NCBI GenBank assembly: GCA_963753395.1
Contig: CAVWBW010000009.1
Location: 2,633 to 66,632 of the forward strand
Source of the DNA: an uncultured delta proteobacterium
Lineage (GTDB): Bacteria > Myxococcota_A > Polyangia > Polyangiales > Houyiibacteriaceae
Reading direction: 5' to 3'
DNA: 64,000 nucleotides
Part shown: one piece after another, positions 1-64,000 of the stretch
Layout of the letters: each line of letters starts with the position of its first letter
How positions within the stretch are numbered: the stretch's first letter is position 1
Translations under genes and position numbers: made by a program
Notes under the pieces: model-generated
Database searches by the model: none
The model's input: the letters and a program-made list of their open reading frames with translations, nothing else
What the model was told of the DNA's origin: nothing

Positions 1-280
1 CTCGAGGTTCATCTGCACGTTGCCGTGCGTGAGCTCACTGTTGCGTCGTTACCGGCTCACTTCTGCCGCAACCGAACAGAGGCCCGATGAAGACCAAAGT
101 AAGAACTAGTGAACGCATAAGTCGCCCCGACATTGTCGTGTTTCCCCTCATCACTTCCCCCGGGGATCAGACTTAAAACCGTGACGGCTAGTGCCAATGC
201 GGATGGAGAACGCTGAACGAGGGTCGGGGGCTCGACGACGAATGTTCGCGAATCAGACGGTGTTGATAGAGTCGCCTAGC

Positions 281-537
281 CTAGAGTGTATGCACCATCT
301 CCACATCCCACTCCACCTCGCGCTCCTGTCGCTTCCCATCGCAATCCTCGTAATGATCACGTGCGGGCGCATGCGCGCGCGCGACATGCCTACTTCGGCT
401 ACGCCTCGGTGCCAGTCGGTTTCGATGTCGGTGAGGGCGACGAGGATGACGACGTCGTTTTCTAGGCCCTTGAAGCCGGGGCGGTGCGACGCTGCCTGCG
501 CTCCTCGGGAGATCGCGAAGCGTTCCGCGATTTCCAT
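281..537 (-). repeat. R1: relic of the 3' end of an SF1/UvrD_C-type helicase gene, through its stop codon
   Basis: The minus strand reads ...HRPGFKGLENDVVILVALTDIETDWHRGVAEVGMSRARMRPHVII, then a 1-nt deletion, then DCDGKRQEREVEWDVEMVHTL*. No helicase body lies upstream. It is alignable at nt level to R2-R7. Confidence 0.8.
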
Positions 538-539
538 GC

Positions 540-778
540 CGACCGGAGTGCCCTTCTCTACCTGCGTCCGCGTGCCACTTTCGTCCGACTTTGCCTCCGC
601 AGACGTGGCAGCGTCGTCCCGTCTTCTTCAGGACTGAAGTGCGCTGTCTCTGCGTGAGGGAGCGACGTGGCGCCTTGTTGGTGCCTTTTCTCTGGCGGCG
701 TTCTTCGCGAAGCCTAAGAAGCTTCTTGCGTAGAGTGCTTGCTTGGCGGGGGCGAGGCTTTGAACCCTTGGTGCTCAT
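540..778 (-). pseudogene. 5' fragment of a small HNH endonuclease gene, truncated at the R1 junction
   Basis: MSTKGSKPRPRQ...LTQRQRTSVLKKTGRRCHVCGGKVGRKWHAD matches the start of an HNH motif (C-x2-C ... W-x-x-D-H). The sequence then runs into helicase-relic sequence and the rest of the HNH motif is absent. Confidence 0.4.
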
Positions 779-1005
779 GGTGGCGAGATTGCACGAGTGG
801 ACGGCTCAGGGGAAGCCGGTGGCGTTGAGGGCCCAGGCGTTGATTGAGATGGCATTGTTGAGGACGGGTGGCTTCGGCGGCTTGCTCGGGGTGACGGTGG
901 TCGAGCTCGACAGCGACTCGAAACACGGAGCGAGGCATCACGACCGCAGTGGCATCACCCAATTCAGGTTGTTAGCCTGATGAGGGGTCTTCTTCAGGAG
1001 GGGTT

Positions 1006-1113
1006 ATGAAGGATGACAAGGGATCGCCGTCGGCGAACGTGGTGCTCGTGAAGGAAGCGGAGGAAGTGCGCACGCCGCTAAGGTTGAGCTCGATGCCTCC
1101 GCAGGGGTGGTGA
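1006..1113 (+). CDS. small hypothetical protein (35 aa)
   Basis: An AGGAGG motif precedes the ATG (caggaggggttATG). Its stop overlaps the GTG start of the next ORF (GTGGTGA). It is too short for the ORF track. Confidence 0.3.
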   Translation: MKDDKGSPSANVVLVKEAEEVRTPLRLSSMPPQGW

Positions 1114-1364
1114 AGGTGACTGCTCACGGGGCCAGGGGACGTGGCGTTTGGAAGTGGATAATTCTTGCCGGCATCGGTGGGGTTCTCCTGGGTGTGTTCG
1201 TGGGCTTTCTTACAGCGACGGTGATGAGCAGGCGGAGTGCGTACAACCTTGCGGTTCGTGATGGTAAAGCGTGTACGAAGGGTCGTGAAGCTAGGAAAAT
1301 GTTTCGATCGGGCTCGAAGCAGCGCAGAAGCAAGGCGGGGGGTACCGCCATCCGTCGACTATGA
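1107..1364 (+). CDS. small single-pass membrane protein with a basic tail
   Basis: An 85-aa ORF with a hydrophobic helix (WKWIILAGIGGVLLGVFVGFLTATVM) followed by a K/R-rich tail. It overlaps the preceding small ORF. Confidence 0.4.
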   Translation: MVKVTAHGARGRGVWKWIILAGIGGVLLGVFVGFLTATVMSRRSAYNLAVRDGKACTKGREARKMFRSGSKQRRSKAGGTAIRRL

Positions 1365-1385
1365 AGCCATAGAGCAGCTCGTACC

Positions 1386-1692
1386 TTGCCGGCGCCTTTC
1401 ACCACTGGCGACTTAGTTAGCCTCAACTACTCGAAGTTCAATCGAGACCGTGCGCTAGTGACCTACGCTCGGCAGGTGGACGAACTCTCGACAAAAGACG
1501 AGGAGGTAACAGCGAGGGTGCCACCCGAATCAAGCAGCGAGGAGCGCGACGAGGCGGCGCAAGAAGGACTTGGCGGAGCTTGGCGAGCTGGCGCGATTCC
1601 GCGTTGCGAACCGAGACTCGCGGACGGTGATGGTTTGGGGGACTATCCGTTATCGCTTTGATTTCAAGGGGCCACGTGGTGTGAGCGGATGA
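1386..1692 (+). pseudogene. hypothetical protein with an apparent frameshift near 1555-1565
   Basis: The N-terminal part in one frame is LPAPFTTGDLVSLNYSKFNRDRALVTYARQVDEL...EERDEAAQ. The C-terminal part in the +1 frame is KKDLAELGELARFRVANRDSRTVMVWGTIRYRFDFKGPRGVSG*. Its TGA overlaps the ATG of the next gene (ATGA at 1689-1692). Confidence 0.3.
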
Positions 1693-2012
1693 AGATCATC
1701 CTGTTGATTATTCTCGGAGGGCTTGCCCTTCTTGCGATTGGGGTCGCCATTGGGCTGCTCGAGCTGGCCGTGGTGATTGCGTGGAAGGCTCCGCTGCTCT
1801 TCCTCTACGTCGTGATCTGCTTCTTCTTCCCGCCGGCGCTGCTGGCGATTCCGGTGGTGGGGTACTTCTGGTTCAAGGCAGCCGAGGTTGAGCTTCAGGC
1901 GGCCCAGCTCCGGGCGCAGTTGGAGCAGCAAGAAGAGGCGGAGCGGTTTCGGGAAGAGATGCGGGAGCGAATGGACGAGTTGGAAGACGAGCATGAGCAC
2001 CGACTCGACTGA
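1689..2012 (+). CDS. membrane protein (two hydrophobic segments) with an acidic coiled-coil tail
   Basis: A 107-aa ORF reading MKIILLIILGGLALLAIGVAIGLLELAVVIAWKAPLLFLYVVICFFFPPALLAIPVVGYFWF, then QLRAQLEQQEEAERFREEMRERMDELEDEHEH. It is coupled by overlap to genes on both sides. Confidence 0.6.
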   Translation: MKIILLIILGGLALLAIGVAIGLLELAVVIAWKAPLLFLYVVICFFFPPALLAIPVVGYFWFKAAEVELQAAQLRAQLEQQEEAERFREEMRERMDELEDEHEHRLD

Positions 2013-2813
2013 CGCTGTGAGGCTTCTCTTCGGTCTTCTCGACCAATGGCGGCACTTCCCGGCGTACCAACTGGAGCGACGGGCGGACATCTTCTTTGCG
2101 CTCTACTTGCCTGGCATTGTCGAGCATGCGCTTGGGGTGAAAGTGGACTCGCGGGTGATTCCCGAGTTTCCAATTGGGAAGGAGCACAGCCGTCGGTCTA
2201 CGAAGGTCGACTATCTCGCCCTGTCTGACGACTGGTCTGCTGCGTTATAGATCGAGCTCAAGACGGAGATGCGAAGCAGAAATCGAAGGCAGGATGCTTA
2301 CCTTGCGGATGCTCGGCGTCGTGGACTCGGGGGGTTGCTGAGCGATGTACCGGTGCTTGCGGAGGCGTCGAAGGAACAGGCGAAGTATGTTCACTTGCTC
2401 TTGGCTCTAGGGGAGATGGGGCTACTTACGGTGCCCTCGGATTCGGAGATTATGCATTCCCTGAGGTGCGGCGAGGGATCACGAAGCGCATGCGGGACGT
2501 GCAGGCGGCCGCGAGCGACGCGAACGTGGAAGTTGTCTACTTGCAGCCGCAAGAGAGCATCGACGACCGTGTGATCTCGTTTGGGACCGTGGCCGAGTAT
2601 CTTGAAACGCTCGACGACCCTTTCGCGGTGCGCTTTGCGAAGCATGTGCGGGGCTGGATCAGCCTGCGGCAATACGGGCGCCCGGGACCTAGTGGCGCGC
2701 GCGGGGGGCAGGGTGCGCCGGGGATACGCTGTTCAGTCTGCCTCGGGCTCGCAGTTCACCTTCGACTCCTCCATGCGTTTACGAATACGCGAGGCCAGCT
2801 CTGCATCGCCTGA
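1993..2813 (+). pseudogene. PD-(D/E)xK-like nuclease-fold protein, disrupted by an in-frame TAG and a frameshift
   Basis: It reads MSTDSTDAVRLLFGLLDQWRHFPAYQLERRADIFFAL...STKVDYLALSDDWSAAL[TAG 2248-2250]IELKTEMRSRN... The D...ExK-like motif is split by the stop. Sense then moves to another frame around 2440-2470 (...GITKRMRDVQAAASDANVEVVYLQPQESIDDRVISFGTVAEYLETLDDPFAVRFAKHVRGW). The true 3' end is uncertain. Confidence 0.5.
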
Positions 2814-3497
2814 TGCCTCGCAGGAATGCAGGAGCCGGCCCGCCTCTTCAACGGTGAACGCGCCTAGCTCGATCGTCTGAGCCGAGGTGGCGACCAGGGA
2901 ACGGCCTCGAAAGCCGGATACCGTCGCATCGGGAACGCCCACAGCGTTGAGCAGCACGTCTGCGTAGCCTGCATAGCCGACGAGATACGCAAACAAATCC
3001 TGAAAGACGTGGCCGGCCACACTCTCGCCGTGCTGCTCGATGATGGAGCGGACCGCGTCGCGGTGGTCGGTGTCGAGGATTCGCTCTTTCGGCAGGCGTG
3101 CGGCGATGTTTCCGGCCGCGTGGCAGTCGGCGAGAACGACGCAGAGGACTTCGTGGCCTGCCATCGCGTCGTTGAAGAAGGTGTGGAGAAAGCCGGGCCA
3201 GTTGCTCGTGATGTGTTCTTTCAGGTCGGCGAGCCACGGCTGGCTGCGGTGAGCGCGCACCATGTTGGCTTTCGACACGGAAATGGCGTTGGCTCCGCTC
3301 TTTCGAAACGTCTGCTCGGCATCTGCGATGAGCCATCGGCCGTCAACGTTTCTGTCTCCGCACCAGAACAGCGCCGCGAGGATGCCGGCTTCGGCGTTGC
3401 CCTTGGTTGCCAGGGATTCGAGCTCTCGCGCCGGGAGCGGCACCTGTTCGCTGGTCGTGGTCTTTACCTCGATGCGTATGAGTTCGGGGAAGCCCAT
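2733..3497 (-). CDS. hypothetical protein (254 aa), partner of the hook ATPase
   Basis: An intact ORF starting 13 nt after the ATPase stop. The N-terminus FPELIRIEVKTTTSE contains an ExK-like element. No family was recognised. Confidence 0.7.
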   Translation of the reverse strand: MGFPELIRIEVKTTTSEQVPLPARELESLATKGNAEAGILAALFWCGDRNVDGRWLIADAEQTFRKSGANAISVSKANMVRAHRSQPWLADLKEHITSNWPGFLHTFFNDAMAGHEVLCVVLADCHAAGNIAARLPKERILDTDHRDAVRSIIEQHGESVAGHVFQDLFAYLVGYAGYADVLLNAVGVPDATVSGFRGRSLVATSAQTIELGAFTVEEAGRLLHSCEASGDAELASRIRKRMEESKVNCEPEAD

Positions 3498-3509
3498 GGA
3501 CGCGATCCG

Positions 3510-5695
3510 TTAACCTGCCACCTTGGTTTTCACAGTGGGGTTGCCATCCCACTTCTGGAGATGGTGGACGACAGCGATGTCGAAGAAGCCCTCGGACTCG
3601 AGGAAGCTAACGAAGTCCTCATCTTGTGTGGAAACCACGACCTGACGCTGCTTTGCGATCTCGGTGACGACCTTGGCCATGGCTTCTTTGCAAGGTTGGT
3701 CGAGGTTCTGGGTCGGGTCGTCTACGTAGAGCAAGTCTAGGTTGTGGGTTTTGGCGTCGGAGAACGCAAAGAAGAGGCCGATGGCTGTTGCGGTCACCTG
3801 GCCGTCTGAAAGAACCATGCGCGCTTCGCGCGCGGTGGCTTCCTTGCCACCGGGAGCTCACTTCGAACGAGTAGTCGAGCTTGTTGGCCTTGGGCTGGGT
3901 GGCGAGTGTGAGCGAGTCGAACACGGGGTGCCTGACGAGCTGCTGGTAGAGCTGATTTGCTCGCGGGCTCGCTTGGGCAAGCGTCGTGGTCGCAAGCTCG
4001 TTCTTCGCGTCGAGCAGTGCGCTCCGCAGCACGGTGAGCTTGTCGGCCGTTGCATCGAGCTCGTGCGCCGCTTCCGCGTCTTTCAGGTGCGACTTCTGGG
4101 TCTCGATCCATGCGTCTTCGAGCTTCGCAAGCTCGTCCCGCTTCTTCAGCACGGGGACGAGGCCTTCGCGAATTCGTCGCTCAGCTTCCTCGAGCTCCGA
4201 GAAGATGTGCTCCATCGCCTCCGCCCCTTTGGAGAGCTCGGCAAGTTGCTTCTCGAGCGCGCTCGTGGCTTCGGCGAGACGCGATTCGATTTTCGTCTCG
4301 GGAATCCCGGCACCGCCGAGGGCCTCGACGATGTCGGTGCGCACGGTGTTGACTGCTTCCTCTGCATCGTTGAGCGCTTTTTCGAGCTCGCCGAGCGTGG
4401 CGAGGTGGAGATCGAGCTGGCCGAGCTCGGCTTCCGCTTTGGCGACGTCTGCCTGGAGATCAGCCGCTTCGGTCGAGGTCAGCGCGGTCAATCGAGAAGT
4501 CAGCTTTGAAACGAGCGCGGCCGCGGACTCGACGGACTGCTCGCAGAGTGGACAGTGGTCCGTGGGGTTGAGATTCGAGCAAATCCTTTCCATCGGCTAG
4601 GAGCTGGCGGAGCTGCCCCGCCGCCTTCAAGGCTAGGCGCTTGTCGTCGAGCGCGCTCAGCATGGCAGCCCGTTTTGCCGCGAGGGCATCGCGGGTGCCG
4701 TGCTGTTCCACCCAATTGGCGTTGTCCTCGTGGGCCTTCGCGCGCTGCTCAAACGCGGACTGCAGGCGTGCCGCTAGGGACTGATGTTGAGCTATCGACG
4801 TCGTGATTGGCGTGAGCCGCTTCTGCAGCGCTGAATCGGTTCGGATGCTCCGTACGCCGGCCGTTACCTGCTCGGCAACTCCTGGGGCGAGGGCCACTGC
4901 GGTGCACTCGGAAATCAGGGCGACCTCGACTTCGTACTTGCTGGCGAGGCGCTGGAGCCGCTCTCCGACTCCGGCGTAGGCCTTCTTGAGGCCGGCGCTG
5001 CTGAAATCTTTACTGACGAACTTGCGCTCTCTTGCGGCGGTCTCCGCGTCCTTCTTCTGCTGTGCGAGAAGCTCCTCCCGGGCTGCGTGATTCCTCTCGT
5101 CCTCGACGATTTGTGATCGACGCGCCTCGGCTTGCTTTGTGAAGTCTCTGGGCTTGAGTCTCGACAGGATGGCTTCGATATCGTCCATGCCGAGGAGCCG
5201 ATCGAGGGCTGCGTTTCGATCTTTGGGTGAATCGAGGAGGAGCCCGCGGATGCGGCTTTGTTGGAGAAGGACGGTGCGGACGAAGCCGGCCATGTCGAGC
5301 CCGAGGATGCGGTCGCGTTGTTGTTCCGCTTCGTCGCCCTCGTAGGTGTTGCCGTCAAGCTCCAGGGTGAAGCTCTTGGAACCGTGGTCGCGTGTGAGGA
5401 TGAGGGTTTGTTTGCCGGACTCGAGGGTCACCCTCCCAAACCAAGCCGCGCTCTTCGCGCTCACCGGCGCGAGGAAGGCTTTGAAACCGGTGTTCGACAA
5501 GACCTCGGAAGGGAACTTGCCGTAGAGGGTCCACTGGATGCTCTGCGCGACGGTGGACTTGCCGACACCGTTGTCTCCGTGGAGCAGGCCGGGCTTCGTC
5601 GAGAAGTCGTATTTGATATCGGTCGCGACGCCGCGGAAGCTTCGGATCTCGACTGAGTGGAGGCGCCAGCGAGCCGCTTCGATTGAATCGCTCAT
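3510..5695 (-). pseudogene. Rad50/SbcC/SMC-like ATPase with a CxxC hook, two frame breaks
   Basis: Walker A is GDNGVGKST and the Q-loop is LLQQ. Long coiled-coil stretches flank a central HCPLCEQ hook. The signature is LSDGQ, Walker B is LLYVDDP and the H-loop-like element is VVVSTQD. Sense is spread over three ORF-track frames (4460..5797, 3619..4593, 3510..3818), with breaks near 4560-4587 and 3845-3858. Confidence 0.75.
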
Positions 5696-5700
5696 TCGGC

Positions 5701-5868
5701 TCACTCCTGATCTGCGGTGCGATTTATGAGCTCGGCCAGCACTGCGTCTACGCCGGCTCCGCCGTCTTTCTGGTAGGCGCTCCAGAGCTTCTTCCATAGC
5801 GGAAGTACATCTTCGCCACCCTTCTGCTCCTTGAGCTGCCTCACGACAGCTTCGTTGATCCCTTCCAT
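5701..5868 (-). CDS. small acidic helical protein (55 aa)
   Basis: The hand translation is MEGINEAVVRQLKEQKGGEDVLPLWKKLWSAYQKDGGAGVDAVLAELINRTADQE*. A GGAGGAG motif precedes the ATG. It ends 5 nt before the ATPase start and is below the ORF-track length cutoff. Confidence 0.4.
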   Translation of the reverse strand: MEGINEAVVRQLKEQKGGEDVLPLWKKLWSAYQKDGGAGVDAVLAELINRTADQE

Positions 5869-5928
5869 CAACTACTCCTCCGGTTCGTCCGTTTTCCTAA
5901 GGTGGGGTCTTTGTCGTTTCGACTAGGC

Positions 5929-6141
5929 TCATTGGGCTCCCGGGCTCGCGCAAATCCAATGGCAGTTGAGGCTGATGTCGCTCTCGCAGATGCAGATTGG
6001 GTGTTTGCCTGGTTCGCAGATGGGTTTGACGTCGATGCAGCGGGAGCTGGTTGGGGTGGGTTCAGTTGTTGGAGTCGGTGCGGTGCCCGCGAATATGGCC
6101 GCGGCGGCGACTAAGAAACCTGCCCGAACTGAGTTGCGCAT
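5929..6141 (-). CDS. secreted Cys-rich peptide (knottin-like 6-Cys spacing)
   Basis: A signal peptide (MRNSVRAGFLVAAAAIFAGTA) is followed by a PT-rich linker and then C-x6-C-x7-C-x-C-x7-C-x3-C. A GGAGG motif lies 6 nt upstream of the ATG. Confidence 0.5.
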   Translation of the reverse strand: MRNSVRAGFLVAAAAIFAGTAPTPTTEPTPTSSRCIDVKPICEPGKHPICICESDISLNCHWICASPGAQ

Positions 6142-6235
6142 GTTGGCCCTCCGGTGACGACACTAGGAGAAGCGTAGCAGCGCCGAGGGCGCCGGTGAAA
6201 CCTGGTGCCGGATCTTGCTACACTGGTTCCGCATC

Positions 6236-6463
6236 ATGAGCGGCACGGCCATCATCGTTCTCATCGTCGCGGGGCTGATTGCGCTCTTCGTGGGGAGCCT
6301 GGTGGCAGGGGTTACGGTGTTGTTGCCGGGTGCGACCTTGCTTGCGGCGGTCATCATCGGGAGCATGGCGGGCGGCTGGGTTGGGGGGATTGCGGGGTTC
6401 TTCGTTTGGATGGCGTTCTTCTTTGGCGGCACGATTGTGATGGCGTTGAGCGACGACGAGTAG
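6236..6463 (+). CDS. small Gly-rich membrane protein
   Basis: It reads MSGTAIIVLIVAGLIALFVGSLVAGVTVLLPGATLLAAVIIGSMAGGWVGGIAGFFVWMAFFFGGTIVMAL, hydrophobic throughout. Confidence 0.5.
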   Translation: MSGTAIIVLIVAGLIALFVGSLVAGVTVLLPGATLLAAVIIGSMAGGWVGGIAGFFVWMAFFFGGTIVMALSDDE

Positions 6464-6474
6464 GCGATGCAGAG

Positions 6475-6501
6475 GTGCCAGTCGGTTTCGATGTCGGTGA
6501 G
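6475..6501 (-). repeat. R2: shortest helicase-relic copy (LTDIETDWH core only)
   Basis: gtgccagtcggtttcgatgtcggtgag is identical to the core of R1 and R6. Confidence 0.6.
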
Positions 6502-6507
6502 CTGGCG

Positions 6508-6813
6508 CTACGCCGCGCGCGGGTCGTTCTCGGGGGATTCGATGCTCAACCGAAGACCCAGGGCTTCGACAATCAGGCCGAGGCTCGACAGGCGGGGGTT
6601 TCCGTTTTCGGAGAGGGTTCGGTAGAGGGTTTCGCGGTTGAGGCCGGTGGCTTCGGCGAGGTGGGCCATGCCGCCTTGGGCGTCGACGACGTCGCGGAGA
6701 CCGATGAGGAAGACTTCGTCGCCTTCTTCGAGGCAGGCGGTGAGGTAGTGGGCGGCCTCGATTGGGTCCTGCAGACGGGGGAGGAGGAGGTCACGATAGG
6801 GGACGGTTGGCAT
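6508..6813 (-). CDS. higA: addiction-module antidote protein, HigA-type HTH
   Basis: It reads MPTVPYRDLLLPRLQDPIEAAHYLTACLEEGDEVFLIGLRDVVDAQGGMAHLAEATGLNRETLYRTLSENGNPRLSSLGLIVEALGLRL. It overlaps the toxin gene by 23 nt. Confidence 0.85.
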   Translation of the reverse strand: MPTVPYRDLLLPRLQDPIEAAHYLTACLEEGDEVFLIGLRDVVDAQGGMAHLAEATGLNRETLYRTLSENGNPRLSSLGLIVEALGLRLSIESPENDPRAA

Positions 6814-7135
6814 CTTTATGCGCCCTCCAGTAGCGCTTGGCTCGCGCGATGTCGCGCGGCTGCGTCTGTTTGTCGCCGGCACAGAGGAGAAGGAGCACTG
6901 CCCTTCCCTGCCGTGCGAAGTAAATCCGATAGCCGGGACCGTGGTGAACCCGGAGCTCGTGCACACCTTCGCCGATTGGCTTGGCGTCGCCGAAGTTGCC
7001 GTCGCGAAGACGCGCAATGCGAGCTCGAATCCGTGCGCGGGCGCGAACGTCCCTCTGGGCCAGCAACCAATCGTTGAACGGGGTGCGACCGTCGGGCGTC
7101 CGGTAGACGCGGACTTCGATCTCGGGCGATGTCAT
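6791..7135 (-). CDS. higB: addiction-module killer protein, RelE/HigB-type toxin
   Basis: It reads MTSPEIEVRVYRTPDGRTPFNDWLLAQRDVRARARIRARIARLRDGNFGDAKPIGEGVHELRVHHGPGYRIYFARQGRAVLLLLCAGDKQTQPRDIARAKRYW, the pattern of this toxin family. Confidence 0.85.
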   Translation of the reverse strand: MTSPEIEVRVYRTPDGRTPFNDWLLAQRDVRARARIRARIARLRDGNFGDAKPIGEGVHELRVHHGPGYRIYFARQGRAVLLLLCAGDKQTQPRDIARAKRYWRAHKDANRPLS

Positions 7136-7235
7136 GCGTGTTGGGCATGTAGCTTATAGGCTACATCGAGTAGTCGGCCGGATCAAGCGCTCGCAGCCGG
7201 AGTACGGGTGTTGTCGACCGCTCGCAGCGGCAGTT

Positions 7236-7300
7236 GCGCGCGCGCGCGACATGCCCACGTAGGCTGCGCCTCGGTGCCAGTCGGCTTCGATGTCGGTGAG
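7236..7300 (-). repeat. R3: helicase-relic copy (LTDIEADWHRGAAYVGMSRARA)
   Basis: It matches the R1/R4/R6 core at nt level and includes an alternating GC run. Confidence 0.75.
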
Positions 7301-7414
7301 GCGGCCTTTCGCTTGCGCCGTGGGGAGGGGCTTGACGGGCTTTTGGTGGCGAGGCCTGGATCCGGTAGCTTGAAGACTGAGTGATGCGGTACTTCGTGGG
7401 GATTTTGGCTGGGC

Positions 7415-7990
7415 TTGCCGTGGTCGTGCTGGGGTCGGTGCGGATCGGATGAGTCGGCGCGGGTCGATGGGGCGCAGGTGGAGCCGGAATTCATCGAGTC
7501 GTTGGTGGACGCGGCGCGAGAGCGGGAGCCGAGCGTTTTCGACACGTATGACTACGGGCCTGCGCCGTCGCTCGAGAGTCTTGATCGCGTGGTGGCTCGT
7601 GTTCTGGAGAGGGCGGCCGACCGAGACGAGCTCGAGCGGGCCAGAGGCGGGCGCACAGGCACTTCCGAACCCGCATACGATGCGCGCGCTCTGCCTTGGG
7701 AGAGTCTGCCGCCCGCGCGGGTTGCCGAGAGCAGCGATGACTGTGTCGGGTACTGCTTCGACGCGATTGTTGAATCCGTCGACGGAGATGATTCTCGCGT
7801 GGCTCGTGTGGTGGTCTTCGGAGAAGGTGGGGCGCCGACTCGGGCCGTCGTCGAGCGGACGAGCATGACCGACGACTCTCGCTCTTCGACGTACTATGGC
7901 AGTGCGGTGCGCTTCCTCTGCTTCGAGAAAGCCAACTCTGCGGCTGTGCCGCGATTTGAAGGCTGCGCTCAGGTGGCCAGGGAGATGTGA
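7415..7990 (+). CDS. hypothetical acidic protein, possibly membrane-anchored with a 5' frame break
   Basis: Protein-like composition (...VEPEFIESLVDAAREREPSVFDTYDYGPAPSLESLDRVVARVLERAADRDELERA...). A TM-like leader, MRYFVGILAGLAVVVLGSVRIG (7384-7452), sits in another frame just upstream, suggesting a frameshift near 7445. Confidence 0.45.
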   Translation: MPWSCWGRCGSDESARVDGAQVEPEFIESLVDAAREREPSVFDTYDYGPAPSLESLDRVVARVLERAADRDELERARGGRTGTSEPAYDARALPWESLPPARVAESSDDCVGYCFDAIVESVDGDDSRVARVVVFGEGGAPTRAVVERTSMTDDSRSSTYYGSAVRFLCFEKANSAAVPRFEGCAQVAREM

Positions 7991-8079
7991 GGCCTCGGGG
8001 CAGGCGTCGGATTGAAGGTGTTTTCTTGGCCGATCCGCGTTGGCGGGCAACGCTCTCGCGCCAGCGACGGGCTCAATCC

Positions 8080-8174
8080 TCGTGAATGATGACGTGCAGC
8101 CGCGTGCGCGCGCGGCATGCCCACGTAGGCCACGCCTCGGTGCCAGTTGGTTTCGATGTCGGTGAGGGCGGCGG
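8080..8174 (-). repeat. R4: helicase-relic copy (LTDIETNWHRGVAYVGM..R.RLHVIIHE)
   Basis: It matches the other copies at nt level and has an internal indel relative to R1. Confidence 0.75.
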
Positions 8175-8237
8175 AGGGACACGCGGTCGAGGTGAGTTTC
8201 TTCTTCGGGGCGCGGGGTCTTCGGGAGCAGAACGGTC

Positions 8238-8576
8238 TCACTCCAATGCCGTGCCGCACTTGCTGCAGAACTTCTCCGGAGTGAACAGGTTTCGAGGTTG
8301 GGAAGCCCTCCCGCACCCGAGGCACACGCGGGTTTGAAAGGCCCCGACCCAGATCATGAAGACGGATACCGCCAAGAAGAAGATGGTGGCTCCCCAGTGG
8401 CCCATGAGAGCAACCATCAGGACAAGCATGCCGCAGATGATGGACGCAGTGACCAGCGTGACGGGCCGATGCCAACGCCTCTTGAACGCTGGATCTTTTC
8501 CTCGGAAGAGGAAGAAGGTGCCGATGGCCAATGCCAGCCAAATCGCGAAGTAGACCAGAAGGAGGGTTGCGTTCAT
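8238..8576 (-). CDS. membrane protein with a C-terminal zinc ribbon (112 aa)
   Basis: MNATLLLVYFAIWLALAIGTFFLF... has three hydrophobic segments, then CLGCG-x14-CSKCG. A paralog lies at 30968..31306. The longer track ORF (8238..9035) has an implausible P/R-rich extension. Confidence 0.75.
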   Translation of the reverse strand: MNATLLLVYFAIWLALAIGTFFLFRGKDPAFKRRWHRPVTLVTASIICGMLVLMVALMGHWGATIFFLAVSVFMIWVGAFQTRVCLGCGRASQPRNLFTPEKFCSKCGTALE

Positions 8577-8607
8577 CCGACGCTCGCCGTGGGAGGATAG
8601 CCCAGCT

Positions 8608-8643
8608 ACAGGCCGCGCGGCCTGTTGTTTTTGTCGTGTTTTT
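8608..8643 (+). terminator. hairpin plus T-tract element, copy 1 (acaggccgcgcggcctgt + tgtttttgtcgtgttttt)
   Basis: A perfect 16-nt GC palindrome (CAGGCCGCGCGGCCTG) is followed by a T-rich tract on the + strand. It is identical to the copy at 33215. Confidence 0.6.
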
Positions 8644-8717
8644 GAGCAACTTCGGGCGGGGGTGGTCGATGACCCAGCATGCGTGGAGGGTTTGCCGTGG
8701 GCGCGGAAAGCAAGTAT

Positions 8718-8951
8718 ATGGCAGATATGGCAAACCGGACGACGGTGGTGTTGACCGATGAGGATGAGCAGGCGCTTCGGGAGGCGAGCCGGCGTGAGGG
8801 GGTGTCGCAGTCGGAGCTGATTCGGCGGGGGGTTCGGATGGTGACGGCGGCGTATCGGCGGCGTGGGGGGCCGTCTGTTGGGTGGCTGACGTTGAGTCGG
8901 GCGGAGCGGAAGGCGCTGCAGGCCGATGAGTTTGGGGACTTCGACGGGTGA
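8718..8951 (+). CDS. vapB: ribbon-helix-helix (CopG/VapB-type) antitoxin
   Basis: It reads MADMANRTTVVLTDEDEQALREASRREGVSQSELIRRGVRMV. Its stop overlaps the GTG start of the PIN gene (GTGA). Confidence 0.8.
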   Translation: MADMANRTTVVLTDEDEQALREASRREGVSQSELIRRGVRMVTAAYRRRGGPSVGWLTLSRAERKALQADEFGDFDG

Positions 8952-9370
8952 AACAGTTGAGTGGGGGGCCGCTGATCTTGGATACCGGGGGGTGGCTCTA
9001 CGCGCTCGGGGGGGACGAGGCGTACGCGAGCGCATTGCGGGATGCGCGGCCTGCCATCGTGCCGTCGCTCGTGCTTGCTGAAGTCGATTGGCACTTGCGG
9101 AGGCGGCGGGAGGACATGGGGCGGCTGCTCAAGGAAGTGTCGCAGGGGGCCTATGCGTATGAGCCGATGACGTTCGATGATGTGGAGCGGGCGGCACAGG
9201 TGGATCGGAAGTTTGCGGACTTGGGGCTCGGGATTGTGGATGCGTCGATTGTGGCGTTGGCGGAGCGCTTGGATGTGCGGCGGATCTTGACGATTGACCG
9301 GGACTTCTCGGTGGTGCGGATGGGGAAGCGGTGGCGGAAGGCGTTTGAGCTGGTGGTGCCGCTTGGGTAG
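8948..9370 (+). CDS. vapC: PIN-domain toxin (VapC-type)
   Basis: It has LILDTGGWLYAL, ...VLAEVDW and ...LGIVDASIVALAERL..RRILTIDRDF, consistent with the conserved acidic PIN residues. Confidence 0.85.
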   Translation: MKQLSGGPLILDTGGWLYALGGDEAYASALRDARPAIVPSLVLAEVDWHLRRRREDMGRLLKEVSQGAYAYEPMTFDDVERAAQVDRKFADLGLGIVDASIVALAERLDVRRILTIDRDFSVVRMGKRWRKAFELVVPLG

Positions 9371-9379
9371 GAGGAGCCA

Positions 9380-9910
9380 ATGAGCTCGAAGGGCAGCGGT
9401 GACGGAGCGGACGTCGTGTTGGATAGCCCTATCGCCGCGCTGGCCGGGGGCATGAACGGCGTCTTCTTCGTAGTTGTGGTCGCGCTGGCCCTGCTGTTGC
9501 CGAACACGGAGGTTCACGACGGCTGGGTGTGGGTCCTCGGTGGGTTTTCCTCGTTCTTCTTCGTGACCAGCTGGTGGTACAGCGTTCGGACTTCGTTTCA
9601 CGGGGACTTCTTGGTCTTCGAACGAGGGATTGGGCCTCTGAAGCGAACGAGCAAAGTCAGCTACTCGAGCGTGGGGCGGGTGCGCGCTGAGGGCTGGGCA
9701 ATGACTGTGACGATGAGTCTGGACGATGGGCGTACACTGCGGATCGCGGATCTGTACACGAGGGTTCGTGGCGAGCTGCCCGAGGTCGCGTTCAAGGAAG
9801 GGGAATCGTCAGCTCCGATCCGTCGCATGCGACAGATTGCGAAACTGGTCGACCAGCGCATGGCGAGAGCGCGGGGTCTCGTGAGACCGCCGGATCCGCG
9901 GGTCGAGTGA
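9380..9910 (+). CDS. membrane protein, hypothetical
   Basis: AGGAGG lies upstream of an ATG 10 nt after the vapC stop. It has two TM segments followed by a soluble domain. No family was recognised. Confidence 0.65.
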   Translation: MSSKGSGDGADVVLDSPIAALAGGMNGVFFVVVVALALLLPNTEVHDGWVWVLGGFSSFFFVTSWWYSVRTSFHGDFLVFERGIGPLKRTSKVSYSSVGRVRAEGWAMTVTMSLDDGRTLRIADLYTRVRGELPEVAFKEGESSAPIRRMRQIAKLVDQRMARARGLVRPPDPRVE

Positions 9911-10077
9911 GCTTCGGGGCTCGGCGAAGTGGGCGCGCGGCCTGTTGATGTCTCGAGCTTGTGCACAACTTCTGAGGGCGATGGTCGATGAAAGGGTACG
10001 CGGAGCGCGGCCCCGACGCCCCACCAAGCCCAACCCCCGCTGATTGACTTCGTTCACCCAACAGGTGTACGCTCTCA

Positions 10078-10360
10078 ATGATCCGTCGGGTGGAAATCAC
10101 CAGGCGGGCGGAGAAGCAGGTGCGGTAGGCTCCCCGCGCATGTCGGCGAGAAGCGATTGCACTGGGTCTACTTCGTGAGGGAGATAGGCTTGGAGGAAGT
10201 TCGGAAGATTCCTGGGTTTCACGACGAGCCGCTGGTTGGTAAGCGGCGAGGCATGCGGAGCATTCGGTTGAGCCGCGGATACCGAGCGATGTACCGGCTC
10301 GTGCGTGAGGGGGACGTCGATGTCGTCTTCATCGAGGAGGTCAGCAAGCATGGCTACTAG
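10078..10360 (+). pseudogene. RelE/HigB-like toxin, frameshifted near 10120-10128
   Basis: MIRRVEITRRAEKQV is in one frame. RLPAHVGEKRLHWVYFVREIGLEEVRKIPGFHDEPLVGKRRGMRSIRLSRGYRAMYRLVREGDVDVVFIEEVSKHGY* is in the +1 frame. It is a paralog of the toxin at 12133. Confidence 0.6.
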
Positions 10361-10697
10361 GCGACGCAAGAAACGGCAGCACCCTGCTCGGTCGAAAGGC
10401 TCAGTGGATGCGTACGAGCTTCTCGAGAGCCTCTACGGACCCGTGACCCTCGGCGGCATGCTCTGGAGCCTCCGGGCGTGTGATGAAATCAGCCAGGCGG
10501 CATTCGCGGAGACGCTGGGCGTCAGCCGCTCGCATCTGTGCGATGTCGAGAAGGGGCGGAAGGTGGTGAGCCCGGAGCGGGCGGCCGCTTGGGCGAAGGT
10601 TCTTGGCTTCCCGCCAACGGTGTTCGTGAAGCTGGCGCTTCAGGAGCAGTTGGACCGGGCCGGGGTGAAGATGAATGTTGAAGTGGAGGCGGCGTGA
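10350..10697 (+). CDS. XRE-family HTH antitoxin
   Basis: MATRRRKKRQ... is followed by an HTH (ISQAAFAETLGVSRSHLCDVEKGRKVVSPERAAAWAKVLG). It overlaps the end of the toxin gene. Confidence 0.75.
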   Translation: MATRRRKKRQHPARSKGSVDAYELLESLYGPVTLGGMLWSLRACDEISQAAFAETLGVSRSHLCDVEKGRKVVSPERAAAWAKVLGFPPTVFVKLALQEQLDRAGVKMNVEVEAA

Positions 10698-10770
10698 CTA
10701 TGACCCACCTCGACCCGACGCTTTTCGTCACCGCCTTCAATGCCTGGGACCGCTACGACCATTCGCGCCA

Positions 10771-11835
10771 TCACCCGTCGATTGCGTAGAACTCGCGTGC
10801 GTTCTCGGCGAAGAACTTCGCCTTGTCTGCGTCGGTCCGCGTCGACAAGAGCGCGTCGAGGCCCGAGACGAGCGTGGCGTAGTCGATCGACACTTTGTCC
10901 ATCGGGAAGTTCGATTCGAACATGCACCGGTCGATTCCGATCGTCCCAATCGCCCATTCGATCAGCGGGCCAACGCGGTCGACGAACTCTTGTTCGCTCA
11001 TGGGCTGGTCCCGGTGCTCGGCGCCAAATCCGACGATCGGCATCAATAGCCCCCCGACCTTGAAGCGCACGTGAGGAATGCTCGCGAAGTTGGCGATCGC
11101 CTCTTTCCATTCGTTGGCGATGCGGACGCGTTCCGCGGGATTGCCGCCGAGCCCGCCGTAAGGGCCGGCGAGCGCGATCGGCGTTGCCAAGTGGCAGAGC
11201 ACCACCTTCGTTTCCGGTTGGGAGCGAACGAGGTCGCCGAACTCGTCGAGCTGATGGTGGTACATCCAGGCGTCGAAGCTAAGACCACGCTTGCCGAGGA
11301 GCGCGTAGCCTTCGCGCCATGCGGGGTTTCGAATGAGGCCTGGTTCGCGCGCGAAGTCGACGATGGCTTCGTTCGGGTGGGCCGCGAGCATGTCCCGAAC
11401 TCCACGGAAGCGTGTGCTCGCGCGCTGGTGTGCATCGAGCACGTCACCGAGATCCGGGGCCTCGAGATGGGCTGCACCGACGATGGCGCGGATCGTCGTT
11501 CCCGCGGGGTCGATGCTTTCGAGCCAACGGGTCTCGTCGACGAGGTCGATGTGCTGCTTGCCCTTCCAGCCCGCTTGAACGTGGACAATCCCTCGAAGCC
11601 GATCCCGGTAGCGCCCCCAATCGCTGGGCAAATCGCTCGGCAGATAGTGGTTCAGCGCGTACTCGCCGCGCCCGACGAAATCGACGAGAGGCTTCGGCAT
11701 GGCGTGGCGAACGACGAAGTCGAGCAAGCGCGGGCTCCAGCCAAAAAGCTTGACCGCGACGCTGGCTTCTCGCGGAGTGGTGCGCGGGTCCCATTGGTGA
11801 ACGTGCGAATCGACGATGGCAGGTGCGAGACTCAT
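10771..11835 (-). CDS. amidohydrolase-family protein
   Basis: It starts MSLAPAIVDSHVHQWD (an HxH metal motif) and is an intact 354-aa ORF. The track ORF extends further upstream through helicase-relic sequence and is not credible there. Confidence 0.9.
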   Translation of the reverse strand: MSLAPAIVDSHVHQWDPRTTPREASVAVKLFGWSPRLLDFVVRHAMPKPLVDFVGRGEYALNHYLPSDLPSDWGRYRDRLRGIVHVQAGWKGKQHIDLVDETRWLESIDPAGTTIRAIVGAAHLEAPDLGDVLDAHQRASTRFRGVRDMLAAHPNEAIVDFAREPGLIRNPAWREGYALLGKRGLSFDAWMYHHQLDEFGDLVRSQPETKVVLCHLATPIALAGPYGGLGGNPAERVRIANEWKEAIANFASIPHVRFKVGGLLMPIVGFGAEHRDQPMSEQEFVDRVGPLIEWAIGTIGIDRCMFESNFPMDKVSIDYATLVSGLDALLSTRTDADKAKFFAENAREFYAIDG

Positions 11836-11854
11836 GGGGGCTGACTCTAGACGA
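11711..11854 (-). repeat. segmental duplication copy A (amidohydrolase start plus about 20 nt upstream)
   Basis: Near-identical to 13432..13575, apart from a few substitutions and a 1-nt indel close to the ATG. Confidence 0.85.
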
Positions 11855-11883
11855 AATGCTGGCGTTTTGGGTTGTGAATGATG

Positions 11884-12036
11884 AGGTGCAGGCGCGTGTG
11901 GGGGCGCGACGTGCCTCCGCAGGTCACGCCGCGGCGCGGGTCGGTTTCGATCTCGGTGAGGGCGGCGAGGATGGCGACGTCGTTTTCTAGGCCCTTGAGG
12001 CCGGAGACGATGGGCCAGGTGATGATTCGTGAGCAA
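11884..12036 (-). repeat. R5: helicase-relic copy (ITWPIVSGLKGLENDVAILAALTEIETDPRRGV...LHLIIH)
   Basis: It matches R1, R6 and R7 at nt level and extends further 5' in gene sense than R1-R4. Confidence 0.8.
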
Positions 12037-12132
12037 GTGCTGGGGTCAGTGGTCGATGACGGGGTGTGAGGACGGTTTGCAACTGCCCAAGGTCGATCTT
12101 TGATATTAAATTTGGTATAGGGTGAATTGGTT

Positions 12133-12417
12133 ATGTGGCGGGTTGTCGAGGCGACTGGCATCGGGAGGCAACTCGGGCGCGCACCGAAGCAGGTGCAGGA
12201 GAAGTATGAGTTTTGGAGAAGCGTGGCGGAGCTCGATGGGCCGATGGGGCTTCAGCGGTTGCCGGGGTTTCGGGACCATGCGCTCAAGGGTGAGTGGAGG
12301 GGCGCGCGGTCGTCCGCACTATCCCGTCAGTGGCGGGTCATCTATGTGGTTGTCGGCGACGAGCTGACTGTGTTCGTGCTGGAGGTGAATCCTCATGACT
12401 ACCGGAAGAAAGACTAA
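12133..12417 (+). CDS. RelE/HigB-like toxin
   Basis: It reads MWRVVEATGIGRQLGRAPKQVQEKYEFWRSVAELDGPMGLQRLPGFRDHALKGEWRGARSSALSRQWRVIYVVVGDELTVFVLEVNPHDY. Confidence 0.8.
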   Translation: MWRVVEATGIGRQLGRAPKQVQEKYEFWRSVAELDGPMGLQRLPGFRDHALKGEWRGARSSALSRQWRVIYVVVGDELTVFVLEVNPHDYRKKD

Positions 12418-12688
12418 GGCGGCGCTCAAAGGGCGGTTCTCGCCAGCAAAGGTGCGGCGGCGGCTGTCGGTTGGGCAGTCCGTGCGCATCGCGCGAGAGC
12501 TCAATCAGCTCAGTCAGAACGAGCTTGCTCGGCTGACTCGGATTGCGCAGTCGACGATTTCGGCGATTGAGACGGACCGGGTGAAGCTCGGTGCGGAACG
12601 GGCGAAGACGCTCGCGCGGGCGCTCAAGGTGCATCCGGCGGTGCTGCTGTTTCCGGGCTGGCGAACGGAGGACGAGAGCGCGGCGTAG
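12395..12688 (+). CDS. XRE-family HTH antitoxin
   Basis: It contains SVRIARELNQLSQNELARLTRIAQSTISAIETDRVKLGAERAKTLARAL and overlaps the toxin gene by 23 nt. Confidence 0.85.
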   Translation: MTTGRKTKAALKGRFSPAKVRRRLSVGQSVRIARELNQLSQNELARLTRIAQSTISAIETDRVKLGAERAKTLARALKVHPAVLLFPGWRTEDESAA

Positions 12689-12695
12689 GGGCGTC

Positions 12696-12840
12696 GATGA
12701 GGCCTGCAGCCGTGTGTGCGCGCGACATGCCCACGTAGGCTCCGCCTCGGTGCCAGTCGGTTTCGATCTCGGTGAGGGCGGTGGGGATGACGACGTCGTT
12801 TTCTAGGCACTTCAAGCCGGAGGCGGTGGACCAGGTGATG
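12696..12840 (-). repeat. R6: helicase-relic copy (ITWSTASGLKCLENDVVIPTALTEIETDWHRGGAYVGMSRA...)
   Basis: It matches R1 and R5 at nt level. Similarity may continue to about 12900. Confidence 0.8.
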
Positions 12841-12899
12841 GTGTTTCTCTTCGTCGGCGCGCCGGGCTTTGAGGAGCAGGGCGGAGATCCGGCGCCTGG

Positions 12900-13331
12900 T
12901 CAGGCTTCGAGCATGTGCTTGATGTTCTCCATCGAGCTCTCGACGTTTCGCTGGTTTTGCTTCGAGATCAGGTGCTCGGCGAGCTTGCCGACAACCGGAA
13001 TCGGAATGGAGTACTGGACCTTCATCGTGAGCTTGGTGCCGCCTCCCTCTGGCTCGACGTCTGCAGCCCAGGTGCTCGACACCCCGCCCTGGCTTTCGGT
13101 GACCGTTCGGCGGTTGGGCACGTGCTCGATGGTCGTGCTCTGTCCTTTGAGCGGGATGCCCACCATCTTGAACGTCCAATGAAAGTGCCGGCCGACTCCG
13201 GGAGGGCCTTCCACCTCGGAGACCTCCATCATGCCTATCATCCATTCGGGGTCATTGAGTGGGTTGTCGATGTACTCGAATACCTTCTCAGCGGGTGCAT
13301 TGATGATGATGCTGTTCTCGATAGTTTCCAT
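12900..13331 (-). CDS. SRPBCC-superfamily (polyketide cyclase/START-like) protein
   Basis: It reads METIENSIIINAPAEKVFEYIDNPLNDPEWMIGMMEV...KLTMKVQYSIPIPVVGKLAEHLISKQNQRNVESSMENIKHMLE. GGAGG lies upstream of the ATG. Confidence 0.85.
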   Translation of the reverse strand: METIENSIIINAPAEKVFEYIDNPLNDPEWMIGMMEVSEVEGPPGVGRHFHWTFKMVGIPLKGQSTTIEHVPNRRTVTESQGGVSSTWAADVEPEGGGTKLTMKVQYSIPIPVVGKLAEHLISKQNQRNVESSMENIKHMLEA

Positions 13332-13384
13332 GGGTTGCCTCCGTTGGATGAGACAAGGTGACCATGGAAGGAGCGGTGGCGTCC

Positions 13385-13401
13385 ATACGTAATTCTTTCC
13401 T
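13385..13401 (-). promoter_or_regulatory. AT-rich motif AGGAAAGAATTACGTAT (gene-sense), site a
   Basis: It lies 53 nt upstream of the SRPBCC ATG. The same 17-mer occurs at 30892..30908 and its 10-nt core at 17571..17580, each in the same orientation relative to its gene. Confidence 0.45.
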
Positions 13402-13431
13402 CGGAATCCTCGCGGGAGAGCTCGCCCATGC

Positions 13432-13575
13432 GGCCGACGAAGTCGAGCAAGCGCGGGCTCCAGCCAAAGAGCTCGACCGCCACGCTGGCTTCTCGCGGAG
13501 TGGTGCGTGGGTCCCATTGGTGAACGTGCGAATCGATAATGGGAGGGGGAGACTCATGGGGCCTGACTCTAGACG
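13432..13575 (-). pseudogene. orphan 5' fragment of the amidohydrolase gene (duplication copy B)
   Basis: It reads MSL.. then a 1-nt deletion, then SHVHQWDPRTTPREASVAVELFGWSPRLLDFV, and diverges after that. It includes the same roughly 20 nt upstream of the ATG as copy A. Confidence 0.8.
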
Positions 13576-13972
13576 AGACTCTTGCGTCGCGGCGGGCCTA
13601 GCCGGAACAAAGGCACTCTCGGCGCGGCACGCGACGCGAGATCACGAGTCGTACCTCGAAACTTAGCTCTTGGAATGCGCCCGATGGGCTGAGAGAGCCC
13701 AATGAGCGAAGAGAGGATCTCGAACAGTTGGGGAGCGGGCCTTCATGCGCTTCACGCTAGCGTTCTTCCATCGCTTCACGACGGACGGAGGAGGGCGGTG
13801 ATTTCAGGCTTGCTCATGAGCTCGTCGTCCGTGTGTGCATCCACTGCGTGACTCGCTCGCACTGCGAAAATGCTGCGCGCCGTCGAGACGTTCGACCCAC
13901 TCGTTCCCAAGAGATTTCGCCGCTTGGCGCCTGGCATACAAGTTGCGTCGTGACGGTACCTAAGAGGTCGTC

Positions 13973-15718
13973 ATGTTGCGCAAATACGCTTTTCTGGTGG
14001 GTGTCCTAGTGGGGTTGTCGCTGCTGGCCGTCGTAGGCTGCAGCAATGACGGAGATGGTGAAGGCGGCGGCGAAGGAACGGCGCTCAGCCTGGACGGGGA
14101 GACCGCGATGCCCGCCACGGGCGGTGCGTCCGTTGCAGTCGATCGAGGCGTCGCGTTTTCGACCGTGATCTCGAGTATGCTCGCAGAGCTTGCCGTCGAC
14201 GCCCAATCGACTTCCGCAGCGGCGAAGATCAACGCTCCCTTGGAGATTTGTCCGGGAGGGGGTAGCGCGGTCCTCGACGGAGTGCTCGCAGGCAGCGAAA
14301 CGGCGTCACTCACTTTAATGGACTGCGTTGGCTCACCGCTTGGTGGCACGGCCAATGGAACACTACTGCTCGGAGATCTCACGGAAAGCTTTGTCGGCAC
14401 CACCCTCGAGGCCAGCGCCACCGCGTCGCTGGGCGGTCGAGGTGATAGCTATCCGGAATTCACGATCGATCCCAGCACCGTGCTCAGAGGCAACTTCGAG
14501 GTCCAAGCGGACATCACGCTGAGCTTCTCTCCCGAGATCACGGTGAGCCAAATCGACCTCGTGTTGGGACGTAGCGAGCCCGAACCGAGCAGTGACGACT
14601 GGATCCTCGTTGAAGATGAAGATGCAAGCGGAACGGAGTTGCGAGTGACGTGCTTCGAGATTTCCACGAGCATCGCCACTTCGCCATTCGCGATCAACTC
14701 CTTCCAGCCTCGGGGTGTTTTGGTTTTGGAGGGGGACGTCTACACGTTCAACGGCCCGGACATCGGTTTCGATGTCTCGGCTGGTAGTGCGATTCCCGTT
14801 TCCGGGACGATCGAGCTATCGAGCGGTGACCAGATGGGATGCGGCGAAGGTTCCGGAGATGGGTCGAGCGTGCAGGCAGAGCTCTACCAAGAAGGAGCCA
14901 CCACGTTCGTCAACGTGACGGCGACGGGCGCAGACGGGACGGTCTACGTATGCACTGAACAATGGGAGAACCTTCTCGCCACCCTGGGTGACCTCAACGC
15001 CTTCGAGCGCTGCCCGCCTGCTGTCGCAGGCGATGTGCTCACATGCTCCGAGGACGCCTTGCTGGACTTCAACGCCTATCTCGACCCGCTCATCGAGGTA
15101 CTCAAGCAGGTCGACAGCCCAGGGTCCGAAAACGACTTTCTCATCGACTGGACAAGCAGCGACGAAGCGGGGCTATTCGCGATCGGCGTCGACGCGGACG
15201 GCAGCGGAGGACCCGAGCGTGAGCTGTCCGGTAGGGTGACGCCCAAGGAACCCTGCTCGGGCGGTATGGAAAAAGACGACATCTGCATCCTGGAATGGAC
15301 CGTCAACATGAGGACGTCGTCCGCAGAGGAGGTCGCATATGGCCGCATCAGCGCTCTCGATTTCGGTGTCTCTCCTCTGACAAATACGAGCTCTCACCGA
15401 GTCCTGATCATCGACTTCGATCCGGATGATCCCGACAAGACCAACATCCAGATTGACCAAAGCAGCTTTTGCTCCATCGCCGTCAATCGATTTCAGATGC
15501 TCTGGCGGGGTGCAGACCCAGCGACCGGTTTTTCCGAAATGTACAACCTCGACATGGGTTTCGAAGCGTCCGTGCTGGGCGCGGCGACGGACAGTGGACG
15601 CGGCGACGTGATCTGGGGTAGCGGAACGGGCGCGGAGGCGACCATCACGTTCACGGTCGACGACGAGCGGTTCGACTGCGGTTTCGATGTGGACACGTTC
15701 GTAGTCTCCTGCCCCTGA
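13973..15718 (+). CDS. lipoprotein, hypothetical (581 aa)
   Basis: The signal and lipobox are MLRKYAFLVGVLVGLSLLAVVGC. The long ORF has an acidic, protein-like composition. The antisense ORFs over it are R/P-rich. Confidence 0.8.
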   Translation: MLRKYAFLVGVLVGLSLLAVVGCSNDGDGEGGGEGTALSLDGETAMPATGGASVAVDRGVAFSTVISSMLAELAVDAQSTSAAAKINAPLEICPGGGSAVLDGVLAGSETASLTLMDCVGSPLGGTANGTLLLGDLTESFVGTTLEASATASLGGRGDSYPEFTIDPSTVLRGNFEVQADITLSFSPEITVSQIDLVLGRSEPEPSSDDWILVEDEDASGTELRVTCFEISTSIATSPFAINSFQPRGVLVLEGDVYTFNGPDIGFDVSAGSAIPVSGTIELSSGDQMGCGEGSGDGSSVQAELYQEGATTFVNVTATGADGTVYVCTEQWENLLATLGDLNAFERCPPAVAGDVLTCSEDALLDFNAYLDPLIEVLKQVDSPGSENDFLIDWTSSDEAGLFAIGVDADGSGGPERELSGRVTPKEPCSGGMEKDDICILEWTVNMRTSSAEEVAYGRISALDFGVSPLTNTSSHRVLIIDFDPDDPDKTNIQIDQSSFCSIAVNRFQMLWRGADPATGFSEMYNLDMGFEASVLGAATDSGRGDVIWGSGTGAEATITFTVDDERFDCGFDVDTFVVSCP

Positions 15719-15828
15719 ATAGGGGGTGTGTCGGCGCACGTGCCGCAGTAAAGGAGTCGGCCAACGCAAGGCGTCGCGACGCCTTCGACGACGCGCAGTG
15801 TCTCCTCGTGTGGTCGCGCGTCCGCTGA

Positions 15829-16194
15829 TACAATCGACGTGGCGATGACGAAACCAACGCGGTCGTAGTTCTACATCACATCGGCGCGAAGACGGGCCAG
15901 GCGTGGCAAACGCCGCTGCTCTACTTCACTGAGGGCCAGAACGTGATTCTCGTCGCTGGGAATGGGGGCTTAGCGAACCATCCCGCTTGGCTGCACAATG
16001 TCCGCGCCAATCCGAACGTGGAGCTGTGGGTCGGCAAGCGTGGAGGCCCTTACCGCGCGCGTGTCGCCAACGCTGAAGAGCGGGCTACCCTCTGGCCCAA
16101 AGCGAGCGGCCTCTACTCCGGGTACGAGCGCTATCAGGAACTTGCGGGCGACCGCGAGATCAAGCTTGTCATCTGCGTGCCGCGCGGCTCGTGA
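15829..16194 (+). pseudogene. deazaflavin-dependent nitroreductase-family (DUF385-like) protein, N-terminally truncated
   Basis: Family-like sequence (VVVLHHIGAKTGQAWQTPLLYFTEGQNVILVAGNGGLANHPAWLHNVRANPNVELWVG...ERATLWP...YERYQ) is open from 15829. No ATG, GTG or TTG occurs before the GTG at 15943. Confidence 0.5.
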
Positions 16195-16332
16195 TGGGTC
16201 CGGCCTCGTTCGGATGCGGTCCCCGGGTTTGAACACCCGCGTACAGATACGACGCTGGAAATGTCCGACCGAGGTTGACGGCGGAATCCTCTCCCTTTCC
16301 AGGCGCGCTGGTTTCGCAGTACATTCGGTGAT

Positions 16333-17469
16333 GTGGAACGTTCCTCCGTGCACGACGTTGTCGTCGTTGGAGCGAGTGCGGCCGGACTCGCTGTCGCCGC
16401 GTCGCTCAAGACCCGAGGCATCGACGCTGTCCTGCTCGAGCAGCGCGAGCACGTTGGCCACGCGTGGCGCAACCACTACGAGCGACTGCACCTTCATACC
16501 TCGCGCGGTCTGTCGGGGCTTCCCGGGTTTCCGATGCCCAAGAGCTATCCGCGCTACCCCAGCCGCCAACAGGTCATCGACTACCTCGAGGCGTACCGCG
16601 AGCACTTCGATCTGCACCCGCGCTACGGCCAGACGGTGAAGTCGGTGCGGCGCGAAGGCGACTTGTGGCTCGTCGAAACGACGATGGATCAGTTCCGCGC
16701 CCGTCGCGTCGTGGTCGCAACCGGATACACACGTCAGCCCGTGCGTCCGCGGTGGCCGGGCATCGACGACTACGTAGGCGAGCTGCTGCACAGCTCCGAA
16801 TACTCGAGCGGTGCCAGGTTCTCGGGCTCCCGTGTGCTGGTGGTGGGCTTCGGCAACTCCGCATGCGAGATCGCGATCGATCTCGTCGAGCAGGGCGCGG
16901 AGCCAAGCCTCGCAGTCCGCGGACCCGTCAACGTGGTCCCACGTGATGTCTTCGGCATCCCGATCCTGGGTGTAGGAATCGCGATGAGCTTCCTTCCGGC
17001 CAAGGTGGCAGACGTTCTCGGGAAACCGATCGTCGCCGCCTCGGTTGGGAACATCGAGGACGTCGGCCTGCGGCGGCTGCCGTACGGTCCGAACGTCCAG
17101 ATCCGCGAGCACGGGAGAATTCCCTTGCTCGACATCGGCACGATCGATCTCATCCGTAAGGAGAAGATCTCAGTGCGGCCCGGCATCGAGTCGTTTCATG
17201 AGGAGGGCGTCGTGTTCGTGGACGGTAGGCGGGAGGACTTCGCGGCGATCGTCCTGGGGACAGGGTATCGGCCCGCCCTCGCCGAGTTCGTCTCTGTGGA
17301 AGACATCGACGCGAAGACCGGCAGCCATGAGGGCAGCGGCTACCGGCTCGATGACGACTTGTACCTGTGCGGGCTTTACGTGTCGCCGACCGGAATGCTC
17401 CGAGAGATTGGGATCGAGGCTACTCGGATCGCCGAGGACGTTTCGAGGCGATCAGCGGCGAACTACTGA
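16333..17469 (+). CDS. flavin-containing monooxygenase-like NAD(P)/FAD oxidoreductase
   Basis: It has two dinucleotide-binding motifs (VVVVGASAAGLA and VLVVGFGNSACEIA) and an FMO-like segment (GHAWRNHYERLHLH). Confidence 0.9.
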   Translation: MERSSVHDVVVVGASAAGLAVAASLKTRGIDAVLLEQREHVGHAWRNHYERLHLHTSRGLSGLPGFPMPKSYPRYPSRQQVIDYLEAYREHFDLHPRYGQTVKSVRREGDLWLVETTMDQFRARRVVVATGYTRQPVRPRWPGIDDYVGELLHSSEYSSGARFSGSRVLVVGFGNSACEIAIDLVEQGAEPSLAVRGPVNVVPRDVFGIPILGVGIAMSFLPAKVADVLGKPIVAASVGNIEDVGLRRLPYGPNVQIREHGRIPLLDIGTIDLIRKEKISVRPGIESFHEEGVVFVDGRREDFAAIVLGTGYRPALAEFVSVEDIDAKTGSHEGSGYRLDDDLYLCGLYVSPTGMLREIGIEATRIAEDVSRRSAANY

Positions 17470-17570
17470 CTCCCGATGACCTGCCGGAGACGGGGGCCAG
17501 GTGATGTCGGCGCGGGGTCTTGAGGAGGAGGACGGAGTCAGCGCAAGATCTGCGCCGTCTCCCGGCAAAC

Positions 17571-17580
17571 AATTACGTAT
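17571..17580 (+). promoter_or_regulatory. AATTACGTAT core motif, site c
   Basis: It lies 50 nt upstream of the ATG at 17631, in the same orientation relative to its gene as sites a and b. Confidence 0.35.
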
Positions 17581-17630
17581 GTCCCAAACCCCTGGGCGGA
17601 CCCATATTCTCTCCGTAACAGGAGGTTCCT

Positions 17631-18917
17631 ATGCATCTTACGATTGGCTTGGCGGGTGCATTGGTGGTGCTGCTCGGAGCTCTGGCTGGATGTGATGGCA
17701 ATGATGGGAGCGAGGAGGCGACATACGCGTGGTGCGAGGTCTATCCACCCGCGTTTTTTGGTGAGTTCACAGCGGCGTCTTTTCCCGATCCGCTCGTTGG
17801 AACGGTCGTCGGGGGCATTTATCGAACGACGAACGGCGGTGTCTCGTGGACTACGCAGGAGGGTCCAGACGGGAACCGTTCCTACACGGATGTAGCGTTC
17901 ACCGACCTGAGTACGGGGACCATCGTTGGAAGTGACGGCACGATTCTCCGGACCACCGACGGCGGGGAAACCTGGGTTGCGCAGCAGAGCGGCACAGGGT
18001 CGATGCTCGCCGGGGTGTCCTTCATCGATGCGGACAACGGAATGGTTGTGGGCGGCGATGGCGTGATTCTCGGCACGAGCAACGGCGGGGAAACCTGGGT
18101 CGCCCAGGAGAGCGGGACTGACGCTCCGCTCTATGGCGTGTGGCTCAGCGACGCGACGATGGCGACTGTGGTCGGCGGGTTCGGGACGATTCTGCGAACC
18201 ACGGACGGCGGTGCGACCTGGGTTGCTGAGGACGGTGGTGGCGAGCTTCGGCTCACCGCGGTGTCGTTCGGAAGCGCGACGACGGGTGTCGCCCTGAGCC
18301 AGGACGGCGTGTACCTGCGAACGACCGACGGCGGCGCCTCGTGGACGCAATATGACGACTACAGCCCGGTGGCTCTCAACGATGTCTTCTTCGCCGACGC
18401 GAACGTCGGAACAATCGTCGGGGCATCGGGAACGATTCTTCGAACGACCGATGGAGGCGCCTCCTGGGCCTACGAGCTCTCCGACGCTGCGTACTGGTAT
18501 TCGGAGACGCCCGATAGCGATCCGATCCGCGTTGGCGGGACCTTCAACGGTGTGTCGATGGCCGACGCCATGAACGGCGTCGCGGCAGGAGGCGGGTTCA
18601 GTGTGATTCGGCGGATGCCAGTGCCGGACACGTACAGTGTATGCGACCCGTGGTGCGCGAAACTCGAGGAGTGCTACCCGGAAGACGGCGCCGGCTGCGA
18701 CATCGAGTGTCTCTGCAACCTTCGCTACCACTACAACATCAGGCCGGAGTGCGAGCGGGCTGTCGTCGAATCGCAGAGGTGCTTCACGGCGCTGACTTGT
18801 GAGCAAATCGACGCATGGTGGGACGACCCTGACAACCACCCGTGCACGGCGGCCGAGCGACAGATTGACATCGCCTGTGCCGATGAGCCGATGGACGGGG
18901 AGAGTGCGGGGCGGTAG
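17631..18917 (+). CDS. lipoprotein with a BNR/Ycf48-like beta-propeller and a Cys-rich C-terminal domain
   Basis: The lipobox is LGALAGC. Six S/T-x-D/N-G-G-x-T/S-W repeats are present (TTNGGVSW, TTDGGETW, TSNGGETW, TTDGGATW, TTDGGASW x2). Confidence 0.85.
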   Translation: MHLTIGLAGALVVLLGALAGCDGNDGSEEATYAWCEVYPPAFFGEFTAASFPDPLVGTVVGGIYRTTNGGVSWTTQEGPDGNRSYTDVAFTDLSTGTIVGSDGTILRTTDGGETWVAQQSGTGSMLAGVSFIDADNGMVVGGDGVILGTSNGGETWVAQESGTDAPLYGVWLSDATMATVVGGFGTILRTTDGGATWVAEDGGGELRLTAVSFGSATTGVALSQDGVYLRTTDGGASWTQYDDYSPVALNDVFFADANVGTIVGASGTILRTTDGGASWAYELSDAAYWYSETPDSDPIRVGGTFNGVSMADAMNGVAAGGGFSVIRRMPVPDTYSVCDPWCAKLEECYPEDGAGCDIECLCNLRYHYNIRPECERAVVESQRCFTALTCEQIDAWWDDPDNHPCTAAERQIDIACADEPMDGESAGR

Positions 18918-18942
18918 TACGAAATCGACGTCGAACCGGACC

Positions 18943-19100
18943 CTACAGCACCATCTCCACATCCCCCTCCCCCCCCCGCACTCCACCTGGCGCTCGCGTC
19001 GCTTGCCGTCGCAGTGCTCGTGGATGATGACCTGCAGCCGCGCGCGCGCGACGTGCCTCCGTAGGTCACGCCGCGGCGCGGGTGGGTTTCGATCTTGGTG
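18943..19100 (-). repeat. R7: helicase-relic copy through the stop codon (…IETHPRRGVTYGGTSRAR..LQVIIHEHCDGKRRERQVE..DVEMVL*)
   Basis: It shares the caccatctccacatccc 3' end with R1 and carries internal indels, including a poly-G/C run. Confidence 0.8.
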
Positions 19101-19121
19101 CCGAGGCGAAAGGGCGCCGGG

Positions 19122-19331
19122 CTAGCGACTCGCGGTCGGGACCTGGGCCACCTGAGCCACTGCGGCGCTGCGCTCGGCCGGGGGGTTGCCGCTGAACTGC
19201 AGGAGCATGAGCGAAAGGCCAGCGACAAGGACCGCAGGAAGGGCGTAGGCCTGCAAGGCGCCTCCGATGTACTGGGCCCGCTGGTTCTTGGCACGTGTGA
19301 TGACCTGGTTGATGTGCTCGGCATTGCTCAT
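19122..19331 (-). CDS. small membrane protein
   Basis: A 69-aa ORF with GGAAGGAGAG upstream of the ATG and a central hydrophobic helix (ALPAVLVAGLSLMLLQF). Confidence 0.5.
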   Translation of the reverse strand: MSNAEHINQVITRAKNQRAQYIGGALQAYALPAVLVAGLSLMLLQFSGNPPAERSAAVAQVAQVPTASR

Positions 19332-19464
19332 GACTCTCTCTCCTTCCGCCCCATCCCCGGGGCTTTGGTTGGGTTACGCCGCGAGAGGAGATTTGGATTA
19401 ATCGAATTGTGCATTTTCTTGGCGGGGTCGATGAAGAGAGGCGGCCGCACTCTACCTCTTTGGC

Positions 19465-19668
19465 GTGCAGCTTCCGACGGCGCGAGTCCACCTACCGCTC
19501 AACAACGAGATCCAAAGAGTGGAGGTCGAGAGCAGTGGGGAAGCCGAGCAAAGGCAGGCTCGGGAGCGCTTTGAGGCGCGCTGGAATCGCTCGAACCAAA
19601 TCCGAACGGCGATTGCGATTGTGACGATGCTGCTGCTGGTCGTACTGTTGAGGCTCCGGGCCACTTGA
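19465..19668 (+). CDS. possible tail-anchored small protein
   Basis: The C-terminal helix is IRTAIAIVTMLLLVVLL. The start codon is uncertain and no strong RBS was seen. Confidence 0.3.
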   Translation: MQLPTARVHLPLNNEIQRVEVESSGEAEQRQARERFEARWNRSNQIRTAIAIVTMLLLVVLLRLRAT

Positions 19669-19758
19669 GACGCAGTGCCGACCCCACCTTTACCCATGAC
19701 CGTGGCCGCCCCGGCGGCCTCTGTTGCCAGCATGCTGAGTTGCAGATAAGGAGGACAG

Positions 19759-20211
19759 ATGGTGTACAACACATGGATCCTAGTGGCTCACGACGCGGGG
19801 GCGCGGGTCTTCGAAACCCACGGGCGCGGGACGGGGCTAGAGCTCGTGGAAGAGATTGAGCACCCGGAGGGGCGCGCACGGGATCGGGACATGGCTTCCG
19901 ACCGCCCTGGCCGTTCGTTTCGTAAGAACAGCGGTGACCCGAGTCGCGCGTCGATGAGCCAGAGCGAAGGGCCGCACGAGCGGGCGGTGTCCGACTTTGC
20001 GCGAGCCTTGGCCGAGAAGCTCAAAGACGCGCGCATGCAGAATCGATACTGGCGCCTGGTGCTCGTTGCGCCGCCCCGGTTCTTGGGTTTGCTGCGGTCT
20101 TCGCTGGACGGTCCGACGGCGAAGCTCGTGACGGCCTCGCTCGACAAAGACCTCGCAGCCGAGACGACGAGCGAGCTCGCGAAGCGCCTCGGCGAATTGA
20201 TTGCACTCTGA
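19759..20211 (+). CDS. host-attachment-protein family protein
   Basis: TAAGGAGG precedes the ATG. The sequence pattern is ILVAHDAGARVFE...DRPGRSF...ERAVSDFARALAEKL...RLVLVAPPRFLGLLR. Confidence 0.8.
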   Translation: MVYNTWILVAHDAGARVFETHGRGTGLELVEEIEHPEGRARDRDMASDRPGRSFRKNSGDPSRASMSQSEGPHERAVSDFARALAEKLKDARMQNRYWRLVLVAPPRFLGLLRSSLDGPTAKLVTASLDKDLAAETTSELAKRLGELIAL

Positions 20212-20256
20212 CGGCCACCGCCGAAGCGGCGGATAGCGAGGTCGAGCGGGTCGCTG

Positions 20257-21732
20257 CTAGCCGGCGCGGGAAGCCAGGGTTTGGAGAAAACGTAGCAACT
20301 CGACCATCACGGCTGTGTCGTGCTCGCAATAGGTGCGGAGCTGGGTTCTGAGATCCTCGCACTGGTCGTCGCTCAGCTCATCGGGGTGGCACAAGACGCT
20401 CTCCAAGAGATTCGAGGCGGCCATGCCGTCGGCGACGTCGAGCTCGTCGTAGCTCATCTCCGGGAGGAGCGCCGGGACGACGTTCTTGATGCTGAAGCTT
20501 CCGCGGAAGTCCGGGTGGTAGAAGTGGTTCTTGACTGCGACGAGTAGGTCTTGCGTTTTGTCGCGCGCTTCGAGCAGGGCGGCCGCGTGCTCGGGGGCGG
20601 CTTCAGCGAGCTCGGTGAGGCAGCGCTTTTCGACGCTGGCGTGCCAGGCGAGGATGGTGGCGGCGCCGTGCAAGGCCTCGACGACCGCTTGTGCGACGGC
20701 GGGTTGGGGGTCGCCCTGCCCTTCTGCGAGGTATGCGCTGTGGGTGAGCTCGCCGTTTTCGTGGAGGGTGTGGACGCTGAACTGCACGGGGACTGCGGTG
20801 AGCGGGCTGCAGCCGTTCCAGACGGGCAAGGCTGGGCCGACGGTTTCGAAGTCGAGCATGGCGATGGGGTAGCGGTAGGCGGCGAGGACTCCCTGCAGGC
20901 CTGGTTCGATGACGACCTTGTTCGCGACGACGGCGGCGCGGTGGCGCGCTTGTAAGGGCTTGAGCGGGAAGTCGCTTGGGATTTCCGGGATGGTTTCGAT
21001 GCCTCGTTCGCGGAGCTCCGCGAGGGCGCGGGCGCGGATGCCGTTGAGCTCTTCGATGGCGTGGTCGGGTGCGGGCGCGTGGCAGCGGGCGAGGAAGGGG
21101 CACTCGTAGGGGGATGTGCAGTGGGGGCCGGGGGCGACGTCGGGGAGCTCGCCGCTGAGCATGCGGATTTGGGCGGCGGCGTTTTCGGCAATGTCGTCGC
21201 GGAGCTCGGCGACCTCGGCGCTGATGTCGGCTCGGGTGAAGAGCGGGCCTTGGTCGGGGTGGCGGTGCTCGCCGTTGAGGTGCATGAGCTCGACGCGGGT
21301 GACCGGGAGGCCTGCGCGCTCGACGACGTGGGTTTGGACGGCGGCGTCGGCGAAGTGCTGCGGCTTGACGGACTTGGTGGCTTTGACTTCGGTGAGAACC
21401 CAGCCGTCGGGCTCTTTGCTGAGGGCGTCGACGGCGACGAAGATGTTGTCTTCGAAGAAGGAGGCTTCGAGGATGGCGGTGGCGCCTTCTTCGATTGCAA
21501 GGCGGGTGGCTTCGACGGCGTGGTGGGGGCGCCGATAGTCGAGCTCGATGAGTGTGGCGCCGGGGAACTCGTGGCGGGCGCGCTCGCCTACGCGGTTGCC
21601 CATGTCGAAGAGGGCTTGGAGGGAGGCGTCGGGCGTGAGCTCGGGGGCGCGGGGCTCGTGCGTTTTCCACCAGAGGAGGCGGTGGCATTGGAGGCCGGCG
21701 GTGTACTTCGATTTGGAGAGGCGTGGGGGCAC
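20257..21732 (-). CDS. DUF2779-like protein: Cas4/RecB-like PD-(D/E)xK plus a DnaQ-like exonuclease half
   Basis: The N-terminus is LSKSKYTAGLQCHRLLWW. A Cys trio (HCTSPYECPFLARC) gives a 4-Cys cluster pattern. EVK and MLDFET (DxE) motifs are present. It starts 10 nt after the sbcC stop. Confidence 0.75.
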   Translation of the reverse strand: MPPRLSKSKYTAGLQCHRLLWWKTHEPRAPELTPDASLQALFDMGNRVGERARHEFPGATLIELDYRRPHHAVEATRLAIEEGATAILEASFFEDNIFVAVDALSKEPDGWVLTEVKATKSVKPQHFADAAVQTHVVERAGLPVTRVELMHLNGEHRHPDQGPLFTRADISAEVAELRDDIAENAAAQIRMLSGELPDVAPGPHCTSPYECPFLARCHAPAPDHAIEELNGIRARALAELRERGIETIPEIPSDFPLKPLQARHRAAVVANKVVIEPGLQGVLAAYRYPIAMLDFETVGPALPVWNGCSPLTAVPVQFSVHTLHENGELTHSAYLAEGQGDPQPAVAQAVVEALHGAATILAWHASVEKRCLTELAEAAPEHAAALLEARDKTQDLLVAVKNHFYHPDFRGSFSIKNVVPALLPEMSYDELDVADGMAASNLLESVLCHPDELSDDQCEDLRTQLRTYCEHDTAVMVELLRFLQTLASRAG

Positions 21733-21742
21733 AATGGGAAGC

Positions 21743-24700
21743 CTACGGCAAAACGAACTTGGCGCTGCTGCCGGCTTTGCCTGCGGTGACTTGGAGGCGG
21801 ACGTCGATTCTCTCTTTCAAGTCGGCGACGTGAGAGATGACGCCTACGAGGCGGCCGCTTTGTTGGAGGTCGATGAGGGTGTTGATGGCGAGGTCGAGGG
21901 CTTCTGGGTCAAGGCTGCCGAAGCCTTCGTCGACGAAGACGGTGTCGAGGCGCACGCCGCCGGTGTGGGATTGGACGGTGTCGGCGAGGCCGAGTGCCAG
22001 AGCGAGGGCGGCTTGGAAGCTTTCGCCGCCCGAGAGTGAGGAGACGTGGCGGGTCTTGCCGGTGTAGGCGTCTTCGACTTCGAGGTCGAGGCCGCCGGCG
22101 TGACGGGCGTCCTTCTGGTCGCTCGCGCGGAGCAAGCGGTAGCGGCCTTTGCTCATTCGGTGGAGCCGCTCGCTCGCGGAGATGAGAACGTCGTCGAGGA
22201 GCGCGGCCAGGACGAAGCGTTGGAAGCTCATCTTCTTGGCGTTCCTGCCCTGGGCCACGTTGGCGAGGTCGCCCACGACGCCGTAGCTGGCCTCGGCGGC
22301 GTCGAGACCCTCGTCGCGTTCGGCGAGCTTCTTCTTCAAGGCGTCGATGGACTTGAGCTCCTGCTTGGCGCTGAGCAGGGCGGCCTCCGACTCTTCGCGC
22401 GCCGCCTTCGCGTGCTGGTGTGCCTCCCTGAGCGAAGTGAGCTCCGGGCGCTGGAGCTCCTTGGTGTGTTCCTGCGCCTGACGAAGGAGTGTGGCGGCCT
22501 CGCTGCGCGCGGTGTCGAACTGGGTGACCTCGACTTTGAGAGCCTTGCGGGCGGGCTCCTGCAGGCGGGCCTCGAGGAAGGACTCCTCCGATTCGAAGGC
22601 GGCGTCGGCGAGGCGGCGCTTCCACTCCGCCGCTTGCTGCTCGTGTTTGCGGAGCGCTCCGGCGAGGGTGGTCTTCCTGCTCGTGTCTTCCGAGCTGGCT
22701 GCTGCGTGAGCGGCCACGGCCTTTTCGTAGGCGCTTCCGGCCTCGTCGAGCTCGGTTTGGAGCGCGGTGATTTGGGTGTTGAGAGCGCCGATTGCGGCGT
22801 CTAGCGCGCCTGCTTCGCGGTACGCCTCCGGAACGGCGTTCTCTGCTTGCTCTAGGCGGCCGTTGGCTGCGTTGAGCTCCGCCTCGGCGGTTCGCAACTC
22901 GGTGGAGGCGGCGTTGAGCTTCTGTTCGGCTTCTTTGAGCTTGGCGACGAGCGCATTGAGCGACGCTTTGAGCTTCGTCGCCTGCTCGGCGCGCTGCTCT
23001 TCGTTCGTCTTTTCCTGCTTCACTTCGGACAAGGCCGATTCGAGCTCGCTTAGCGGCCGGTCGGCTGCGTCTTCGAGGGTTCGACGGAGGTTGGTCTCGG
23101 CCTCCGTTTGGACGGCCAGCTCGGTTTGCGCGTCTGAGTAGTGCTTCTGCGCCTCGTCGCGGGCCGTTTCCGACGCCTTGGTGGCCGCTGCGGCATCGTC
23201 GACGTGCTGGTCCGTGGGAATTTCGTGCGCGGATGCTGCGGGCGCGGGGTGTTCGAGAGAGCCGCACACCGGGCAGGGCTCGCCGTCTTCGAGCTTGGTC
23301 GCCAAGACCGACGCTTGGCCGGCGAGGCGCGTGCGCTCCAACTCGCCCAAGGTGACGCGCGCGGTGGACAGCGCTTGCTCGGCTGCCTCTAGCTTCGCCT
23401 TCCAAGCAGCCAGCAACGACTCTCCGGCCTGCTTTTTCTTGCCGACCGAATCGAGCTCCGTACGGGCGTCGAGCCGTGTCTCCAGGGCTTGGATGCGCGT
23501 GCCAATGCCTTCGAGGTCTTTGGCGAGCGCGATGTTCGCGTCGTACTGATGTTTCGTCTCGGTCTCGCCTCTTCGGAGCTTGTCGAGCTGGGCCTCGGAC
23601 TTGTCGACGGCCCCGCGCTTCTCTTCCTCGCGCTCTTTGGCCGTTGCCACCCCCTGACGGGCATTGCCTAATGCGTCGAGTTTTTCGCGATGGCTTTCGA
23701 GCTTGGTGCGCTCCGACTCGAGACGCTTTCGCTCGGGCTCCGCGGCCTTCGCGGCGTCGTGGCGCGCCTTGGCGGTTTGTAGCGCAGTCGTTGCCTTTGT
23801 TAGGGCCTCTGCGGCTTCGTGGTGTCGTGTCTGTGCATCGGCGGCCTCTTTTGCGAGCGTCGACGAGTGCTTGTGGAGGTCTTCGAGGCCGGCGGCTCGC
23901 GTCGCGGCTTCGAGCTCCGTTCGCTTCTCCTCGATGGACGGAGCCTTTGCGTCGAGGCCTTCGAGTGCGCCCTTGTGCGTTTCGAGGGCATTGAACTTCG
24001 CCTCGACCTCCTCGGCCTTCGCCAAGATCGCGTGAGCTGCGGTTTCGTCGGCCTTGAGCTTTTTGAGCTTGGGTTCGAGCTCGGTCATCGCCTTCTGCTG
24101 ATTGGCGTGCAGGGAGTCGAGCTCCTCGCGTGTCTCGCAGTCTTTTGTGCCGAGCAAGGTTTGCTCGTCGCGCTGAAGCGCTTGGATCTGCTTTTTGAGC
24201 TCGGCCGCCCGACTCTTCAGCGCGTCCTCGATGCGGCGGAACATGCGGGTGTCGAAGAGTGCGGACAGGATTTCCTCTCGCTCTTGGGACTTCGCGAGGA
24301 GGAGCTGACGGAACTTCCCTTGGGGGAGCATGATGACCTGGCGGAACTGGTCGCCTCGGAAACCGAGGATCTTGGCGACCTCGGTGGCGACGTCTTTGTT
24401 CTTGGCCGCGAGCAAGTCGCGCTCGGCGCCGTCTTCGTCGATGGTCCAGAGCGTTGCGGAGGGCTGGGTGACGGTGGTGCCCTCCCCGCGTTGCTTGGGT
24501 CGCTCTTGCCTCGGTGTGCGGGAGACGCGGTAGCGCTTCTCGCCGACGCGGAAGTCCAAGGTGACGCGGGTTTCGAGCGTGGGCTCGGCCAAGTCGGAGC
24601 GGAAGCCTTCGCCGTCGCGGTCGTCGCCCGAGGACTCGCCGTAAAGTGCGAAGCTGATGGCGTCGAGCAGGGTGGTCTTGCCGCCGCCGGTCGGACCGTG

Positions 24701-24799
24701 AATCAAGAACAAGTGATTGTCGCCGAGCTCATCGAAGTTGAGCGTCTGGCAGCCGGCGTAGGGGCCGAAGGCTTCCAAGGTGAGCGTGATGGGCCTCAT
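21743..24799 (-). CDS. sbcC: exonuclease SbcC (Rad50-like ATPase)
   Basis: It starts MRPITLTLEAFGPY. Walker A is GPTGGGKTT, the hook is PCPVCGSLEHP, the signature is LSGGESF and Walker B is VFVDEGFGSLD. Its start overlaps the sbcD stop (ATGA). The upstream part of the track ORF is an R/P-rich artefact. Confidence 0.95.
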   Translation of the reverse strand: MRPITLTLEAFGPYAGCQTLNFDELGDNHLFLIHGPTGGGKTTLLDAISFALYGESSGDDRDGEGFRSDLAEPTLETRVTLDFRVGEKRYRVSRTPRQERPKQRGEGTTVTQPSATLWTIDEDGAERDLLAAKNKDVATEVAKILGFRGDQFRQVIMLPQGKFRQLLLAKSQEREEILSALFDTRMFRRIEDALKSRAAELKKQIQALQRDEQTLLGTKDCETREELDSLHANQQKAMTELEPKLKKLKADETAAHAILAKAEEVEAKFNALETHKGALEGLDAKAPSIEEKRTELEAATRAAGLEDLHKHSSTLAKEAADAQTRHHEAAEALTKATTALQTAKARHDAAKAAEPERKRLESERTKLESHREKLDALGNARQGVATAKEREEEKRGAVDKSEAQLDKLRRGETETKHQYDANIALAKDLEGIGTRIQALETRLDARTELDSVGKKKQAGESLLAAWKAKLEAAEQALSTARVTLGELERTRLAGQASVLATKLEDGEPCPVCGSLEHPAPAASAHEIPTDQHVDDAAAATKASETARDEAQKHYSDAQTELAVQTEAETNLRRTLEDAADRPLSELESALSEVKQEKTNEEQRAEQATKLKASLNALVAKLKEAEQKLNAASTELRTAEAELNAANGRLEQAENAVPEAYREAGALDAAIGALNTQITALQTELDEAGSAYEKAVAAHAAASSEDTSRKTTLAGALRKHEQQAAEWKRRLADAAFESEESFLEARLQEPARKALKVEVTQFDTARSEAATLLRQAQEHTKELQRPELTSLREAHQHAKAAREESEAALLSAKQELKSIDALKKKLAERDEGLDAAEASYGVVGDLANVAQGRNAKKMSFQRFVLAALLDDVLISASERLHRMSKGRYRLLRASDQKDARHAGGLDLEVEDAYTGKTRHVSSLSGGESFQAALALALGLADTVQSHTGGVRLDTVFVDEGFGSLDPEALDLAINTLIDLQQSGRLVGVISHVADLKERIDVRLQVTAGKAGSSAKFVLP

Positions 24800-25947
24800 G
24801 CGCCGCCCTCGCCCTTGGCTTGGAGAAGCGCGGCGACGACTTCGTTGAACAGCTCTTCGCCGCCGTCGATGAGCTCGTTGCCGGTGACCTCTTGGTAGAA
24901 GTCCTTGTAGAGGTCGACCTCGGAGCGCTTGAGGTGGTCGCCGCCTTTGAGCTCGGCGGACTGGCCGGATTGAAGGCCGGGGCGTTCGAGGTGCAGGACG
25001 TTGGGATACACCTGGCGGAGCTTGCCGATGGCGTCGAGGATGGCCTTCCGGTCGGTGAGGCGAAGCAGCAAGTAGTCGTCCCTGGGCGCGCCGTCGGTGG
25101 GGCCTTTCAGCAGCTCGTCGAGCTCGCCTTCGATGACGCGGACGTCGCGGCGCGGCGAGAGCTCGATGCGTTCGGTGTCGACGCTGCCGTCCGGGCCGAC
25201 CTCGACGAGGGTGACGGACTTGCGGTGGTCGACCTCGGAGAAGGAGTACTTGAGAAGCGAGCCCGAGTAGTGGATGCCGTCGCCGACTTGTTGGGGGCGG
25301 TGGAGGTGGCCGAGGGCTGTGTAGTGGAAGCCATCGAAGCAATGGGCGCCGACCTCGCCGGTGCCGCCGACGGTGAGCGGGCGCTCTGATTCGGACTCCT
25401 TGCCTCCGGTGACCCAGCAGTGGCCGATGGCGACGGAGCGCGACTTCGGGGGGAGCTTGGCTCGGAGCTCGGAGACGAGCGCGAGGACGGACGCCTCGTG
25501 GCCATGGAGCGAGTCGTCGGCCAAGTGGAGGCGCACCGCGGCGGGGTCGGCGTAGGGAACCGGGCAGAAATGCACAGCTCCGTGCGCGTCGGACAGGACT
25601 ACCGGGTCGACGGCGGAGCTCAGCGGCCCGTAGACGTGGAAGCCGCCGGCGGTGAGCAGGCGGTTGCCGAAGCCGAGACGCTCGGGGCTGTCGTGGTTGC
25701 CGGCAATCATGATGACCGGGATTTCAGCGCCGAGGACGAGACGCTCGAGGACCTCGTTCAGGAGGCTGACTGCGGGCGCGGGGGGCACGGCTCGGTCGTA
25801 AACGTCGCCGGCGATGACGACGGCGTCGACGGCTCGTTCTTTCGCGAGGGAGACGAACTGGTCGAGGACGTGGGCTTGGTCTTCGAGGAGTGAGACGTTG
25901 TGGAACTGGCGGCCGAGGTGCCAATCGGCGGTGTGGAGGAATCTCAT
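24796..25947 (-). CDS. sbcD: exonuclease SbcD (Mre11-like phosphoesterase)
   Basis: It has MRFLHTADWHLG, GDVYD and GNHD motifs. Confidence 0.95.
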   Translation of the reverse strand: MRFLHTADWHLGRQFHNVSLLEDQAHVLDQFVSLAKERAVDAVVIAGDVYDRAVPPAPAVSLLNEVLERLVLGAEIPVIMIAGNHDSPERLGFGNRLLTAGGFHVYGPLSSAVDPVVLSDAHGAVHFCPVPYADPAAVRLHLADDSLHGHEASVLALVSELRAKLPPKSRSVAIGHCWVTGGKESESERPLTVGGTGEVGAHCFDGFHYTALGHLHRPQQVGDGIHYSGSLLKYSFSEVDHRKSVTLVEVGPDGSVDTERIELSPRRDVRVIEGELDELLKGPTDGAPRDDYLLLRLTDRKAILDAIGKLRQVYPNVLHLERPGLQSGQSAELKGGDHLKRSEVDLYKDFYQEVTGNELIDGGEELFNEVVAALLQAKGEGGA

Positions 25948-25969
25948 CGGGGGTGTGCGGCTGCTGCGG

Positions 25970-26743
25970 TCATGAGGCCGGTTGGGATCTTCTGGCGACC
26001 CAGATCCATCCTTCGCGCTTCGCGAGGCTCAGGTCGTTCGGTGGGACGGCTTCGCCCTTCAGAAAGTCCAGGCCCGCGCACACGCATAGCACGGCATCGA
26101 GGGCGTGGTCGGTGCGAAGCATCTGCTCCGTTCCGCGCGCGTCGAGCGAAACTCGTTTTGCGATTTCGGCCGCGAGCTCGTGGCGAAGGGCGGCAGCCGG
26201 GTCTCCGGATCCTTTGTAGCCGGAGTGAGGCAGGTTCCGTGCGGCCAAGGTGCCAGCCGGATACACCTCAATCGCCGCGACGCCTTCGATTCGTGCTGGC
26301 TCCCACGCGAGCTCGATGGGTGCGTCGAGCTGCTTCCTCAAGCGGGCGAGGAATGTGAGTGCCGCATGCGCGGTTCGAGCGATTCGGTCGCTACCGACGT
26401 CGAGCGGGCGTTTGCGGAGGCGTTCGGCGACGGCGTCGTCGGTCGCCCTTCGGAACATTTCATTCGGAAGGTGGTGGAGGGGGTCGCCTGCGTGGTGGGC
26501 ATGGAGGGACTCGCCGAGCTGCGCGGGCCAACCGAGGGGAGCGTCGAGGGCCAAGAGGGTCGGCGTGCTTACCCATGAGGCGACTTGCTCGTCGATGGCA
26601 GGCCAGGTCTTGCCGATGGTGACTTCTTGAATCCGAGGATGGCCTTCGGTCATCGTGCATAGCGCGAGGCCGACTTTCTTAGCGTCGGTGGCACAGTCGA
26701 TGCCGATGACTCGGGTTTCGGGGGGCACTACCAACGTCGCCAC
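25970..26743 (-). CDS. DUF429-like predicted RNase H-fold nuclease
   Basis: It has VIGIDCATDAKKVG, LLALDAPLGWP, FRRATDDAV and DALDAVLCVCAG patterns. It ends 22 nt before the sbcD start. Confidence 0.55.
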   Translation of the reverse strand: MATLVVPPETRVIGIDCATDAKKVGLALCTMTEGHPRIQEVTIGKTWPAIDEQVASWVSTPTLLALDAPLGWPAQLGESLHAHHAGDPLHHLPNEMFRRATDDAVAERLRKRPLDVGSDRIARTAHAALTFLARLRKQLDAPIELAWEPARIEGVAAIEVYPAGTLAARNLPHSGYKGSGDPAAALRHELAAEIAKRVSLDARGTEQMLRTDHALDAVLCVCAGLDFLKGEAVPPNDLSLAKREGWIWVARRSQPAS

Positions 26744-26869
26744 CGGCCGAACATATCGGAGGGAGGCGACGGTACCAAGCGCGATTGAATCGCGCGCCGA
26801 GAATAGGCGGCGCGGGCTCTTGTTTCGCGACGCATCAAGACGCGATGCGGTGTGCGTCGACGATGGGGT

Positions 26870-27400
26870 TCATTGGGTTCCGTTCTTGGGGACCTGTTGC
26901 TCGAGCCATCGCGTGAGAAACGCGTACTCCGTGGCGCGCCCGCGCTGGAGCTCTTTTTCGATGCTTGACTCGATGAGGCCGCCGAGGCCGAAGAGCTTGG
27001 CTTCGACGCTGAAGCGGTCGGTGCGGCGGCAGTGGCCTTCGTCGGAGGGGTCGATGCGGACCGTGCCGTGCATGGTGACGGCGTCTTTTCGGGGCTTGCT
27101 CTTTGGGTCGAGGTTTGCCGGCTGCACCATCCGCCATGTCCACTCGTTCGCGGTGCGGTCGAGGGTGCCGTGCTCTTCGTAGGCGAAGCTTTCGCCGATG
27201 AGCTTTGCGACCGGGGCGGGGAGCTTCATCTTGGGGACGATGCGGAGCTTGCGGGACGACTCGCCAATCTCGAGGACCTCAAAGGCGTGGGAGTCGAGCT
27301 CGTCGAGGTAGAGGGTGCGGAGGTAGGGCTCGTTTAGAAACGACGCCCAGACGGTGTCGGGGGTGCAGGGGAAGACGGCAGATGTAGTGGAGGTTTTCAT
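26870..27400 (-). CDS. DUF2505-like SRPBCC-fold protein
   Basis: A 176-aa ORF. The end, ...KLFGLGGLIESSIEKELQRGRATEYAFLTRWLE, is family-like. Confidence 0.65.
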   Translation of the reverse strand: MKTSTTSAVFPCTPDTVWASFLNEPYLRTLYLDELDSHAFEVLEIGESSRKLRIVPKMKLPAPVAKLIGESFAYEEHGTLDRTANEWTWRMVQPANLDPKSKPRKDAVTMHGTVRIDPSDEGHCRRTDRFSVEAKLFGLGGLIESSIEKELQRGRATEYAFLTRWLEQQVPKNGTQ

Positions 27401-27417
27401 GTGGGGTGGCCGCCTCT

Positions 27418-28140
27418 TCAGCGCGCCGCCGCGTGCATCTCGTCGTAGACTGTCGCCAGGTCTTCGAGCGCCGCTGCACAGTCACCTTCGAAGGAGGAGC
27501 CGTGCATTACCGCGAGTACGCTTGGCTGCAACGCGGCCAAAGAGCGAATGGTTTTTCCGGTGGTCGGGGTGAGACACGTCGCGTTGAATGCAGCCTCAGC
27601 CGCCTTGGCCGGGCCCACGATGTCGTTCTCTGTGAGGGCCGACTCGTTGCCGAGCTGGGTGAAGAGGTCCCCGCAGAAGAGCGTGCGCGTCCCTTGCTCG
27701 AACAGCACTCGCGCATCCCAGCAATGGGGGACGTGTGGCGTGTCGAAATGACGCACGCGTTTGCCGCCGAGGTCTAGCACCTCAGCGTTTTGCAGCGGGC
27801 GGGGGGGGCGGTCGGCCAGGTCGTTGACGGAGACCATGCAACCCACTTCGCCCTGGGCCACGATGGCGTTCGGAGCGAGCTCCAGCCATTGGTTCATGGA
27901 GCCGCACTCGTCGGATTCGACGTGGCCAAACGCAATCCAGCGGAGCGACTTTTCCGGGATCAGGGCGGCAACCGCAGCCCGGACGGCCGAAAACATGGCG
28001 CGCGGCCCGGTGTGAAACAGCAGCGGCTCGTCGGCGCGGACGAGGAACTGGTTAAATGTGAAGCCGGTCGGACCGACCTCAGGGACGAAGGTGCTGATCC
28101 GGAAGATGTCGGGGGCGATTTCGTCGGTGGTGGTTGGCAT
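27418..28140 (-). CDS. MBL-fold (di-iron ODP-like) metallo-hydrolase
   Basis: It contains MPTTTDEIAPDIFRIS, FGHVESDECG (H-x-E-x-D) and FDTPHVPHCWD. Confidence 0.75.
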   Translation of the reverse strand: MPTTTDEIAPDIFRISTFVPEVGPTGFTFNQFLVRADEPLLFHTGPRAMFSAVRAAVAALIPEKSLRWIAFGHVESDECGSMNQWLELAPNAIVAQGEVGCMVSVNDLADRPPRPLQNAEVLDLGGKRVRHFDTPHVPHCWDARVLFEQGTRTLFCGDLFTQLGNESALTENDIVGPAKAAEAAFNATCLTPTTGKTIRSLAALQPSVLAVMHGSSFEGDCAAALEDLATVYDEMHAAAR

Positions 28141-28250
28141 GGCCTTCTCCTCGTGCTCCGGGCGAACACCCACGAGACAGTACGCCCCACCACAAGAGGA
28201 TGCACCGGCGAAAGGGGTGCGAGCACAGAATGCGGTCTTTTTGCGCCATG

Positions 28251-28856
28251 CTAGCCGAGGCGCGCTCTCGCAACCAAGCGCACGACGCTCGCCAACCCGG
28301 TGTGGTAGAGGCCTTCGCGAATCTCGGCTTCGACCTGCTCGAGCTCGAGGATCTCGAGATCGGAGAAGTCCTCTCGCAGCTCGTCCACCGCGTAGAGGAG
28401 TTGCTCGTTGGGTGGGCCTCCGGTGCCGTAGGCGAGCTGCTCCTTGCTGTAGGCCTCGAGGAACAGGTGGCCTCCCGGCTTCAGGGCCGACGCGAGCTTT
28501 CGATGCACCGCGCGCCGCATGCTCTCGTGCTTGTGCGTGAAGATGAGCGCGACGGCGTCGTAGGCGTTGGGTTCGATGTGGGCGGTTTCGTAGTCGGCGA
28601 CCTCATAAGTGATGTGCACGCCGTGGCGCTCGGCCAGGCGCAGCGCTTTTTCGCGGGCGGCTGCGCTGAAGTCGAACGCGTCGATGCTCCAACCTCGCCG
28701 GGCTGCGTATACGGCGTTTCGCCCTTCCCCTTCGGCTGGAAGAAGAAGGCGCGCAGGGGTCGGGAGCCGGTCGAGGCAGGCTTTGAAGAACGCGTTCGGC
28801 TCTTGGCCGTAGGCGTATTCGTCGGCGGCGTATCGCTCTTCCCACATGTCTTTCAT
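28251..28856 (-). CDS. class I SAM-dependent methyltransferase
   Basis: It starts MKDMWEERYAADEYAYGQEPN. Motif I-like sequence is LLLPAEGEGRNAVYAA. Confidence 0.85.
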   Translation of the reverse strand: MKDMWEERYAADEYAYGQEPNAFFKACLDRLPTPARLLLPAEGEGRNAVYAARRGWSIDAFDFSAAAREKALRLAERHGVHITYEVADYETAHIEPNAYDAVALIFTHKHESMRRAVHRKLASALKPGGHLFLEAYSKEQLAYGTGGPPNEQLLYAVDELREDFSDLEILELEQVEAEIREGLYHTGLASVVRLVARARLG

Positions 28857-28935
28857 GGCGGCCTCTTGGTAGGGAACGTGGGGTGTGGCGGCGGTTGTGC
28901 AAGGGGGTGGCACGAACGGCGACGCGAATCGCTGA

Positions 28936-30816
28936 CTACTTGTGTTTGCCGCTGACGGTCGCGGAGCCGCGGCATTCCCCGGTGTTCTGGGACGGCGGGA
29001 TCAAGGTGCCGTAGGAGAAGGTCACACTGTAGTACCAGTCCGATTGCGCCGTCATGCTCTCGACATCCTCGGACGTCTCGCCCGTAATGGTGGTGATATT
29101 CTGACACGAGATGAGCTCGCAGTTGACCGCATCACCGCAGACGTCGTACGCGTAGAACATGTACTCGCACTCCGCGAGGGCGGTGCTGTCGGTCGCGAGT
29201 TGGAAATCACCCGAGGTTTCGTCCCAGCTTCCGCTGAGCCGCGACCCAGTGTCGGGGACGTAGGTGGATTGAATGTAGTTCGTGCCCTTCCCGCCGGGCC
29301 AGTCGACGTGGATCTCGAAGCTCGAGAACGGGTCTTCCTCCCACCAGGTTCCGCCCGCGTAGCGGCACTCTTCGTACTGCCTTGTCGGAGTCAGAACCCA
29401 GTTGCCTGCTATGCCCGACTCGACCTTCACGGGGAGGCTCGCCTCCAGGACGTCGCAGACGTCTTCGTCTTTGCTGTACTCGAGCTTGGCCAAAACCTTG
29501 GTCTCGCCCGCTTTCACTCCGCGCACGGAGCTCTGCTGGCCCTCGGCCTTTGCGACTTCCGCCGTGGCCGGATCGAGGCTCTCCCACGCCACCTTGCTGA
29601 GGTCGAGAGGCGGCCAGCCAGCAGGAGGTCGGCCGGGCAGAAGCTCCGCCATGGCTTCGACATCGGCTACTTCGTCGCGGTCGAGCGTCATGCTCGTCGG
29701 TTCGAGAGTCATCGGGTCGAAATTGGAGCTGATGTCCACTTCTACCTCCTCGGTGGGCATCTTGGGGTCGCGGCTGATGGAGGCGGTGAGCGTCGTGTGG
29801 CCCGCCGCGTGCGCCGTGAGGCTATCGCTCGCGTCGACGGTGGCGACCTCGCCGCGCTCCGTCGTCCAGCGTGGATACATCGGGACTGGGCCGAACACTG
29901 TCTTGCCGCCGCTGGTGCCGCTGAGGGTGACCTCGACTTCGTCTCGGAGATTCTTCGTTTCGCACGCGTACATCTCCAAGCTGCTGGGATCCATTTCGAT
30001 GTCGAGCTTCATGTTCTTTGGGCACTCGGGGGTGAGGTCGCCAGTGGTGTGCGTCTGGGGTGTTGGGGCCTTGCATGCCGGATAGGCGACCGTCACGTCC
30101 GAGCCCACGACTTGGCATTCACCGAAGGTCACATCGACGCCCGATGCCTCCACATCGATGAGTTGCTCCATGCAGCACTTGCAGTTCGACGCACACTGCT
30201 TTCGTTCCTCGCGCAACAGCAAGCAACAGCCGCCTTGCTGTTCGTCCCAGAGCTCCTTGGCGTACCAGGCGCAGAAGTCGTCGACACCGGGATAGGTCTT
30301 GCAAGTGCGGCAGCTAGCTTCGACGTGCTCGTACAAGACCTCGATCCAGGTCTTGGAAAAGTGCTGCAGGTTGCGGACCTCGACGACTTCTCTTGCACCG
30401 TCGTAGCTCAAGTCGGTGGGTGCAATCCATTGGGCCTCGTTGGCGAAATCGAATTCGACCAGAATCGGAATCTCTCCTGGCTCGAGGGGACGCACGGGGA
30501 CGGTGGCGGTAACGGGTTTGGCAAATGTGAGGCCGTCCGGCTCTGCCGAAAAGCCCCCGAGGCAAGCCTTCGCGTGCGACTGAAACACCGTTGTAGCGAG
30601 AACTGCGTCGGCATCCGCGCAGTCGACTTTCGTCACCTCAATCTCGACCGCTTCGGTGACGGCGCCGGGGGGAATGTCGAGAACGACGCCGCTAGGGAAG
30701 GTCAAGACCCCGCCTGACGAATCCACGGTCTGCACACTGCTCGCCGAGTCACCGCAGCCGAATGACGCGACGCTGCTCAATAGACAACAGCAAACGAACA
30801 CGATGAAGGAACGCAT
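28936..30816 (-). CDS. lipoprotein with Ig-like (Big_2-type) segments
   Basis: The signal and lipobox are MRSFIVFVCCCLLSSVASFGC. It has an intact 626-aa ORF and a Cys-rich middle region. Confidence 0.85.
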   Translation of the reverse strand: MRSFIVFVCCCLLSSVASFGCGDSASSVQTVDSSGGVLTFPSGVVLDIPPGAVTEAVEIEVTKVDCADADAVLATTVFQSHAKACLGGFSAEPDGLTFAKPVTATVPVRPLEPGEIPILVEFDFANEAQWIAPTDLSYDGAREVVEVRNLQHFSKTWIEVLYEHVEASCRTCKTYPGVDDFCAWYAKELWDEQQGGCCLLLREERKQCASNCKCCMEQLIDVEASGVDVTFGECQVVGSDVTVAYPACKAPTPQTHTTGDLTPECPKNMKLDIEMDPSSLEMYACETKNLRDEVEVTLSGTSGGKTVFGPVPMYPRWTTERGEVATVDASDSLTAHAAGHTTLTASISRDPKMPTEEVEVDISSNFDPMTLEPTSMTLDRDEVADVEAMAELLPGRPPAGWPPLDLSKVAWESLDPATAEVAKAEGQQSSVRGVKAGETKVLAKLEYSKDEDVCDVLEASLPVKVESGIAGNWVLTPTRQYEECRYAGGTWWEEDPFSSFEIHVDWPGGKGTNYIQSTYVPDTGSRLSGSWDETSGDFQLATDSTALAECEYMFYAYDVCGDAVNCELISCQNITTITGETSEDVESMTAQSDWYYSVTFSYGTLIPPSQNTGECRGSATVSGKHK

Positions 30817-30891
30817 GAAAACCTCCCTGCGTGCGCCCGCCTGAGTTGGCGGATCACACGAATTTGGTAGGTCCTTCAGAGGCCTGTGGCG

Positions 30892-30908
30892 ATACGTAAT
30901 TCTTTCCT
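30892..30908 (-). promoter_or_regulatory. AT-rich motif AGGAAAGAATTACGTAT (gene-sense), site b
   Basis: It lies 75 nt upstream of the ATG at 30816 and is identical as a 17-mer to site a. Confidence 0.45.
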
Positions 30909-30967
30909 AACGAGCGGATTGGGCGCGCAGGTTTTGCGTGTGGGGCGTGGGGGTGCTGAGCCGCGGC

Positions 30968-31306
30968 TCAACCTAGGGCCTTGCCGCAGTTGCTGCAGAA
31001 CTTCTCTGGGGTGATGAGGTTCTCAGGTTTGCAGAACTTGCCGCAGCCTAGGCAGACGCGGGTTTGGAAGACGCTGACCCACATGAAGAAGAGAACCCCG
31101 GCGGTGAAGATGACGGTCGCGAGCCAGGAGCCGCTGAGCGAGACCATGAGGACAATCATGCCGCCGATGATGGCGACGTTGATGGCGGCGACGGGCTGGT
31201 GCCAGCGGTGTTTGAAGGCTGGGGCTTTGCCTCGGAAGAAGACGAAGCTGGCGAGCGCAAGGGTTAGCCAGATCCCGAAGTAGGCTGCGAGGAGTGTGTC
31301 GCTCAT
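30968..31306 (-). CDS. membrane protein with a C-terminal zinc ribbon (paralog of 8238..8576)
   Basis: It reads MSDTLLAAYFGIWLTLALASFVFF...CLGCG-x14-CSNCG. In an ungapped hand alignment, 67 of 112 positions are identical to the other copy. Confidence 0.75.
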   Translation of the reverse strand: MSDTLLAAYFGIWLTLALASFVFFRGKAPAFKHRWHQPVAAINVAIIGGMIVLMVSLSGSWLATVIFTAGVLFFMWVSVFQTRVCLGCGKFCKPENLITPEKFCSNCGKALG

Positions 31307-31518
31307 GCGGGGCTCACGGGGGCTAGGATACTGGGTTTCGCGAGGCCGTTGTCGACGCGATTTGGGGTGAAGCAGCAACCTCTCGGGCTGTGAAACCGCG
31401 GCTTGAGAAAATGACACTTGGATCCTTGGCTGGCTGCGGGCATTCTGGGGCCAGCCTCGGCGCTGGATGTCGGGCTTCAGCGCCGCCTTATGGCGTCCTG
31501 CACACGAAAGGAGCCGCC

Positions 31519-32379
31519 ATGTATTCATCGTTCCGACACGCAGTCGTGGGGGCTGCTACGTTCATCTTGCTCTTCGGGCTCTTCGGGTGCTCGACGAGCA
31601 GCGACGGCCCGGATGGCAATCTGCGTGGCAACGTGACCCTCGATGACCAGATTATTCAAGGGGTCGGCTTGCGCGTTGACGACGGTGCGGGCAACGAAGC
31701 CGAAACCACGACCAATGTGCGGGGCGAGTACGGTTTCTTGGTGGCGCCCGGGACGCAGACAGTCTCCATCGTTCGCGGGATTCCCGGCAATGCGCAATGC
31801 TCACCTGGCGTCGAGCAGGAGGTGACGGTTCCGGCGGAAGGTGTGGCGGAAGCCGATTTCGCGTGCGAGACACCGGGCGGCGGTGGCATGGGTGGCGCCG
31901 GTGGCATGGGAGGTGCTGGCGGCATGGGTGGCGCCGGTGGCATGGGAGGCGGCGCACCAGGCGCGACCCCGTTCGACGGATGCATGGAACAGGCGCCGGG
32001 CGGAACGGCATGTGGGTGCAACCCATTCGACCCAAGCTCCTGCAGCGGCAACACCACCTGCTCGACGAACTTCTACATCGATCTGAACAACGGCCAGGAG
32101 CTCGGGATGCCGGCCCTCGACGGGAGCGACCTCAGCCCCGCCACCGAATGCATCTTCGAGAGTCTGAAGACCCAGAGTGCAGGCGCCTCGTGCATGATTT
32201 TCCTGGTGGGGGATCAGCGACGCGATGATTGTTTGCAAGGTTTGCACTGCGACCAGAAAGCGCAGGACGAGCTCGTTTGCGTTCCATTCTGTTTGGTGGA
32301 CGACGATTGCGCCGATGGCTCTTGCGAACGCTTCACCCTGAGTAACCCGGGACTCGCGTCCCTCGGGCGCTGCCGATGA
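31519..32379 (+). CDS. lipoprotein with a (GGMGGA)n linker and a Cys-rich C-terminal domain
   Basis: AAAGGAG precedes the ATG. The lipobox is LFGLFGC. An 18-nt unit is repeated about 4 times at roughly 31878-31955. Confidence 0.8.
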   Translation: MYSSFRHAVVGAATFILLFGLFGCSTSSDGPDGNLRGNVTLDDQIIQGVGLRVDDGAGNEAETTTNVRGEYGFLVAPGTQTVSIVRGIPGNAQCSPGVEQEVTVPAEGVAEADFACETPGGGGMGGAGGMGGAGGMGGAGGMGGGAPGATPFDGCMEQAPGGTACGCNPFDPSSCSGNTTCSTNFYIDLNNGQELGMPALDGSDLSPATECIFESLKTQSAGASCMIFLVGDQRRDDCLQGLHCDQKAQDELVCVPFCLVDDDCADGSCERFTLSNPGLASLGRCR

Positions 32380-32424
32380 CGCGGGGTGCTTTGGGGACGT
32401 GGCATGACGCCGACTCGAGGTGAC

Positions 32425-33192
32425 CTAGGCGTAGTCGAACAGCAGTGGTGCATGGTCCGAGAAGCGGGTTTCGGTGTCGATGGCCACGCGCTTGACGCGC
32501 GAGGCGAGGGCCGGCGTGGCGATTTGGTAGTCCAAGCGCCAGCCGACGTTGCGTTCGCGGGTGGTGGGGTGGCGGTTCGACCACCAGGTGTACTGGCCGG
32601 GCGCTTGGTTGAGCTCGCGGAAGACGTCGACGAAGCCGAGTGGGCCGAAGACTTTGTCCATCCAGGCGCGCTCTTCGGGGAGAAAACCTGAGCGGGTGCG
32701 GTTGGCGCGGAAATTCTTGAGGTCGATTTCCTTGTGGGCGATGTTCCAGTCGCCGCAGAGGACGTAGTCGCGTTTGCGCCTGGCGAGCTTCTTAAGATGG
32801 GCGCCCTGCTCTTTCATGAAGCGGAACTTGGCTTCCTGGCGGACTTCACTGCTGGAGCCGGCGGGGACGTAGATGGACACGACGCTGAGCTTGCCGAAGC
32901 GGGCTTCGAGGTAGCGGCCTTCGGGGTCGAACTCTTTGGAGCCAAAGCCGTGGATGACGCTGTCGGGCTGTTCGCGGCTGAAGAGGGCGACGCCGCTGTA
33001 ACCTTTGCGTTCGGCGGGATTGTAGAAGCAGTGGTAGCCGGCGGGCGGAGGCTCGTGCGCGTCGAGCTGCTCGGGGTGGGCGCGGAGCTCTTGGATGCAG
33101 ACGAGGTCGGCGTCTTGCTCGGCGAGCCAGGTGTAGAAGCCCTTGCGGATGGCGGCGCGGAGGCCGTTGGCGTTGAGGGAGATGATGCGCAT
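32425..33192 (-). CDS. xth: exodeoxyribonuclease III
   Basis: It has MRIISLNANGLRAA, LVCIQE, GDWNIAH and a C-terminal SDHAP motif. Confidence 0.95.
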   Translation of the reverse strand: MRIISLNANGLRAAIRKGFYTWLAEQDADLVCIQELRAHPEQLDAHEPPPAGYHCFYNPAERKGYSGVALFSREQPDSVIHGFGSKEFDPEGRYLEARFGKLSVVSIYVPAGSSSEVRQEAKFRFMKEQGAHLKKLARRKRDYVLCGDWNIAHKEIDLKNFRANRTRSGFLPEERAWMDKVFGPLGFVDVFRELNQAPGQYTWWSNRHPTTRERNVGWRLDYQIATPALASRVKRVAIDTETRFSDHAPLLFDYA

Positions 33193-33214
33193 CGGGGCGC
33201 AAGTGTGGGCTGGA

Positions 33215-33250
33215 ACAGGCCGCGCGGCCTGTTGTTTTTGTCGTGTTTTT
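33215..33250 (+). terminator. hairpin plus T-tract element, copy 2
   Basis: It is identical over 36 nt to the copy at 8608 and sits between the xth start and the stop of the upstream minus-strand gene. Confidence 0.6.
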
Positions 33251-33258
33251 GGCCTGAG

Positions 33259-33660
33259 CTAGGTTTGACGCACAAGCGGAATCAGGGCGAAGAGGAGCTG
33301 GCCGCCTAGGCCCACTAGGCCGTGCATCGTCGTGAGATCCTGGAGGTAGTCGCTCATCGAGCTACCAAATACGGCGACCGAGAGGATGACTTCGGCGAGC
33401 ATCAGCAGGGCGAATGCAATTGCTCCCATCGCTAGCCGCGGTGGGGTGCGCGGCGGGACTTGAAATCGGCGGAGCACCCATCCGCAGGCCATCCACGAGA
33501 CGGCGAGCATGAGCGGGAGCTCGAGCAGGACTGCAACAGGCTCACCGACCCGAGGTGCAAGCAGGAGGACGCGCACGGTGCCGAGCACGAAGCCTGCGGC
33601 GAACACGATTGCGAAATAGGTGGCGCCGGCTGCTGCCGAATGGGTGCGCTCGGTGCTCAC
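33259..33660 (-). CDS. membrane protein, hypothetical
   Basis: A 133-aa ORF with four hydrophobic segments. Confidence 0.6.
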   Translation of the reverse strand: MSTERTHSAAAGATYFAIVFAAGFVLGTVRVLLLAPRVGEPVAVLLELPLMLAVSWMACGWVLRRFQVPPRTPPRLAMGAIAFALLMLAEVILSVAVFGSSMSDYLQDLTTMHGLVGLGGQLLFALIPLVRQT

Positions 33661-33695
33661 GGGGGGAACGGTAGCAGGCCTCGGGGCTCTCGACT

Positions 33696-34688
33696 CTACC
33701 CGCTCAGCTCACTGACGGTCGAATGCCCTCCAGCCCGCACGGTGCTCGTACTCGTTCGGGGTTGCCGAGCCCCGAGCGCATCGGCAATCGCGGCGTTGAG
33801 CTCGGTCGAGCGGAAGTGGGGGAGCGTTCGGGCGAGCTTGGCGCCGTCGATGCCGTGCGGAACGTCCCAGAGGTAGCGCATTTCGATGACCTCCCGCATC
33901 GCGGGGCTGAATAGCCCGACCACGCGGATGATGGACCACGGGAACTTCTTCACCTTGAGCGGCCGGCCGGCGGCGGTCTCGATGGCAGCGATGAGCTCCG
34001 CGCCCGTGATGGAAAAGCCGGCGAAGCCGAAGGCGTCGAACGCATCGAGGGTGGAGCGGGCTTCCGCGAGGCCGACCATGGCGCGGGCGATGTCCGGGAG
34101 GTACGCCCAGGAGTGGACACGGTCGAGCTGGCCTGGGTACGTGACGACGCCTTTGTCGACCTTGTTGGCGATGTAGCTGTCGAACCAGTTGCCGGTTTGC
34201 TCTTGCTCGATGTAGTCGCCGGCCCGGACGACGATGGTCTGCACGCCTTCGGCGGCGGCGCTGCGGTAAGCTGCCTCCATCTCTTCGCGGAGGGCTCCCT
34301 TTCGGGTGGTCGGTGCGTGGGGGGTGTCTTCGCGAAGGGTCTCGGGCATGCCTTCGCCGTAGTTGTAGACATTGCCGGGAAGAATCACGCTCGCCCCACT
34401 CTCTTTGGCGGCGTGGAGGATGCTCGCGGTGATGCGTGGGAGCTCGGTGGTCCAGCGCTCGTACGGCGGGTTGAGGGCGTTGACGATGAGATCGGCGCCT
34501 TCAGCGGCTGCGGCCACCGCTCGTGCATCGAAGGCGTCTCCCTCGAAAATGGTGACGCCGCTTCGGACGCGGTCGGCCGAGCCGTTCCGGACAAAAGCGC
34601 GAACTTTCCAGCCCGCCTCGAGAAACGCTTCCAAGGCCGCGCGGCCGATTCGCCCGTTTGCCCCGACTACCAGTACTTCTTGCTCCAT
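33696..34688 (-). CDS. NAD-dependent epimerase/dehydratase-family (extended SDR) protein
   Basis: It has MEQEVLVVGANGRIGRA (a Rossmann GxxGxxG motif). The start was chosen at an internal ATG of the track ORF. Confidence 0.85.
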   Translation of the reverse strand: MEQEVLVVGANGRIGRAALEAFLEAGWKVRAFVRNGSADRVRSGVTIFEGDAFDARAVAAAAEGADLIVNALNPPYERWTTELPRITASILHAAKESGASVILPGNVYNYGEGMPETLREDTPHAPTTRKGALREEMEAAYRSAAAEGVQTIVVRAGDYIEQEQTGNWFDSYIANKVDKGVVTYPGQLDRVHSWAYLPDIARAMVGLAEARSTLDAFDAFGFAGFSITGAELIAAIETAAGRPLKVKKFPWSIIRVVGLFSPAMREVIEMRYLWDVPHGIDGAKLARTLPHFRSTELNAAIADALGARQPRTSTSTVRAGGHSTVSELSG

Positions 34689-34758
34689 GGCTAACTCCTT
34701 CGGTGGGCGCGAAGTGCGCCGATGAGAGGATTGTAGGCATTCATTCATGATGGTAAAT

Positions 34759-34781
34759 TAGCTAAATATGAGTTCTAGCTA
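34759..34781. promoter_or_regulatory. candidate LysR operator TAGCTA-N11-TAGCTA
   Basis: It lies in the AT-rich divergent intergenic region between the SDR gene and the LysR gene and fits the T-N11-A logic. Confidence 0.35.
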
Positions 34782-34804
34782 TGCGCATCTGAATAGGTCA
34801 GCTC

Positions 34805-35686
34805 ATGTCGATTGAGCTGAGCTGGGATCGCCTTCGGGTATTCGTAGCCGCGGCGAGCGAGGGCTCGATTTCAGGCGCGGCGCGGGCTCTTGGGATGAGT
34901 CAGCCAACTGCGGGGCGGCAGGTGCAGGCGCTCGAATCGGAGCTCGGCGTGCAGCTCTTCAGTCGCACCGCGCGTGGGCTCGCGCTCACGGAGACAGGGA
35001 TGGAGCTGCTGGAGCATGCGCAGGCGATGGCCGGGGCCGCGAACCGTCTCGCGCTGGCGGCCGAGGGGCGCTCCGAATCGGTGGCCGGAGTCGTGCGGAT
35101 TACGGCGAGCGAGGTTGTCGCGACGTACACGCTGCCTCCGATTCTGACCCGGCTTCACGACGCGGAACCCGAGATTGAAATCGAGCTCGTGGCGTCGAAC
35201 GCGACCGAGAACCTCTTGCAGCGCGAGGCAGACATCGCTGTGCGCATGTACCGACCGACGCAAGCCGATGTCATCGCGCGCAGCATGGGGGAGATTGAGG
35301 CGGCGACCTTTGCCTCGGAGGAGTATCTCGCGCGGCGGGGGTGCCCATCCAAAGTCGAAGAGCTGCTCGGGCACGATGTGGTGGGCTACGACCGCGCCGA
35401 CATCATCATCCGCGGCTTTCGCGCGGTGGGCGTTGACGTCGACCGGCGCTTCTTCGCGTTTCGTTCGGACGACCAGGTGGTGGCGTGGCGGATGGTCGTT
35501 GAAGGGTTTGGGATTGGGTTCATGCAGGGTTGGATTGGCGATGCCGAACCACGCGTGCGGCGCATCCTTCCGGAGCTCGACCTGGCTCCGATGCCGATGT
35601 GGCTGACAGCGCACTCGGAGCTCAAGACGAATCGGCGGATCCGGCGCGTGTATGACTTCCTGGCGGAGGAGTTGGCGCTTCCGTGA
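34805..35686 (+). CDS. LysR-family transcriptional regulator
   Basis: The N-terminal HTH is ISGAARALGMSQPTAGRQVQALE. The 293-aa length is typical. Confidence 0.9.
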   Translation: MSIELSWDRLRVFVAAASEGSISGAARALGMSQPTAGRQVQALESELGVQLFSRTARGLALTETGMELLEHAQAMAGAANRLALAAEGRSESVAGVVRITASEVVATYTLPPILTRLHDAEPEIEIELVASNATENLLQREADIAVRMYRPTQADVIARSMGEIEAATFASEEYLARRGCPSKVEELLGHDVVGYDRADIIIRGFRAVGVDVDRRFFAFRSDDQVVAWRMVVEGFGIGFMQGWIGDAEPRVRRILPELDLAPMPMWLTAHSELKTNRRIRRVYDFLAEELALP

Positions 35687-35764
35687 CCTTGGCGGACTGG
35701 GGATGAAAGCCTGGCATAGGGAGAGACGCTCGGGTTCGTGCTAGAGCACGGGCCAGGCGTCTCC

Positions 35765-36691
35765 ATGCAATCCATCATCTCCATCGAAAAGCTCAACAAG
35801 ACCTACGAGTCGGGGTTCGTGGCGCTTCGGGATGTGGACCTCGAGATTGCGCGCGGGGAGATCTTTGCGCTCTTGGGGCCCAACGGCGCAGGGAAGACGA
35901 CGCTCATCAGCATCGTTTGCGGGATCGTGAACCCGACTTCGGGCGTGGCGCGGGTCGATGGGCACGATGTGGTGACGGAGTATCGGGCGTCGCGCGCGAT
36001 GATTGGGTTGGTGCCCCAAGAGCTTTCGACCGACGCGTTTGAGACTGTTTGGGCGACGGTGAACTTCAGCCGGGGGCTCTTTGGGAAGGCGCCTGATGCT
36101 GCGCACATCGAGAAGCTACTCCGGCAGCTTTCGCTTTGGGACAAGAAGGACGAGAAGATCAAAGACCTCTCGGGGGGGATGAAGCGGCGGGTGATGATTG
36201 CGAAGGCCTTGTCGCATGAGCCGCTGATTCTGTTTCTCGATGAGCCCACGGCCGGCGTGGATGTCGAGCTTCGCCGGGACATGTGGGAGATGGTTCGGGG
36301 GCTTCGCGAGAGCGGGGTGACCATCATTTTGACGACGCACTACATCGAAGAAGCCGAGGAGATGGCCGACCGGATTGGGGTGATGAGCAAGGGGGAAATC
36401 ATCTTGGTCGAGGAGAAGGAGACGCTGATGCGGAAGCTCGGCAAGAAGCAGTTGAGGCTGCACTTGCAGGAGCCGCTGGCTCGCATTCCCGAGGAGCTCC
36501 TCGGGCACCCGCTCGAGCTTTCCTCGGATGGAACCGAGCTCGTGTACACCTTCAATGCGCAGGGGGAGCACACGGGGATTGCTGCGCTCTTACGGAAGCT
36601 CAATGAGCACGGGGTGCACTACAAGGACATCCAATCGACCGAGAGCTCGCTCGAGGAGATTTTCGTGAGCCTGGTGAACGAGACGCGATGA
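35765..36691 (+). CDS. ABC transporter ATP-binding protein (ABC-2 exporter type)
   Basis: Walker A is GPNGAGKTT, the signature is LSGGMKRR and Walker B is [12 protein letters not shown]. Confidence 0.9.
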
Positions 36692-37449
36692 GTTTCTATT
36701 CGATTCGAGCGATTTACTTGTTTGAGATGGCGCGCACGGGGCGCACGCTGATGCAGAGCATCGTCGCGCCGGTACTCTCGACCTCGCTCTACTTCATCGT
36801 CTTTGGGTCGGCGATTGGGTCGCGGATGGTGGAGATTGATGGGGTCAGCTACGGGGCGTTCATCGTCCCGGGACTGACGATGCTGTCGTTGCTCAACCAG
36901 AGCGTGTCGAACGCGTCGTTCGGGATTTACATGCCGAAGTTCTCGGGGACGATTTACGAGGTGCTCTCGGCGCCGATTTCGTATGTCGAGATTCTCATTG
37001 GCTATGTCGGGGCGGCGGCCACGAAGTCGACGGTGCTTGGGATTCTCATCTTGGTGACGGCTCGCTTCTTCGTGGACTACGAGATTGCGCACCCGTTTTG
37101 GATGGTTGGCTTTTTGGTGCTCACGGCGGTGACGTTCAGCTTGTTTGGGTTCATCCTCGGCGTCTGGGCCGATGGCTTCGAGAAGCTCCAGGTGGTGCCG
37201 ATGATGATTATCACGCCGCTCACCTTTCTCGGCGGAAGCTTCTACTCCATCGACATGCTCCCGCCCTTTTGGCAGAAGGTGACGCTGCTCAATCCGGTGG
37301 TGTACTTGATTAGCGCCTTCCGCTGGAGCTTCTACGGGCTCTCGGATGTGAGTGTGACGCTGAGCGCGGGGATGATTGTGCTGTTTCTCGCGGTGTGCCT
37401 GGTGGTCGTGCGCTGGATGTTCAAGAGCGGGTATCGACTTCGGGCCTAG
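36688..37449 (+). CDS. ABC-2 type transporter permease
   Basis: Its start overlaps the ATPase stop (ATGA). It has six hydrophobic segments. Confidence 0.9.
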
Positions 37450-37946
37450 CGCTCGAGCTGTTGCATGATTTGACTGTGGTAGCCCTCGGCGCGTTCTTCG
37501 GAGAAGTGGTCGAGGCAGAGAACACACAAGCCGAGGACTAGGGTTGCAAGACCGATGGCGCGTCCGAGCGGGGTGGGCTTCCAGAGGAACACACCGAGGC
37601 CGAGGATGATGATGAGCGAGAAGCTGTACATCGTGTACGGGTACCACTTGATGAAGGCTTCCGTGCGTTCGCGTTCGGCTTGGACGAACGCTGCGGGGCT
37701 TTCGGCGTAGGCAGCACTGAACTTCGGAATGCGGGCCTGGTTGCTGAAGTTCATCGAGAGGCCGACGAGCAGTGCGAGCGCACCGACGAATAGGAGCGGG
37801 ATGAACATGGCGCGTGCCGATGGGGTGCTGCCGACGCGCCAGAAGATGAGGGCCAACGCGAGTATGACGGCGCCGAAGAGGGCCAGCATGCGGCCTTCGA
37901 AGATTTCGCCTCGGCACCAGGCGATGGTGTGTTCGATGAATTCCAT
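37446..37946 (-). CDS. membrane protein, hypothetical
   Basis: A 166-aa ORF with four hydrophobic segments. Confidence 0.65.
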
Positions 37947-37968
37947 GGGCTTGCGGGGTCCTTCCGAG

Positions 37969-40527
37969 TTACTGCGTCTGCACCGGCGCGCCCGTCGTCC
38001 AGACGCCTAGCTGGAGCTCGCATCCCAGCTGGAGCTCGCCGACCGAAGGCCAGTCGCCTCCGGGCATGAAGTGGGTGATGAGGCCGCGAAAGCCCAGTTG
38101 AACGGAGTCATCGGTGTAGTCGCACTGGCCGATTTGCCCGGCGGTTGGGCAGGGGTCCTCCGAGCACACCAATCCGCCGCCCATCGAACAGGTTTGCTCG
38201 AATGTCGGTGCGATGGCTGCGTTGGGGTAAATGTCGATGCAGGACCACGGATCTTGCGATGCGTAGTAGCTGCCCACGAGGTCGCCACCTGGGTCTGCGC
38301 CGCAACCAGCGGACGGCATCTGAAAGCGGCCGTTGATGGGGACTGCGTTGACGACGGTTTCGTCGCCGACGCGGCGCCAATGACAGATGGTGCCACTGAC
38401 GGTGGCGACGAGGTCGTCTTCTTTGCTGAACGATGTGATGTCGACATCCACGGAGTCGCCACACTCGCCCTCACCCAAGCCGCCCGCGAACCCCTCGGTG
38501 GGCATGTCGCTCGCGGTGAAGAGGACGCTGGCAATGGCGGGGAATTCCCCAACTTGGCCGGTGCAATCCATGGTGCGGCCATCGTGACCGACGATGAAGA
38601 GCGTGGCCGTGGGGACGGGGTTTTCGTCGAGCTGGGCGAGCTGGATCTGCCAGACGGTGCGGCCTTCCTCGTCGACGATGGCCGTCGGTAGTGGCGCAAA
38701 GACGAAGTCGCCGCGCGCCGTGCCGCCACTGCCGACGGTGAGATGCCAAAGAGATTCGATGGCGGGGCCGACGGTGAGCTTGATGCGGTGACGGCTGTCG
38801 GCGCTGGCAGGGCCTTCGGCGAGCGTGACACGGGCCTCGATTTCAAGCTCGGTTGGGGAGCTGATTGCTTGATTGAAGCCGACCGCGCGCGTCATGAACG
38901 TCACACCGTCGTTCGGTTCGTCGACATCCCATTCCGGGCTGATGGCGTTGCCGTTGCCGTCGTAGAACCGAAGCTTGTAGCCTTTGAGCTCATCTGCTTC
39001 CAGCTCGCCAAAGCCGACGATCTTGACGGTGACATCGACGATGGTGTCGCCGTCGTCGTTGATTTCGCGGGCGTCGAGCATGCCGCCTTCGTCGGGCATG
39101 GGCTCACCGACGATGGGATCGATGATGCTTACGATTTCGCGAATGCGCGCGCTCCCGCCGCCGCCCCAGGTTTGCTCTTTGAGCTCGGTGGTCTTGCCGT
39201 CCCAGGTGTGTGAGTGCTGCGTCGAGAGCGTCAGTCGGCGATACGCTTCATCGGCGGTTTCGCCTTGCGTGATGAGGCGGTCGAAAAGAACCGCGGTGGC
39301 GAGGTCGTCCTGGTCGGCGCCGACGGGCTCGGTCCAGCCAAAGACGACGCTCGCGTTCGCGGCGGTACCACGGAGCGGGACCGCGAGGCTCGAACAGACG
39401 GATAGGTGCACCAGCACGTTGTCGAGGCCGCCGGCGTAGTGCGTCGAATACCAGGCCTCGTCGTAGTAGATGAAGTCGAGGAACGCGCCCTGGCGGACGA
39501 GCGGGCCACCCTCCTCGCCCTGCCCTGGAACGGAAACGCTGCCGATGTCGAGTTGTCCGCAGGCTTGGCCCTTTTGTTCGAGCTCTTGCACTTCATCGTC
39601 GCGGAAGGTCCGCCAGCGCTGGAGCTGGTCGGTTGTCATTTGGGCTTCGGCTTGCGGGCGCTCGAGGCCCATGAGCCAGGCAATCGGCTTGCCGTTCTTG
39701 AGCACCTCCCCGCCACCGCCGGTGGCCGTCTCGACGCCGATCCAGCGGTTGATACCGCATTGCTTCGCGGAAAAGATCGCGGTGTAGTCGGGGTCGTCCC
39801 TCTCCGGCAGATAGGCGCCGTGGGACAGGACCCAGACGAAGCGGTAGTCGTTCCAGTTGGCGAAGTATGTATCGGGGATCTGGTCGTCTTCGAAGTACTC
39901 GACCGTGTCGTAGTCGTGGAGCTCTCGCAGGCGCTGTCTCCACGCATCCGTGTCCGTCCCGAACTGAAACTGGAACGGATTGACGATGAGGGCCTTCTTC
40001 TTGAGCTTCGTCTCGGAGCCGTCCTCGCGAAGAACGCTCTTCCGGCCAAATGACGCCGCGGCGGGGGCTGGCAGCGGAGCGGGCTCGGCACCCTCGGCAA
40101 ACGGCGGGGCCGGCATGAGCGGGTAGTCGCGACCGATGGCGATGAGCCAATGCGCGGAGCCGCCCTCGACCCGGAAGCGGAGGCGGTCGTCCGCTGCGAC
40201 CACATCCACGACGCCTTCTTGGTCGCGAAGCCAGTCGGCAATCTCGGTGTAGGTGAGTCCCTCGGATCGCTTCGACTGGATCTCGCCCTTGTAGCGTTCG
40301 GAGAGCTCGATGGCGGAATCGCTTTGCTCGGCGGGGGAGCATGGGTAGCCATCAGTTTCGCAGGGCGCGAGCTGGACGCGTTCGCGGCCCCCGGAGCCGC
40401 CACCACCGCCAATGCCGCCAGTGCCGACGGTGCCGCCAGTGCCGCCGGGAGCCTCGTTGGTGGAGCCCGCGCATGCCGCGGCGAGCGCCGCGACAAGAAG
40501 GAGCCCGAGAGAGGTGGGACGCGCCAT
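37969..40527 (-). CDS. large lipoprotein, hypothetical (852 aa)
   Basis: The signal and lipobox are MARPTSLGLLLVAALAAAC, followed by a Gly-rich linker (GGTGGTVGTGGIGGGGGSGG). The ORF is intact. Confidence 0.8.
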   Translation of the reverse strand: MARPTSLGLLLVAALAAACAGSTNEAPGGTGGTVGTGGIGGGGGSGGRERVQLAPCETDGYPCSPAEQSDSAIELSERYKGEIQSKRSEGLTYTEIADWLRDQEGVVDVVAADDRLRFRVEGGSAHWLIAIGRDYPLMPAPPFAEGAEPAPLPAPAAASFGRKSVLREDGSETKLKKKALIVNPFQFQFGTDTDAWRQRLRELHDYDTVEYFEDDQIPDTYFANWNDYRFVWVLSHGAYLPERDDPDYTAIFSAKQCGINRWIGVETATGGGGEVLKNGKPIAWLMGLERPQAEAQMTTDQLQRWRTFRDDEVQELEQKGQACGQLDIGSVSVPGQGEEGGPLVRQGAFLDFIYYDEAWYSTHYAGGLDNVLVHLSVCSSLAVPLRGTAANASVVFGWTEPVGADQDDLATAVLFDRLITQGETADEAYRRLTLSTQHSHTWDGKTTELKEQTWGGGGSARIREIVSIIDPIVGEPMPDEGGMLDAREINDDGDTIVDVTVKIVGFGELEADELKGYKLRFYDGNGNAISPEWDVDEPNDGVTFMTRAVGFNQAISSPTELEIEARVTLAEGPASADSRHRIKLTVGPAIESLWHLTVGSGGTARGDFVFAPLPTAIVDEEGRTVWQIQLAQLDENPVPTATLFIVGHDGRTMDCTGQVGEFPAIASVLFTASDMPTEGFAGGLGEGECGDSVDVDITSFSKEDDLVATVSGTICHWRRVGDETVVNAVPINGRFQMPSAGCGADPGGDLVGSYYASQDPWSCIDIYPNAAIAPTFEQTCSMGGGLVCSEDPCPTAGQIGQCDYTDDSVQLGFRGLITHFMPGGDWPSVGELQLGCELQLGVWTTGAPVQTQ

Positions 40528-40719
40528 CCGAGGGTTGTATGGCAGCGCGCCCCTGTGAATCAACGACGGAGTCGATGTCTGTATGGCAGGGCACATTGTG
40601 ATACGGGGTCACCCTGGCACTAATTGACGATTTATCGGCGGGCGGGTCGGTGTTGCGGGCGGCGTCGAGGGGCCATTCTCAGTGCATGTTTCGGGCGGAG
40701 TGCCCCTGGAGGTCTGCGG

Positions 40720-41956
40720 ATGTCGTTTCTGAACCCTGTATTTGCGACCGAGAACGTGAGCTACCGCGACGGGAAGCGTTACGCGTGGCTGCTGTCGCTC
40801 TTGCTGCCGGCGGTGCTTGGGTGCGGGCCTTTGTTCTACCTCTGGACGGGGTCGGTGGCGGCGATGTGGATTCCGGCGCTGCTGGTGTACGGCCTGATTC
40901 CGCTCCTCGATGCGAGTGATTGGGGAAGACCGGAGCAACCCGCCCGAGGAGGTGGTGCCGCTGCTCGAGGCGGATGGGTTCTACCGCTGGGCGGCGTATG
41001 CGCTGGTGCCGGTGCTCTGGCTCGGGTTTCTTGGGAACGCGTACTTCGTCGGCAGGGAGGACCTGCCTTGGACGGCGGTTCTCGCGATTGTGGTGAACAC
41101 CGGCATTCTCTGTGGGGTCGCCATCAACCTCGGGCATGAGCTCGGCCACAAGAAGTCGAAGCTCGACCGGGGGTTGGCGACCTCGGTGCTCGCGATGTCG
41201 GCGTATGGGCACTTTGCGATTGACCACAACCGCGGGCACCACCGCTACGTGGCGACGCCGGACGATTGCGCTTCATCGGGCATGGGGGAGAACCTTTACG
41301 GTTTTGCGCTTCGCGAGCTGCCGGGGGCGTTCTTTCGCGCGTGGCGCCTCGAGGCCGGGCGCTTAGAGCGACATGAGCAGCGGGTGTGGTCGTTGCACAA
41401 CGAGATTGTGCGGGCCGGGCTCATCACCGTTGCGGTGTCGGTTGGGCTGGTGGTGGCGTTTGGTCCCATGATGGTTCCGTATCTCGCTGCGACCTATTTC
41501 ATCGGCGCGTTTCATCTGACGATGGCGAACTACGTCGAGCACTACGGCTTACTCCGGCAGAAGCGGCCGAACGGCCACTACGAGCGCTGTCAGCCGCACC
41601 ATTCGTGGAACAGCAACCACGCGGTCTCAAACTGGGCGCTCTATCACTTGCAGCGGCACTCGGACCACCACGCGAACCCGGGGCGGCGGTATCAGTCGCT
41701 CCGGCACTTCGAGGGGCTGCCTACGCTGCCGAGCGGGTACTTTGGGATGTTTTTGGTCGCCGTGGTGCCACCGCTTTGGTTTCGGGTGATGAACCCGCTG
41801 CTTCTCGAGCATGTGGACCGGGATCCGGCGCGGATCCATTTCCACCCGAAACGGCGCGAAGAGCTCTGCGCTCGGTACGGGCTTGCGGTGGATGAACCCG
41901 CCGACCTATCTTCGTCGAACTACGACGATGGGCGGGCCGCAGAACAAGCAGCGTGA
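40720..41956 (+). pseudogene. alkB: alkane 1-monooxygenase (AlkB-type membrane di-iron hydroxylase), one frame break
   Basis: Histidine boxes HELGHK, NRGHH, HYG and LQRHSDHH are present. The N-terminal TM segment (MSFLNPVF...IPLLDA) is in another frame. One extra base near 40915 separates LLDA from VIGEDRSNPPEE. Confidence 0.85.
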
Positions 41957-43010
41957 CGATGGCGAAGCGCCCGATGCGGCGCACCTTCGGCCGAGCCTCG
42001 ATCCGACTTACGCGAGGTTGCTTGCCGCAGAGCTGAAACGGCGCGGATTTTCGGACAGCAAGATTTTCGAGGGAACGCGGCTTTCGTGGACGCAGCTGCT
42101 CGAGGAGGAGCGCTTCCTGAGCTTCGAGCAGTTTCGGCGGCTGGCGCGGCGGGGGATGGAGCTCACCAGCGAGGGTTGGCTCGGACTCGACGTGGGGCGG
42201 TCGACGCAGATTTCATCGCACGGGCCGTTGGGGTACGCGATGGTGGCGAGCTCGAACGTTGGGCAGGTGCTCGAGCTGGCGGAGCGGTACTCGGCGCTGC
42301 GGTTGCAGATTGCGGCGTTTGGAGTGGAGCGTGGCGGCGGGCGTGTGCGGCTCCGTATCGACGACGCCCTGGGTTGGGGGGACGTCGACGAGTACGTGGG
42401 CCTGCACATCGTTGGGGCGATTTGCTTGTTGCTCGAGACGGTGAGTGGGATGCCACTGCCCGATACGCGAGTTGCGTTTGCGCATGCTGAGCCCGCGTGG
42501 GTTTCGGAGTATGAGACGCGGCTTCGCGGGGTGACGCTCGAGTTCGGTGCGGGCGCGGGGATGATTGACATGCCGGAAGCGTTTGCGGCGGCGCCTTGCA
42601 TCACGGCGGATGCGACCGCGTTTCGGCAGGCGGTGCGCTTGTGTGAGCGGGCCGAGGAGCGGCGAGAGGGCGATGGGGATGTGGCGCAACGCGTGCTCGA
42701 CCGACTTCTCGACCGGCAGGGCGACTATCCGACCCTGACCGAGATGGCGAAGAACCTCTACATGTCGAATCGGACGCTGATTCGAAAGCTGAAGGCGCAG
42801 GGCACTTCGTATCAGATGCTGCTCGATGACGTGCGGCAGGAGCTCGCTGTTTGGTACCTGCGACACAGCGATATGTCGGTCGAGGCGATTGCGGAGAGGC
42901 TCGGGTATCGGGACACGACGAACTTCAGTCGAACGTGCAAGCGCTGGTTCGGGCTGACGCCGCGGGCGATTCGTGGCGGGCTGGCCAGGGAGGCCGGCCA
43001 GGCGGATTGA
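41928..43010 (+). CDS. AraC-family transcriptional regulator
   Basis: The C-terminal HTH is ...NRTLIRKLKAQGTSYQMLLDDVRQELAVWYL...IAERLGYRDTTNFSRTCKRWFGLTP. It overlaps the end of alkB. Confidence 0.85.
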   Translation: MGGPQNKQRDDGEAPDAAHLRPSLDPTYARLLAAELKRRGFSDSKIFEGTRLSWTQLLEEERFLSFEQFRRLARRGMELTSEGWLGLDVGRSTQISSHGPLGYAMVASSNVGQVLELAERYSALRLQIAAFGVERGGGRVRLRIDDALGWGDVDEYVGLHIVGAICLLLETVSGMPLPDTRVAFAHAEPAWVSEYETRLRGVTLEFGAGAGMIDMPEAFAAAPCITADATAFRQAVRLCERAEERREGDGDVAQRVLDRLLDRQGDYPTLTEMAKNLYMSNRTLIRKLKAQGTSYQMLLDDVRQELAVWYLRHSDMSVEAIAERLGYRDTTNFSRTCKRWFGLTPRAIRGGLAREAGQAD

Positions 43011-43099
43011 GTGGGGCGGGGCGGCGACTGTTGGCGCGGAGTTGGATGACGCGGCAGCGCGGCGGTATTCTCGCGAGCATCATCACGAGGGGGGAAGTC

Positions 43100-43735
43100 A
43101 TGACGGGGACTCGATTGCACATCATTGCACTGGTGGCGGCGGGCGCTTTGGCCGCGTGTACAGACGTGAGCGGCGGCAGCGGCGCAGGCGGCGGTGCGGG
43201 AGCCGGTGGCGCGGCGGGCATGGGTGGCGTTGGTGGCACGGCCGGGGTTGGCGGCGCTGCCGGGGTTGGTGGCATGGGCGGCGGCAGCGGCGCAGGTGGC
43301 GGTGCGGGAGCCGGTGGCACAGCCGGGGTTGGCGGCGCTGCCGGGGTTGGTGGCATGGGCGGCGTTGGAGGTGGAACCGACAGTCCGCCAGAAGCGACCA
43401 TCACCGAGCCGGCGACGGACTCGGGGACCGGCAACGGGGACTACACCTATGACGCCTACGACAGCGACCTCGAGCTCTGGTACAAGGACGTGACGTTGGT
43501 GGGGACCGGTATGGACCTCGAAGACGGCGCGCTCAGCGGTGACTCGCTGGTTTGGAAAACCGACCAGACGGCGATTCAAGAGGAAGTGCTTGGTACGGGG
43601 GAGAGCGTCACCGTGCGACTCTACTCGGACGATTGCTTTGGTGTGACGCACGTGATTACGCTCGAGGCAACGGACAGCAGCGAGCAGACGACGGAGTCCG
43701 CACCACGAACCTTGTTCATCTGGACGCTCTGCTGA
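43100..43735 (+). CDS. lipoprotein with a long Gly/Ala-rich linker
   Basis: The signal and lipobox are MTGTRLHIIALVAAGALAAC, followed by a linker of about 70 aa of G/A/M/V/T and then a globular tail. Confidence 0.7.
   Translation: MTGTRLHIIALVAAGALAACTDVSGGSGAGGGAGAGGAAGMGGVGGTAGVGGAAGVGGMGGGSGAGGGAGAGGTAGVGGAAGVGGMGGVGGGTDSPPEATITEPATDSGTGNGDYTYDAYDSDLELWYKDVTLVGTGMDLEDGALSGDSLVWKTDQTAIQEEVLGTGESVTVRLYSDDCFGVTHVITLEATDSSEQTTESAPRTLFIWTLC
43171..43366 (+). repeat. tandem duplication (about 108-nt period) inside the Gly-rich linker
   Basis: ggcggcagcggcgcaggYggcggtgcgggagccggtggc...ggggttggcggcgctgccggggttggtggcatgggcggc occurs twice. Unit 1 carries an extra 27 nt. Confidence 0.8.
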
Positions 43736-43739
43736 GCGA

Positions 43740-43940
43740 GTGGAGGCGCGTGGCATGGGCGGAGCGAATCGGGATACGTGGGGTGTGTTGTTGGTCCTCG
43801 TGCTGATCGCGGCGTTTGAGCTCTTTCGGCCGGCGCCTGCGCTGACGCAGCGGGATGTGGGCGATTACATGCGGGACGTCGTCTATGAGCTGCGAGGGAT
43901 TCGAAAGGAGCTGTCGTCGATTGAGCGGAAGCTGAAGTGA
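43740..43940 (+). CDS. small membrane protein
   Basis: It has a TM helix (WGVLLVLVLIAAFELF) and is followed directly by hairpin element copy 3. The start may be the ATG at 43755. Confidence 0.45.
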   Translation: MEARGMGGANRDTWGVLLVLVLIAAFELFRPAPALTQRDVGDYMRDVVYELRGIRKELSSIERKLK

Positions 43941-43945
43941 TGGCA

Positions 43946-43981
43946 ACAGGCCGCGCGGCCTGTTGTTTTTTTCGTGTTTTT
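43946..43981 (+). terminator. hairpin plus T-tract element, copy 3
   Basis: It has one substitution relative to copies 1 and 2. It is the only copy positioned as a conventional terminator, 6 nt after a + strand stop codon. Confidence 0.7.
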
Positions 43982-44158
43982 GGGCAACCCCGGCGGGGCA
44001 TGGCCGATGAAGGAGCATGGCCTGGCCGGTAGCGTCGCGACTCAAGACGGAATCTTGGCGGGGCAGTCGGTGTTGCGGCGCGCCGGCCCAGGCCATTTCT
44101 ACTGGTGGAGAGCTGCATCGCGGGTTGTTCTTCGCGCGGATTCTTGCGAGCCTTCGGC

Positions 44159-45718
44159 ATGCTCAAGCTTCCTTCCGCGCTTCGTTGGTGTGTTCTATTT
44201 GTGGCCATCAGTCTTGCTGCAGGTGTTGTCGGCTGTAGCAGCGACGAAGGTGCGGCAGGCACGGGCGGTGGTGGTAGTGCCGGAAATGGCGGAGCCGGCG
44301 GGGCCGATCTCCCTGAAGGGCGTCCTGACGATCCACTCGTGGAAGGCCCGATTACCGAGCCGGGCGCTCCGTTCGTCGCGGGCACGACCGGGATCTTCCT
44401 CTTCCAGCAAGAATATGAACAGATCGAGTTCTTCATCTCGGGGACGGCGAAGTCGTTTACGAATGTTGGAGAGCTCGGATCGGATGGCGTCTGGGAAGTA
44501 GAAGAAGGCGAGACGGCGGAGTACACGACGCGCGCGCTCGTGTACCGGCCGACGTCGGCGAGCCGGTTTAGCGGCACGGTGATTGTCGAGTGGCTGAACG
44601 TGAGCGGCGGGTTGGACGCGGCGCCTGATTGGATCTCGATGCATACGGAGATCTTTCGAGAGGGGCACGTGTGGGTTGGCGTGTCAGCGCAGGTCGACGG
44701 GATCGAAGGCCGCGGGGGCGGGATCGGGGCGCTCTACCTCAAGGCGGTGGACCCGGTGCGCTATGGGCCGTTGTCGCATCCCGGCGACAGCTTTTCGTAC
44801 GAGATGTTCGCGCAGGTGGCGCAGGCTGTCCGCAATCCCACTGACATTGCACCATTGCAGGGGCTGGTGCCGGAGCGGGTGATTGCGGTGGGTGAATCAC
44901 AATCGGCAGGCCGACTGGTAACTTGGGTCAACGCCCTTGGGCCGGTCTATGGGTTGTTCGATGGGTACATCATTCACAGCCGAGGTGGTGGGAGCCCTCC
45001 CCTCTCGCAGAGTCCGCAGGAAGTGGTCGGCACGCCGGACATCGTGCGCGTGCGCGAAGACCTAAATCAGCCGGTGTTGATGTACCAAACGGAGTCGGAT
45101 CTGTTTCTGCTGAACTCGCTACCAAGCAATCAACCGGATTCGCGCATGTTCCGGTTGTGGGAAGTTGCAGGCACGGCGCACGCGGATACGTACACGCTGG
45201 ACCTCGGGCATTCCGACGTTGGAGACGACCCTTCAATTGCGCGAGTCATCGAGACGACCGAGGGGGCTCCGATACCCGGGCTCATCACTTGTGACCTACC
45301 CATTAACTCCGGCCCGGCGCATTGGGTGCTCAAGGCGGGGCTTCGCGGGTTGATTTCCTGGATCACGGATGGGACGCCACTCCCCGAGGCGCCGCGCCTC
45401 TCGATCAATGAGGACCGCACTGGGTTTGAGCTCGATCCGCTTGATAATGTGCTCGGAGGAATTCGAACGAACTACGTGGACGCGCCTGTGGCGGTGCTTT
45501 CGGGTCTTGGGCAGATGGCGGGCGGCTTCTGCCGTATCTTCGGGACGACGGCGTTGTTCGATGATGAGCAACTGACGGAGCTCTACCCGACCGAGCAGAG
45601 CTACCTCGATGCGGTGAATGCGTCCGTGGGGGCAGCGGTTGAGGCAGGGTTTCTCTTGCCTCCCGATGCGGGATTGATTGTTGCGGATGCGGAGGCCTCC
45701 GGTATCGGCGGACCGTGA
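44159..45718 (+). CDS. lipoprotein with an alpha/beta-hydrolase-like domain
   Basis: The lipobox is ISLAAGVVGC, followed by a Gly-rich linker, then VIVEWLNVSGGLDAAPDW and a nucleophile-elbow-like GESQS. Confidence 0.7.
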   Translation: MLKLPSALRWCVLFVAISLAAGVVGCSSDEGAAGTGGGGSAGNGGAGGADLPEGRPDDPLVEGPITEPGAPFVAGTTGIFLFQQEYEQIEFFISGTAKSFTNVGELGSDGVWEVEEGETAEYTTRALVYRPTSASRFSGTVIVEWLNVSGGLDAAPDWISMHTEIFREGHVWVGVSAQVDGIEGRGGGIGALYLKAVDPVRYGPLSHPGDSFSYEMFAQVAQAVRNPTDIAPLQGLVPERVIAVGESQSAGRLVTWVNALGPVYGLFDGYIIHSRGGGSPPLSQSPQEVVGTPDIVRVREDLNQPVLMYQTESDLFLLNSLPSNQPDSRMFRLWEVAGTAHADTYTLDLGHSDVGDDPSIARVIETTEGAPIPGLITCDLPINSGPAHWVLKAGLRGLISWITDGTPLPEAPRLSINEDRTGFELDPLDNVLGGIRTNYVDAPVAVLSGLGQMAGGFCRIFGTTALFDDEQLTELYPTEQSYLDAVNASVGAAVEAGFLLPPDAGLIVADAEASGIGGP

Positions 45719-45721
45719 GGG

Positions 45722-46129
45722 CTAGAGCGCTTTTCGGTAGAGGTGCCAGTCGAGGTGGAAGCGGCCGTTTGGGTACGTCCCGATGCGCTGGTAGCCGTGG
45801 CGCTCGTAGAAGCCAGGGGCCTGGGTCTCCGCGGTTTCCAGTTGCACGACGTGGCAACCAAGGTCGATGGCGTGTGCTTCGAACGCGCGCATGAGTGAGG
45901 ATCCGATGCCGCGATGCGTGTGGGCGTCAGCGACGACGACCTGTTTGAGGTAGGCCATGCCGCCAACGACTTCATAGACGGCTACACCTCGGCAGTCGTC
46001 GTCTTCGTAGGCGCCGAGCGCGAAGTCTTGTTGCTGCCAGTCGATGCCTTGGCGGCGATTGTGGAGCGGCCAGTGGGTTTTGTTGAAGTCAGCGGCCTGC
46101 TGGAGGGGTATGGGCTTGGTATCGGACAT
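45722..46129 (-). CDS. GNAT-family N-acetyltransferase
   Basis: It has an acetyl-CoA-binding-like segment (HRGIGSSLMRAFEAHA) and FYERHGY. Confidence 0.85.
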   Translation of the reverse strand: MSDTKPIPLQQAADFNKTHWPLHNRRQGIDWQQQDFALGAYEDDDCRGVAVYEVVGGMAYLKQVVVADAHTHRGIGSSLMRAFEAHAIDLGCHVVQLETAETQAPGFYERHGYQRIGTYPNGRFHLDWHLYRKAL

Positions 46130-46249
46130 CAGTTGGGTGCGAGACTATTGGGTGTGGTGGCACGACGGCAAGCACTGCGGAGCGGCGGGCGGTGGCGCAG
46201 TGGTGGCGTTCCGTCGTTCGAGGGTGGCTAGAGCGCTGAAATCGTTTGG

Positions 46250-47329
46250 GTGCCAGCCGGTACCGGACCTGCATTGCTCATTGGTGTGTCCGAAACGAAG
46301 AAGAACTCGTCGGAAGCAGGCTTGGACGTTGGTTCTCTGCGGCGGCTCGGCAAGCGGCAGTTGCTGCGTGGCTTTTCGAAGGTGGTGAGCGACGACCGCG
46401 CGAATACAGCCAGAATGCTGGCGTACGTCGGAGAGATCGACCGGCGGCGGCTGTACCTCGAGGACGCGTATCCTTCGATGTTCGCCATGTGTACGAAGCA
46501 CTTCGGAATGTCCGAGGCGATTGCAGCAAAGCGCATTCGAGCAGGCCGCGCGGCCTGTCGTTTTCCCCTCATTCTGGAGATGATCCGGCGGGGGGAGTTG
46601 CATCTCAGTGGCGTACATCAGCTCGCGGGACACCTGACTGAGAGCAACCACGCCGAGGTGCTGCATCGCGCGAAGCATCAGAGCATGCGGGAGATTGAGG
46701 CGCTAGTTGCGGAAATTTCGCCGCAAGTGGATCGGGAGACGGTCCTTCGTGAGTTGGTGGCGGAAACGGGATGCGTTGGTGATGCGGGGGAGGATGGTGC
46801 GAGCGGCACCATTGAGAGCGGCCCTATGCCTGCGAGCAGCGTGAAGAGCCTGACGATCCCGTTGTCTCCGCGCCGATACCGGCTGCACGTGACGATTGGT
46901 CAGACGGCCAAGGATTCCCTGGAAGAGCTTCGGGGGCTACTGAGTCATCAGATTCCTGATGGCGATCCGGCTCTGGTCGTGGAGAAGGCGTTAGCATTGC
47001 TGCTTGCGGAAACGAAGAAAAGGCGGGCGGCGTTGACGAAGAAGGCGCGGGCAAAGGCGCGGAAGGCGACCAAGAGGACACGCGTGATTCCGGCGCACGT
47101 CCGGCGAGCCGTGTTTGCGCGGGATGAGGGTCGGTGCGCGTTTGTCGACAAGAGGGGCCGGCGCTGCGGTTCCACTTGGCAGGTCGAGCTCCATCACTGC
47201 GTTCCGTACGGAAGAGACGGTCCACACACCGTCGACAACGTCCAACTTCGTTGTCGCGCGCACAATCAGTTCGAGGCCGAACTCGAGTTTGGAAAGGCGT
47301 TCATGGCGAAGCGAAGGCAGTCGGCGTAG
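46250..47329 (+). CDS. HNH endonuclease (DUF222-like N-terminal region)
   Basis: The C-terminal part reads RVIPAHVRRAVFARDEGRCAFVDKRGRRCGSTWQVELHHCVPYGRDGPHTVDNVQLRCRAHN. The start codon is uncertain. Confidence 0.8.
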   Translation: MPAGTGPALLIGVSETKKNSSEAGLDVGSLRRLGKRQLLRGFSKVVSDDRANTARMLAYVGEIDRRRLYLEDAYPSMFAMCTKHFGMSEAIAAKRIRAGRAACRFPLILEMIRRGELHLSGVHQLAGHLTESNHAEVLHRAKHQSMREIEALVAEISPQVDRETVLRELVAETGCVGDAGEDGASGTIESGPMPASSVKSLTIPLSPRRYRLHVTIGQTAKDSLEELRGLLSHQIPDGDPALVVEKALALLLAETKKRRAALTKKARAKARKATKRTRVIPAHVRRAVFARDEGRCAFVDKRGRRCGSTWQVELHHCVPYGRDGPHTVDNVQLRCRAHNQFEAELEFGKAFMAKRRQSA

Positions 47330-47339
47330 ACTGGCGTGA

Positions 47340-48080
47340 ATGGCCATCTCCAGGCGGGACTTTGGGAGAAGCATGCTCGCTGGCATCGCAGCCACTTCGG
47401 TTGCGGGGGCCAGCGCATGCGGCTCGAGTGGCGGGAACGCCTTGGGTGGCGGAAACGGTGGCACGGGAGGCACTGTAGGGGCCGGCGGCGGGGTTGGGAA
47501 TGGCGGCTCGGGCGGAGCGAACGGCTGCGTTCTGTATCCAGAACAGACCGCAGGGCCGTTCTATCTCGATCTTGATTCGCTTCGACGGGACATCACCGAG
47601 GGCAAAGCTGGCGCTCCGTTACAGATGGTCGTGCGTGTGCAGGATGAGTCTTGCGCGCCATTGAGGGATCTGGCGGTGGACCTTTGGCATTGCGATGCGA
47701 ACGGAGTCTACTCGGGCTTCCCGGGACAGTTAGGCGACCTCGACACGACCGGGGAAACCTTTCTGCGAGGCACACAGATAACGGGCGACGACGGCGTGGC
47801 TGCATTCGACACCATCTACCCCGGGTGGTATCCGGGGCGGACCACGCATGTTCACTTCAAGGTTCATGCCTCGGGCACTACCGAGGCGACTTCGCAGGTC
47901 TACTTCCCCGAAGATACGACGTTTCAGATCTATGGGACCGCGCCCTACGACGCACGCGGGCAGAAAGACACGCCCAATCTTGCCGATGGAATTGCGGTTG
48001 CCAACCCTGCACCGCTCGCGGCCGTGACAGGAGACTCTTCGTCGGGATACGTGGCGACCGTTGTGGTCACGGTCGCGTAG
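47340..48080 (+). CDS. intradiol ring-cleavage dioxygenase-like protein with a Tat-type signal
   Basis: It has a twin-arginine signal (SRRDFGRSML), a Gly-rich linker, and YPGWYPGRTTHVHFKV. Confidence 0.85.
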   Translation: MAISRRDFGRSMLAGIAATSVAGASACGSSGGNALGGGNGGTGGTVGAGGGVGNGGSGGANGCVLYPEQTAGPFYLDLDSLRRDITEGKAGAPLQMVVRVQDESCAPLRDLAVDLWHCDANGVYSGFPGQLGDLDTTGETFLRGTQITGDDGVAAFDTIYPGWYPGRTTHVHFKVHASGTTEATSQVYFPEDTTFQIYGTAPYDARGQKDTPNLADGIAVANPAPLAAVTGDSSSGYVATVVVTVA

Positions 48081-48098
48081 CCCGCGTACTCCCGGTGG

Positions 48099-48347
48099 CT
48101 AGCGTGAGAGGATCTCGAACACCATTACGAGCGCCGCCCCTACAGCCGTCGCAAGAAGTGCAAAGCCTACGACGGCTCGCACTGAACGCGGCTCCGGCTT
48201 GCCCGCCAAGTCCAACAAGATGAGAGAGCTCGCTAACGACAGCGCCATGATAGCGGTAGCATCGAGCTCACCGGCCGAGAGAGAGCCGAAGCCGCCGACG
48301 AGAAGCATAACAACCGCAATGGACATGGCGATCTTGCGGATTGGCAC
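48099..48347 (-). CDS. small membrane protein
   Basis: An 82-aa ORF with three hydrophobic segments, lying downstream of the ICMT-like gene. Confidence 0.5.
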   Translation of the reverse strand: MPIRKIAMSIAVVMLLVGGFGSLSAGELDATAIMALSLASSLILLDLAGKPEPRSVRAVVGFALLATAVGAALVMVFEILSR

Positions 48348-48356
48348 GACGCAACC

Positions 48357-49040
48357 CTACCACACACCCGGAATCAACCGGTATCGCACGCGGCTCATGT
48401 AGGCCGCATAGCCCGGCAACGTCTCATTCAGGTGCCGCTCCTCGACCAAAATTCTGCCGACCAAGCTTGCGAGCACCACCAAGATCCCAATGGCGGCCGA
48501 GTAGCTCTCGAGCCACAGCGCAAGACCAAACAGCGCGACGAGGAAGCCGGTGTAGAACGGATGACGAACGCGTCCGTAGAGCCCGGTATCGACGACGAAT
48601 TGGCCGCGTTCGGTTTGGTCTCTGACAACCGGCGTAGCAAATGCATTTTGGTAGAGCGCTGTGAGAAGGAACGCGAAGCCTGCGAAGCCAACCACTGCGC
48701 CGAAAAGCGAAACGGCCAGTGACGGAGCCGGAAGCAGATGTAGGCGAAAAACATCAAAAGGGATGAACACCATCCATCCGCCAACCGCGAGGCCAATGAA
48801 CGCTGTCGCGATGCGGTCGGCGACTGGCTGCTTCCTACTGATGGCCGGCTCGAGGCGCGCCTCGAGGCTCGATGGCGCCGCGACGGCAAGCCAGACAACG
48901 GCACCGAGCAAAACGATCCCATACGTAAGCAGGAATTGAATCGCGCGCGGCCAGTGCCAGGTGCCCGCCGGAATCAGCAAGAGCGCGGCAAGCAGCGCGA
49001 GCTGAGACATCCCACCGAGCAATCCCCGAGCCAGCAGCAT
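48357..49040 (-). CDS. isoprenylcysteine carboxyl methyltransferase-family membrane protein
   Basis: It contains TGLYGRVRHPFYTGFLVALFGLALW. Its start overlaps the upstream stop (TGATG). Confidence 0.85.
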   Translation of the reverse strand: MLLARGLLGGMSQLALLAALLLIPAGTWHWPRAIQFLLTYGIVLLGAVVWLAVAAPSSLEARLEPAISRKQPVADRIATAFIGLAVGGWMVFIPFDVFRLHLLPAPSLAVSLFGAVVGFAGFAFLLTALYQNAFATPVVRDQTERGQFVVDTGLYGRVRHPFYTGFLVALFGLALWLESYSAAIGILVVLASLVGRILVEERHLNETLPGYAAYMSRVRYRLIPGVW

Positions 49041-49651
49041 CAGAACCGTTCTATGTCTTCGGGGGTGAGCCCGTCGTTCTCAATGAGCGTGTACTGGTCC
49101 CGGTACGCGTCGTCCCCGTTCTTCCAGTCGGCGTTCCCTTCGTTGAGGCGTCGCTGGGTCCGGTTCTTCCGCTCGTCGAGTGGCTTTCCATAGCAAGTGT
49201 CGTCGCCGATGGTGTGCGTGACGATCGCGTCGTCGAGCCAGAACTTCAACAGCGCATGTTCTTCGGTCGCCCGCCGCACGAGCGTCACCTCAGGAGCAGG
49301 CCCCATCATTTTTTCCACGGTGTGCAGACGAACGAAGTAGGAGCGGCCGGCCTTGGGGTAGATCTCGATCCGTTGCGTCTTGTAGTACCCGAGCGCGTAG
49401 AAAACGATTGGCGCCGGATCAACTGGCAGCACCTGCGCTTCACGACCGCCGACCTCGGCAACGCACCGCTTGTCCGACGCGAAGACAGTGAACGTCATCT
49501 TTCGGTCGACCTTCTGGTTCTGAATGAACACCACCAACGCCTTGCCCGCAGGGGCAATGAAGGCCGTCTTGTCGTAGGCCATGGCTACCCGCGGGTTCAC
49601 GAAAGCGACGAGAAGCAGAACGACAACCCAAGTGGAGAACAGGGTCTTCAC
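49040..49651 (-). CDS. secreted protein, hypothetical
   Basis: The signal peptide is MKTLFSTWVVVLLLVAFVNPRVAMA. It is a distant paralog of 60214..60849, with the same order of conserved blocks. Confidence 0.7.
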   Translation of the reverse strand: MKTLFSTWVVVLLLVAFVNPRVAMAYDKTAFIAPAGKALVVFIQNQKVDRKMTFTVFASDKRCVAEVGGREAQVLPVDPAPIVFYALGYYKTQRIEIYPKAGRSYFVRLHTVEKMMGPAPEVTLVRRATEEHALLKFWLDDAIVTHTIGDDTCYGKPLDERKNRTQRRLNEGNADWKNGDDAYRDQYTLIENDGLTPEDIERF

Positions 49652-49690
49652 ACCGTACTTCTGTCACGAATCCGGCTATGATCTACCCAA

Positions 49691-50539
49691 ATGCTCACCC
49701 TCTCCCGCTGTTGGTGGCTGCTGCTGGCGCTGGCTTGCACATGGTGCGCCTGCGAGAAGGACCCGCCCCCCACGATCGCGTCGAAACGCGCGGCGGAAGC
49801 GGCCGCCCCGATCGGCGGAGACCGCACCCAGTTGCTCACCATCGTCTCAGATGAGTGGAACCGCTTCAGAGCTACGCTCCGTCGATATGAACGCGGGCCT
49901 CGGGAGAGGTGGAAGCCTTTAGGGCGGCCCATCGATGTTGTGCTCGGCCGCAATGGCTACGCTTGGGGCCGCGGGCTGCACGGGAGCGGCGCGCCGCTAG
50001 GCCGTCCCGGACCGGTCAAGCACGAGGGCGACGGACGCTCCCCAGCAGGCGTCTTTGGAATCGGTACAGCCTACGGTTACGCGGCCGCCAAAGCAGATCT
50101 CGCGCTCCCTTATGTGCAGGCCACTCGGGATCTCCGCTGCGTCGATGACTCCCGATCGAGCCACTACAACGACATCGTCTCTACGGAAGACACCAAGGTC
50201 GACTGGCAGAGCGCCGAGCGGATGCTGCGCGACGACGACCTCTACGTCTTGGCGATTGTCATCGAACACAATACCGAGCCGACGAGAGCTGGCGCGGGCA
50301 GCTGCATCTTCATCCACCTCTGGCAAGGCCCCAACAAAGGCATGAGCGGGTGCACCGCGATGTCCATGGGCGCATTGAACGAGCTGTCTGCATGGCTCCG
50401 GCCAGACGCGGCGGCCCTCGTCGCCCTACCCCGAAGCGAATACGAAGCGCTCCGGCGACCCTGGGATCTGCCGGCCGTGCCACTCCCCGGTCAGTACGAA
50501 CGCGCCAGCGGCAAATTAGAGGAACGCGACCCCGAATGA
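49691..50539 (+). CDS. L,D-transpeptidase-fold (YkuD/YafK-like) lipoprotein
   Basis: It has HEGDGRSPAGVFGIG and a catalytic-like segment, CIFIHLWQGPNKGMSGCTAM. Confidence 0.7.
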   Translation: MLTLSRCWWLLLALACTWCACEKDPPPTIASKRAAEAAAPIGGDRTQLLTIVSDEWNRFRATLRRYERGPRERWKPLGRPIDVVLGRNGYAWGRGLHGSGAPLGRPGPVKHEGDGRSPAGVFGIGTAYGYAAAKADLALPYVQATRDLRCVDDSRSSHYNDIVSTEDTKVDWQSAERMLRDDDLYVLAIVIEHNTEPTRAGAGSCIFIHLWQGPNKGMSGCTAMSMGALNELSAWLRPDAAALVALPRSEYEALRRPWDLPAVPLPGQYERASGKLEERDPE

Positions 50540-50547
50540 GGCCCGCC

Positions 50548-51189
50548 TCAATCTCTCCTCACGAGAGTCAGGAACAGCGCCGCGGACAGACCGGAGGCGC
50601 CGAAGATCATGCACATCACCATCACTTGATACCTGACGGCGATGAGCGGGGAGACCCCCGAAAGGATCTGCCCGGTCATGAACCCCGGAAGAGACACGAG
50701 CCCCACCGCGAGCAGCGTATTCACGATTGGGATTAGGCCGGCTTGCAAAGCAATCCGGCGCGCATCCACGTACGGGACATTGCGCTCGAGCTCTGCAAAT
50801 AGGCGCTCGGCGGAAATGCTGACCGAGTTCATCGAAGCAGCGAAGATCATCCCGGCCAGCGGCACGACGAACTTCGGCTCGTACCAAGGGTCGAGGGTAA
50901 GCACGGCTTGCGTAACGAGCGCCAGCGTGAGGCCGCCGCCAACCAACACCGCCAAGAACGCATAGCGGTAGAGCGAACCCCGGAGCGAGGGCACTGTTCG
51001 AAGGGCGATCCAGCTCGCCGCGACCAGCATCACGCAGACGACCCCGAACACGATCCACGGGGTGTCGGCCTCGAAGATGTAGACCAGCACGTAGCCGACG
51101 AGGAGAAGTTGCGCGACCATACGCACCAGGGCGATGAAACCCTGCGCCGCGTCCACCCGCCATCTCCATAGGACGAACAAGACCACCAC
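50548..51189 (-). CDS. fetB: FetB/YbbM-family (UPF0014) ABC-type permease
   Basis: It has RMVAQLLLVGYVLVYIF and LVSLPGFMTGQILSGVSPLIAVRYQVMVM. The frame stays open upstream to about 51237, where an in-frame ATT follows GGAGG by 5 nt, so the true start is probably upstream of the GTG at 51189. Confidence 0.8.
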   Translation of the reverse strand: MVVLFVLWRWRVDAAQGFIALVRMVAQLLLVGYVLVYIFEADTPWIVFGVVCVMLVAASWIALRTVPSLRGSLYRYAFLAVLVGGGLTLALVTQAVLTLDPWYEPKFVVPLAGMIFAASMNSVSISAERLFAELERNVPYVDARRIALQAGLIPIVNTLLAVGLVSLPGFMTGQILSGVSPLIAVRYQVMVMCMIFGASGLSAALFLTLVRRD

Positions 51190-51247
51190 GGCAGGGATGG
51201 CGGCCGCGACGAGATGCAGGGGCGGAATCGTTTGAATGGCAACCTCC

Positions 51248-52141
51248 TCAGTGGGATTGACTGAAGTACCAAGCCACGGCCATCACCACAGCGCCAGCGA
51301 CTGACCAAAACAGCGCGCTATGCGCGCGCGGCGCAAACTTCTGTAGCGGCCATATTTCCTGACTGAAGAAGTTGTCGGGGAAGGTCTCGACGCCAGCAAA
51401 ACCGATGTGCGCAGGCGGATCAGCCGGCATCTTCGCGGTCCCGAAGATCCAGTCCCAGGTGCTGAAGATGATGCCGAAGTTCACCGTCGTTTTGGCGTCG
51501 CCATCGTAGTCGTGATGCCAGATGTGCATCCGCGGGCTGTTCAGGATGTAGCGCCACCGGCCATGACCGAGGTTGAGGTTGGCGTGATTGAGATGCCCGA
51601 TCAGCGTACCGAAGATCGCGTGGAACATCAGCGCTTCCCAGCGGAACCCGAGAAACACCAACGGTAGGTAGAGCACGGATTTGTAGACGATGACCTCGAG
51701 CCAAGAGAAGCGGAACGCGACGATCCAGTCCATCTCGCCGTCTTTCACGCTGTGATGCGCCTTGTGGAACTCCCAGAAGAGCGGGACGCGATGCAGCATG
51801 TTGTGCACGCACCACTGAATGAAATCGACGGCCACCAGCGCGACGATGATCTGCACCCAAAGCGGCCAGTTGACGGCCGCGTTTCGGTACACCAGGTCCG
51901 TGAGACCTTCGGCGGCGAGCCACTTGTCGACCGAGGGCAAGATCCAGGTGCTCGCGAGCCCGGCGAGCAACAGCCCGAGGAAGTGCCCGTTGAACACGAG
52001 GTGAATGAAATCCGACCAGAGCTTCGGTCGCAGTTGCTTCTGCTCGGGCCGCCACGGAAACAAGCGCTCGAGCAGCATCACGAAGCCGGACAACACCGCC
52101 AGGCTGATGGGATACATGTACGCTGCCATCCGGCCGGGCAT
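51248..52141 (-). CDS. sterol desaturase / fatty acid hydroxylase-family protein
   Basis: Histidine boxes are HNMLHR, HKAHHS and HIWHHD. The start was chosen at an internal ATG. Confidence 0.85.
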   Translation of the reverse strand: MPGRMAAYMYPISLAVLSGFVMLLERLFPWRPEQKQLRPKLWSDFIHLVFNGHFLGLLLAGLASTWILPSVDKWLAAEGLTDLVYRNAAVNWPLWVQIIVALVAVDFIQWCVHNMLHRVPLFWEFHKAHHSVKDGEMDWIVAFRFSWLEVIVYKSVLYLPLVFLGFRWEALMFHAIFGTLIGHLNHANLNLGHGRWRYILNSPRMHIWHHDYDGDAKTTVNFGIIFSTWDWIFGTAKMPADPPAHIGFAGVETFPDNFFSQEIWPLQKFAPRAHSALFWSVAGAVVMAVAWYFSQSH

Positions 52142-52248
52142 AGCATGAGACGAACCAAGATTCGCGCCGCGGTGGCCCTTGAAGCCCCGCTGCTTGACTC
52201 GGTTGCTGAGATCATCGCAGCTCCGGGCCGACGTGCACACGTCAGCGA

Positions 52249-53535
52249 CTACGGCTCGGCGCCGGCCCGCACCTCCTCGATCAGCGCCAAGGTTAGCTCG
52301 TTGCGCTGCTCGGCGGTCCAGTAGTTTCGGAATGGGTCAACGTCCATGACCGGGCTGGCGTGGTCCCCGCGCCGGAGCTCGCGGTGGGCCGCCCCTGGCA
52401 GCATCGTGCTGCCCCTCGGTACCAAGCCATCATTGGGGACGCCGGCGATATCACGGAGGTAGGCGTTCGGGAGGGTCATGACGCCGATGGTGCCCATGGC
52501 GGCCGACGAAGCCTCTGCCACCCGACGGCCGATGAGAGCGATCGCCTCGCCGACCGAAGCGCGCACGACACGCGTCACGTTGGTCGGCGTCTTGGCGTAC
52601 TCGGCCCCAAGCATCGTCGTGATCTCGTTGACTAAGTCCGCGCTGAACACACCGCGTGCAAACGTGCCAGCAAACTTTGCCACTGTCGTTTCTGATTCAT
52701 AGACCGTGTATCCGGCAATCACCGGTACGCGCCGGGTGAGCTTTCGAATCTCGTTCTTGTGCGCCTGCATGTACGCGGTTCGCGTTTCCACTTTCAGGTC
52801 TTCGAGCGCTTGTGCGTCCCCACCGCCAAGCGCCTGCAATAGGACCCCATCCATCGGGGAAGACGTCGAATCGGCCAGCGGCGAGCCGTAGAACGGAGAT
52901 TGAAAAGCGACCCACCCCTTCACCCTTCCCCAGAGCTCCGGCGCGCCGAGCAACGCGTGCAAGGTGTCGAGCCCGCCCTTGCTGTGTGTCACCAAGACGA
53001 TCTTCTTGTCGGTCCGGCGGAGAAGCGCCCGTATCGCGGCGGCGTTGTGCTCGATGCTCTGCGAGGTGTTGAACGCCTCCGAGACCAGCGAGACGTTCCG
53101 GTACGGGATGCCCCTCTCGTCGAACTCGCGCATCTGTGTATAGAACGTCATGAACCGGCCCTCCGCGATCGGGAGATCGATCCGTGGAAGCGCGTCGGCG
53201 ACCGCGTCTCCGATGGCGAGATCGAGACTCCGATCGCCGGGCAGGTCGAGATGTACGTTGAGCGAGCGGGCGCTGCGCTCCATCGCCTGGTTGATCTCGT
53301 CTTCGAGCTGCTCGCTCAGCGCATCATAGAGCTGCGACATGAATCCGCTGACGAACCAAACCTCTTGGCCGCGAAACGACGTGGCGAGCTCGCGGGGCTC
53401 CGATTGCTCCTCCTCGACCGCCTCAGTGGGCGCGCCCGCATCCGTCGCGCTCGGTCGATCCTTGCACCCACCGAGCCCCGCAGCGCACAGCACCAACGAG
53501 ACCCAGAGTACGCGAGCGGCGGCGATCGCGAGCAT
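52249..53535 (-). CDS. lipoprotein with a lipase-like alpha/beta-hydrolase motif
   Basis: It has its own signal and lipobox (MLAIAAARVLWVSLVLCAAGLGGC) and VLVTHSKGG. As sequenced, it is in frame with the upstream MBL ORF. Confidence 0.7.
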   Translation of the reverse strand: MLAIAAARVLWVSLVLCAAGLGGCKDRPSATDAGAPTEAVEEEQSEPRELATSFRGQEVWFVSGFMSQLYDALSEQLEDEINQAMERSARSLNVHLDLPGDRSLDLAIGDAVADALPRIDLPIAEGRFMTFYTQMREFDERGIPYRNVSLVSEAFNTSQSIEHNAAAIRALLRRTDKKIVLVTHSKGGLDTLHALLGAPELWGRVKGWVAFQSPFYGSPLADSTSSPMDGVLLQALGGGDAQALEDLKVETRTAYMQAHKNEIRKLTRRVPVIAGYTVYESETTVAKFAGTFARGVFSADLVNEITTMLGAEYAKTPTNVTRVVRASVGEAIALIGRRVAEASSAAMGTIGVMTLPNAYLRDIAGVPNDGLVPRGSTMLPGAAHRELRRGDHASPVMDVDPFRNYWTAEQRNELTLALIEEVRAGAEP

Positions 53536-54234
53536 GCCGGGGCTACGGCCAGTCCGGCGGGGGGGAAGCTCGGTTCCCGGAGTCTTCCCCTCCATCCGGT
53601 GCGCGATGAAATCGGTCAGCGTCGCATGTTGAAGATAGGGGTTTTCCGCGAGCTCGGCGTCGAGCGTCGAGACGGTAACGGGCCCGTAGTTGTGGCCCGG
53701 ATACATGCGTGTGTCCCGGGGAAGCGATTCGACCAAGCCCTTGAGCGTGCCGAACATCGTCTCCGGATCGCCGCCGACGAAATCGCAACGCCCGCAGCCC
53801 TGCACGAACATGGTGTCGCCCGTCACGATGGCGTCGCGGATGCGGTAGGTCGTCGAACCAGGCGTGTGCCCCGGCGTGTGCATGAACGTGATGTCGAGGT
53901 TTTTTCCAACCGTGAGCACATCGCCCGACCGGTGACGTTCGAGGTTCTCCGAGCGAAACCCGGAGAAGTCGATTTCCTCGCCGAGCATGTGGACAGGAAC
54001 GTCGGTCTTCTCCACCAGAGCATCGACTCGATTCACGTGGTCGAAATGGCTGTGCGTGCAGAGGATGCCAGTGATGCTCACGTCGAGCTTGGCCGCTTGC
54101 TCGAGAATGACCTCGGCATCCCACGCCGGATCGACCACGACGCAGGTCCGCGTGGCCTTGTCGCCCACGAGATAGATGAAATTATCCCAGGGGCCCAACT
54201 CGAACTGGTGCACGAAGACGCCTTCGTCGCCCAT
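53536..54234 (-). CDS. MBL-fold hydrolase (glyoxalase II-like), with no in-frame stop before the next gene
   Basis: It has THSHFDH and TPGHTPGS motifs. Its start lies 1 nt after the frmA stop. The end depends on a 7-nt homopolymer at 53559-53565. Confidence 0.8.
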
Positions 54235-54235
54235 C

Positions 54236-55354
<1,119 letters not shown>

Positions 55355-55358
55355 CTAG

Positions 55359-57035
55359 TTAGTGCGCGGCGGGAGTCTTTATCTTCTCGAGCGCGTCGCC
55401 AATCGTGAAGCTCGCGGCCTCGCCTCGCGGCGGGTACTCCTGGAAGGTCGCGAGGAAGTCCCCCACCAACATCTGGGCGCCGTAAATCGCAAACGCGCGG
55501 TCGATGAGCCAATCCCAATAGGTATTGGATGTGATGTCGGCGCGCTCGTAGGGGTCGCGCCGCAAGTTGAAGAGCTTCGGGACACGCAGCGTGACGAACG
55601 GTTCGGCCCACACCTGAAGCGTCCCTTGCACGCGCTGCTCCATGAACACGATCTTCCAATCCCGGTAGCGAAGCGCCATCAGATCTCCGTCGTCCGAGAA
55701 GTAAAACAGCTCGTCGCGATGACTCGGTCCGTTACCGAGGAGCATGTCGAGCTGATCGTATCCATCGAGGTGCACCTTGAAGCGCTTGCCGTCCATCGTG
55801 GCGCCGTTCAGCAGCTCGTCCTTCACGCCGGGCGCACCCGCCACGGCGGCAAAGGTCGGCAACCAATCCATGTGCGCCATGATCTCGTTCGAGACGGTGC
55901 CTGCGGGGACCTTGCCAGGCCATCTCACCATCGCGGGCACTCGCCAACCGCCCTCCCAGTTGGTGTTCTTTTCGCCGCGGAACGGTGTGGCCGCTGCATC
56001 CGGCCACGTGTTGTAGTGCGGCCCGTTGTCGGTGCTGTAGAAGACGAGCGTGTTGTCGGTGATGCCGAGCGCGTCGAGCGTGTCGAGCAACTTCCCGACG
56101 TGCCTGTCGTGCTCGACCATGCCATCGGCGTACTCGTTCTGCCCGGAAATCCCGCGGAGCTCTTCCTTCACATGCGTCCGAAAATGCATGCGCGTCCCAT
56201 TCCACCACACGAAGAACTTCTTGCCGGCCGCGTGCTGCTCTTCGATGAATCGGATGGCTGCGTCACAGGTTTCGTCGTCGATGACTTCCATCCGCTTCTT
56301 GGTGAGCGGGCCCGTGTCTTCGATGCGGCCGTCGGCATAGCTATGAATGACGCCGCGAGGGCCGAAGCGCTTCTTGAAGTTCTCCCCCTTCGGGTAGTCG
56401 GGGTTCTCGGGCTCTTCCTCGGCGTTGAGGTGGTAGAGGTTGCCGAGGAACTCATCGAAGCCGTGGTTGGTCGGCAGATACTTGTCCTTGTCGCCGAGAT
56501 GATTCTTACCGAACTGCCCTGTCGCGTATCCGAGTGGCTTCAACACCTCGGCGATGGTGGGGTCCTCACTCGAGAGGCCCATGTCCGCGCCAGGCATGCC
56601 GACTTTGGATAGCCCCGTGCGAAAAACCGACTGCCCCGTGATGAAGCTCGAACGCCCGGCGGTGCAGCTCTGTTCGCCGTAGTAGTCGGTGAAGATCATC
56701 CCCTCGCGTGCAACGCGGTCGATGTTGGGCGTTCGGTAGCCCATGAGCCCCATCGTGTAGGCGCTGATGTTCGACTGCCCGATGTCGTCGCCCCAGATCA
56801 CGAGGATGTTGGGCATGTCACCATCCTGCGCGGCCTTGATGACGTCTTCCGTCTTCGCGATGGACGCAGCACTGGCAGGATACGCGACCTCTTGAGGTTC
56901 CCATCCCGTCCGTGGTTCACCAGGAGCAGGCGTCTCCGCGGCAGCAGGCGCATCGTCGGCAGGCGGCCCAACCGGCTTGCAACCGAACAACAATACAAAC
57001 GACGACGTGCAGATCAACGAAACCAGACGCACCAT
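55359..57035 (-). CDS. arylsulfatase (lipoprotein)
   Basis: It has a lipobox (LLFGC), NILVIWGDDIG and the formylglycine motif CTAGRSSFITG. Confidence 0.9.
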   Translation of the reverse strand: MVRLVSLICTSSFVLLFGCKPVGPPADDAPAAAETPAPGEPRTGWEPQEVAYPASAASIAKTEDVIKAAQDGDMPNILVIWGDDIGQSNISAYTMGLMGYRTPNIDRVAREGMIFTDYYGEQSCTAGRSSFITGQSVFRTGLSKVGMPGADMGLSSEDPTIAEVLKPLGYATGQFGKNHLGDKDKYLPTNHGFDEFLGNLYHLNAEEEPENPDYPKGENFKKRFGPRGVIHSYADGRIEDTGPLTKKRMEVIDDETCDAAIRFIEEQHAAGKKFFVWWNGTRMHFRTHVKEELRGISGQNEYADGMVEHDRHVGKLLDTLDALGITDNTLVFYSTDNGPHYNTWPDAAATPFRGEKNTNWEGGWRVPAMVRWPGKVPAGTVSNEIMAHMDWLPTFAAVAGAPGVKDELLNGATMDGKRFKVHLDGYDQLDMLLGNGPSHRDELFYFSDDGDLMALRYRDWKIVFMEQRVQGTLQVWAEPFVTLRVPKLFNLRRDPYERADITSNTYWDWLIDRAFAIYGAQMLVGDFLATFQEYPPRGEAASFTIGDALEKIKTPAAH

Positions 57036-57119
57036 GGCTATCCTCCCGACAATGAAGCTCGGAGGTTATCATGTCGTAACCGCAGCACGTCAACCGGTTT
57101 TGGCGGCTGTCGCGAGGAG

Positions 57120-58115
57120 TTACTTACACTTCCCCTTCTGCCAGTCCTCGACATCGCAGTCGCCCTTCGAAGGCTTCGGCTTCTTGTCGGTGTCGCTATC
57201 GGTGTCGCTGTCCGAGTCCGTATCGCTGTCCGAGTCCGTGTCCTCGTCATCGCAGCGGCCATCGCAGCAGCACTCTTTGTGGTCACAGAATTCGTTGCAG
57301 TGGCCCTGCATCTGCCGCGCGATCTTGCCGCACAGCTCCTCGTCGTCGAGCTTGTCCGTGCACGCGCCGAACACGCGCTCGGCAAGCCGTCCGCACTTGG
57401 CCTCGCAGGTTGGCGGCTCGGGGATGCAGTGCTTCTCTTCACATTCTGCAACTGCCTTGCGGGCAATCTTGGCGCAGCGGTCTTCGTCGCAGCCCGCATC
57501 GACGCACATCTCGTAGAGCTCCCGGGCGGCGCCCTGACAGCGCTCTTCACAGGTCGAAGGCATCGGCTCTTCGCAGGTCTCCGCGATGCACTCGTCTAGA
57601 GCTTCTCGGGCCTGCATTGCACAGCGCTCTTCGGTCCCCCCGTCGGCGACACAGGCTTCGAACATGTCGGTCACTGCCGCCTTACACTCAGCCGCACAAG
57701 GCTCCGGTTCGCTGCAGTTTTCATCGCGGCAATTCGCCAAGACACCGCGGCCCTCGGCAGCGCAGGTGTTTTCGTCGCCCCCAGCATCTTTGCACTCCAT
57801 GTAGTGCTGCGTGGCCTTCGCTTGGCAGCGGTCTTCGCAGGTGGGTGGCGGACACTCGTCCACGCAGTCGAAGAAGCTTCGGATCGCCTTCGCGAAGCAC
57901 CCTTCCCGATCGTCGCTCTCGGCGGTGCACTCGTCGAAGACCGCAAGCGCTGCGGTGAGACAAGCATCACGACATGCGCCCGCCGCCACTCCTTCTCGAT
58001 CGGCCGCCGCTTCGAGAACACTGGCGAGCTCGGTGTCACTGGGGCTCGTGCCGCTGCTGCACGCGGCGATCAGCAACGCGGCTGCAGTCAGGACCGTCAA
58101 CTTGAGAGCGTTCAT
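57120..58115 (-). CDS. Cys-rich repeat lipoprotein with a poly(Asp-Ser/Thr) tail
   Basis: The lipobox is LLIAAC. Five units of about 47 aa have a recurring 6-Cys pattern (e.g. TCEERCQGAARELYEMCVDAGCDEDRCAKIARKAVAECEEKHC). The tail is DEDTDSDSDTDSDSDTDSDTD. Confidence 0.8.
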   Translation of the reverse strand: MNALKLTVLTAAALLIAACSSGTSPSDTELASVLEAAADREGVAAGACRDACLTAALAVFDECTAESDDREGCFAKAIRSFFDCVDECPPPTCEDRCQAKATQHYMECKDAGGDENTCAAEGRGVLANCRDENCSEPEPCAAECKAAVTDMFEACVADGGTEERCAMQAREALDECIAETCEEPMPSTCEERCQGAARELYEMCVDAGCDEDRCAKIARKAVAECEEKHCIPEPPTCEAKCGRLAERVFGACTDKLDDEELCGKIARQMQGHCNEFCDHKECCCDGRCDDEDTDSDSDTDSDSDTDSDTDKKPKPSKGDCDVEDWQKGKCK

Positions 58116-58316
58116 GAGGATACCTACCTTCGTACCCGGTTATCTAGGATCAAGCCGCGATACTATCCAGAAGCCTACCCCCTGTCGCACCCGAGGCGGC
58201 GCCCGAACTGTAAGCTAGCTCACGAATATGCCGATGCCCGTATCGGCCTCAGGCCCACGCATCGCAGCGCGCAGGGTACGCAGCCACGCCCCCTGGGCTT
58301 GAGCCTCGCGGCGGAG

Positions 58317-60188
58317 TCAGAGGCTGTGCAAGTAGCGAATCGCTTCGTTGGCCGTGCTCTTCAAGCACGCATTGGTATTGACCTTGCGCTTCATCAGGCC
58401 GCCCTCGGCACGGATTCGCTTCCGGGCGGCGCGGAGCGGGGGAATCGCCTTCTTGTCACCGAGCGCGCGTAGCTTTCCGACGGCGTCTTTGCGGAGGAGG
58501 CAGGTCTCACCCTGCTCGAGGTCGAGCACGTAAGAGCCGAGCCGATCGACGCGGTCCCCAAGCCCGGCCTCGTCGGCGACGCGAAGCGCCGTGTGCCTGC
58601 GGCGCGCGTTCTTCGATGACGACGCGAGGTCGATCAGCTGATCTGCGGCGGCCCAATCGCCAGTCTTTGCGAGGGTGCCGAGGAACTCGAGCGCCGTATC
58701 GACGATGCCAGGGGCCTTCTTCGCGAGCATGAGCTCGACGTTCGTTCGCATCAGCTTGTCCTTCGCGAACTTCGGTTCGAGCGTGATGGCCTTCTGGTAG
58801 GCAGCCAGCGCCAAGATGTTTCGCTGCGCGCTCGCTTGTGCGTGACCGAGCACCATTTGCGCATACGGCTCTTCGCGCACTTCGTCGCGATGCCCGATCA
58901 AGTACGCGGCAGCTTCCTTGGGCCGACCTTGCGCCAACATGTCGGCCGCCTCCTTGGCTTCCGGGCCGTACGCACCAGACACCAACGGAGAGAGCGGCGT
59001 CTTTGGAAGATAGTCCGGCTTGTCGCTTCCGAACGCAAAGGTCAGGACGCCAACCAAGCCAAGCAACGCGAAGGCGGCAATCACGACGCGCTTTCTACTC
59101 CACTTCTCCGAGACCATGCGCGCGACGGCAGGCTTGACGGTTCCGCGAAGACCGCCAACCACGCGGGCAGGAACCTCGCGAAGCCCCGAGCCCGTATCCT
59201 CTTCTTCTTCGATGATCTGGTCGATGCGTGCGATGTACGCTTTTGCGTTCGGAATCCGATCGTCGGGCCGCTTGGCCAAACCGTGCCGTATCAGTTTCTC
59301 CACGGCGGCGGGCACCTGCACGTTCGGCGCCATCTCTAAAAAGGGTGGAACCTCGTGCGACACGTGCATCCGGAGAAGCGTGCCCACCTCGTCGGCATCG
59401 AACGGCGGCAGCCCGGTAATCATCTCGTAGAGCATGACCGACAGCGCATAGAGGTCCGCGCGCCCGTCGATCGGCTGCCCGTATGCCTGCTCCGGCGCGA
59501 TGTACGTCGGCGTGCCAATCGTCACGCCGTGCTGCGTGAGGTTGGCGTCGTTGGTCAGAATCCCGGTGTTCTCCTCGGGGTGGGCGTCATCGCGCAGCTT
59601 CGCGATGCCGAAGTCGAGGATCTTCGCGAAATCAGCGTCCTCATCCTGATCGACCAGAATCACGTTCTCGGGCTTGATGTCGCGGTGGATGATGCCCGCA
59701 TCGTGCGCGTACTCGAGCGCACTCAGCACGTGTCGCCCGATGTGCAGCGTTCGCTTCCAATCGAGGCGCCGCTCACGATCGAGGAGGTCCGAGAGCAGGA
59801 CCCCGTCGAGGAGCTCGAGCACCATGTAGAGCGTTCCGTCTTGAAGCTTTCCAAAGTCGGAGACGTTGACGCAGTTCGGGTGGTCGACTCGACCAATGGC
59901 AAACGCCTCGCGCTCGAAGCGCTGGTTCACCTCGTCGATCCCTTCGACCTCTGGATGAAGGAGCTTCAACGCGAGCGGCCGACGAATCGAAATGTGCTCC
60001 GCGAGATAGACGCACCCCATCCCGCCGGAACCCAAGACGCCGGTGATTCGGTACCGAGAATCCAGGACATCGCCGATCCTCGGTGTTTGCTCGTCCGGGG
60101 GTACCGGTAGCGATGGCGCCGGACCCCCCTCCGTCAAAGTGCGCACGTGTACATTATTGCCAAAAACAACGGTGATTGCCGGTGTCAT
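58317..60188 (-). CDS. Ser/Thr protein kinase with a TM segment and a helical-repeat C-terminal domain
   Basis: It has GSGGMGCVY, ALK, HRDIKPENV, DFGIAK and APE motifs. Confidence 0.9.
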   Translation of the reverse strand: MTPAITVVFGNNVHVRTLTEGGPAPSLPVPPDEQTPRIGDVLDSRYRITGVLGSGGMGCVYLAEHISIRRPLALKLLHPEVEGIDEVNQRFEREAFAIGRVDHPNCVNVSDFGKLQDGTLYMVLELLDGVLLSDLLDRERRLDWKRTLHIGRHVLSALEYAHDAGIIHRDIKPENVILVDQDEDADFAKILDFGIAKLRDDAHPEENTGILTNDANLTQHGVTIGTPTYIAPEQAYGQPIDGRADLYALSVMLYEMITGLPPFDADEVGTLLRMHVSHEVPPFLEMAPNVQVPAAVEKLIRHGLAKRPDDRIPNAKAYIARIDQIIEEEEDTGSGLREVPARVVGGLRGTVKPAVARMVSEKWSRKRVVIAAFALLGLVGVLTFAFGSDKPDYLPKTPLSPLVSGAYGPEAKEAADMLAQGRPKEAAAYLIGHRDEVREEPYAQMVLGHAQASAQRNILALAAYQKAITLEPKFAKDKLMRTNVELMLAKKAPGIVDTALEFLGTLAKTGDWAAADQLIDLASSSKNARRRHTALRVADEAGLGDRVDRLGSYVLDLEQGETCLLRKDAVGKLRALGDKKAIPPLRAARKRIRAEGGLMKRKVNTNACLKSTANEAIRYLHSL

Positions 60189-60213
60189 CTTCGCGTGCGA
60201 GATACCTCACAAG

Positions 60214-60849
60214 ATGCGGCGCAAGCTCATGGAAATCGCAAGCGTTCTCGGCATACTGCTGATCGCCTGTTTCGTTTTGAGCGCGCACGCCGAAGCGCAG
60301 ATCGAAAAGACAATCAAGGAGCCGTACGCAGCGCCATCGGACCAAGCACTGCTCGTGTTCTCGCGTCCACGCCGCCGGCAGGCCAGCGAAACCGGGTTTC
60401 GTATCGTCAACCCAGCGGGCCGATGCATCGCCGTCGTAGAGAACGGTTGGCAGGTCGCCGCTCCGTTGTGGCCTGGCAAGCACATGCTGCTCGTCATCAC
60501 GGGTACCGCGCCACCGACGGTGCAGCTCATGCAAGCCAGGGTTAGCGCTGGCAAAACGTACGTCGTCAAGCTCCGCGCGCGCGTCAACGTGAAGAGCCCC
60601 GCGGAAATCGAGATCGTGCGCAAAGCCGACCAGCCCCTCGAACAGTTCCCGAGCGCGATCAAGGAGCAGAGCCCGTTCAAGCAGAACCTCCGCACATGCA
60701 CCGAGTGGGTGTCCTGGAAACGCTCGAAAATCGAGCCGAAAGCGGCGCTGGCCAAGCGCAACTGGGACGACGACGACGAGAAGCTCCGAAGCGAGCGCAC
60801 GGTTCACCGCAATGACGGATGGACGGCGGCCGAGGTCGCAGGGAAATAG
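60214..60849 (+). CDS. secreted protein, hypothetical (distant paralog of 49040..49651)
   Basis: The signal peptide is MEIASVLGILLIACFVLSAHA. It shares blocks with its paralog (ALLVF, C.A.V, AGKTYVVKL, ...DGWT..E). Confidence 0.7.
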   Translation: MRRKLMEIASVLGILLIACFVLSAHAEAQIEKTIKEPYAAPSDQALLVFSRPRRRQASETGFRIVNPAGRCIAVVENGWQVAAPLWPGKHMLLVITGTAPPTVQLMQARVSAGKTYVVKLRARVNVKSPAEIEIVRKADQPLEQFPSAIKEQSPFKQNLRTCTEWVSWKRSKIEPKAALAKRNWDDDDEKLRSERTVHRNDGWTAAEVAGK

Positions 60850-61905
60850 CTACAAAATCGTGCCGTCGCCCGGGTCGGGCATGTTCCAGCGACGCAACGC
60901 TCGTCGAAAGGCGCGCTGATTGGTGTACCCGGCGTGCCGCATGATTTCTTCAGGCGCCTCGTTGCGCTCGAAACAGCCGAGCATGATCGACTTCCGCGAG
61001 GCCTCGACGAGCGCGCGGTAGGTCGTGCCGTCATCTTGGAGGCGCCTCTGAAGCGTTCGCGGCGTCATGTGAAGAGCGTCGGCTACCGCCTCGATGCCCG
61101 ACTGCCCACGGGACAGAAGGAACCTGATGCGCTGCCGAACGATATCGATGAACGCATGCGATTCGAGCTCGGAGTGAAGGCCGGCCGCCACGCTTCGGAG
61201 TTGGCCGTGGAGCGCCATGTTGCCGTGAGCCAGCGGCAATGCCCAGGCTTCGTCTTCGACCAGGAGCGTCGTTCGCTCGTGCCCGAAGGTGACCGAACAA
61301 CCAAAGGCGCGCGTGTACTTCTGGATGTTGCCCCGATAAGGATGCCCGAACTGCACTTCGCTCGGAGCGAAACGCCCGTCCGTCGCGAACCGAAGGACCT
61401 TGAGCACGACGACTGCAATGAACTCCATCTCGTGCACGGTGATCGGAAGCTCGTGCTCCACCTTGTTGACGCGAATCGCGTGAAGCTCTCCCTCGCGGTC
61501 CAACGAGAGCACGCGCCCGTGTGAGAGGAGCTCCTGGTAGCGGAAGCTCGTCTCGAGGCCCTCGCCAATGGTCTCGGCGCTGGTGAGGAGCAGGATCACC
61601 AGATGGTCAGCGCGCGGATGCCAGGCCTCGGCGGCGCTCAACCCGAGGTGCCGGTCGCCGCTGGCACTGAGCGCGGCGCGCCAAAACTGGCCGAGCGCAT
61701 CGCGCGGAGGGCGGCCGGCCGTGTCTGTGAAGATCTCGATATCGGCGCCGATATCCTCACAGAGCGCCTCGACGTCGAGCCCGAGCGACTCGAAGGCGTT
61801 CACCACGCCGCGGGCCCAGGCGCCCGACACCCGGAGGCCTGAGTGAGTCCTTGGATTCCCTGGAGGCACGCCCACCGCGGGCCATCGATCCACAAGGGGG
61901 AGCAA
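60850..61905 (-). CDS. AraC-family transcriptional regulator
   Basis: The C-terminal HTH is ...PRTLQRRLQDDGTTYRALVEASRK...IMRHAGYTNQRAFRRALRRW. Confidence 0.85.
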   Translation of the reverse strand: MLPLVDRWPAVGVPPGNPRTHSGLRVSGAWARGVVNAFESLGLDVEALCEDIGADIEIFTDTAGRPPRDALGQFWRAALSASGDRHLGLSAAEAWHPRADHLVILLLTSAETIGEGLETSFRYQELLSHGRVLSLDREGELHAIRVNKVEHELPITVHEMEFIAVVVLKVLRFATDGRFAPSEVQFGHPYRGNIQKYTRAFGCSVTFGHERTTLLVEDEAWALPLAHGNMALHGQLRSVAAGLHSELESHAFIDIVRQRIRFLLSRGQSGIEAVADALHMTPRTLQRRLQDDGTTYRALVEASRKSIMLGCFERNEAPEEIMRHAGYTNQRAFRRALRRWNMPDPGDGTIL

Positions 61906-62145
61906 ATTACAAGCCCTCGGGGCGAATTGTCACGCAGCTTGGCGCGTCGAGTACCGTCTTTTGTCGCCGCAAATGCACAAATCGCCGATAGCTTCGCTCT
62001 TGTCATTCGGTGCGAGGCGGGCACCAACACACGGAACGCAGGGCAACGGATGAGCCCACCATCCCATCCAGAGTCAGGCGAATAGCGTTCCTCAAAGTGG
62101 TGCCTGCCTCGGCCTCCCTATCCCCCACTTGGGTAGCCCGTTGGT

Positions 62146-62188
62146 GAAGCCGGTCAGCGAAAGAGCACGCTGGCCGGCTTCGTTTTTT
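62146..62188 (+). terminator. intrinsic-terminator-like hairpin in the helicase leader region
   Basis: gaagccggtcagcg-loop-cgctggccggcttc (one mismatch) is followed by GTTTTTT. No convincing + strand ORF lies upstream of it. Confidence 0.45.
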
Positions 62189-62290
62189 GGCTCTCGGAGG
62201 TTGCGGGTATGCTTGGGGCGATGAAACACGAGAAGCCGAGCATCATGTCCCAGGTCTCGAGTGGCCCGCGCGACCGCCCGCGCGCCGTCG

Positions 62291-64000
62291 CATGAGCGCG
62301 CTCGACCGCTATCTCGACGACCTCGATGCGAACGTGGACGGCGACACGCTGCTCACGCGATTTCTCGAGTACACGGCCGATCAAGGGCTCGAGCTCTACG
62401 CGGCGCAGGAAGAGGCCATCATGGAGCTCTTCGTCGGGAACAACGTCGTCCTCAACACGCCAACCGGCTCGGGGAAGTCGCTCGTCGCACTTGCGGCGCA
62501 TTTTCGCTCGGTCGCCCTCGGCGAACGTTCGTTCTACACGGCGCCGATCAAAGCTCTGGTGAGCGAGAAGTTCTTCGACCTGTGTCGTGTGCTCGGGCCC
62601 CACCGGGTGGGGATGATGACCGGCGATGCCACGGTGAACCGAGACGCGCCCGTGATCTGCTGCACGGCCGAGATCCTCGCGAACCTCGCGTTGCGTGAAG
62701 GCGAGCGCGCCGAGGTCGACGGCGTCGTCATGGATGAGTTCCACTACTACGCCGACCGGGACCGCGGCGTGGCTTGGCAAATTCCACTGCTGACGCTGCC
62801 TCGCGCCCGCTTTCTCTTGATGAGCGCGACGCTCGGCGAGACGAGGAAATTCGAAGACGCGCTGACCGAGCTGACCGGCGTCACGACCACGCTGGTGAAG
62901 AGCGAGGAGCGACCGGTGCCGCTCGACTTCAGCTACAGCGAAGAGACCCTTCAGAACGCGGTGGTCGAGCTGATCGAAGAAGGCAAAGCCCCGATCTACG
63001 TCGTACACTTCGCCCAGCGGGCCGCGACGGAACAGGCGCAGAGCTTCATGAGCATCGACTTTCTTTCGAAAGACGAAAAGCGGTCGATCAAGGAAGAGCT
63101 GCGCGGCACCCGCTTCGACACGCCGTTTGGCAAGGAGCTCAAGAAGTTCCTCCACCACGGCATCGGGGTGCACCACGCCGGGATGCTGCCCCGCTACCGA
63201 CGGCTGGTGGAGCGGCTCGCCCAAGATGGGAAGCTCCGGATCATCTGCGGGACCGACACGCTCGGCGTGGGCGTGAACGTGCCGATTCGCACCGTCCTCT
63301 TCACGAAGCTCTGCAAGTACGACGGCCAAAAGACCAAGGTTTTGAGCGTCCGCGACTTCAAGCAGATCGCGGGCCGCGCGGGGCGCCGCGGGTTCGACAC
63401 GCTCGGCAGCGTGGTGGCGCAGGCGCCGGAGCACGCCATCGAGAACAAGAAGCTCCGCCTGAAGGCGGGCGACGATCCGAAGAAGCTCCGCAAAGTGAAG
63501 ACGCGGCAGCCGCCCGAGCGCGGGTACGCCCATTGGGATGCCGACACCTTCGCACGACTCCAAGGGTCACCACCAGAGCCGCTCGGCTCTCGGTTCCGGG
63601 TCAGCAACGCGATGGTCCTCAACCTTTTCGAGCGGGAGGACAACGGCTGCCTCGCACTTCGGAAGCTGATCCGCGCCTCGCACGAGAGCACGAAGGAGAA
63701 GTTTCAGCACGGACGCGAAGCGATTGCGATGATCCGGTCTTTGCGGGACGCGGGTGTCATCGAGCTCAGCGCCGATGGGCCGCGCGTGCACGAGGACTTC
63801 CAGTCGGACTTCTCGCTCAACCAGGCGCTGTCGCTCTATGTCGTCGAGGCGGTCGAGGTGCTCGACCCAGACGACGCCGCCTACGCGCTCGACGTGCTCA
63901 CCCTGGTCGAGGCGACTCTCGAAGACCCGTGGGCTGTCCTCTATCGGCAGACGGACGCGCTGAAGTCGCGTGCACTCGCCACGATGAAAGCCGAGGGGAT
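62291..64000 (+). CDS. DExH-box helicase (Ski2/DUF3516-type), 3'-partial at the window edge
   Basis: The hand translation is MSALDRYLDDL.... Motif I is NTPTGSGKS, motif II is MDEFHYY, and SATLG and QIAGRAGRRG follow. It is absent from the ORF track because it has no stop in the window. Confidence 0.9.

Follow-up and report, generated by a model that had tools for sequence, protein, structure and literature searches.

Seven co-oriented 3' relics of a NERD-helicase gene among shared accessory cassettes in a Polyangiales-like Myxococcota genome

The window analysed here is a stretch of 64 kb from a Myxococcota genome (Polyangiales-like, 63% G+C), the first 19.2 kb of which contain seven relics of a helicase gene, all of them on the minus strand (R1 to R7, Table 1). 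An nhmmer profile made from the seven copies recovered exactly these seven along the 64 kb (E values from 5e-17 to 1e-50), with zero matches on the opposite strand and none in the other 45 kb. A tblastn search of the window with the C-terminal peptide quoted in the initial annotation led to the same seven places, the next best match having an E value of 0.5. The copies can be aligned as DNA (repeat families D1–D3; MAFFT alignment A1), their translations share the peptide, and each of the seven is truncated differently and contains frameshifts or indels of its own. Only R1 and R7 reach the end of the reading frame, with a common tail ...GATGTGGAGATGGTG (repeats D13/D14; alignment A1). The initial annotation had described these traits in the same terms: seven stretches in one direction, no copies in the remaining 45 kb, a shared peptide, private truncations and indels, and a stop codon in the two outermost copies only. 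Its estimate of size was short, however. The repeat is indeed the 3' end of a helicase gene, but instead of the last roughly 75 codons it comprises up to roughly 140, as R1, which had been placed at 281–537, can be aligned with residues 462–598 of the parent protein over 714–293 (tblastn). The ORF 253–537 at R1 encodes protein P0049.

Table 1. Relics, box U copies and intervening genes in the first 19.2 kb of the window.
Feature	Position	Strand	Details
Relic R1	276..714	-	Longest copy, parent residues ~462–598, frameshifted, reaches ORF end; nhmmer 276–508, E 1e-50; tblastn with L002 parent 714–352 and 349–293
Decayed SMC/Rad50/LmuB-like ATPase gene	3510..5797	-	Three ORFs; Pfam AAA_23/SMC_N; PADLOC LmuB 5e-15; NCBIfam
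Parent-upstream-like stretch	5881..6060	-	Similar to L009 8362–8541; blastn 77.6% over 134 nt; tblastx match
Relic R2	6443..6532	-	Core only (LTDIETDWH...); nhmmer E 5e-17; translation
HigB-like (Gp49)/HigA-like (dnstrm_HI1420) cassette	6508..7135	-	Between R3 and R2; Pfam
Relic R3	7183..7323	-	Truncated on both sides; nhmmer; alignment A4
Relic R4	8046..8196	-	LTDIETNW...HVIIHED; nhmmer E 7e-40
Box U copy	8608..8696	-	nhmmer E 3e-22; directly upstream of vapB
VapB (RHH)/VapC (PIN) cassette	8679..9370	+	Pfam
Box U copy	9928..10015	-	E 2e-18; on the opposite strand upstream of small-ORF/HTH_31 pair 10157–10697
Amidohydrolase_2 gene	10771..11841	-	Directly downstream of R5; Pfam; L026 at 89.6%
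Relic R5	11835..12035	-	ITWPIVSG...LHLIIH; nhmmer
Box U, truncated, fused to R5	12027..12081	-	On the opposite strand upstream of YafQ-like/HTH pair
YafQ-like toxin + HTH_3 antitoxin cassette	12127..12688	+	Between R5 and R6; Pfam
Relic R6	12662..12856	-	ITWSTASGLKCLENDVV...; nhmmer E 5e-42
SRPBCC (Polyketide_cyc2) gene region	12900..13587	-	Pfam; repeats D5/D15
Relic-free block	13973..18917	+	Pfam, NCBIfam
F420H2 quinone-reductase fragment	15943–16194	+	In relic-free block
FMO	16333–17469	+	94% to L006
BNR/Ycf48-like protein	17631–18917	+	In relic-free block
Relic R7	18931..19146	-	Frameshifted, reaches stop codon (..DVEMVL*); nhmmer E 1e-34; D13/D14

The seven relics are decaying 3' fragments of a single gene of ~590 aa that encodes a NERD nuclease fused to an SF1 helicase. 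No intact copy of this parent is present within the 64-kb window, and of a parent 5' end it retains a single trace, the stretch 5881..6060, which resembles the immediate upstream DNA and the first nucleotides of the intact parent in locus L009 (start ~8531). Intact parents were found in other contigs, with NERD, SLFN-g3 helicase and UvrD_C_2 domains, in agreement with the SF1/UvrD_C-type helicase 3' end first proposed as the source of the repeat. One of them, in L002, is followed by two co-oriented copies that align with its last 97 codons. The parent gave full-length PADLOC matches to RTasNERD-Hel (5e-43, the best model) and to a NERD+UvrD candidate, and it belongs to a widespread family (501 homologues at E<=1e-20) that is typical of defence islands.

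The DNA between the relics has the accessory character attributed to it from the start (toxin–antitoxin (TA) pairs, decayed defence genes, small enzymes), and several of its genes are joined directly to the repeats. R2 abuts the stop codon of the HigA-like gene (boundary comparison), whereas the 3' end of R3 is cut at a (CG)n tract and fused to the HigBA cassette, with an identical junction in L001 and L026. The 5' end of R5 is fused to a truncated box U and its 3' end joins the region upstream of the amidohydrolase gene, a junction also present in L026 (window 10758–11915 and L026 3945–5101, 89.6%). Ahead of the SRPBCC gene, the amidohydrolase 5' end and its upstream junction occur a second time (13430–13587 and 11707–11865, 92%), and this duplication also forms part of the array. 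The blocks are modular, but the relics do not bound every one of them: five unrelated genes lie from R6 to R7 (12.9–18.9 kb) with no relic between them. Within 13973..18917, an ORF of 581 aa gave no family match in Pfam or NCBIfam. R7 marks the array boundary on the DUF2779 side.

A second repeat family of ~90 nt, box U, is co-oriented with the relics and belongs to the array. Conserved copies precede unrelated TA operons and frequently adjoin a relic, through junctions at many different positions on either partner. Box U copies are also found outside the arrays, at 43945–44033 in the window and in L028. When read on the opposite strand, the copy at 8608..8696 has a hairpin followed by a T-run, with a terminator-like site at 8608–8625 (+).

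The same architecture was detected in 23 multi-copy contigs, belonging, where named, to Myxococcota/Polyangiales MAGs, and 39 of the 40 extra copies in them are co-oriented, so that a scatter of copies in both orientations was not what we found. Cassettes of the window, among them HigBA, VapBC, HTH pairs, amidohydrolase, SRPBCC and FMO, recur in other arrays in a changed order at 74–94% nucleotide identity. The HigB/HigA-like cassette is common to L001, L024, and L026 (85–89%), the VapB/VapC cassette to L004, L008, L022, and L024 (81–89%), and the YafQ-like/HTH_3 cassette occurs in L008 (81%) and L018 (90%). Window 9934–10695 matches L024 6595–7356 (79%), and window 12889–13405, with the SRPBCC gene, matches two L024 copies (89%). 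The island is a mosaic, and the arrays of many related contigs share a pool of small cassettes (TA pairs, defence genes, single enzymes). A conserved, collinear 19 kb was not what we found either: in L029, a relative with a flanking gene 81% identical, the array is missing at that place, and the flank beside DUF2779 is itself variable in relatives (SIR2 in L029).

Across the arrays, relics derive almost exclusively from the final third of the gene. In 30 relics, the parent profile is covered ~1x at positions 1–400 and ~23x at positions 501–550, a bias weakened, though not removed, by the somewhat easier detection of relics at the conserved motif-VI region. The 5' ends of 87 relics are scattered over parent positions about 300–545, while, of 115 3' ends, 54 coincide with the stop codon and another 19 fall in the (CG)n tract (positions 553–561). 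L002 is the only locus with an intact parent at the head of the array; in L004 and L024 the parent lies downstream of relics, and its body there belongs to another lineage, 93% identical to L011, whose 3' end is only 68% like the relics. Other forms were also detected: L026 carries two internally deleted copies with their N-terminal parts kept, so at least some relics began as whole genes, P0132 combines a NERD domain with the tail, and in L023 a relic is found inside a T4SS conjugative element, adjoining an HTH_17 (Xis-like) gene.

Neither the window array nor the ORFs checked at ~30 relic-bearing loci yielded an integrase, a transposase, or a reverse transcriptase (RT). Specifically, no recombinase was detected in the window array (Pfam, NCBIfam), among the called genes of L001, L002, L022, L024/L027, and L026, or in 20 integrase-sized ORFs scanned one by one out of 96 ORFs from 23 further loci. 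None appeared either among the 25 top families listed for these 96 ORFs, a screen that may miss a recombinase matched by a single smaller ORF. No IntI-like gene was present in the loci examined, no RT gene adjoins the intact parents, and no RVT family was found in the arrays' called genes or the other ORFs scanned.

The relics recombine with each other. Their subtypes (A, B, C, and D), which differ by many synonymous changes, track the array and not the linked cassette: the relic linked to HigBA shares its 3' junction between the window, L026, and L001, and yet, as far as that very junction, it belongs to subtype A in the window and L026 but to subtype B in L001 (alignment A4). In L022, the 237 nt at 4141–4377, which end with the stop codon, recur at 9670–9906 with 100% identity. 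Together, these two observations indicate that the relics are recombinationally active, and they fit better with the second proposal of the initial annotation, a recombinogenic repeat that arose from the 3' end of a coding sequence. Also in L022, a pair of relics differs mostly at synonymous sites (dS 0.27, dN 0.03), which requires either that they descend from different functional genes or that the relic ORF is under selection; dN/dS between relics is 0.1–0.3. The single-strand folding of relic DNA is not unusual (z from -1.45 to +0.14).

Our best reading, which we put forward tentatively and as somewhat short of probable, is that cassettes accreted and were shuffled without an integrase: the helicase 3' end would act as a portable homology patch through which homologous recombination took place, and deletions came later. 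A segment made of a helicase 3' fragment and neighbouring genes would be looped out between two co-oriented copies, or else would arrive on a conjugative element, a possible vehicle being that of L023, and would re-enter through one RecA-type crossover at any copy already present, producing a copy-cassette-copy arrangement in direct orientation. Copies of different sources are followed by different DNA, so their homology would stop at the stop codon, and a fixed 3' edge would therefore be expected. Copies would be trimmed by later deletions, many with 3' end-points at the (CG)n tract encoding SRAR, hence their scattered 5' ends, and gene conversion would keep the copies within one array alike. 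No dedicated recombinase would be needed, and the relics may in this way help cassette gain and shuffling. For strings of rhs fragments, whose core pieces vary in length, the same two-step model, based on homologous recombination and a circular intermediate, has been put forward (PMC2935791). Against our reading, a simple crossover into the intact gene of L004 or L024 cannot give relics followed by an intact gene, some multi-gene stretches have no relics (window 12.9–18.9 kb; L024 1–7.3 kb), and gene conversion alone in a vertically inherited array could yield array-specific subtypes. The N-terminal parts kept in L026 and the mostly synonymous differences between relics of L022 also weigh against it. 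No circular intermediate was seen, nor any presence/absence polymorphism between near-identical genomes, the closest relatives being 81–86% identical in the flanking gene.

Tandem islands inserted in gene 3' ends classically leave fragments of the target that point the same way, lack their 5' parts and share a 3' edge, a footprint matched by the L002 architecture. Serial site-specific integration would imply that islets with a surrogate helicase 3' end successively entered a resident NERD-helicase gene at its 3' end, with displacement of the prior tail each time, and that integrases and head gene were lost later. Synonymous differences within an array would be expected if the tails came from different functional sources, the L023 relic lies in a conjugative element beside a Xis-like gene, and the left flank, a potential place for an intact parent or a recombinase, is outside the window. 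We nevertheless consider it unlikely, and the single attachment site with partial target duplicates first suggested is not supported as such: no integrase turned up in the window array or among the ORFs checked at the relic-bearing loci, the 5' ends spread over ~250 codons with no clustering at a core and no one crossover point, the cassettes measure 0.6–6 kb, the subtype follows the array and not the incoming cassette, and intact genes lie downstream of relics in L004 and L024. Passive decay, which we also hold to be improbable, would mean that complete NERD-helicase genes of several lineages, with their own neighbours, were gathered by horizontal transfer and then mostly deleted, their 3' ends persisting by chance or through signals for downstream genes and being homogenised by gene conversion. 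It would accommodate the N-terminal parts kept in L026 and P0132, intact parents before or after relics, the dN/dS pointing to divergence while functional, the variable DUF2779-side flank, and the parent upstream trace at 5881–6060. However, random decay predicts 5' and middle fragments as often as tails, which the coverage contradicts, and the co-orientation of 39 of 40 extra copies and the identical cassette-relic junctions in arrays of different order also speak against it.

Much less likely is an integron-like or Xer-like system, where the relic core and/or box U would be the site for a recombinase encoded elsewhere in the genome and cassettes would be moved by site-specific recombination from one such site to another. 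The small cassettes, both repeat families strictly co-oriented, and the lack of a recombinase in the array recall integrons, CALINs, and pdif modules, and the conserved position of box U before unrelated TA operons, frequently beside a relic, is also in its favour; but the ordinary folding of relic DNA, box U junctions at many positions on both partners, box U copies outside arrays, the lack of IntI-like genes in the loci examined, and the many synonymous changes, fitting a coding sequence and not a protein-binding site, argue against it. The truncation pattern also resembles that of 5'-truncated retro-copies, which would share their 3' end and have been reverse-transcribed from the helicase mRNA, and the parent resembles RT-associated NERD helicases, some UG34 RTs being accompanied by NERD-helicases (PMC9226505). 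This origin is very improbable, since no RT was found beside the intact parents or in the ORFs scanned, the copies end at the stop codon instead of the transcript end and lack a tail, and cassette-relic junctions are inherited as units.

Compared with known systems, the arrays share co-oriented 3' fragments ending at the natural 3' edge of the gene with tandem genomic islands, in which such fragments mark successive insertions. Such islands, in the 3' ends of tRNA or protein genes, displace fragments of their target, as phage 21/e14 in icd and Islander-type islands do; they usually exceed 5 kb and have an integrase by one att site and a fixed crossover core, none of which was found for the relic arrays at the loci checked. 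In complex class 1 integrons with ISCR1, the 3'-conserved segment is partly duplicated by homologous integration of a circular intermediate, so that a single crossover gives, as in our preferred reading, segment, cargo, and partial segment in direct orientation, and repeated rounds build arrays; there, a rolling-circle element makes the circle, whereas no such element was seen in the relic arrays. Integron arrays, CALINs, and Acinetobacter pdif modules consist of small TA or accessory cassettes bounded by repeated sites and, like the relic arrays, lack a recombinase within the cassettes. Their sites are short (28–120 nt), structured, and recognised by IntI or XerCD, whereas the relic repeat is a coding sequence of 60–450 nt with no special fold and variable junction positions.

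Our preferred reading resembles the C-terminal displacement that gives rise to "orphan" strings in Rhs/CdiA/MafB systems (Jackson et al. 2009, PMC2935791). Rhs strings are also made of co-oriented, 5'-truncated 3' fragments of one gene, with conserved pieces variable in length and near-identical within a locus, variable intervening DNA from a shared pool, and a proposed homologous recombination via the conserved piece and a circular intermediate, with no dedicated recombinase. In contrast to them, the conserved piece of the relics extends to the stop codon, the variation concerns whole separate genes (TA, defence, enzymes) instead of a toxin tip in the same ORF, and the parent is a cytoplasmic helicase and not a secreted toxin. 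Furthermore, an intact gene heads the relic string in L002 only, and in the window, where the seven copies are broken and the intact parent is missing, the process appears to have run down.

Repeat finding in the window located a 54–130-nt family (repeat families D1 to D3) with six to seven copies in the same direction within the first 19.2 kb. The seven relic stretches can be aligned with each other (alignment A1), and a DNA profile built from them, used to scan the whole 64-kb window, gave exactly seven matches, all on the minus strand, with E values from 5e-17 to 1e-50 (R1 to R7 in the table). The same seven places were recovered by tblastn with the peptide of the initial annotation, the next match having an E value of 0.5. 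Their minus-strand translation reads ..ITW..SGLKGLENDVVIL.ALTDIETDWHRGVAYVGMSRAR.RLHVIIHE.CDGKR.ERQVEW..DVEMV, with a frameshift or truncation in every one of them, and R1 and R7 alone extend as far as the frame's end. The repeat had thus been described accurately, as seven co-oriented copies whose translations match that peptide, apart from the extent of R1, whose homology to the parent gene runs from 714 down to 293, longer than first stated. No copy was found in the remaining 45 kb or on the plus strand; together with the coding origin of the family, this departs from the REP-like dispersed repeat also considered at that stage, as REP and MITE families are non-coding with many copies in both orientations, whereas the window relics derive from coding sequence and lie on one strand. 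An assembly artefact was ruled out: the window copies are 61–90% identical to the reference copy of the family and carry private indels, and therefore they are not collapsed or duplicated reads. The relics are real and, since all its copies are broken, the window array is a decayed example, a fossil. The window has 63% G+C, no tRNA or tmRNA usable as an att site, and no stretch reaching an Rfam gathering score.

Features of the window array and of box U (gene calls named via Pfam, PADLOC, and NCBIfam)
Feature	Position	Strand	Remarks
Relic R1	276–508	minus	profile match
Relic R2	6443–6532	minus	profile match
Relic R3	7183–7323	minus	profile match
Relic R4	8046–8196	minus	profile match
Relic R5	11835–12035	minus	profile match
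Relic R6	12662–12856	minus	profile match
Relic R7	18931–19146	minus	profile match
Box U	8608–8696	minus	in array
Box U	9928–10015	minus	in array
Box U	12027–12081	minus	in array, fused to R5
Box U	43945–44033	minus	outside array
Box U, partial	33214–33252	minus	outside array
Decayed SMC/Rad50/LmuB-like ATPase gene	3510–5797	minus	Pfam, PADLOC, NCBIfam; three overlapping ORFs (4460–5797, 3619–4593, 3510–3818)
HigBA	6508–7135		also L001, L024, L026
VapBC	8679–9370		also L004, L008, L022, L024
Small-ORF/HTH_31 pair	10157–10697
HTH pair			block of the preceding row; also L001, L004, L024
Amidohydrolase	10771–11841		block and its relic junction also L026
YafQ-like/HTH pair	12127–12688		also L008, L018
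SRPBCC protein	12900–13517		also L024 (twice)
581-aa ORF			window array; no family match
F420H2-quinone-reductase fragment			window array; quinone reductase block also L026
FMO			window array; also L006
BNR/Ycf48-like protein			window array

Searching proteins with the consensus peptide gave 66 short ORFs, all of ≤121 aa and with a modal length of 97 aa, several of them carrying UvrD_C_2 (PF13538) and one (P0049) being the window's own ORF 253–537. A relic lineage without an intact gene, as these hits had suggested, was refuted by proteins P0074 and P0140, both with relic-type tails; the short-only hits were the consequence of candidate selection. At locus L002, a 599-aa gene (6131–7930) with NERD and SLFN-g3-helicase domains ends in a relic-type tail and is followed by two co-oriented, 5′-truncated tail copies. 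An N-terminal NERD domain and a Walker A/B helicase core occur together on intact parents (this gene and P0071–P0190, with PF08378 and PF09848), and the relics map to positions ~430–589 of the intact-parent profile and contain the C-terminal SF1 motifs V/VI, with GLENDxVIL and YVGMSRAR. The L002 parent also gave full-length PADLOC matches to 'RTasNERD-Hel' (5e-43) and to the candidate 'NERD+UvrD'. The family has 501 homologues at E ≤ 1e-20, and its named members belong to Myxococcota, Planctomycetota, Virgibacillus (Firmicutes), and Saccharibacteria, with the source label 'NERD domain-containing protein'. Intact single copies in Myxococcota MAGs (L009 to L011) have an HNH protein and a type I methylase among their neighbours, and no RT or integrase beside them. 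At L025, a frameshifted copy has BREX genes on one side and, on the other, a large DEAD/Helicase_C protein with an MZB (PF09369) protein after it, a pair that we take to be DISARM-like. NERD domains have been reported as enriched in defence islands, and some UG34 reverse transcriptases are accompanied by NERD-helicases (PMC9226505). Two further candidates were rejected: P0073, proposed as a 3′-end recombinant of the L002 parent, is merely a frameshifted stretch, and P0103 with P0051, proposed as an insertion inside a parent, are adjacent overlapping ORFs resulting from a frameshift. The window itself contains tails only; neither an intact parent nor a piece of its N-terminal or middle part was found there. 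The sole other trace is 5881–6060 (minus), which is 77.6% identical to the ~170 nt directly upstream of the intact L009 NERD-helicase gene and here precedes the decayed SMC-like gene.

Scans of genome and metagenome collections yielded ~100 loci, the named ones being Myxococcota, Polyangiales, or 'Deltaproteobacteria' MAGs, save one contig binned as Woesearchaeota that is taken to be misbinned; within one clade, the relic-array architecture is a general one. When a protein profile built from four intact parents was mapped onto the loci, 23 of them proved to have more than one copy, 39 of the 40 extra copies being co-oriented. Among the 30 relics of the first set, coverage of the parent is ~1x at positions 1–400, 8.5x at 451–500, 22.8x at 501–550, and 16.3x at 551–589, a 3′ bias somewhat inflated because the loci were found via patterns in region 501–556, conserved and the easiest to detect; it is also present in non-index copies. 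The 5′ ends of 87 relics are scattered across parent positions 301–545, with no single crossover core, and they may have been eroded after insertion. At the 3′ side, 54 of 115 ends fall at the stop codon, up to which the homology extends and past which the copies show no similarity (alignment A2), and 19 of 115 at positions 553–561, a (CG)n tract encoding SRAR. This tract of (CG)5–6 (e.g., window 7238–7255, L001 about 8100–8118, L026 about 2665–2681) is where many relics are cut short on the 3′ side and may be a deletion hotspot. Two abutting relics in opposite orientation at L094 (2655–3045), the only such case, may be due to an inversion or an assembly artefact. At L023, a relic (10136–10324) lies inside a conjugative T4SS element (RepB primase, VirB4, TraG, TrbL/VirB8, TrbI) and is followed by an HTH_17 gene and a BrxC/PglY-like gene.

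Alignment of the relic cores separated subtypes that track the array and not the cassette: A (window, L003, L007, L008, L018, L026), B (L001, L022), C (L002, L004, L024), and D (L006, L012). The relic preceding HigBA has an identical 3′ junction in the window, L026, and L001, and it is of subtype A in the first two and of subtype B in L001 up to the junction itself (alignment A4). At L022, 4141–4377 and 9670–9906 are 100% identical over 237 nt at a distance of 5.5 kb, the identity stopping at the stop codon, with McrBC and another relic (93% identical) between them. The array-specific subtypes, the shared junction, and the identical pair require gene conversion or crossover within the relics, either of which is homologous recombination acting on them. 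Subtypes differ from each other mainly at synonymous sites (median dN/dS 0.29), as do two relics of the L022 array (dS 0.27, dN 0.03), so that some relics come from different functional ancestors; other within-type pairs are near neutral (dN/dS 0.8–0.95).

The DNA between relics is modular and drawn on by several arrays: window blocks recur elsewhere at 74–94% nucleotide identity and in a different order, and the cassette genes lie on both strands. The SMC/Rad50/LmuB-like gene is a decayed defence-type gene, and other arrays carry McrBC, BREX genes, GmrSD, a Dcm-Vsr-DUF4420-Z1 set, and RES with AbiEi, as well as RNase_T exonucleases, DUF1016, and β-lactamase-fold and flavin enzymes. Relics are missing at some gene boundaries (window 12.9–18.9 kb; L024 1–7.3 kb). 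A scan of the array for sigma-70-like promoters found none, fewer than in shuffles, and was uninformative. Some rearrangements were seen inside the window. A 158-nt duplicate (13430–13587 resembling 11707–11865, 87–92% identity), comprising the amidohydrolase 5′ end and its upstream junction, is fused before the SRPBCC gene, whose ORF therefore begins with amidohydrolase codons. The stretches 8233–8577, in the array, and 30975–31306, outside it, encode a small membrane/zinc-ribbon-like ORF, and each is ~73–74% identical to the same part of L008 (about 2088–2433), so that they are paralogous. The 123-nt periodic direct repeat at 17800–18480 (D4/D6) corresponds to BNR/Asp-box blades of the Ycf48-like protein and is ordinary.

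A second repeat, box U (~90 nt; ..TCATCGACCACCGCCGCCCGAAGTTGCTCAAAAACACGACAAAAACAACAGGCCGCGCGGCCTG), was also found in L001, L004, L008, L018, L022, L024, L028, and many JGI contigs, its significant matches sharing the orientation of the relics in all loci, often directly 5′ of one. Its opposite strand has a hairpin and then a T-run, the one structural feature that stood out, and on that strand unrelated TA operons (VapBC, HTH pairs, YafQ/HTH) follow closely; RNA folding of box U gave no significant z-score. Its derivation from a diverged helicase motif IV was rejected, as it has no DNA homology to eight parents and a weak protein-level alignment appeared in one copy only; box U is an independent element, not helicase-derived, and may be either a promoter/terminator module in common use or the boundary of a cassette. 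Box U and relics are joined at many positions on either partner; therefore, these junctions look like the product of deletion rather than of site-specific joining.

The window array yielded no integrase, resolvase, transposase, or RT family, nor did the called genes of L001, L002, L022, L024/L027, and L026 or the 25 top families listed for 96 ORFs of 23 further loci, and the integrase-sized ORFs of these 23 loci (n = 20), scanned singly, contained no recombinase or RT. Phage_integrase, Resolvase, Recombinase, and DDE were absent from the window array and the checked ORFs of ~30 relic-bearing loci, and RVT was absent beside the intact parents of L009 to L011 and from the scanned ORFs of the arrays.

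The best-supported account, to which we give slightly less than an even chance, is that homologous recombination through helicase tails lets cassettes accrete and be shuffled, and that deletions come later. A cassette would be excised as a circle between relics acting as direct repeats, and the circle would re-enter by a single crossover, with deletions to follow. Such recombination would account for copies that share one direction and for a 3′ edge that is fixed because sources have no homology past the stop codon. It would also explain why 5′ ends vary and subtypes are specific to an array, as well as the identical pairs, the junctions inherited as units, and the lack of recombinases. Alone, it leaves unexplained why relics lie upstream of an intact parent from a different lineage (L004, L024) and why L026 has internally deleted whole copies, which imply that complete helicase genes also enter arrays and decay. 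Passive decay of tandem helicase genes plus gene conversion, with which those deleted copies agree, seems unlikely to account for the arrays, given the scarcity of relics covering parent positions 1–400. Unlikely too are decayed islets once borne by an integrase. Integrative islands in gene 3′ ends have an integrase beside the insert, fragments derived from one crossover core, and an intact target at the head; here, no integrase was found in the window array or the checked ORFs of ~30 loci, and the 87 5′ ends are spread. As for the head, the arrays differ: an intact parent stands there in L002 but not in the window, where a small membrane ORF, a baeRF12 gene, and DUF2779 lie upstream of R7, and the order is reversed in L004 and L024, with the intact gene downstream of the relics. 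Of the two interpretations in the initial annotation, serial accretion at an attachment site and a recombinogenic repeat that originated in the 3′ end of a coding sequence, the second is the better supported. A site-specific system acting on relics or box U would suit the recurrent position of box U 5′ of relics and is improbable in view of their deletion-like junctions. Retro-copies are hardly credible, with no RT in any of the ORFs scanned. Diversity-generating retroelements, likewise rejected, have an RT and a repeat pair differing at adenines, whereas the differences among these copies comprise indels and substitutions of every kind (A1). The RT adjacent to the helicase in the PADLOC DRT system 'RTasNERD-Hel' was found neither beside the L009 to L011 parents nor in the arrays.

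Among known systems, integrons and CALINs differ by their IntI and the imperfect-palindrome fold of attC sites, neither of which was found here, the single-strand folding of relic halves being not unusual (z −1.45 to +0.14). The two-step scheme of excision and re-entry has also been proposed for the 3′-CS duplications of complex class 1 integrons. The closest likeness is to rhs 'C-terminal displacement' strings, for which the same scheme was put forward (PMC2935791) and which share with the arrays the co-oriented, 5′-truncated fragments of variable length that are near-identical within a locus; in the arrays, 39 of 40 extra copies are co-oriented, subtypes are array-specific, and one pair is 100% identical. 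In Rhs strings, however, the variable part is an alternative C-terminal tip within the same ORF, with its immunity gene next, whereas here homology runs to the stop codon (A2) and the variable DNA is made up of independent genes that face either way. The arrays are of a known kind, displacement or orphan strings, based here on a helicase of defence islands and carrying entire genes as cargo.

Relic arrays offer a concrete, testable route by which defence and TA genes could gather in islands without mobile-element genes, as a gene tail carried with a cassette would give homology for insertion, excision, and shuffling. It is conceivable, if rather doubtful, that in this Polyangiales clade the NERD-helicase 3′ end, often with box U, is a self-propagating 'homology handle': with host homologous recombination as the only machinery, it would allow defence, TA, and small metabolic cassettes to be captured and stacked, and to be exchanged between chromosomes and conjugative elements. 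If true, it would be an integrase-free counterpart of the integron and would aid defence-island building; the significance of the arrays hinges on this possible assembly of defence/TA islands without mobile-element genes, and the window array is of value as an illustration rather than as a working system. A signature that can readily be sought in other lineages is given by 3′ relics in one direction, subtypes specific to an array, and cassette–relic junctions in common.

The window array begins 1.1 kb from the DUF2779 gene, and the DUF2779 orthologue of L027/L024 (71% aa) lies 3.6 kb from an array ending in an intact parent. At L029, a closer relative (DUF2779 81% nt), an NmrA and a SIR2-HTH protein stand at the array's place, with no relic, box U, or parent there, and L028 (86%) has a partial box U then other genes; therefore, relatives differ at this place, and not all of them have the array. 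The comparison with relatives proposed in the initial annotation thus showed the array to be absent at the L029 flank, in a synteny that is partial (relatives 81–86% nt). Compared with L029 and L028, the window (about 22000–48300) has ~22 kb extra between the Abhydrolase_10 (44.3–45.6 kb) or DUF429 (about 26 kb) orthologues and DUF2779, including SbcC (21743–25342) with a probable SbcD upstream. At 43–48 kb, few ORFs have coding-like GC3, and box U was found along with a homologue of an array gene (46324–47335, similar to L024 1602–2703), so that the plastic region exceeds the 19-kb array.

Follow-up and report, generated by a model that had tools for sequence, protein, structure and literature searches.

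A conserved cassette of a small protein, a zinc-hook ATPase and a predicted, circularly permuted Hjc-like nuclease: a likely defence module, probably inactivated recently in a delta proteobacterium

The cassette described here lies in a window of 64,000 nucleotides, the whole stretch of DNA that was analysed, from an uncultured delta proteobacterium (contig CAVWBW010000009.1). It consists of three genes on the minus strand: an intact small leading gene at 5868-5701, which encodes 55 aa from the ATG of the ORF listing (56 aa from an alternative TTG start at 5871); a gene for a Rad50/SbcC-like, LmuB-related ATPase of the zinc-hook ABC type at 5695-3510; and an intact gene for a 254-aa partner nuclease at 3497-2733. 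The spacers measure 5 nt (5696-5700) between the small ORF and the ATPase gene and 12 nt (3498-3509) between the ATPase and partner genes. The ATPase gene can be read only across three successive frames. By blastn against L002, an intact metagenome contig that is 95.6% identical, the breaks were called on the minus strand as an extra A at 4574-4575 (GAATC versus GATC in L002) and an extra C at 3852-3854 (CTCCCGG versus CTCCGG in L002). Removal of one base at each break gives a 727-aa protein that aligns without gaps, at 94% identity, to the intact P0001. An earlier note on this DNA had described the three ORFs and their spacers, the ATPase motifs and two frame breaks; the ORFs and spacers lie at the coordinates it reported, every motif was located in the sequence, and both breaks fall inside its ranges. 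A three-gene cassette with a broken ATPase gene is hence confirmed as real, and the interpretation proposed for it is supported.

The ATPase motifs, all on the minus strand, are strongly conserved. The residues G40, N42, G43, G45, K46, S47 and T48 of the Walker A motif GDNGVGKST (5552-5578) are invariant in 32 homologues, as are D658 and D659 of the Walker B motif LLYVDDP (3714-3734), which has the form hhhhDD and not DE. Also invariant are the Q-loop (5243-5269), C381, P382 and C384 of the zinc-hook motif HCPLCEQ (CPxC; 4537-4557) and all of L628, S629, D630, G631 and Q632 in the ABC signature LSDGQ (3798-3812). The H-loop region VVVSTQD (3621-3641) aligns with ITHD of T. maritima Rad50 and has Gln at the usual His, a position occupied by Gln in 27 of the 32 homologues and by His in five. 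The two coiled-coil arms, each about 190 residues long, join at the CPxC hook, and in the AF2 model of the repaired protein (pLDDT 84.7) the hook motif sits in a loop at the coiled-coil apex, with helices 335-375 and 391-459 on either side. Rad50 was the best Foldseek match of this model (7zr1, E 1.6e-19) and came top of a PDB profile search, with E-values down to 1.7e-15 (3qf7). Among sequence models, the best match was the PADLOC LmuB model PDLC03859 (E 2.4e-40, 137 bits), spanning residues 9-699 of the ATPase and model positions 2-593 of 611; Pfam returned SMC_N and AAA_23, and a SbcC-like PHROG matched with an E-value of 1.5e-27.

A canonical sbcCD lies about 19 kb away in the window, with the window's only sbcD, at 24796-25947, paired with its own sbcC at about 21743-24800; both genes are intact, and the SbcC of about 1020 aa has a DE Walker B (VFVDEGF) and an H-loop His (ISH). 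The cassette ATPase is thus a second hook ATPase and not the housekeeping enzyme, as the earlier note had held, and its statement that no Mre11/SbcD-like phosphoesterase accompanies it extends to all 17 loci, in none of which one adjoins the trio. The term "partnerless" is correct for Mre11/SbcD only and fails overall, as the 254-aa nuclease is the partner of the ATPase. Like SbcCD and Mre11-Rad50, the trio places a gene for a zinc-hook coiled-coil ABC ATPase beside a nuclease gene, and its small gene, immediately upstream of the ATPase gene, occupies the place that in SbcCD encodes the C-terminal Rad50-binding segment of SbcD. Unlike in SbcCD, however, the nuclease is predicted to be of the unrelated PD-(D/E)xK fold and is encoded downstream, the coiled coil of the ATPase is about 300 residues shorter than that of this genome's SbcC, and its NCBIfam SbcC and Rad50 scores of 28-50 bits are far under the cut-offs of 450-700 bits. 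Canonical SbcCD was rejected on the invariant DD in place of DE, the mostly Gln H-loop in place of His and the lack of an SbcD partner.

The 254-aa partner is predicted to be an Hjc-like PD-(D/E)xK nuclease. All of the top five Foldseek matches of its AF2 model (pLDDT 91.8) were Hjc structures (probability 0.72-0.99, E 0.09-0.22), with about half of Hjc aligned; the best, archaeal Hjc 2wcw, combined a probability of 0.99 with a weak E-value of 0.09. Nuclease chains of SPARDA (DREN) were also among the top matches. The D...ExK catalytic residues of Hjc are conserved. The ExK catalytic strand is E10-V-K12 at the extreme N-terminus (3462-3470, minus strand), which the earlier note had rightly singled out as "IRIEVK, ExK-like"; E10 and K12 are conserved in at least 90% of 45 homologues. 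The "PD" catalytic strand, GVPD (P189-D190; 2928-2939, minus strand), lies near the C-terminus after a conserved helix, FQDLFAYL (2982-3005, minus strand), with G187, P189 and Q166 invariant and D190 conserved in at least 90% of the same homologues. This helix-strand-PD segment follows the opening ExK strand by about 180 residues.

Relatives with the canonical order (P0172 and others), encoded within the same trio, match the nuclease profile with its parts swapped, positions 149-195 first and 9-125 second; in the best case the two domains score E-values near 1e-10 and 1e-9. Their N-terminal "GRVMQ.LLA...GY.V..NAVGVPD" aligns with the GVPD segment and their "vEvKt" strand with the ExK strand, and from these swapped-order matches the predicted nuclease is shown to be circularly permuted in this clade. 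In addition to having the ExK strand first and helix-strand-PD last, the protein differs from archaeal Hjc in an inserted helical stretch of about 100 residues, in a C-terminal helical pair, and in the coupling of its gene, always, to that of a hook ATPase. Matches to the Pfam Hjc family (PF01870) were weak in the canonical-order relatives and sub-threshold in six of the 45 members; the gathering score of 21.1 bits was reached by none, with best E-values of 0.0074 among the 45 members and 0.013 for P0172.

The small leading protein is helical; its core reads LW..LW.aY..GG and its C-terminal tail is acidic. Wherever a locus includes DNA upstream of the ATPase, a homologue, of about 55-80 aa across the family and mostly helical, immediately precedes the ATPase, and P0058 carries it as an in-frame fusion at the N-terminus of the ATPase (A4 profile, E 6.7e-14). 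Searches of Pfam, PADLOC, NCBIfam and PHROGs placed it in no family, and hhalign gave no sign of similarity to the C-terminus of SbcD (probability 0.4%).

Homologous cassettes, which the earlier note had proposed to look for, show the three genes to be conserved together. The order small protein-ATPase-nuclease recurs in about 16 other loci, which come from Myxococcota, Elusimicrobia, Planctomycetia and metagenomes (listed as L001-L010, L012-L014 and two JGI contigs), and whose ATPases share between 24% and 94% identity with the window's family; those of the distant L012 and L013 also have a DD Walker B and a single CxxC hook. Polyangium aurulentum (CP079217) is one carrier of an intact trio. 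In L001, L012 and L013 the gene junctions overlap by 4-8 nt. These families are far beyond chance, because ATPase matches of equal length reach E = 0 and those of the partner go down to 1e-156. An all-versus-all comparison of neighbouring genes found no other gene common to at least three trio loci. The genetic surroundings are defence-like: genes near other trio loci include BrxC/BrxD, a Cas3-like helicase, WYL, NOV_C, PLD with a DEAD helicase, SNIPE, NERD, SNF2 and SLFN-like helicases. Toxin-antitoxin pairs occur within our window, where PADLOC recognised no defence system on either side of the trio, and searches of plasmid, phage and viral-contig collections found no relatives.

We read the trio as a module related to Lamassu and SbcCD yet distinct from both, and apparently undescribed. 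On balance, we favour a view of the locus as a copy of a self-contained and conserved three-gene DNA-sensing nuclease module, likely of defence, and of this copy as a recently inactivated remnant. By context and analogy, its role is most likely defence against phage or plasmid DNA. The ATPase would dimerise via its zinc hook, and ATP binding would enable it to clamp onto, or to recognise, DNA ends or DNA of unusual structure, similar to Rad50/SbcC and Lamassu LmuB. Hydrolysis is probably slow, a proposal based on the DD Walker B and the replacement of the H-loop His by Gln. The small protein may sit on the ATPase head or at the base of the coiled coil, serving as adaptor or regulator, and the nuclease may dock by means of its extra helical segments. 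The nuclease could then be kept inactive up to the point at which foreign DNA is sensed by the ATPase, with a Lamassu-like release and oligomerisation, or it could be steered to cut ATPase-bound DNA, as in SbcCD.

Because the ATPase gene has two single-base insertions, the window copy is probably inactivated, a recent pseudogene within a stretch of accessory genes undergoing decay. It is also possible, though we find it the less probable account, that the cassette is functional and that the extra bases and the lesions in its neighbour are assembly or consensus errors arising from long reads, low coverage or a mixture of strains. Both breaks are insertions in short homopolymers (AA and CCC), and frame-split ATPases are also found in L008 ("ont.bin") and L009 (MFD), relatives from nanopore-derived MAGs. 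The small and nuclease genes are intact, the latter with a dN/dS of 0.08 against L002, and the dN/dS of 0.23 for the repaired ATPase points to purifying selection, so that any inactivation must be recent. However, the runs at the breaks are merely 2-3 nt long, and the adjacent gene (1993-2692) is itself a pseudogene: compared with the intact L015, it has two 1-nt deletions and a CTG->TAG nonsense codon (2248-2250), which takes two substitutions and is atypical of indel error. The other window genes that were checked are intact with full-length domain matches, namely ten other ORFs with complete Pfam domains together with sbcC and sbcD, so the five lesions are clustered in 3.8 kb. Given the neighbouring pseudogene and an otherwise intact window, we lean towards real decay rather than assembly indels.

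We regard it as unlikely that the trio is a housekeeping-type repair paralogue, with an Hjc-like resolvase in the place of Mre11, acting on hairpins, stalled forks or four-way junctions. In favour of this reading, Rad50 is nearest to the ATPase among solved structures and sequence families, and Hjc enzymes are junction resolvases. The AddAB-like helicase-nuclease repair pair that divergently adjoins the trio in two loci fits repair equally well. Nevertheless, an intact canonical sbcCD coexists with the trio, the best model of the ATPase is that of the defence ATPase LmuB, and its DD Walker B and the Gln in its H-loop are more suggestive of a switch than of a processive repair motor. The taxonomic spread is also patchy, a database of 5.8 billion proteins yielding about 60 ATPase clusters, the neighbourhoods are variable with no conservation of the flanks, and the trio has been lost or has decayed in L011 as well as here.

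A probable defence module distinct from Lamassu remains our preferred reading. Lamassu (LmuA-LmuC-LmuB; DdmABC; ABC-3C), especially its "long" type, also combines an SMC/Rad50-like ATPase, a small accessory protein and a nuclease effector, the three components described for the system (PMC10586767). The earlier note had judged that the gene order, the small leading ORF and the 254-aa protein fit none of Lamassu, RloC and Septu. This holds for both partner proteins, which match no PADLOC, Pfam, NCBIfam or PHROGs family (the Pfam ABC-3C CTD and MC families included); the ATPase does have a family. Likewise, a match to LmuB and LmuA, which by that note would have made the trio a well-described system, was obtained for the ATPase and not for its partner. 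LmuB is the best match, at full length, for the ATPases of all three trio clades (105-150 bits on the 611-position model; E 3.9e-44 and 1.3e-30 for the distant trio ATPases), the single CxxC hook and hhhhDD Walker B have been described as hallmarks of long LmuB (PMC12663957), and the trio, too, occurs alongside canonical SbcCD. These scores are nevertheless moderate and suggest a relative of LmuB, not a core member. The ATPase, at 727 aa, lies between the averages of about 600 aa for short and 800 aa for long LmuB (PMC12663957), and its profile finds Rad50 in the PDB but none of the short LmuB chains at E <= 1e-3.

We separate the trio from Lamassu because its partner and small protein match no LmuA or LmuC (ABC-3C) model and its gene order differs, being small protein-ATPase-nuclease in the window and the 16 other loci versus effector-middle component-ATPase in Lamassu. 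At E <= 1, neither PADLOC LmuA nor a Pfam CTD (e.g., PF20283) matched the partner, its 44 homologues or the canonical-order relatives, leaving the nuclease with no recognisable ABC-3C C-terminal docking domain, and neither PADLOC LmuC nor Pfam MC (e.g., PF20131) matched the small protein or 13 homologues. A PDB profile search with the nuclease returned no LmuA at E <= 10, and the LmuA effector types that PMC12663957 names do not include Hjc-like nucleases. That the trio is simply a divergent, re-ordered LmuACB, already within up-to-date DefenseFinder profiles, therefore seems to us quite improbable.

Other systems were set aside as well. RloC was rejected since the ATPase ends directly after its C-terminal head, where neither Pfam nor the AF2 model places an extra domain, and there is no anticodon-nuclease domain. 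The two-gene systems Septu PtuAB, PARIS AriAB and Gabija also encode an ABC-type ATPase sensor with a nuclease effector; unlike the trio, they have ATPases without a long zinc-hook coiled coil and nucleases of the HNH or TOPRIM type, and no small gene leads the operon. Septu was rejected because the HNH gene is absent and PtuA models match the P-loop region only. This N-terminal P-loop of the ATPase is weakly matched by both PtuA (E 1e-4 to 1e-6) and AriA models.

On the minus strand of the window, three closely spaced genes follow one another: a 55-aa ORF (5868-5701, with its ATG at 5868 and its stop at 5701-5703), an ATPase gene that spans three successive reading frames (5695-3510), and a 254-aa ORF (3497-2733), with intergenic spacers of 5 and 12 nt. 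The earlier note had described these genes as a cassette with a second, non-housekeeping Rad50/SbcC-like ATPase, and this interpretation proved essentially right: the finding is real, the coordinates and spacers were borne out, and all the ATPase motifs that it listed were found on the minus strand, namely Walker A (5552-5578), the Q-loop (5243-5269), HCPLCEQ (4537-4557), LSDGQ (3798-3812), LLYVDDP (3714-3734), and VVVSTQD (3621-3641). The same window encodes an intact canonical sbcCD, also on the minus strand (sbcD, 24796-25947; sbcC, about 21743-24800, with a CPVC hook, the Walker B VFVDEGF, and the H-loop ISH). This pair is followed by a 491-aa ORF that is DUF2779-like by eye (20257-25947 for the three genes, minus strand), and a DUF2779 gene lies directly 3′ of the trio in L013, one of the homologous loci. 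Immediately upstream of the cassette, a 70-aa ORF (5929-6141, minus strand) has a hydrophobic N-terminus and a Cys-rich C-terminus; its C-terminal part, IDVKPIC.PGKHPIC, can also be read where L002, an intact close relative of the window cassette, begins. Rfam gave no RNA element in the window, and a promoter and terminator scan of the window stayed at background level.

The ATPase matched SMC_N and AAA_23 of Pfam above threshold, its best PADLOC model was LmuB PDLC03859 over the full length (E 2.4e-40, 137 bits), and PHROGs returned an SbcC-like family (E 1.5e-27); no NCBIfam model reached its cut-off (Rad50, 50 bits; SbcC, 28 bits). When searched against PDB sequences, the family profile matched Rad50 and Smc3, down to 1.7e-15, and no LmuB chain at E <= 1e-3. 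The AF2 model (pLDDT 84.7) predicts a bipartite ABC head and two helical arms of about 190 residues each, joined at residues 376-390, the CPxC site. Its best Foldseek match was Rad50 of C. thermophilum (E 1.6e-19), with Salmonella LmuB seventh amid generic SMC matches (E 2e-12). Walker A, Q146, LSDGQ, the D-loop, CPxC, and a DD Walker B are invariant in 32 homologues, and the H-loop His position is Gln in 27 of them. A single CxxC and an hhhhDD Walker B are marks of the “long” LmuB, whereas SbcC and Rad50 have DE (PMC12663957), as does the window's own SbcC. On this evidence, the ATPase derives from Rad50/SbcC, is intermediate in length, and has derived motifs in common with long LmuB; its affinity to LmuB is a new point.

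The 254-aa partner matched no family above noise in Pfam, NCBIfam, PADLOC, or PHROGs. Its AF2 model (pLDDT 91.8, built on 45 homologues) found archaeal Hjc resolvases as the top PDB folds in Foldseek (probability 0.99, E 0.09), over about 77-88 columns or roughly half of Hjc, and SPARDA nuclease chains were also among the top matches. The conserved residues of the family are E10 and K12 (IRxEVK), at the extreme N-terminus, and Q166, G177-Y178, and G187-x-P189-D190 towards the C-terminal side (QDLFAYL...GY..V..N.VGVPD), which together amount to the PD-(D/E)xK motifs, but out of their usual order. The decisive evidence came from searching 1.84 billion representatives exhaustively with the family profile. 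In a group of 150-190-aa proteins (P0172, P0178, P0185, and others), residues about 16-61 match positions 149-195 of the profile and residues about 70-170 match positions about 9-125, with domain E-values of 2.3e-10 and 8.9e-10 for the two swapped segments of P0172. These proteins have the canonical order, “...GRVMQKLLA..GY.V..NAVGVPD...(10 aa)...VEVKT...REL...”, and weak Pfam matches to Hjc and VRR_NUC. P0172 is itself encoded in a trio (in order, a protein of 81 aa, an SMC_N ATPase of 731 aa, and the nuclease of 175 aa), as is P0179, which represents a second, more distant permuted group (65, 735, and 246 aa). The ATPases of both loci share only 24-26% identity with the window's family but retain the DD Walker B and, at about residue 380, CPVC; their best model is likewise LmuB PDLC03859. 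The occurrence of canonical and distant permuted nucleases in trios with diverged ATPases argues that the trio is old and diverse and that the permutation arose within it.

Taken with the predicted fold, these alignments identify the supposedly unrecognisable partner as a putative circularly permuted Hjc-like nuclease, which is a new point. The permutation is shown by the natural canonical-order homologues, and not by the nuclease alignment re-ordered in silico to canonical order, which had no matches in Pfam or PDB sequences. It is a clear sequence-level case of PD-(D/E)xK circular permutation in one gene context, with both arrangements in the same trio. The suggestion that IRIEVK is ExK-like also stands, E10 and K12 being those of PD-(D/E)xK, and the description of the ATPase as partnerless is true of Mre11/SbcD alone, the nuclease being its partner. 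In the window, the nuclease gene is intact with every catalytic residue in place, and a dN/dS of 0.08 against L002 indicates strong purifying selection.

The small protein belongs to no family in Pfam, NCBIfam, PADLOC, or PHROGs. Its conserved core, LW..LW.aY..GG, is set between helices, and most loci have an acidic tail, L012 a basic one. The place of its gene just 5′ of the ATPase gene mirrors that of LmuC and of the SbcD tail (PMC12663957), to which the small protein may be likened by analogy only. Homology to the C-terminal Rad50-binding segment of SbcD was considered and rejected (hhalign against the window SbcD, probability 0.4%). In P0058, a 798-aa protein found on four contigs, the small protein (residues 1-58; E 6.7e-14 with the small-protein profile) is naturally fused in frame to the N-terminus of the ATPase, which suggests that the two act together and implies a physical interaction of the small protein with the hook ATPase.

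The breadth of the family is another of the four new points. Database searches gave about 60 clusters of the ATPase, nearly all of 720-740 aa, and about 65 of the nuclease, nearly all of 235-255 aa, and the two often share a contig or genome, Sorangium, Polyangium aurulentum, Anaeromyxobacteraceae, and Elusimicrobia being among these. Across the trio loci counted (L001-L010, L012-L014, and two JGI contigs), the nuclease gene is immediately 3′ of the ATPase gene in every readable locus, a 55-80-aa gene is immediately 5′ of it wherever the locus includes upstream DNA, and the junctions are short or are overlaps of 4-8 nt. The trio thus recurs as a unit in other genomes. We found no paper describing it, although it may be mentioned in the ABC-3C classification or the supplementary tables of PMC12663957. 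When the ORFs flanking the trio in 15 loci were compared all-against-all, no further family was common to at least three of the loci, so the trio is a self-contained module whose surroundings vary. As candidates for a fourth conserved gene, an AAA+ gene downstream in L001 and an AddAB-like pair (two loci) were rejected, neither being kept across loci. Plasmid and phage collections and IMG/VR viral contigs contained no relatives that would indicate carriage by mobile elements.

Rad50/SbcC-like ATPases of DNA repair are known to have been taken over for immunity, for example in Lamassu. Lamassu combines LmuB with an LmuA effector that has a C-terminal docking domain of the ABC-3C type; LmuC, the “middle component”, is usually present too, and the genes run in the order effector, middle component, ATPase (PMC10586767, PMC11707656). 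The trio has only the LmuB-type ATPase in common with it. No LmuA/CTD model matched any of 45 nuclease family members and no LmuC/MC model any of 14 small-protein family members, even at E <= 1; the order small protein, ATPase, nuclease differs; and PMC12663957 names no Hjc-like nuclease among the types of LmuA effector. Membership in SbcCD fails because the phosphoesterase is missing and Walker B is DD, and membership in Septu and RloC fails on partner and on domain content, which agrees with the statement of the earlier note that the cassette fits none of Lamassu, Septu, and RloC. With these results, we file the trio as Lamassu/SbcCD-like: by analogy, its hook ATPase may sense DNA and control the nuclease, and it is a demonstrated member of neither system. 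Tentatively, and at a little under even chances, the trio is an undescribed SbcCD-derived immune or DNA-surveillance family parallel to Lamassu, with an internally permuted Hjc-like nuclease in the Mre11/LmuA slot and a protein of ~55 aa, sometimes fused to the ATPase, in the LmuC/SbcD-tail slot. If so, a zinc-hook ATPase has joined an unrelated nuclease at least one further time, and three small genes would make a minimal model for the control of a nuclease by a Rad50-like sensor. As another compact repurposing of a Rad50-like ATPase, with different partners and gene order, the trio would be a natural comparison for asking which hook-ATPase features are needed to sense DNA and license a nuclease. 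It is also a candidate for defence-system catalogues, which currently would flag only an orphan “LmuB”.

A mechanism can be proposed from what is established, namely three coupled parts, conserved residues for ATP binding and for nuclease catalysis, and the hook. The ATPase would dimerise via its zinc hook and is probably an ATP-dependent DNA clamp or switch, since a DD Walker B together with Gln in the H-loop points to slow hydrolysis. The small protein would bind the ATPase head or the base of the coiled coil, and the nuclease would dock by way of two regions, the helical insert (residues 76-174) and the helices at its C-terminus (216-247). In Lamassu, LmuA is released and oligomerises when DNA ends are sensed, and Hjc enzymes work as dimers. 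The nuclease of the trio could likewise be released and oligomerised upon DNA-end sensing, or it could be aimed at bound DNA as in SbcCD.

By context and analogy, a defence role is favoured by the patchy distribution and variable flanks of the trio, its coexistence with an intact sbcCD, its repeated decay, and its neighbours, which include BrxC/BrxD, a Cas3-like helicase, WYL regulators, NOV_C, PLD with a helicase, SNIPE, NERD, and toxin-antitoxin pairs. Against defence, the trio stands beside an AddAB-like pair in two loci, an adjacency that could reflect a link to double-strand-break processing or simply shared synteny. In JGI samples 3300041966 and 3300047160, the trio is divergent from the adjoining pair (UvrD-helicase/PDDEXK_1 and PDDEXK_1). 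No PADLOC system flanks the trio in the window. Just upstream of the cassette are two toxin-antitoxin-like pairs, a Gp49/HigB-like toxin with an HI1420-type antidote (6508-7135, minus strand) and a small RHH-like ORF that overlaps a PIN-like one (8679-9370, plus strand), the second assigned from sequence reading only.

The ATPase reading frame is indeed broken twice, each time by a single extra base relative to the metagenome contig L002, whose ATPase gene is uninterrupted and which matches the window at 95.6% identity over 3 kb: an A in GAATC (4574-4575) and a C in CTCCCGG (3852-3854). Removing one base per break yields a 727-aa ATPase that is 94% identical, with zero gaps, to P0001, an intact relative. 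The earlier note had offered decay or assembly indels. We consider a real, recent inactivation fairly likely, and there are still points for an artefact: the insertions are in short homopolymers, the repaired gene has a dN/dS of 0.23, and the nanopore-derived MAGs L008 and L009 (about 10000-12900) also have frame-split ATPase genes, as well as a frame-split nuclease gene in L009. Against an artefact, Pfam domains are full-length in the ten other window ORFs that were checked, both sbcC and sbcD are intact, and five lesions, one of them a double substitution, are clustered in 3.8 kb. Three of these lie in the convergent neighbour (1993-2692, plus strand), a pseudogene of a widespread ~233-aa family with a D...IELK motif, which differs from an intact, 90%-identical homologue in L015 by CTG->TAG at 2248-2250 and by 1-nt deletions near 2443 and 2661. 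Another genome has an independent remnant (L011, 9400-10970), in which only the last ~75 codons of the ATPase are left, next to an intact nuclease, and a PIN-like gene lies upstream. The intact ORFs, the dead neighbour, the clustering, and this remnant favour real decay; that the window copy lies in a decaying patch, for which this is evidence, is a new point, and the copy is probably dead, beside another dead gene. Programmed frameshifting is ruled out, as both sites are unbroken in relatives, close and distant alike.

In L001, a member of the family of the convergent pseudogene is found at a distance of about 2 kb from the trio. Finally, a dispersed direct repeat of 72-122 nt, with no Rfam match, occurs in five copies in the first 12 kb (365-436, 6431-6502, 7230-7301, 8096-8167, and 11890-11961, with longer copies at 352-473 and 11877-11998) that are 63-89% identical to the reference copy. 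It gives rise to recurring “TDIE.DWHRG.A.VGMSRA” pseudo-peptides in ORF lists and may be a REP/MITE-like element.

Follow-up and report, generated by a model that had tools for sequence, protein, structure and literature searches.

Four clustered nuclease genes, DUF429-sbcD-sbcC-DUF2779, in a Polyangiales-like genome: probably a species-specific, recent juxtaposition of ordinary genes

The window (the whole 64,000-nt stretch of DNA that was analyzed) carries on its minus strand four packed nuclease genes in the order DUF429, sbcD, sbcC, and DUF2779 (Table 1). The spacing is 22 nt between the DUF429 gene and sbcD and 10 nt between sbcC and the DUF2779 gene, and the ATG at 24799 starts sbcC and overlaps the stop codon of sbcD in the sequence ATGA (a spacing of -4 nt). 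When re-read, the coordinates and spacings all match those of the first-pass annotation, which had reported four minus-strand open reading frames with the same two gaps and the same overlap. An assembly chimera or artifact is rejected as the origin of the cluster, since the same gene order is found in an independent assembly, the sibling contig L142, that is 99.5% identical in nucleotide sequence over 20.7 kb. An identical and intact SbcD is also present in an independent Logan contig (P0121).

The boundary drawn around the four genes is arbitrary, as four more co-directional genes lie upstream (26870..30816) with spacings of 126, 17, 77, and 22 nt. None of these four encodes a nuclease, and yet they are packed as tightly as the nuclease genes, which makes tight spacing non-specific here. 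Downstream, the cluster is bounded by a convergent gene of the baeRF/Host_attach family. The contig L086, one of the relatives described below, does not have this gene: by blastn, window position 20303 corresponds to L086 position 5658, and the match resumes ~50 nt further on (window 19661-19593 with L086 5711-5782). In the 126-nt spacer upstream of the DUF429 gene, a terminator-like scan and reading of the sequence identified a GC-rich palindrome that is the sole candidate transcript boundary near the cluster; it lacks a minus-strand U-tract, and terminator-like sites in the region are at shuffle expectation, so the palindrome is weak evidence. The sigma-70 scan, which is uninformative for the host phylum, gave 0 promoter-like sites. 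The 22- and 10-nt gaps are too short to hold intergenic promoters, which makes it plausible that the four genes are co-transcribed; the spacings of 22, -4, and 10 nt are compatible with this.

Table 1. Coordinates of the genes and other features of the cluster and its flanks, in window positions
Feature	Position	Strand	Description
baeRF/Host_attach-family gene	19759..20211	+	150 aa; convergent, bounds cluster downstream; Pfam label via L142
DUF2779 gene	20257..21732	-	491 aa; PF11074; GTG start
sbcD-sbcC segment with a few junction bases	21733..25995	-	~4.26 kb; missing at the site in the next relatives
sbcC	21743..24799	-	1018 aa; AAA_23 + SbcC_Walker_B
sbcD	24796..25947	-	383 aa; Metallophos + SbcD_C
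DUF429 gene	25970..26743	-	257 aa; PF04250
GC-rich palindrome	26793..26814	.	In 126-nt spacer upstream of DUF429; terminator-like scan and sequence reading
DUF2505 gene	26870-27400	-	ORF; Pfam label via identical L142 gene
ODP/metallo-beta-lactamase-like gene	27418-28173	-	ORF; Pfam label via identical L142 gene
SAM methyltransferase gene	28251-28913	-	ORF; Pfam label via identical L142 gene
Big_2/ZU5-like gene	28936-30816	-	626 aa; ORF; Pfam label via identical L142 gene

The sole Pfam match of the DUF429 protein is PF04250 (E = 1e-18; 68.2 bits versus a cut-off of 23). Its AF2 model (pLDDT of 91.8) matches RuvC, RuvX, and YqgF in Foldseek with E values of 7e-4 to 1e-2, and NurA is not among the top 50 Foldseek matches. 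Residues D67, D102, D115, E159, D216, and D226 are invariant in the homologue alignment, and D16 is nearly so. Judging from the modeled fold, the protein is predicted to be a nuclease with an RNase H fold, in the RuvC/YqgF clade (RNase H-like clade D), and the activity expected from its family is most likely that of a RuvC/YqgF-like endonuclease.

SbcD matches PF00149 (Metallophos; 3.6e-13) and PF12320 (SbcD_C; 2.8e-16) and scores 174 bits against TIGR00619, which is above the cut-off of 77.65; the phosphoesterase motifs DWH, GDVYD, GNHD, and GHLH are all found in its translation. The ABC ATPase head of SbcC is split, with AAA_23 at residues 6 to 216 and SbcC_Walker_B at residues 899 to 975, and the protein also has a long coiled coil and a zinc hook (CPVC); its translation shows Walker A (GPTGGGKT), the hook (CPVCG), the signature (LSGGE), and Walker B (VFVDEGFG). 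Against the subfamily model TIGR00618, SbcC reaches 303.7 bits, which is under the curated cut-off of 478.5, so that it is assigned by its Pfam domains and motifs and by its sbcD partner gene. By their sequences, SbcD is the predicted Mre11-type nuclease subunit and SbcC the predicted Rad50-type ABC ATPase; with catalytic, Walker, and zinc-hook motifs intact, SbcCD is most likely an ATP-dependent hairpin and DNA-end nuclease. The pair resembles the bacterial two-gene SbcCD operon in having sbcD before sbcC, overlapping stop and start codons, and the same domain layout, and the sizes of the two proteins are those of their nearest relatives. It differs in that it sits between two other nuclease genes, which is the case at 0 of 86 related sbcDC loci. 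In L142, 10 single-base indels were found across the 20.7 kb, and 5 of them fall in sbcD and sbcC; these frameshifts may be incipient decay or long-read consensus errors.

DUF2779 proteins are widespread and uncharacterized, and quasi-essential in the minimal Mycoplasma cell. The window DUF2779 protein matches PF11074 at residues 292 to 414 (E = 2e-32; 112.7 bits versus a cut-off of 23.3), while its N-terminal half has a weak match, below cut-off, to the TM0106 RecB-like family TIGR03491 (2.4e-7) and a weak match to a PADLOC Cas4 model (1.5e-4). A sequence search of the PDB with family profiles returned nothing informative, so fold comparison was used instead. In Foldseek, the AlphaFold model (pLDDT of 94.6) matches Cas4 (7mi5 and 4r5q), RecE, lambda exonuclease, and MGME1, and also ExoI, the polymerase-B (PolB) exonuclease, and DinG. 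Four cysteines (C16, C205, C211, and C217), the triad D102/E115/K117, and D294/E296/Y468/D472 are invariant in 48 homologues. Based on the invariant residues and the Foldseek matches, we conclude that the protein is a Cas4-like four-Cys PD-(D/E)xK half fused to a DEDDy 3'-5' exonuclease half, in agreement with its first reading as a Cas4/RecB-like four-Cys PD-(D/E)xK half joined to a DnaQ-like half. The product is most likely a dual exonuclease, with predicted 5'-3' (Cas4-like, Fe-S) and 3'-5' (DEDDy) activities. With both PF04250 and PF11074 above cut-off, HMMs together with AlphaFold and Foldseek back the original domain assignments of all four proteins.

The domain fusion in DUF2779 proteins has already been described (PMC3985635, as family F.17 with DUF83; PMC13621843). 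The window protein shares its two-domain architecture and conserved D...ExK and DEDD(y) residues with other PF11074 proteins (MMSYN1_0389, UU173 family), and the layout of the TM0106 RecB-like family is related. In contrast to the Mycoplasma protein, which is without the four Fe-S cysteines (PMC13621843), the window protein keeps all four. It also differs from other PF11074 proteins in that its gene lies directly downstream of sbcC, in this one species.

Comparison with close relatives shows that the four-gene order is found only in L142. Three further contigs (L085, L086, and L087) are 86 to 89% identical to the window in the DUF2779 gene, 73 to 80% in the DUF429 gene, and 83% in the methyltransferase gene at the nucleotide level, and they carry the methyltransferase, DUF429, and DUF2779 genes on one strand. 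The last two of these are directly neighboring, separated by 370, 424, or 1,380 bp, and sbcDC is missing. The blastn similarity to these contigs spans window positions 26721-25994 and 21731-20303 only, and the junction alignments stop within ~25 nt of the DUF429 stop codon and at the DUF2779 start codon. Since similarity ends at these two gene ends, the 4.26-kb sbcDC segment is an indel. The spacers of the relatives are mutually non-homologous and contain no sbcDC remnants detectable by tblastn. Relatives that have no sbcDC there carry, at the syntenic site, DUF429 homologues with 60 to 77% amino acid identity. Both L143 (ODP, 90%; methyltransferase, 89.5%; Host_attach, 94% amino acid identity) and L146-148 (FMO, 94% amino acid identity) keep DUF429 and its flanks and have different cargo at the site, which in L146-148 consists of PIN and PemK toxin modules. 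The whole stretch varies among relatives by gene-by-gene presence and absence.

No direct or inverted repeats were found around the 4.26-kb segment, nor any integrase or transposase within ~10 kb of it, and insertion as a transposon or integron cassette was rejected on these grounds; the 10- to 22-nt gaps are also too short for attC-like sites. A foreign composition of sbcDC was rejected as well, because its GC3 of 0.82 to 0.88 is within or slightly above the host range (background, 0.78±0.05). With a host-like GC3, horizontal transfer of sbcDC is neither supported nor excluded by composition. For a random insertion, it is in itself improbable to hit the precise boundary of two nuclease genes and to leave clean junctions and two intact reading frames.

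We then consider the wider neighborhoods of these genes. The sbcDC set (n = 86) comprises 80 species genomes, with SbcD identities of 43 to 57%, and metagenome contigs with identities of 64 to 84%. By tblastn and clade HMMs, DUF429 or DUF2779 is near sbcDC at 0 of the 86 loci, and in a Pfam scan of the nearest sbcDC neighbors neither is among the 25 commonest families listed. The closest non-sibling SbcD (84%, in L149) is not preceded by DUF429, and other close sbcDC relatives adjoin an OLD-family nuclease, a type I restriction-modification (R-M) system, and AbiEi; the 80 species-genome loci have varied, mostly housekeeping-type neighbors. Genes for AddB, RecC, or PDDEXK_1 follow sbcDC at 2 to 3 of 68 loci. 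In Bacillus subtilis, sbcDC presumably follows addAB, and we found no report in the literature of addAB with sbcDC as an operon. From the other side, SbcC or SbcD is found at 0 of 53 metagenome loci of DUF2779 relatives (38 to 87% amino acid identity). Among 105 neighbor ORFs of these DUF2779 relatives, methyltransferase, epimerase, and PNPOx-type are the commonest Pfam families, and the SbcC and SbcD families are not among the 25 listed. The four-gene arrangement is likewise missing from 3 distinct DUF429 contexts, and we found no paper linking DUF2779 or DUF429 with sbcCD. The flanking genes are thus not kept beside sbcCD in relatives. The first-pass annotation had suggested that the four genes could be an undescribed module for DNA end processing or against foreign DNA; with the order present only in the 99.5% identical sibling and absent from all 86 sbcDC loci and all 53 DUF2779 loci, this suggestion is not supported.

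We consider it probable that the cluster is a species-specific, recent juxtaposition of ordinary genes and not a conserved system. The position of the breakpoints at gene ends and the sbcDC-free next relatives both suggest, at the level of sequence, that juxtaposition is the better reading. In the Polyangiales-like (Myxococcota) lineage, the DUF429 and DUF2779 genes are separate co-directional neighbors in an accessory stretch of variable gene content, and in the genome of the window a complete sbcD-sbcC pair takes the place of the 0.37- to 1.4-kb spacer that relatives have between them. Gain by insertion or relocation would be the most parsimonious course; because sbcDC is not compositionally foreign, parsimony is the only guide to where the pair came from and which way the change went. 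The event would have left junctions of only 22 and 10 nt, so that the former promoter of the DUF2779 gene, whatever it was, would have been removed. DUF2779 would now be read through from sbcC, and the genes would thereby have become a new operon. The products would likely each act as their families do, with any cooperation a by-product of co-expression.

The order of sbcDC followed by a co-directional, distantly related DUF2779 gene recurs on plasmids of Campylobacterota, in defense-island-like blocks of Arcobacteraceae megaplasmids, hinting at co-selection. In PLSDB, sbcDC is linked with DUF2779 on 7 of 31 DUF2779-bearing records, while SbcD is present on only 145 of 72,556 records. The Arcobacteraceae megaplasmids carry, co-directionally, sbcD-sbcC, a variable cassette, DUF2779, a variable helicase/AAA gene, and a dGTPase gene (dgt), in which the cassette between sbcC and DUF2779 is QatABCD, SIR2+DUF87/HerA+DUF6602, or a STAND NTPase. 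On Hydrogenimonas pISO32_1, WYL, sbcD-sbcC, an integrase, and DUF2779 lie within ~10 kb, with sbcDC and DUF2779 within ~3 kb. In the Arcobacteraceae block, as in the window, sbcD, sbcC, and DUF2779 are co-directional and come in this order, and gene content varies on either side of DUF2779. The block differs in that its proteins are only ~28 to 32% identical to those of the window, that 2.7 to 8.5 kb of unrelated defense genes separate sbcC from DUF2779, and that it is plasmid-borne, not chromosomal; no DUF429 gene was found at the plasmid sbcDC/DUF2779 loci. Selenomonas pSRC1 was rejected as a third SbcCD-like case, since it has a classical AAA+ protein and a small phosphoesterase beside DUF2779. 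Elsewhere on plasmids, distant DUF2779 genes have IetA-like AAA+ ATPases, WYL regulators, or PADLOC PDC-S26 nucleases as partners, and these plasmids abound in toxin-antitoxin and IS elements.

These observations bear on a reading that we regard as unlikely, although it fares best among the alternatives, in which SbcCD, DUF2779, and DUF429 are nucleases directed at foreign DNA that accumulate at variable loci and possibly share substrates (linear or hairpin-ended invader DNA) without forming a complex. The window cluster would then be a chromosomal instance of the sbcDC-DUF2779 association known from the Campylobacterota plasmids. Besides the linkage of sbcDC with DUF2779 on Arcobacteraceae plasmids, among defense cassettes, and on the Hydrogenimonas plasmid, and the company of the distant plasmid genes, it draws on the OLD-family, type I R-M, and AbiEi neighbors of the closest sbcDC relatives, the toxin modules at the L146-148 equivalent site, and a match of DUF429 to PADLOC PDC-S44 (2e-10) over part of the protein. 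However, the commonest neighbors of the window DUF2779 clade are metabolic or regulatory and few are defense-like, the 80 species-genome sbcDC loci are mostly in housekeeping-type company, and DUF429 is missing from all plasmid loci. The plasmid cases collapse to two lineages of one phylum, and with unrelated cassettes between them, sbcDC and DUF2779 may there simply belong to the plasmid backbone on either side of an insertion hotspot. PADLOC has no DUF2779 family, a search of 50,697 phage records gave no DUF2779 match, and no sbcDC was found at 7 IMG/VR DUF2779 loci. PADLOC v2 found no full signature set of any antiphage system, only partial superfamily matches, among them those of the SbcC head to LmuB (6e-19), PbeC, and DndD. 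The LmuB match reflects the shared Rad50/SMC head and is a superfamily resemblance only, since, unlike Lamassu, the window has a full SbcC with an SbcD partner and neither LmuA nor LmuC.

SbcCD and DUF2779 may thus be selected in a common setting and yet not be parts of a single machine. That they are a loose, recurrent pair acting against foreign DNA is a long shot; in such a pair SbcCD would sense and open hairpins or free ends of invading DNA and DUF2779 would then degrade both strands. The two would have come together separately on the myxobacterial chromosome of the window and on plasmids of Campylobacterota, where they would frame a hotspot for Qat, SIR2-HerA, and STAND cassettes.

Still less probable is a co-transcribed and physically coupled end-resection machine, analogous to Mre11-Rad50-HerA-NurA, in which SbcCD would open or clip ends, DUF2779 would resect both strands, and DUF429 would cleave branched intermediates. 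The operon-like spacing with its ATGA overlap, the apparently intact catalytic residues, the complementary predicted activities, and the precedent of sbcDC beside end-processing nuclease genes are consistent with such a machine, but the arrangement is confined to one species, which counts heavily against the machine, and no HerA-type hexameric ATPase or helicase domain was found in the four proteins or adjacent genes. Moreover, the nearest relatives keep DUF429 and DUF2779 side by side and have no SbcCD there, hence neither depends on SbcCD, and on plasmids sbcC and DUF2779 are split by unrelated cassettes. The least probable reading is that of an ancestral cluster of all four genes that lost sbcDC repeatedly in relatives, for although the window junctions are very clean, sbcDC is host-like in composition, and the L142 indels could be incipient decay, it needs many independent losses across loci with differing, mutually non-homologous, remnant-free spacers, the nearest SbcD homologues are in other contexts, and the L142 indels may be consensus errors given the intact SbcD of P0121.

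The archaeal mre11-rad50-herA-nurA operon is conserved across thermophilic archaea. The analogy first drawn to this operon stands insofar as the window has an Mre11/Rad50-type pair clustered with further nuclease genes, one of them RNase H-like. It fails in that the window cluster is without a HerA-type hexameric ATPase and without NurA (DUF429 is RuvC/YqgF-like) and is not conserved. The initial interpretation is thus upheld for the gene identities and architectures and not for the module inference, of which the plasmid linkage of sbcDC with DUF2779 is a weak residue.

On the preferred reading of recent juxtaposition, the locus cautions that functionally suggestive genes packed tightly on one strand are not necessarily a system, since one recent insertion can produce such packing. 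It would also be a clean natural example of operon birth, in which the gene behind an inserted pair loses its native upstream region and from then on presumably depends on read-through transcription. If co-selection of sbcDC and DUF2779 in defense-island-like regions were true, it would give DUF2779 its first functional context, and the role of bacterial Mre11/Rad50 in immunity against mobile DNA would become testable.

The minus-strand genes for DUF429, SbcD, SbcC, and DUF2779 are packed just as the first-pass annotation described: the ORF list and the junction sequences give gaps of 22 nt between DUF429 and sbcD and 10 nt between sbcC and DUF2779, and the sbcC ATG overlaps the sbcD stop codon as ATGA. 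Its gene identities are also upheld by Pfam, motifs, and AlphaFold/Foldseek comparisons, with the DUF429 and DUF2779 calls far above the Pfam cut-offs (see the table). The same strand carries, further upstream and separated by 22 to 126 nt, genes for a methyltransferase, ODP (metallo-beta-lactamase-like), DUF2505, and a 626-aa protein, and more than four genes may well belong to the transcription unit. The sole candidate transcript boundary is a GC-rich palindrome that lacks a U-tract.

Features in the window and compact DUF2779 gene sets on plasmids (L numbers are retrieved loci)
Feature	Location	Strand	Description
DUF429	window 25970-26743	-	257-aa ORF; Pfam PF04250, 68 bits (cut-off, 23)
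sbcD	window 24796-25947	-	Pfam Metallophos + SbcD_C; NCBIfam sbcD model above cut-off
sbcC	window 21743-24799	-	Pfam AAA_23 + SbcC_Walker_B
DUF2779	window 20257-21732	-	491-aa ORF; Pfam PF11074, 113 bits (cut-off, 23)
Host_attach	window 19759-20211	+	150-aa baeRF_family12/Host_attach protein
Compact set	L167 6848-11462
Compact set	L168 6733-11467
Compact set	L151 3495-7476
Compact set	L170 6517-10536
Compact set	L180 4574-8584
Compact set	L152 4911-8340

SbcC scores below the cut-off of its NCBIfam subfamily model (304 versus 478 bits), which is common for fast-evolving coiled coils such as that of SbcC, and its translation carries Walker A, a CPVC zinc hook, the signature motif, and Walker B. 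Sequence matches to the Cas4-like half of DUF2779 are weak (TIGR03491, 2e-7; Cas4, 1.5e-4). This predicted half is supported by the four cysteines, D...ExK triad, and DEDDy residues, which are invariant in 48 homologues, by a confident AlphaFold model (pLDDT of 94.6), and by Foldseek matches of that model to Cas4, RecE, lambda exonuclease, and MGME1; ExoI, polymerase-B exonuclease domains, and DinG are also matched. The fusion architecture has been published (PMC3985635; PMC13621843). The DUF429 model (pLDDT of 91.8) matches RuvC, RuvX, and YqgF, in agreement with the assignment of DUF429 to RNase H-like clade D (PMC3985635). Catalytic motifs are intact in all four proteins, and each is an ordinary representative of a known family.

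The three loci with the closest DUF2779 relatives (L085, L086, and L087) have methyltransferase...DUF429-DUF2779 on one strand, and sbcD-sbcC (sbcDC) is absent between DUF429 and DUF2779 in all of them. Spacers of 1380, 370, and 424 bp, respectively, unlike one another, separate these two genes. Nucleotide similarity to the window extends over 26721 to 25994 (DUF429, 73 to 80%) and 21731 to 20303 (DUF2779, 86 to 89%), and nucleotide comparison found nothing similar between 25994 and 21731. In junction alignments, similarity is lost no more than about 25 nt from the DUF429 stop codon and regained at the DUF2779 start codon (ATG in L087 and L085; GTG in the window). Since similarity covers both flanking genes but not the interval, sbcD-sbcC is a 4.26-kb indel between otherwise neighboring genes. 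We conclude that the cluster is a species-specific juxtaposition made by this indel.

Gain of sbcDC in the window's lineage would take one event. The alternative, that sbcDC was lost many times in relatives, calls for many independent events, yet no remnants are left. No repeats flank the 4.26-kb segment. The GC3 of sbcDC (0.82 to 0.88) falls at the high end of the host range (0.78±0.05); therefore, either the donor or intragenomic source was compositionally similar or the event was not very recent. Plasticity extends to the wider stretch, with ODP, DUF2505, the Host_attach gene, and DUF429 variably present or absent among relatives. The Host_attach gene, convergent on DUF2779, is 94 to 100% conserved in L142 and L143 and is missing from L086, whose sequence runs straight from one flank to the other, making this gene a further small indel at the locus.

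Approached from DUF429, the same order was found once, beside a 98%-identical DUF429 on L142 (ENA ERZ25039603 contig_21744), which corresponds to window 16000 to 36742, is 99.5% identical to it over 20.7 kb, and is a sibling strain, hence no independent evidence for the cluster. L142 has 10 single-base indels, of which 1 breaks the sbcD frame and 4 the sbcC frame; three in DUF2779 compensate each other, and flanking genes are intact. The sbcDC frameshifts reflect either incipient decay or long-read consensus error where strains are heterogeneous. The next relatives retain flanking genes and have other cargo past DUF429. In L143 (amino acid identities: DUF429, 77%; ODP, 90%; methyltransferase, 89.5%; Host_attach, 94%), DUF429 is followed by small ORFs and a sulfatase. 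In L146-148 (DUF429, 72%; FMO, 94%), the slot downstream of DUF429 (10972-15559), equivalent to window positions of about 19700 to 25970, is occupied by PIN/HTH and PemK modules and by a ClpB-like AAA+ protein of 926 aa that includes a PCRF (release-factor) domain. Such contents point to a recurrent cargo site in the window's lineage.

SbcC and SbcD are absent from all 53 metagenome loci with DUF2779 relatives (38 to 87% identity), and neighbors are unrelated on three long contigs whose DUF2779 relatives are 76, 61, and 52% identical. Among 105 ORFs neighboring DUF2779 at the metagenome loci, the commonest Pfam families are methyltransferases, epimerases, PNPOx, LysR, and similar. In Myxococcales bacterium SG8_38 (L002, L003 10001-12555), DUF2779 (61% identical) shares 4 nt with the start of a patatin-like phospholipase gene, with PemK/RHH toxin-antitoxin genes close by. 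In L004 (1-11479), DUF2779 (52% identical) is followed by transposases and lies ~600 bp past a type I R-M operon whose last gene is YgjP-like; a single small ORF on the opposite strand separates the operon from DUF2779.

Neither tblastn nor a search of six-frame ORFs with clade HMMs detected DUF429 or DUF2779 in the best 80 sbcD loci from 185,579 species genomes (SbcD identity of only 43 to 57%; Gammaproteobacteria, Betaproteobacteria, Bacillota, and other phyla). sbcC is adjacent in nearly all of these loci, and DUF429 and DUF2779 are both absent from the 25 commonest Pfam families of the ORFs nearest sbcDC on either side. The premise that sbcCD stands alone is broadly true and not absolute, as AddB, RecC, or PDDEXK_1 genes follow sbcDC in 2 to 3 of 68 related loci. 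Closer SbcD relatives come from metagenomes only. DUF429 is not the preceding gene in L149 (SbcD, 84%), the L139 contig (79%) ends before any flanking gene, and another metallophosphoesterase is upstream in L150 (66%). The closest relatives with full context, L138 (971-7317; 74%) and L140/L141 (1-17800; 64%), match the window's sbcDC in size (383 and 1018 aa) and 4-nt overlap. An OLD-family nuclease (AAA_15/AAA_21 + TOPRIM) is upstream in L138, and in L140/L141 sbcDC lies between such a nuclease and a type I R-M system that includes a YgjP-like gene, with AbiEi and SocA_Panacea genes also in the vicinity; these settings are defense island-like. The R-M operon directly before sbcDC in L140/L141 is of the same kind as that preceding DUF2779 in L004. 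The first-pass interpretation thus holds in part, for the gene identities; the proposed conserved four-gene module is not supported from the DUF2779, sbcD, or DUF429 side, and only the 99.5%-identical sibling shares the order.

Of the PLSDB plasmid records, 31 carry distant DUF2779 homologues (27 to 34% identity), and the context was examined in 26; none of 50,697 phage records has one. On five Arcobacteraceae megaplasmids (L157 [NZ_MK715471.1 58822-73461], L159, L160, L162, and L163), sbcD, sbcC, a variable cassette, DUF2779, a variable large helicase or AAA gene, and dgt are all codirectional, with RelA/SpoT upstream on the opposite strand. The slot between sbcC and DUF2779 holds QatABCD, SIR2+DUF87(HerA)+DUF6602, a STAND/NACHT NTPase, or WYL with unknowns. 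We found no description of this two-slot hotspot in the literature searched. WYL, sbcD-sbcC, an integrase, and DUF2779 lie in a stretch of about 10 kb on a Hydrogenimonas plasmid. SbcD matches just 145 of 72,556 plasmid records, and 7 (6 read and 1 inferred near-duplicate from Arcobacteraceae) also have DUF2779, versus about 0.06 expected under independence, a figure that ignores relatedness and replicon size, the 7 cases being two lineages of one phylum. Both may be mere backbone genes flanking an insertion hotspot. sbcDC is in none of seven IMG/VR DUF2779 loci, and the plasmid loci all lack DUF429. Plasmid linkage and the defense-type neighbors of the closest sbcDC relatives leave a modest possibility that SbcCD and DUF2779 are coselected in regions handling foreign DNA, which differs from, and is much weaker than, a four-gene machine; a recurrent anti-foreign-DNA pairing of the two seems improbable.

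Elsewhere on plasmids, DUF2779 forms compact sets of three types: with a WYL regulator and a double AAA+ ATPase resembling IetA (Rhodoferax, Diaphorobacter, and Sphingobium), with a ClpB-like AAA ATPase (Helicobacter), and with a PDDEXK_4 nuclease (PADLOC PDC-S26) and WYL (Aliarcobacter butzleri). It is also paired with a PDC-S26-type PD-(D/E)xK nuclease on Arcobacter p82. Because DUF2779 is not among PADLOC v2 families, the compact sets may be undescribed NTPase-nuclease defense candidates. The remaining records have ordinary metabolic, toxin-antitoxin, or IS neighbors.

The two new junctions have no room for intergenic promoters. DUF2779 would have lost its native upstream region and would now be transcribed from sbcC or further upstream. 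SbcCD is predicted to act, as is usual for it, as an ATP-dependent nuclease on hairpins and DNA ends, DUF2779 as a two-polarity exonuclease, and DUF429 as a RuvC/YqgF-like endonuclease; nothing indicates a complex among them. The suggested analogy with the archaeal mre11-rad50-herA-nurA end-resection operon fails because its defining HerA and NurA are both missing from the cluster (Pfam; Foldseek). The cluster is of value mostly as an example of operon birth and for the plasmid lead.
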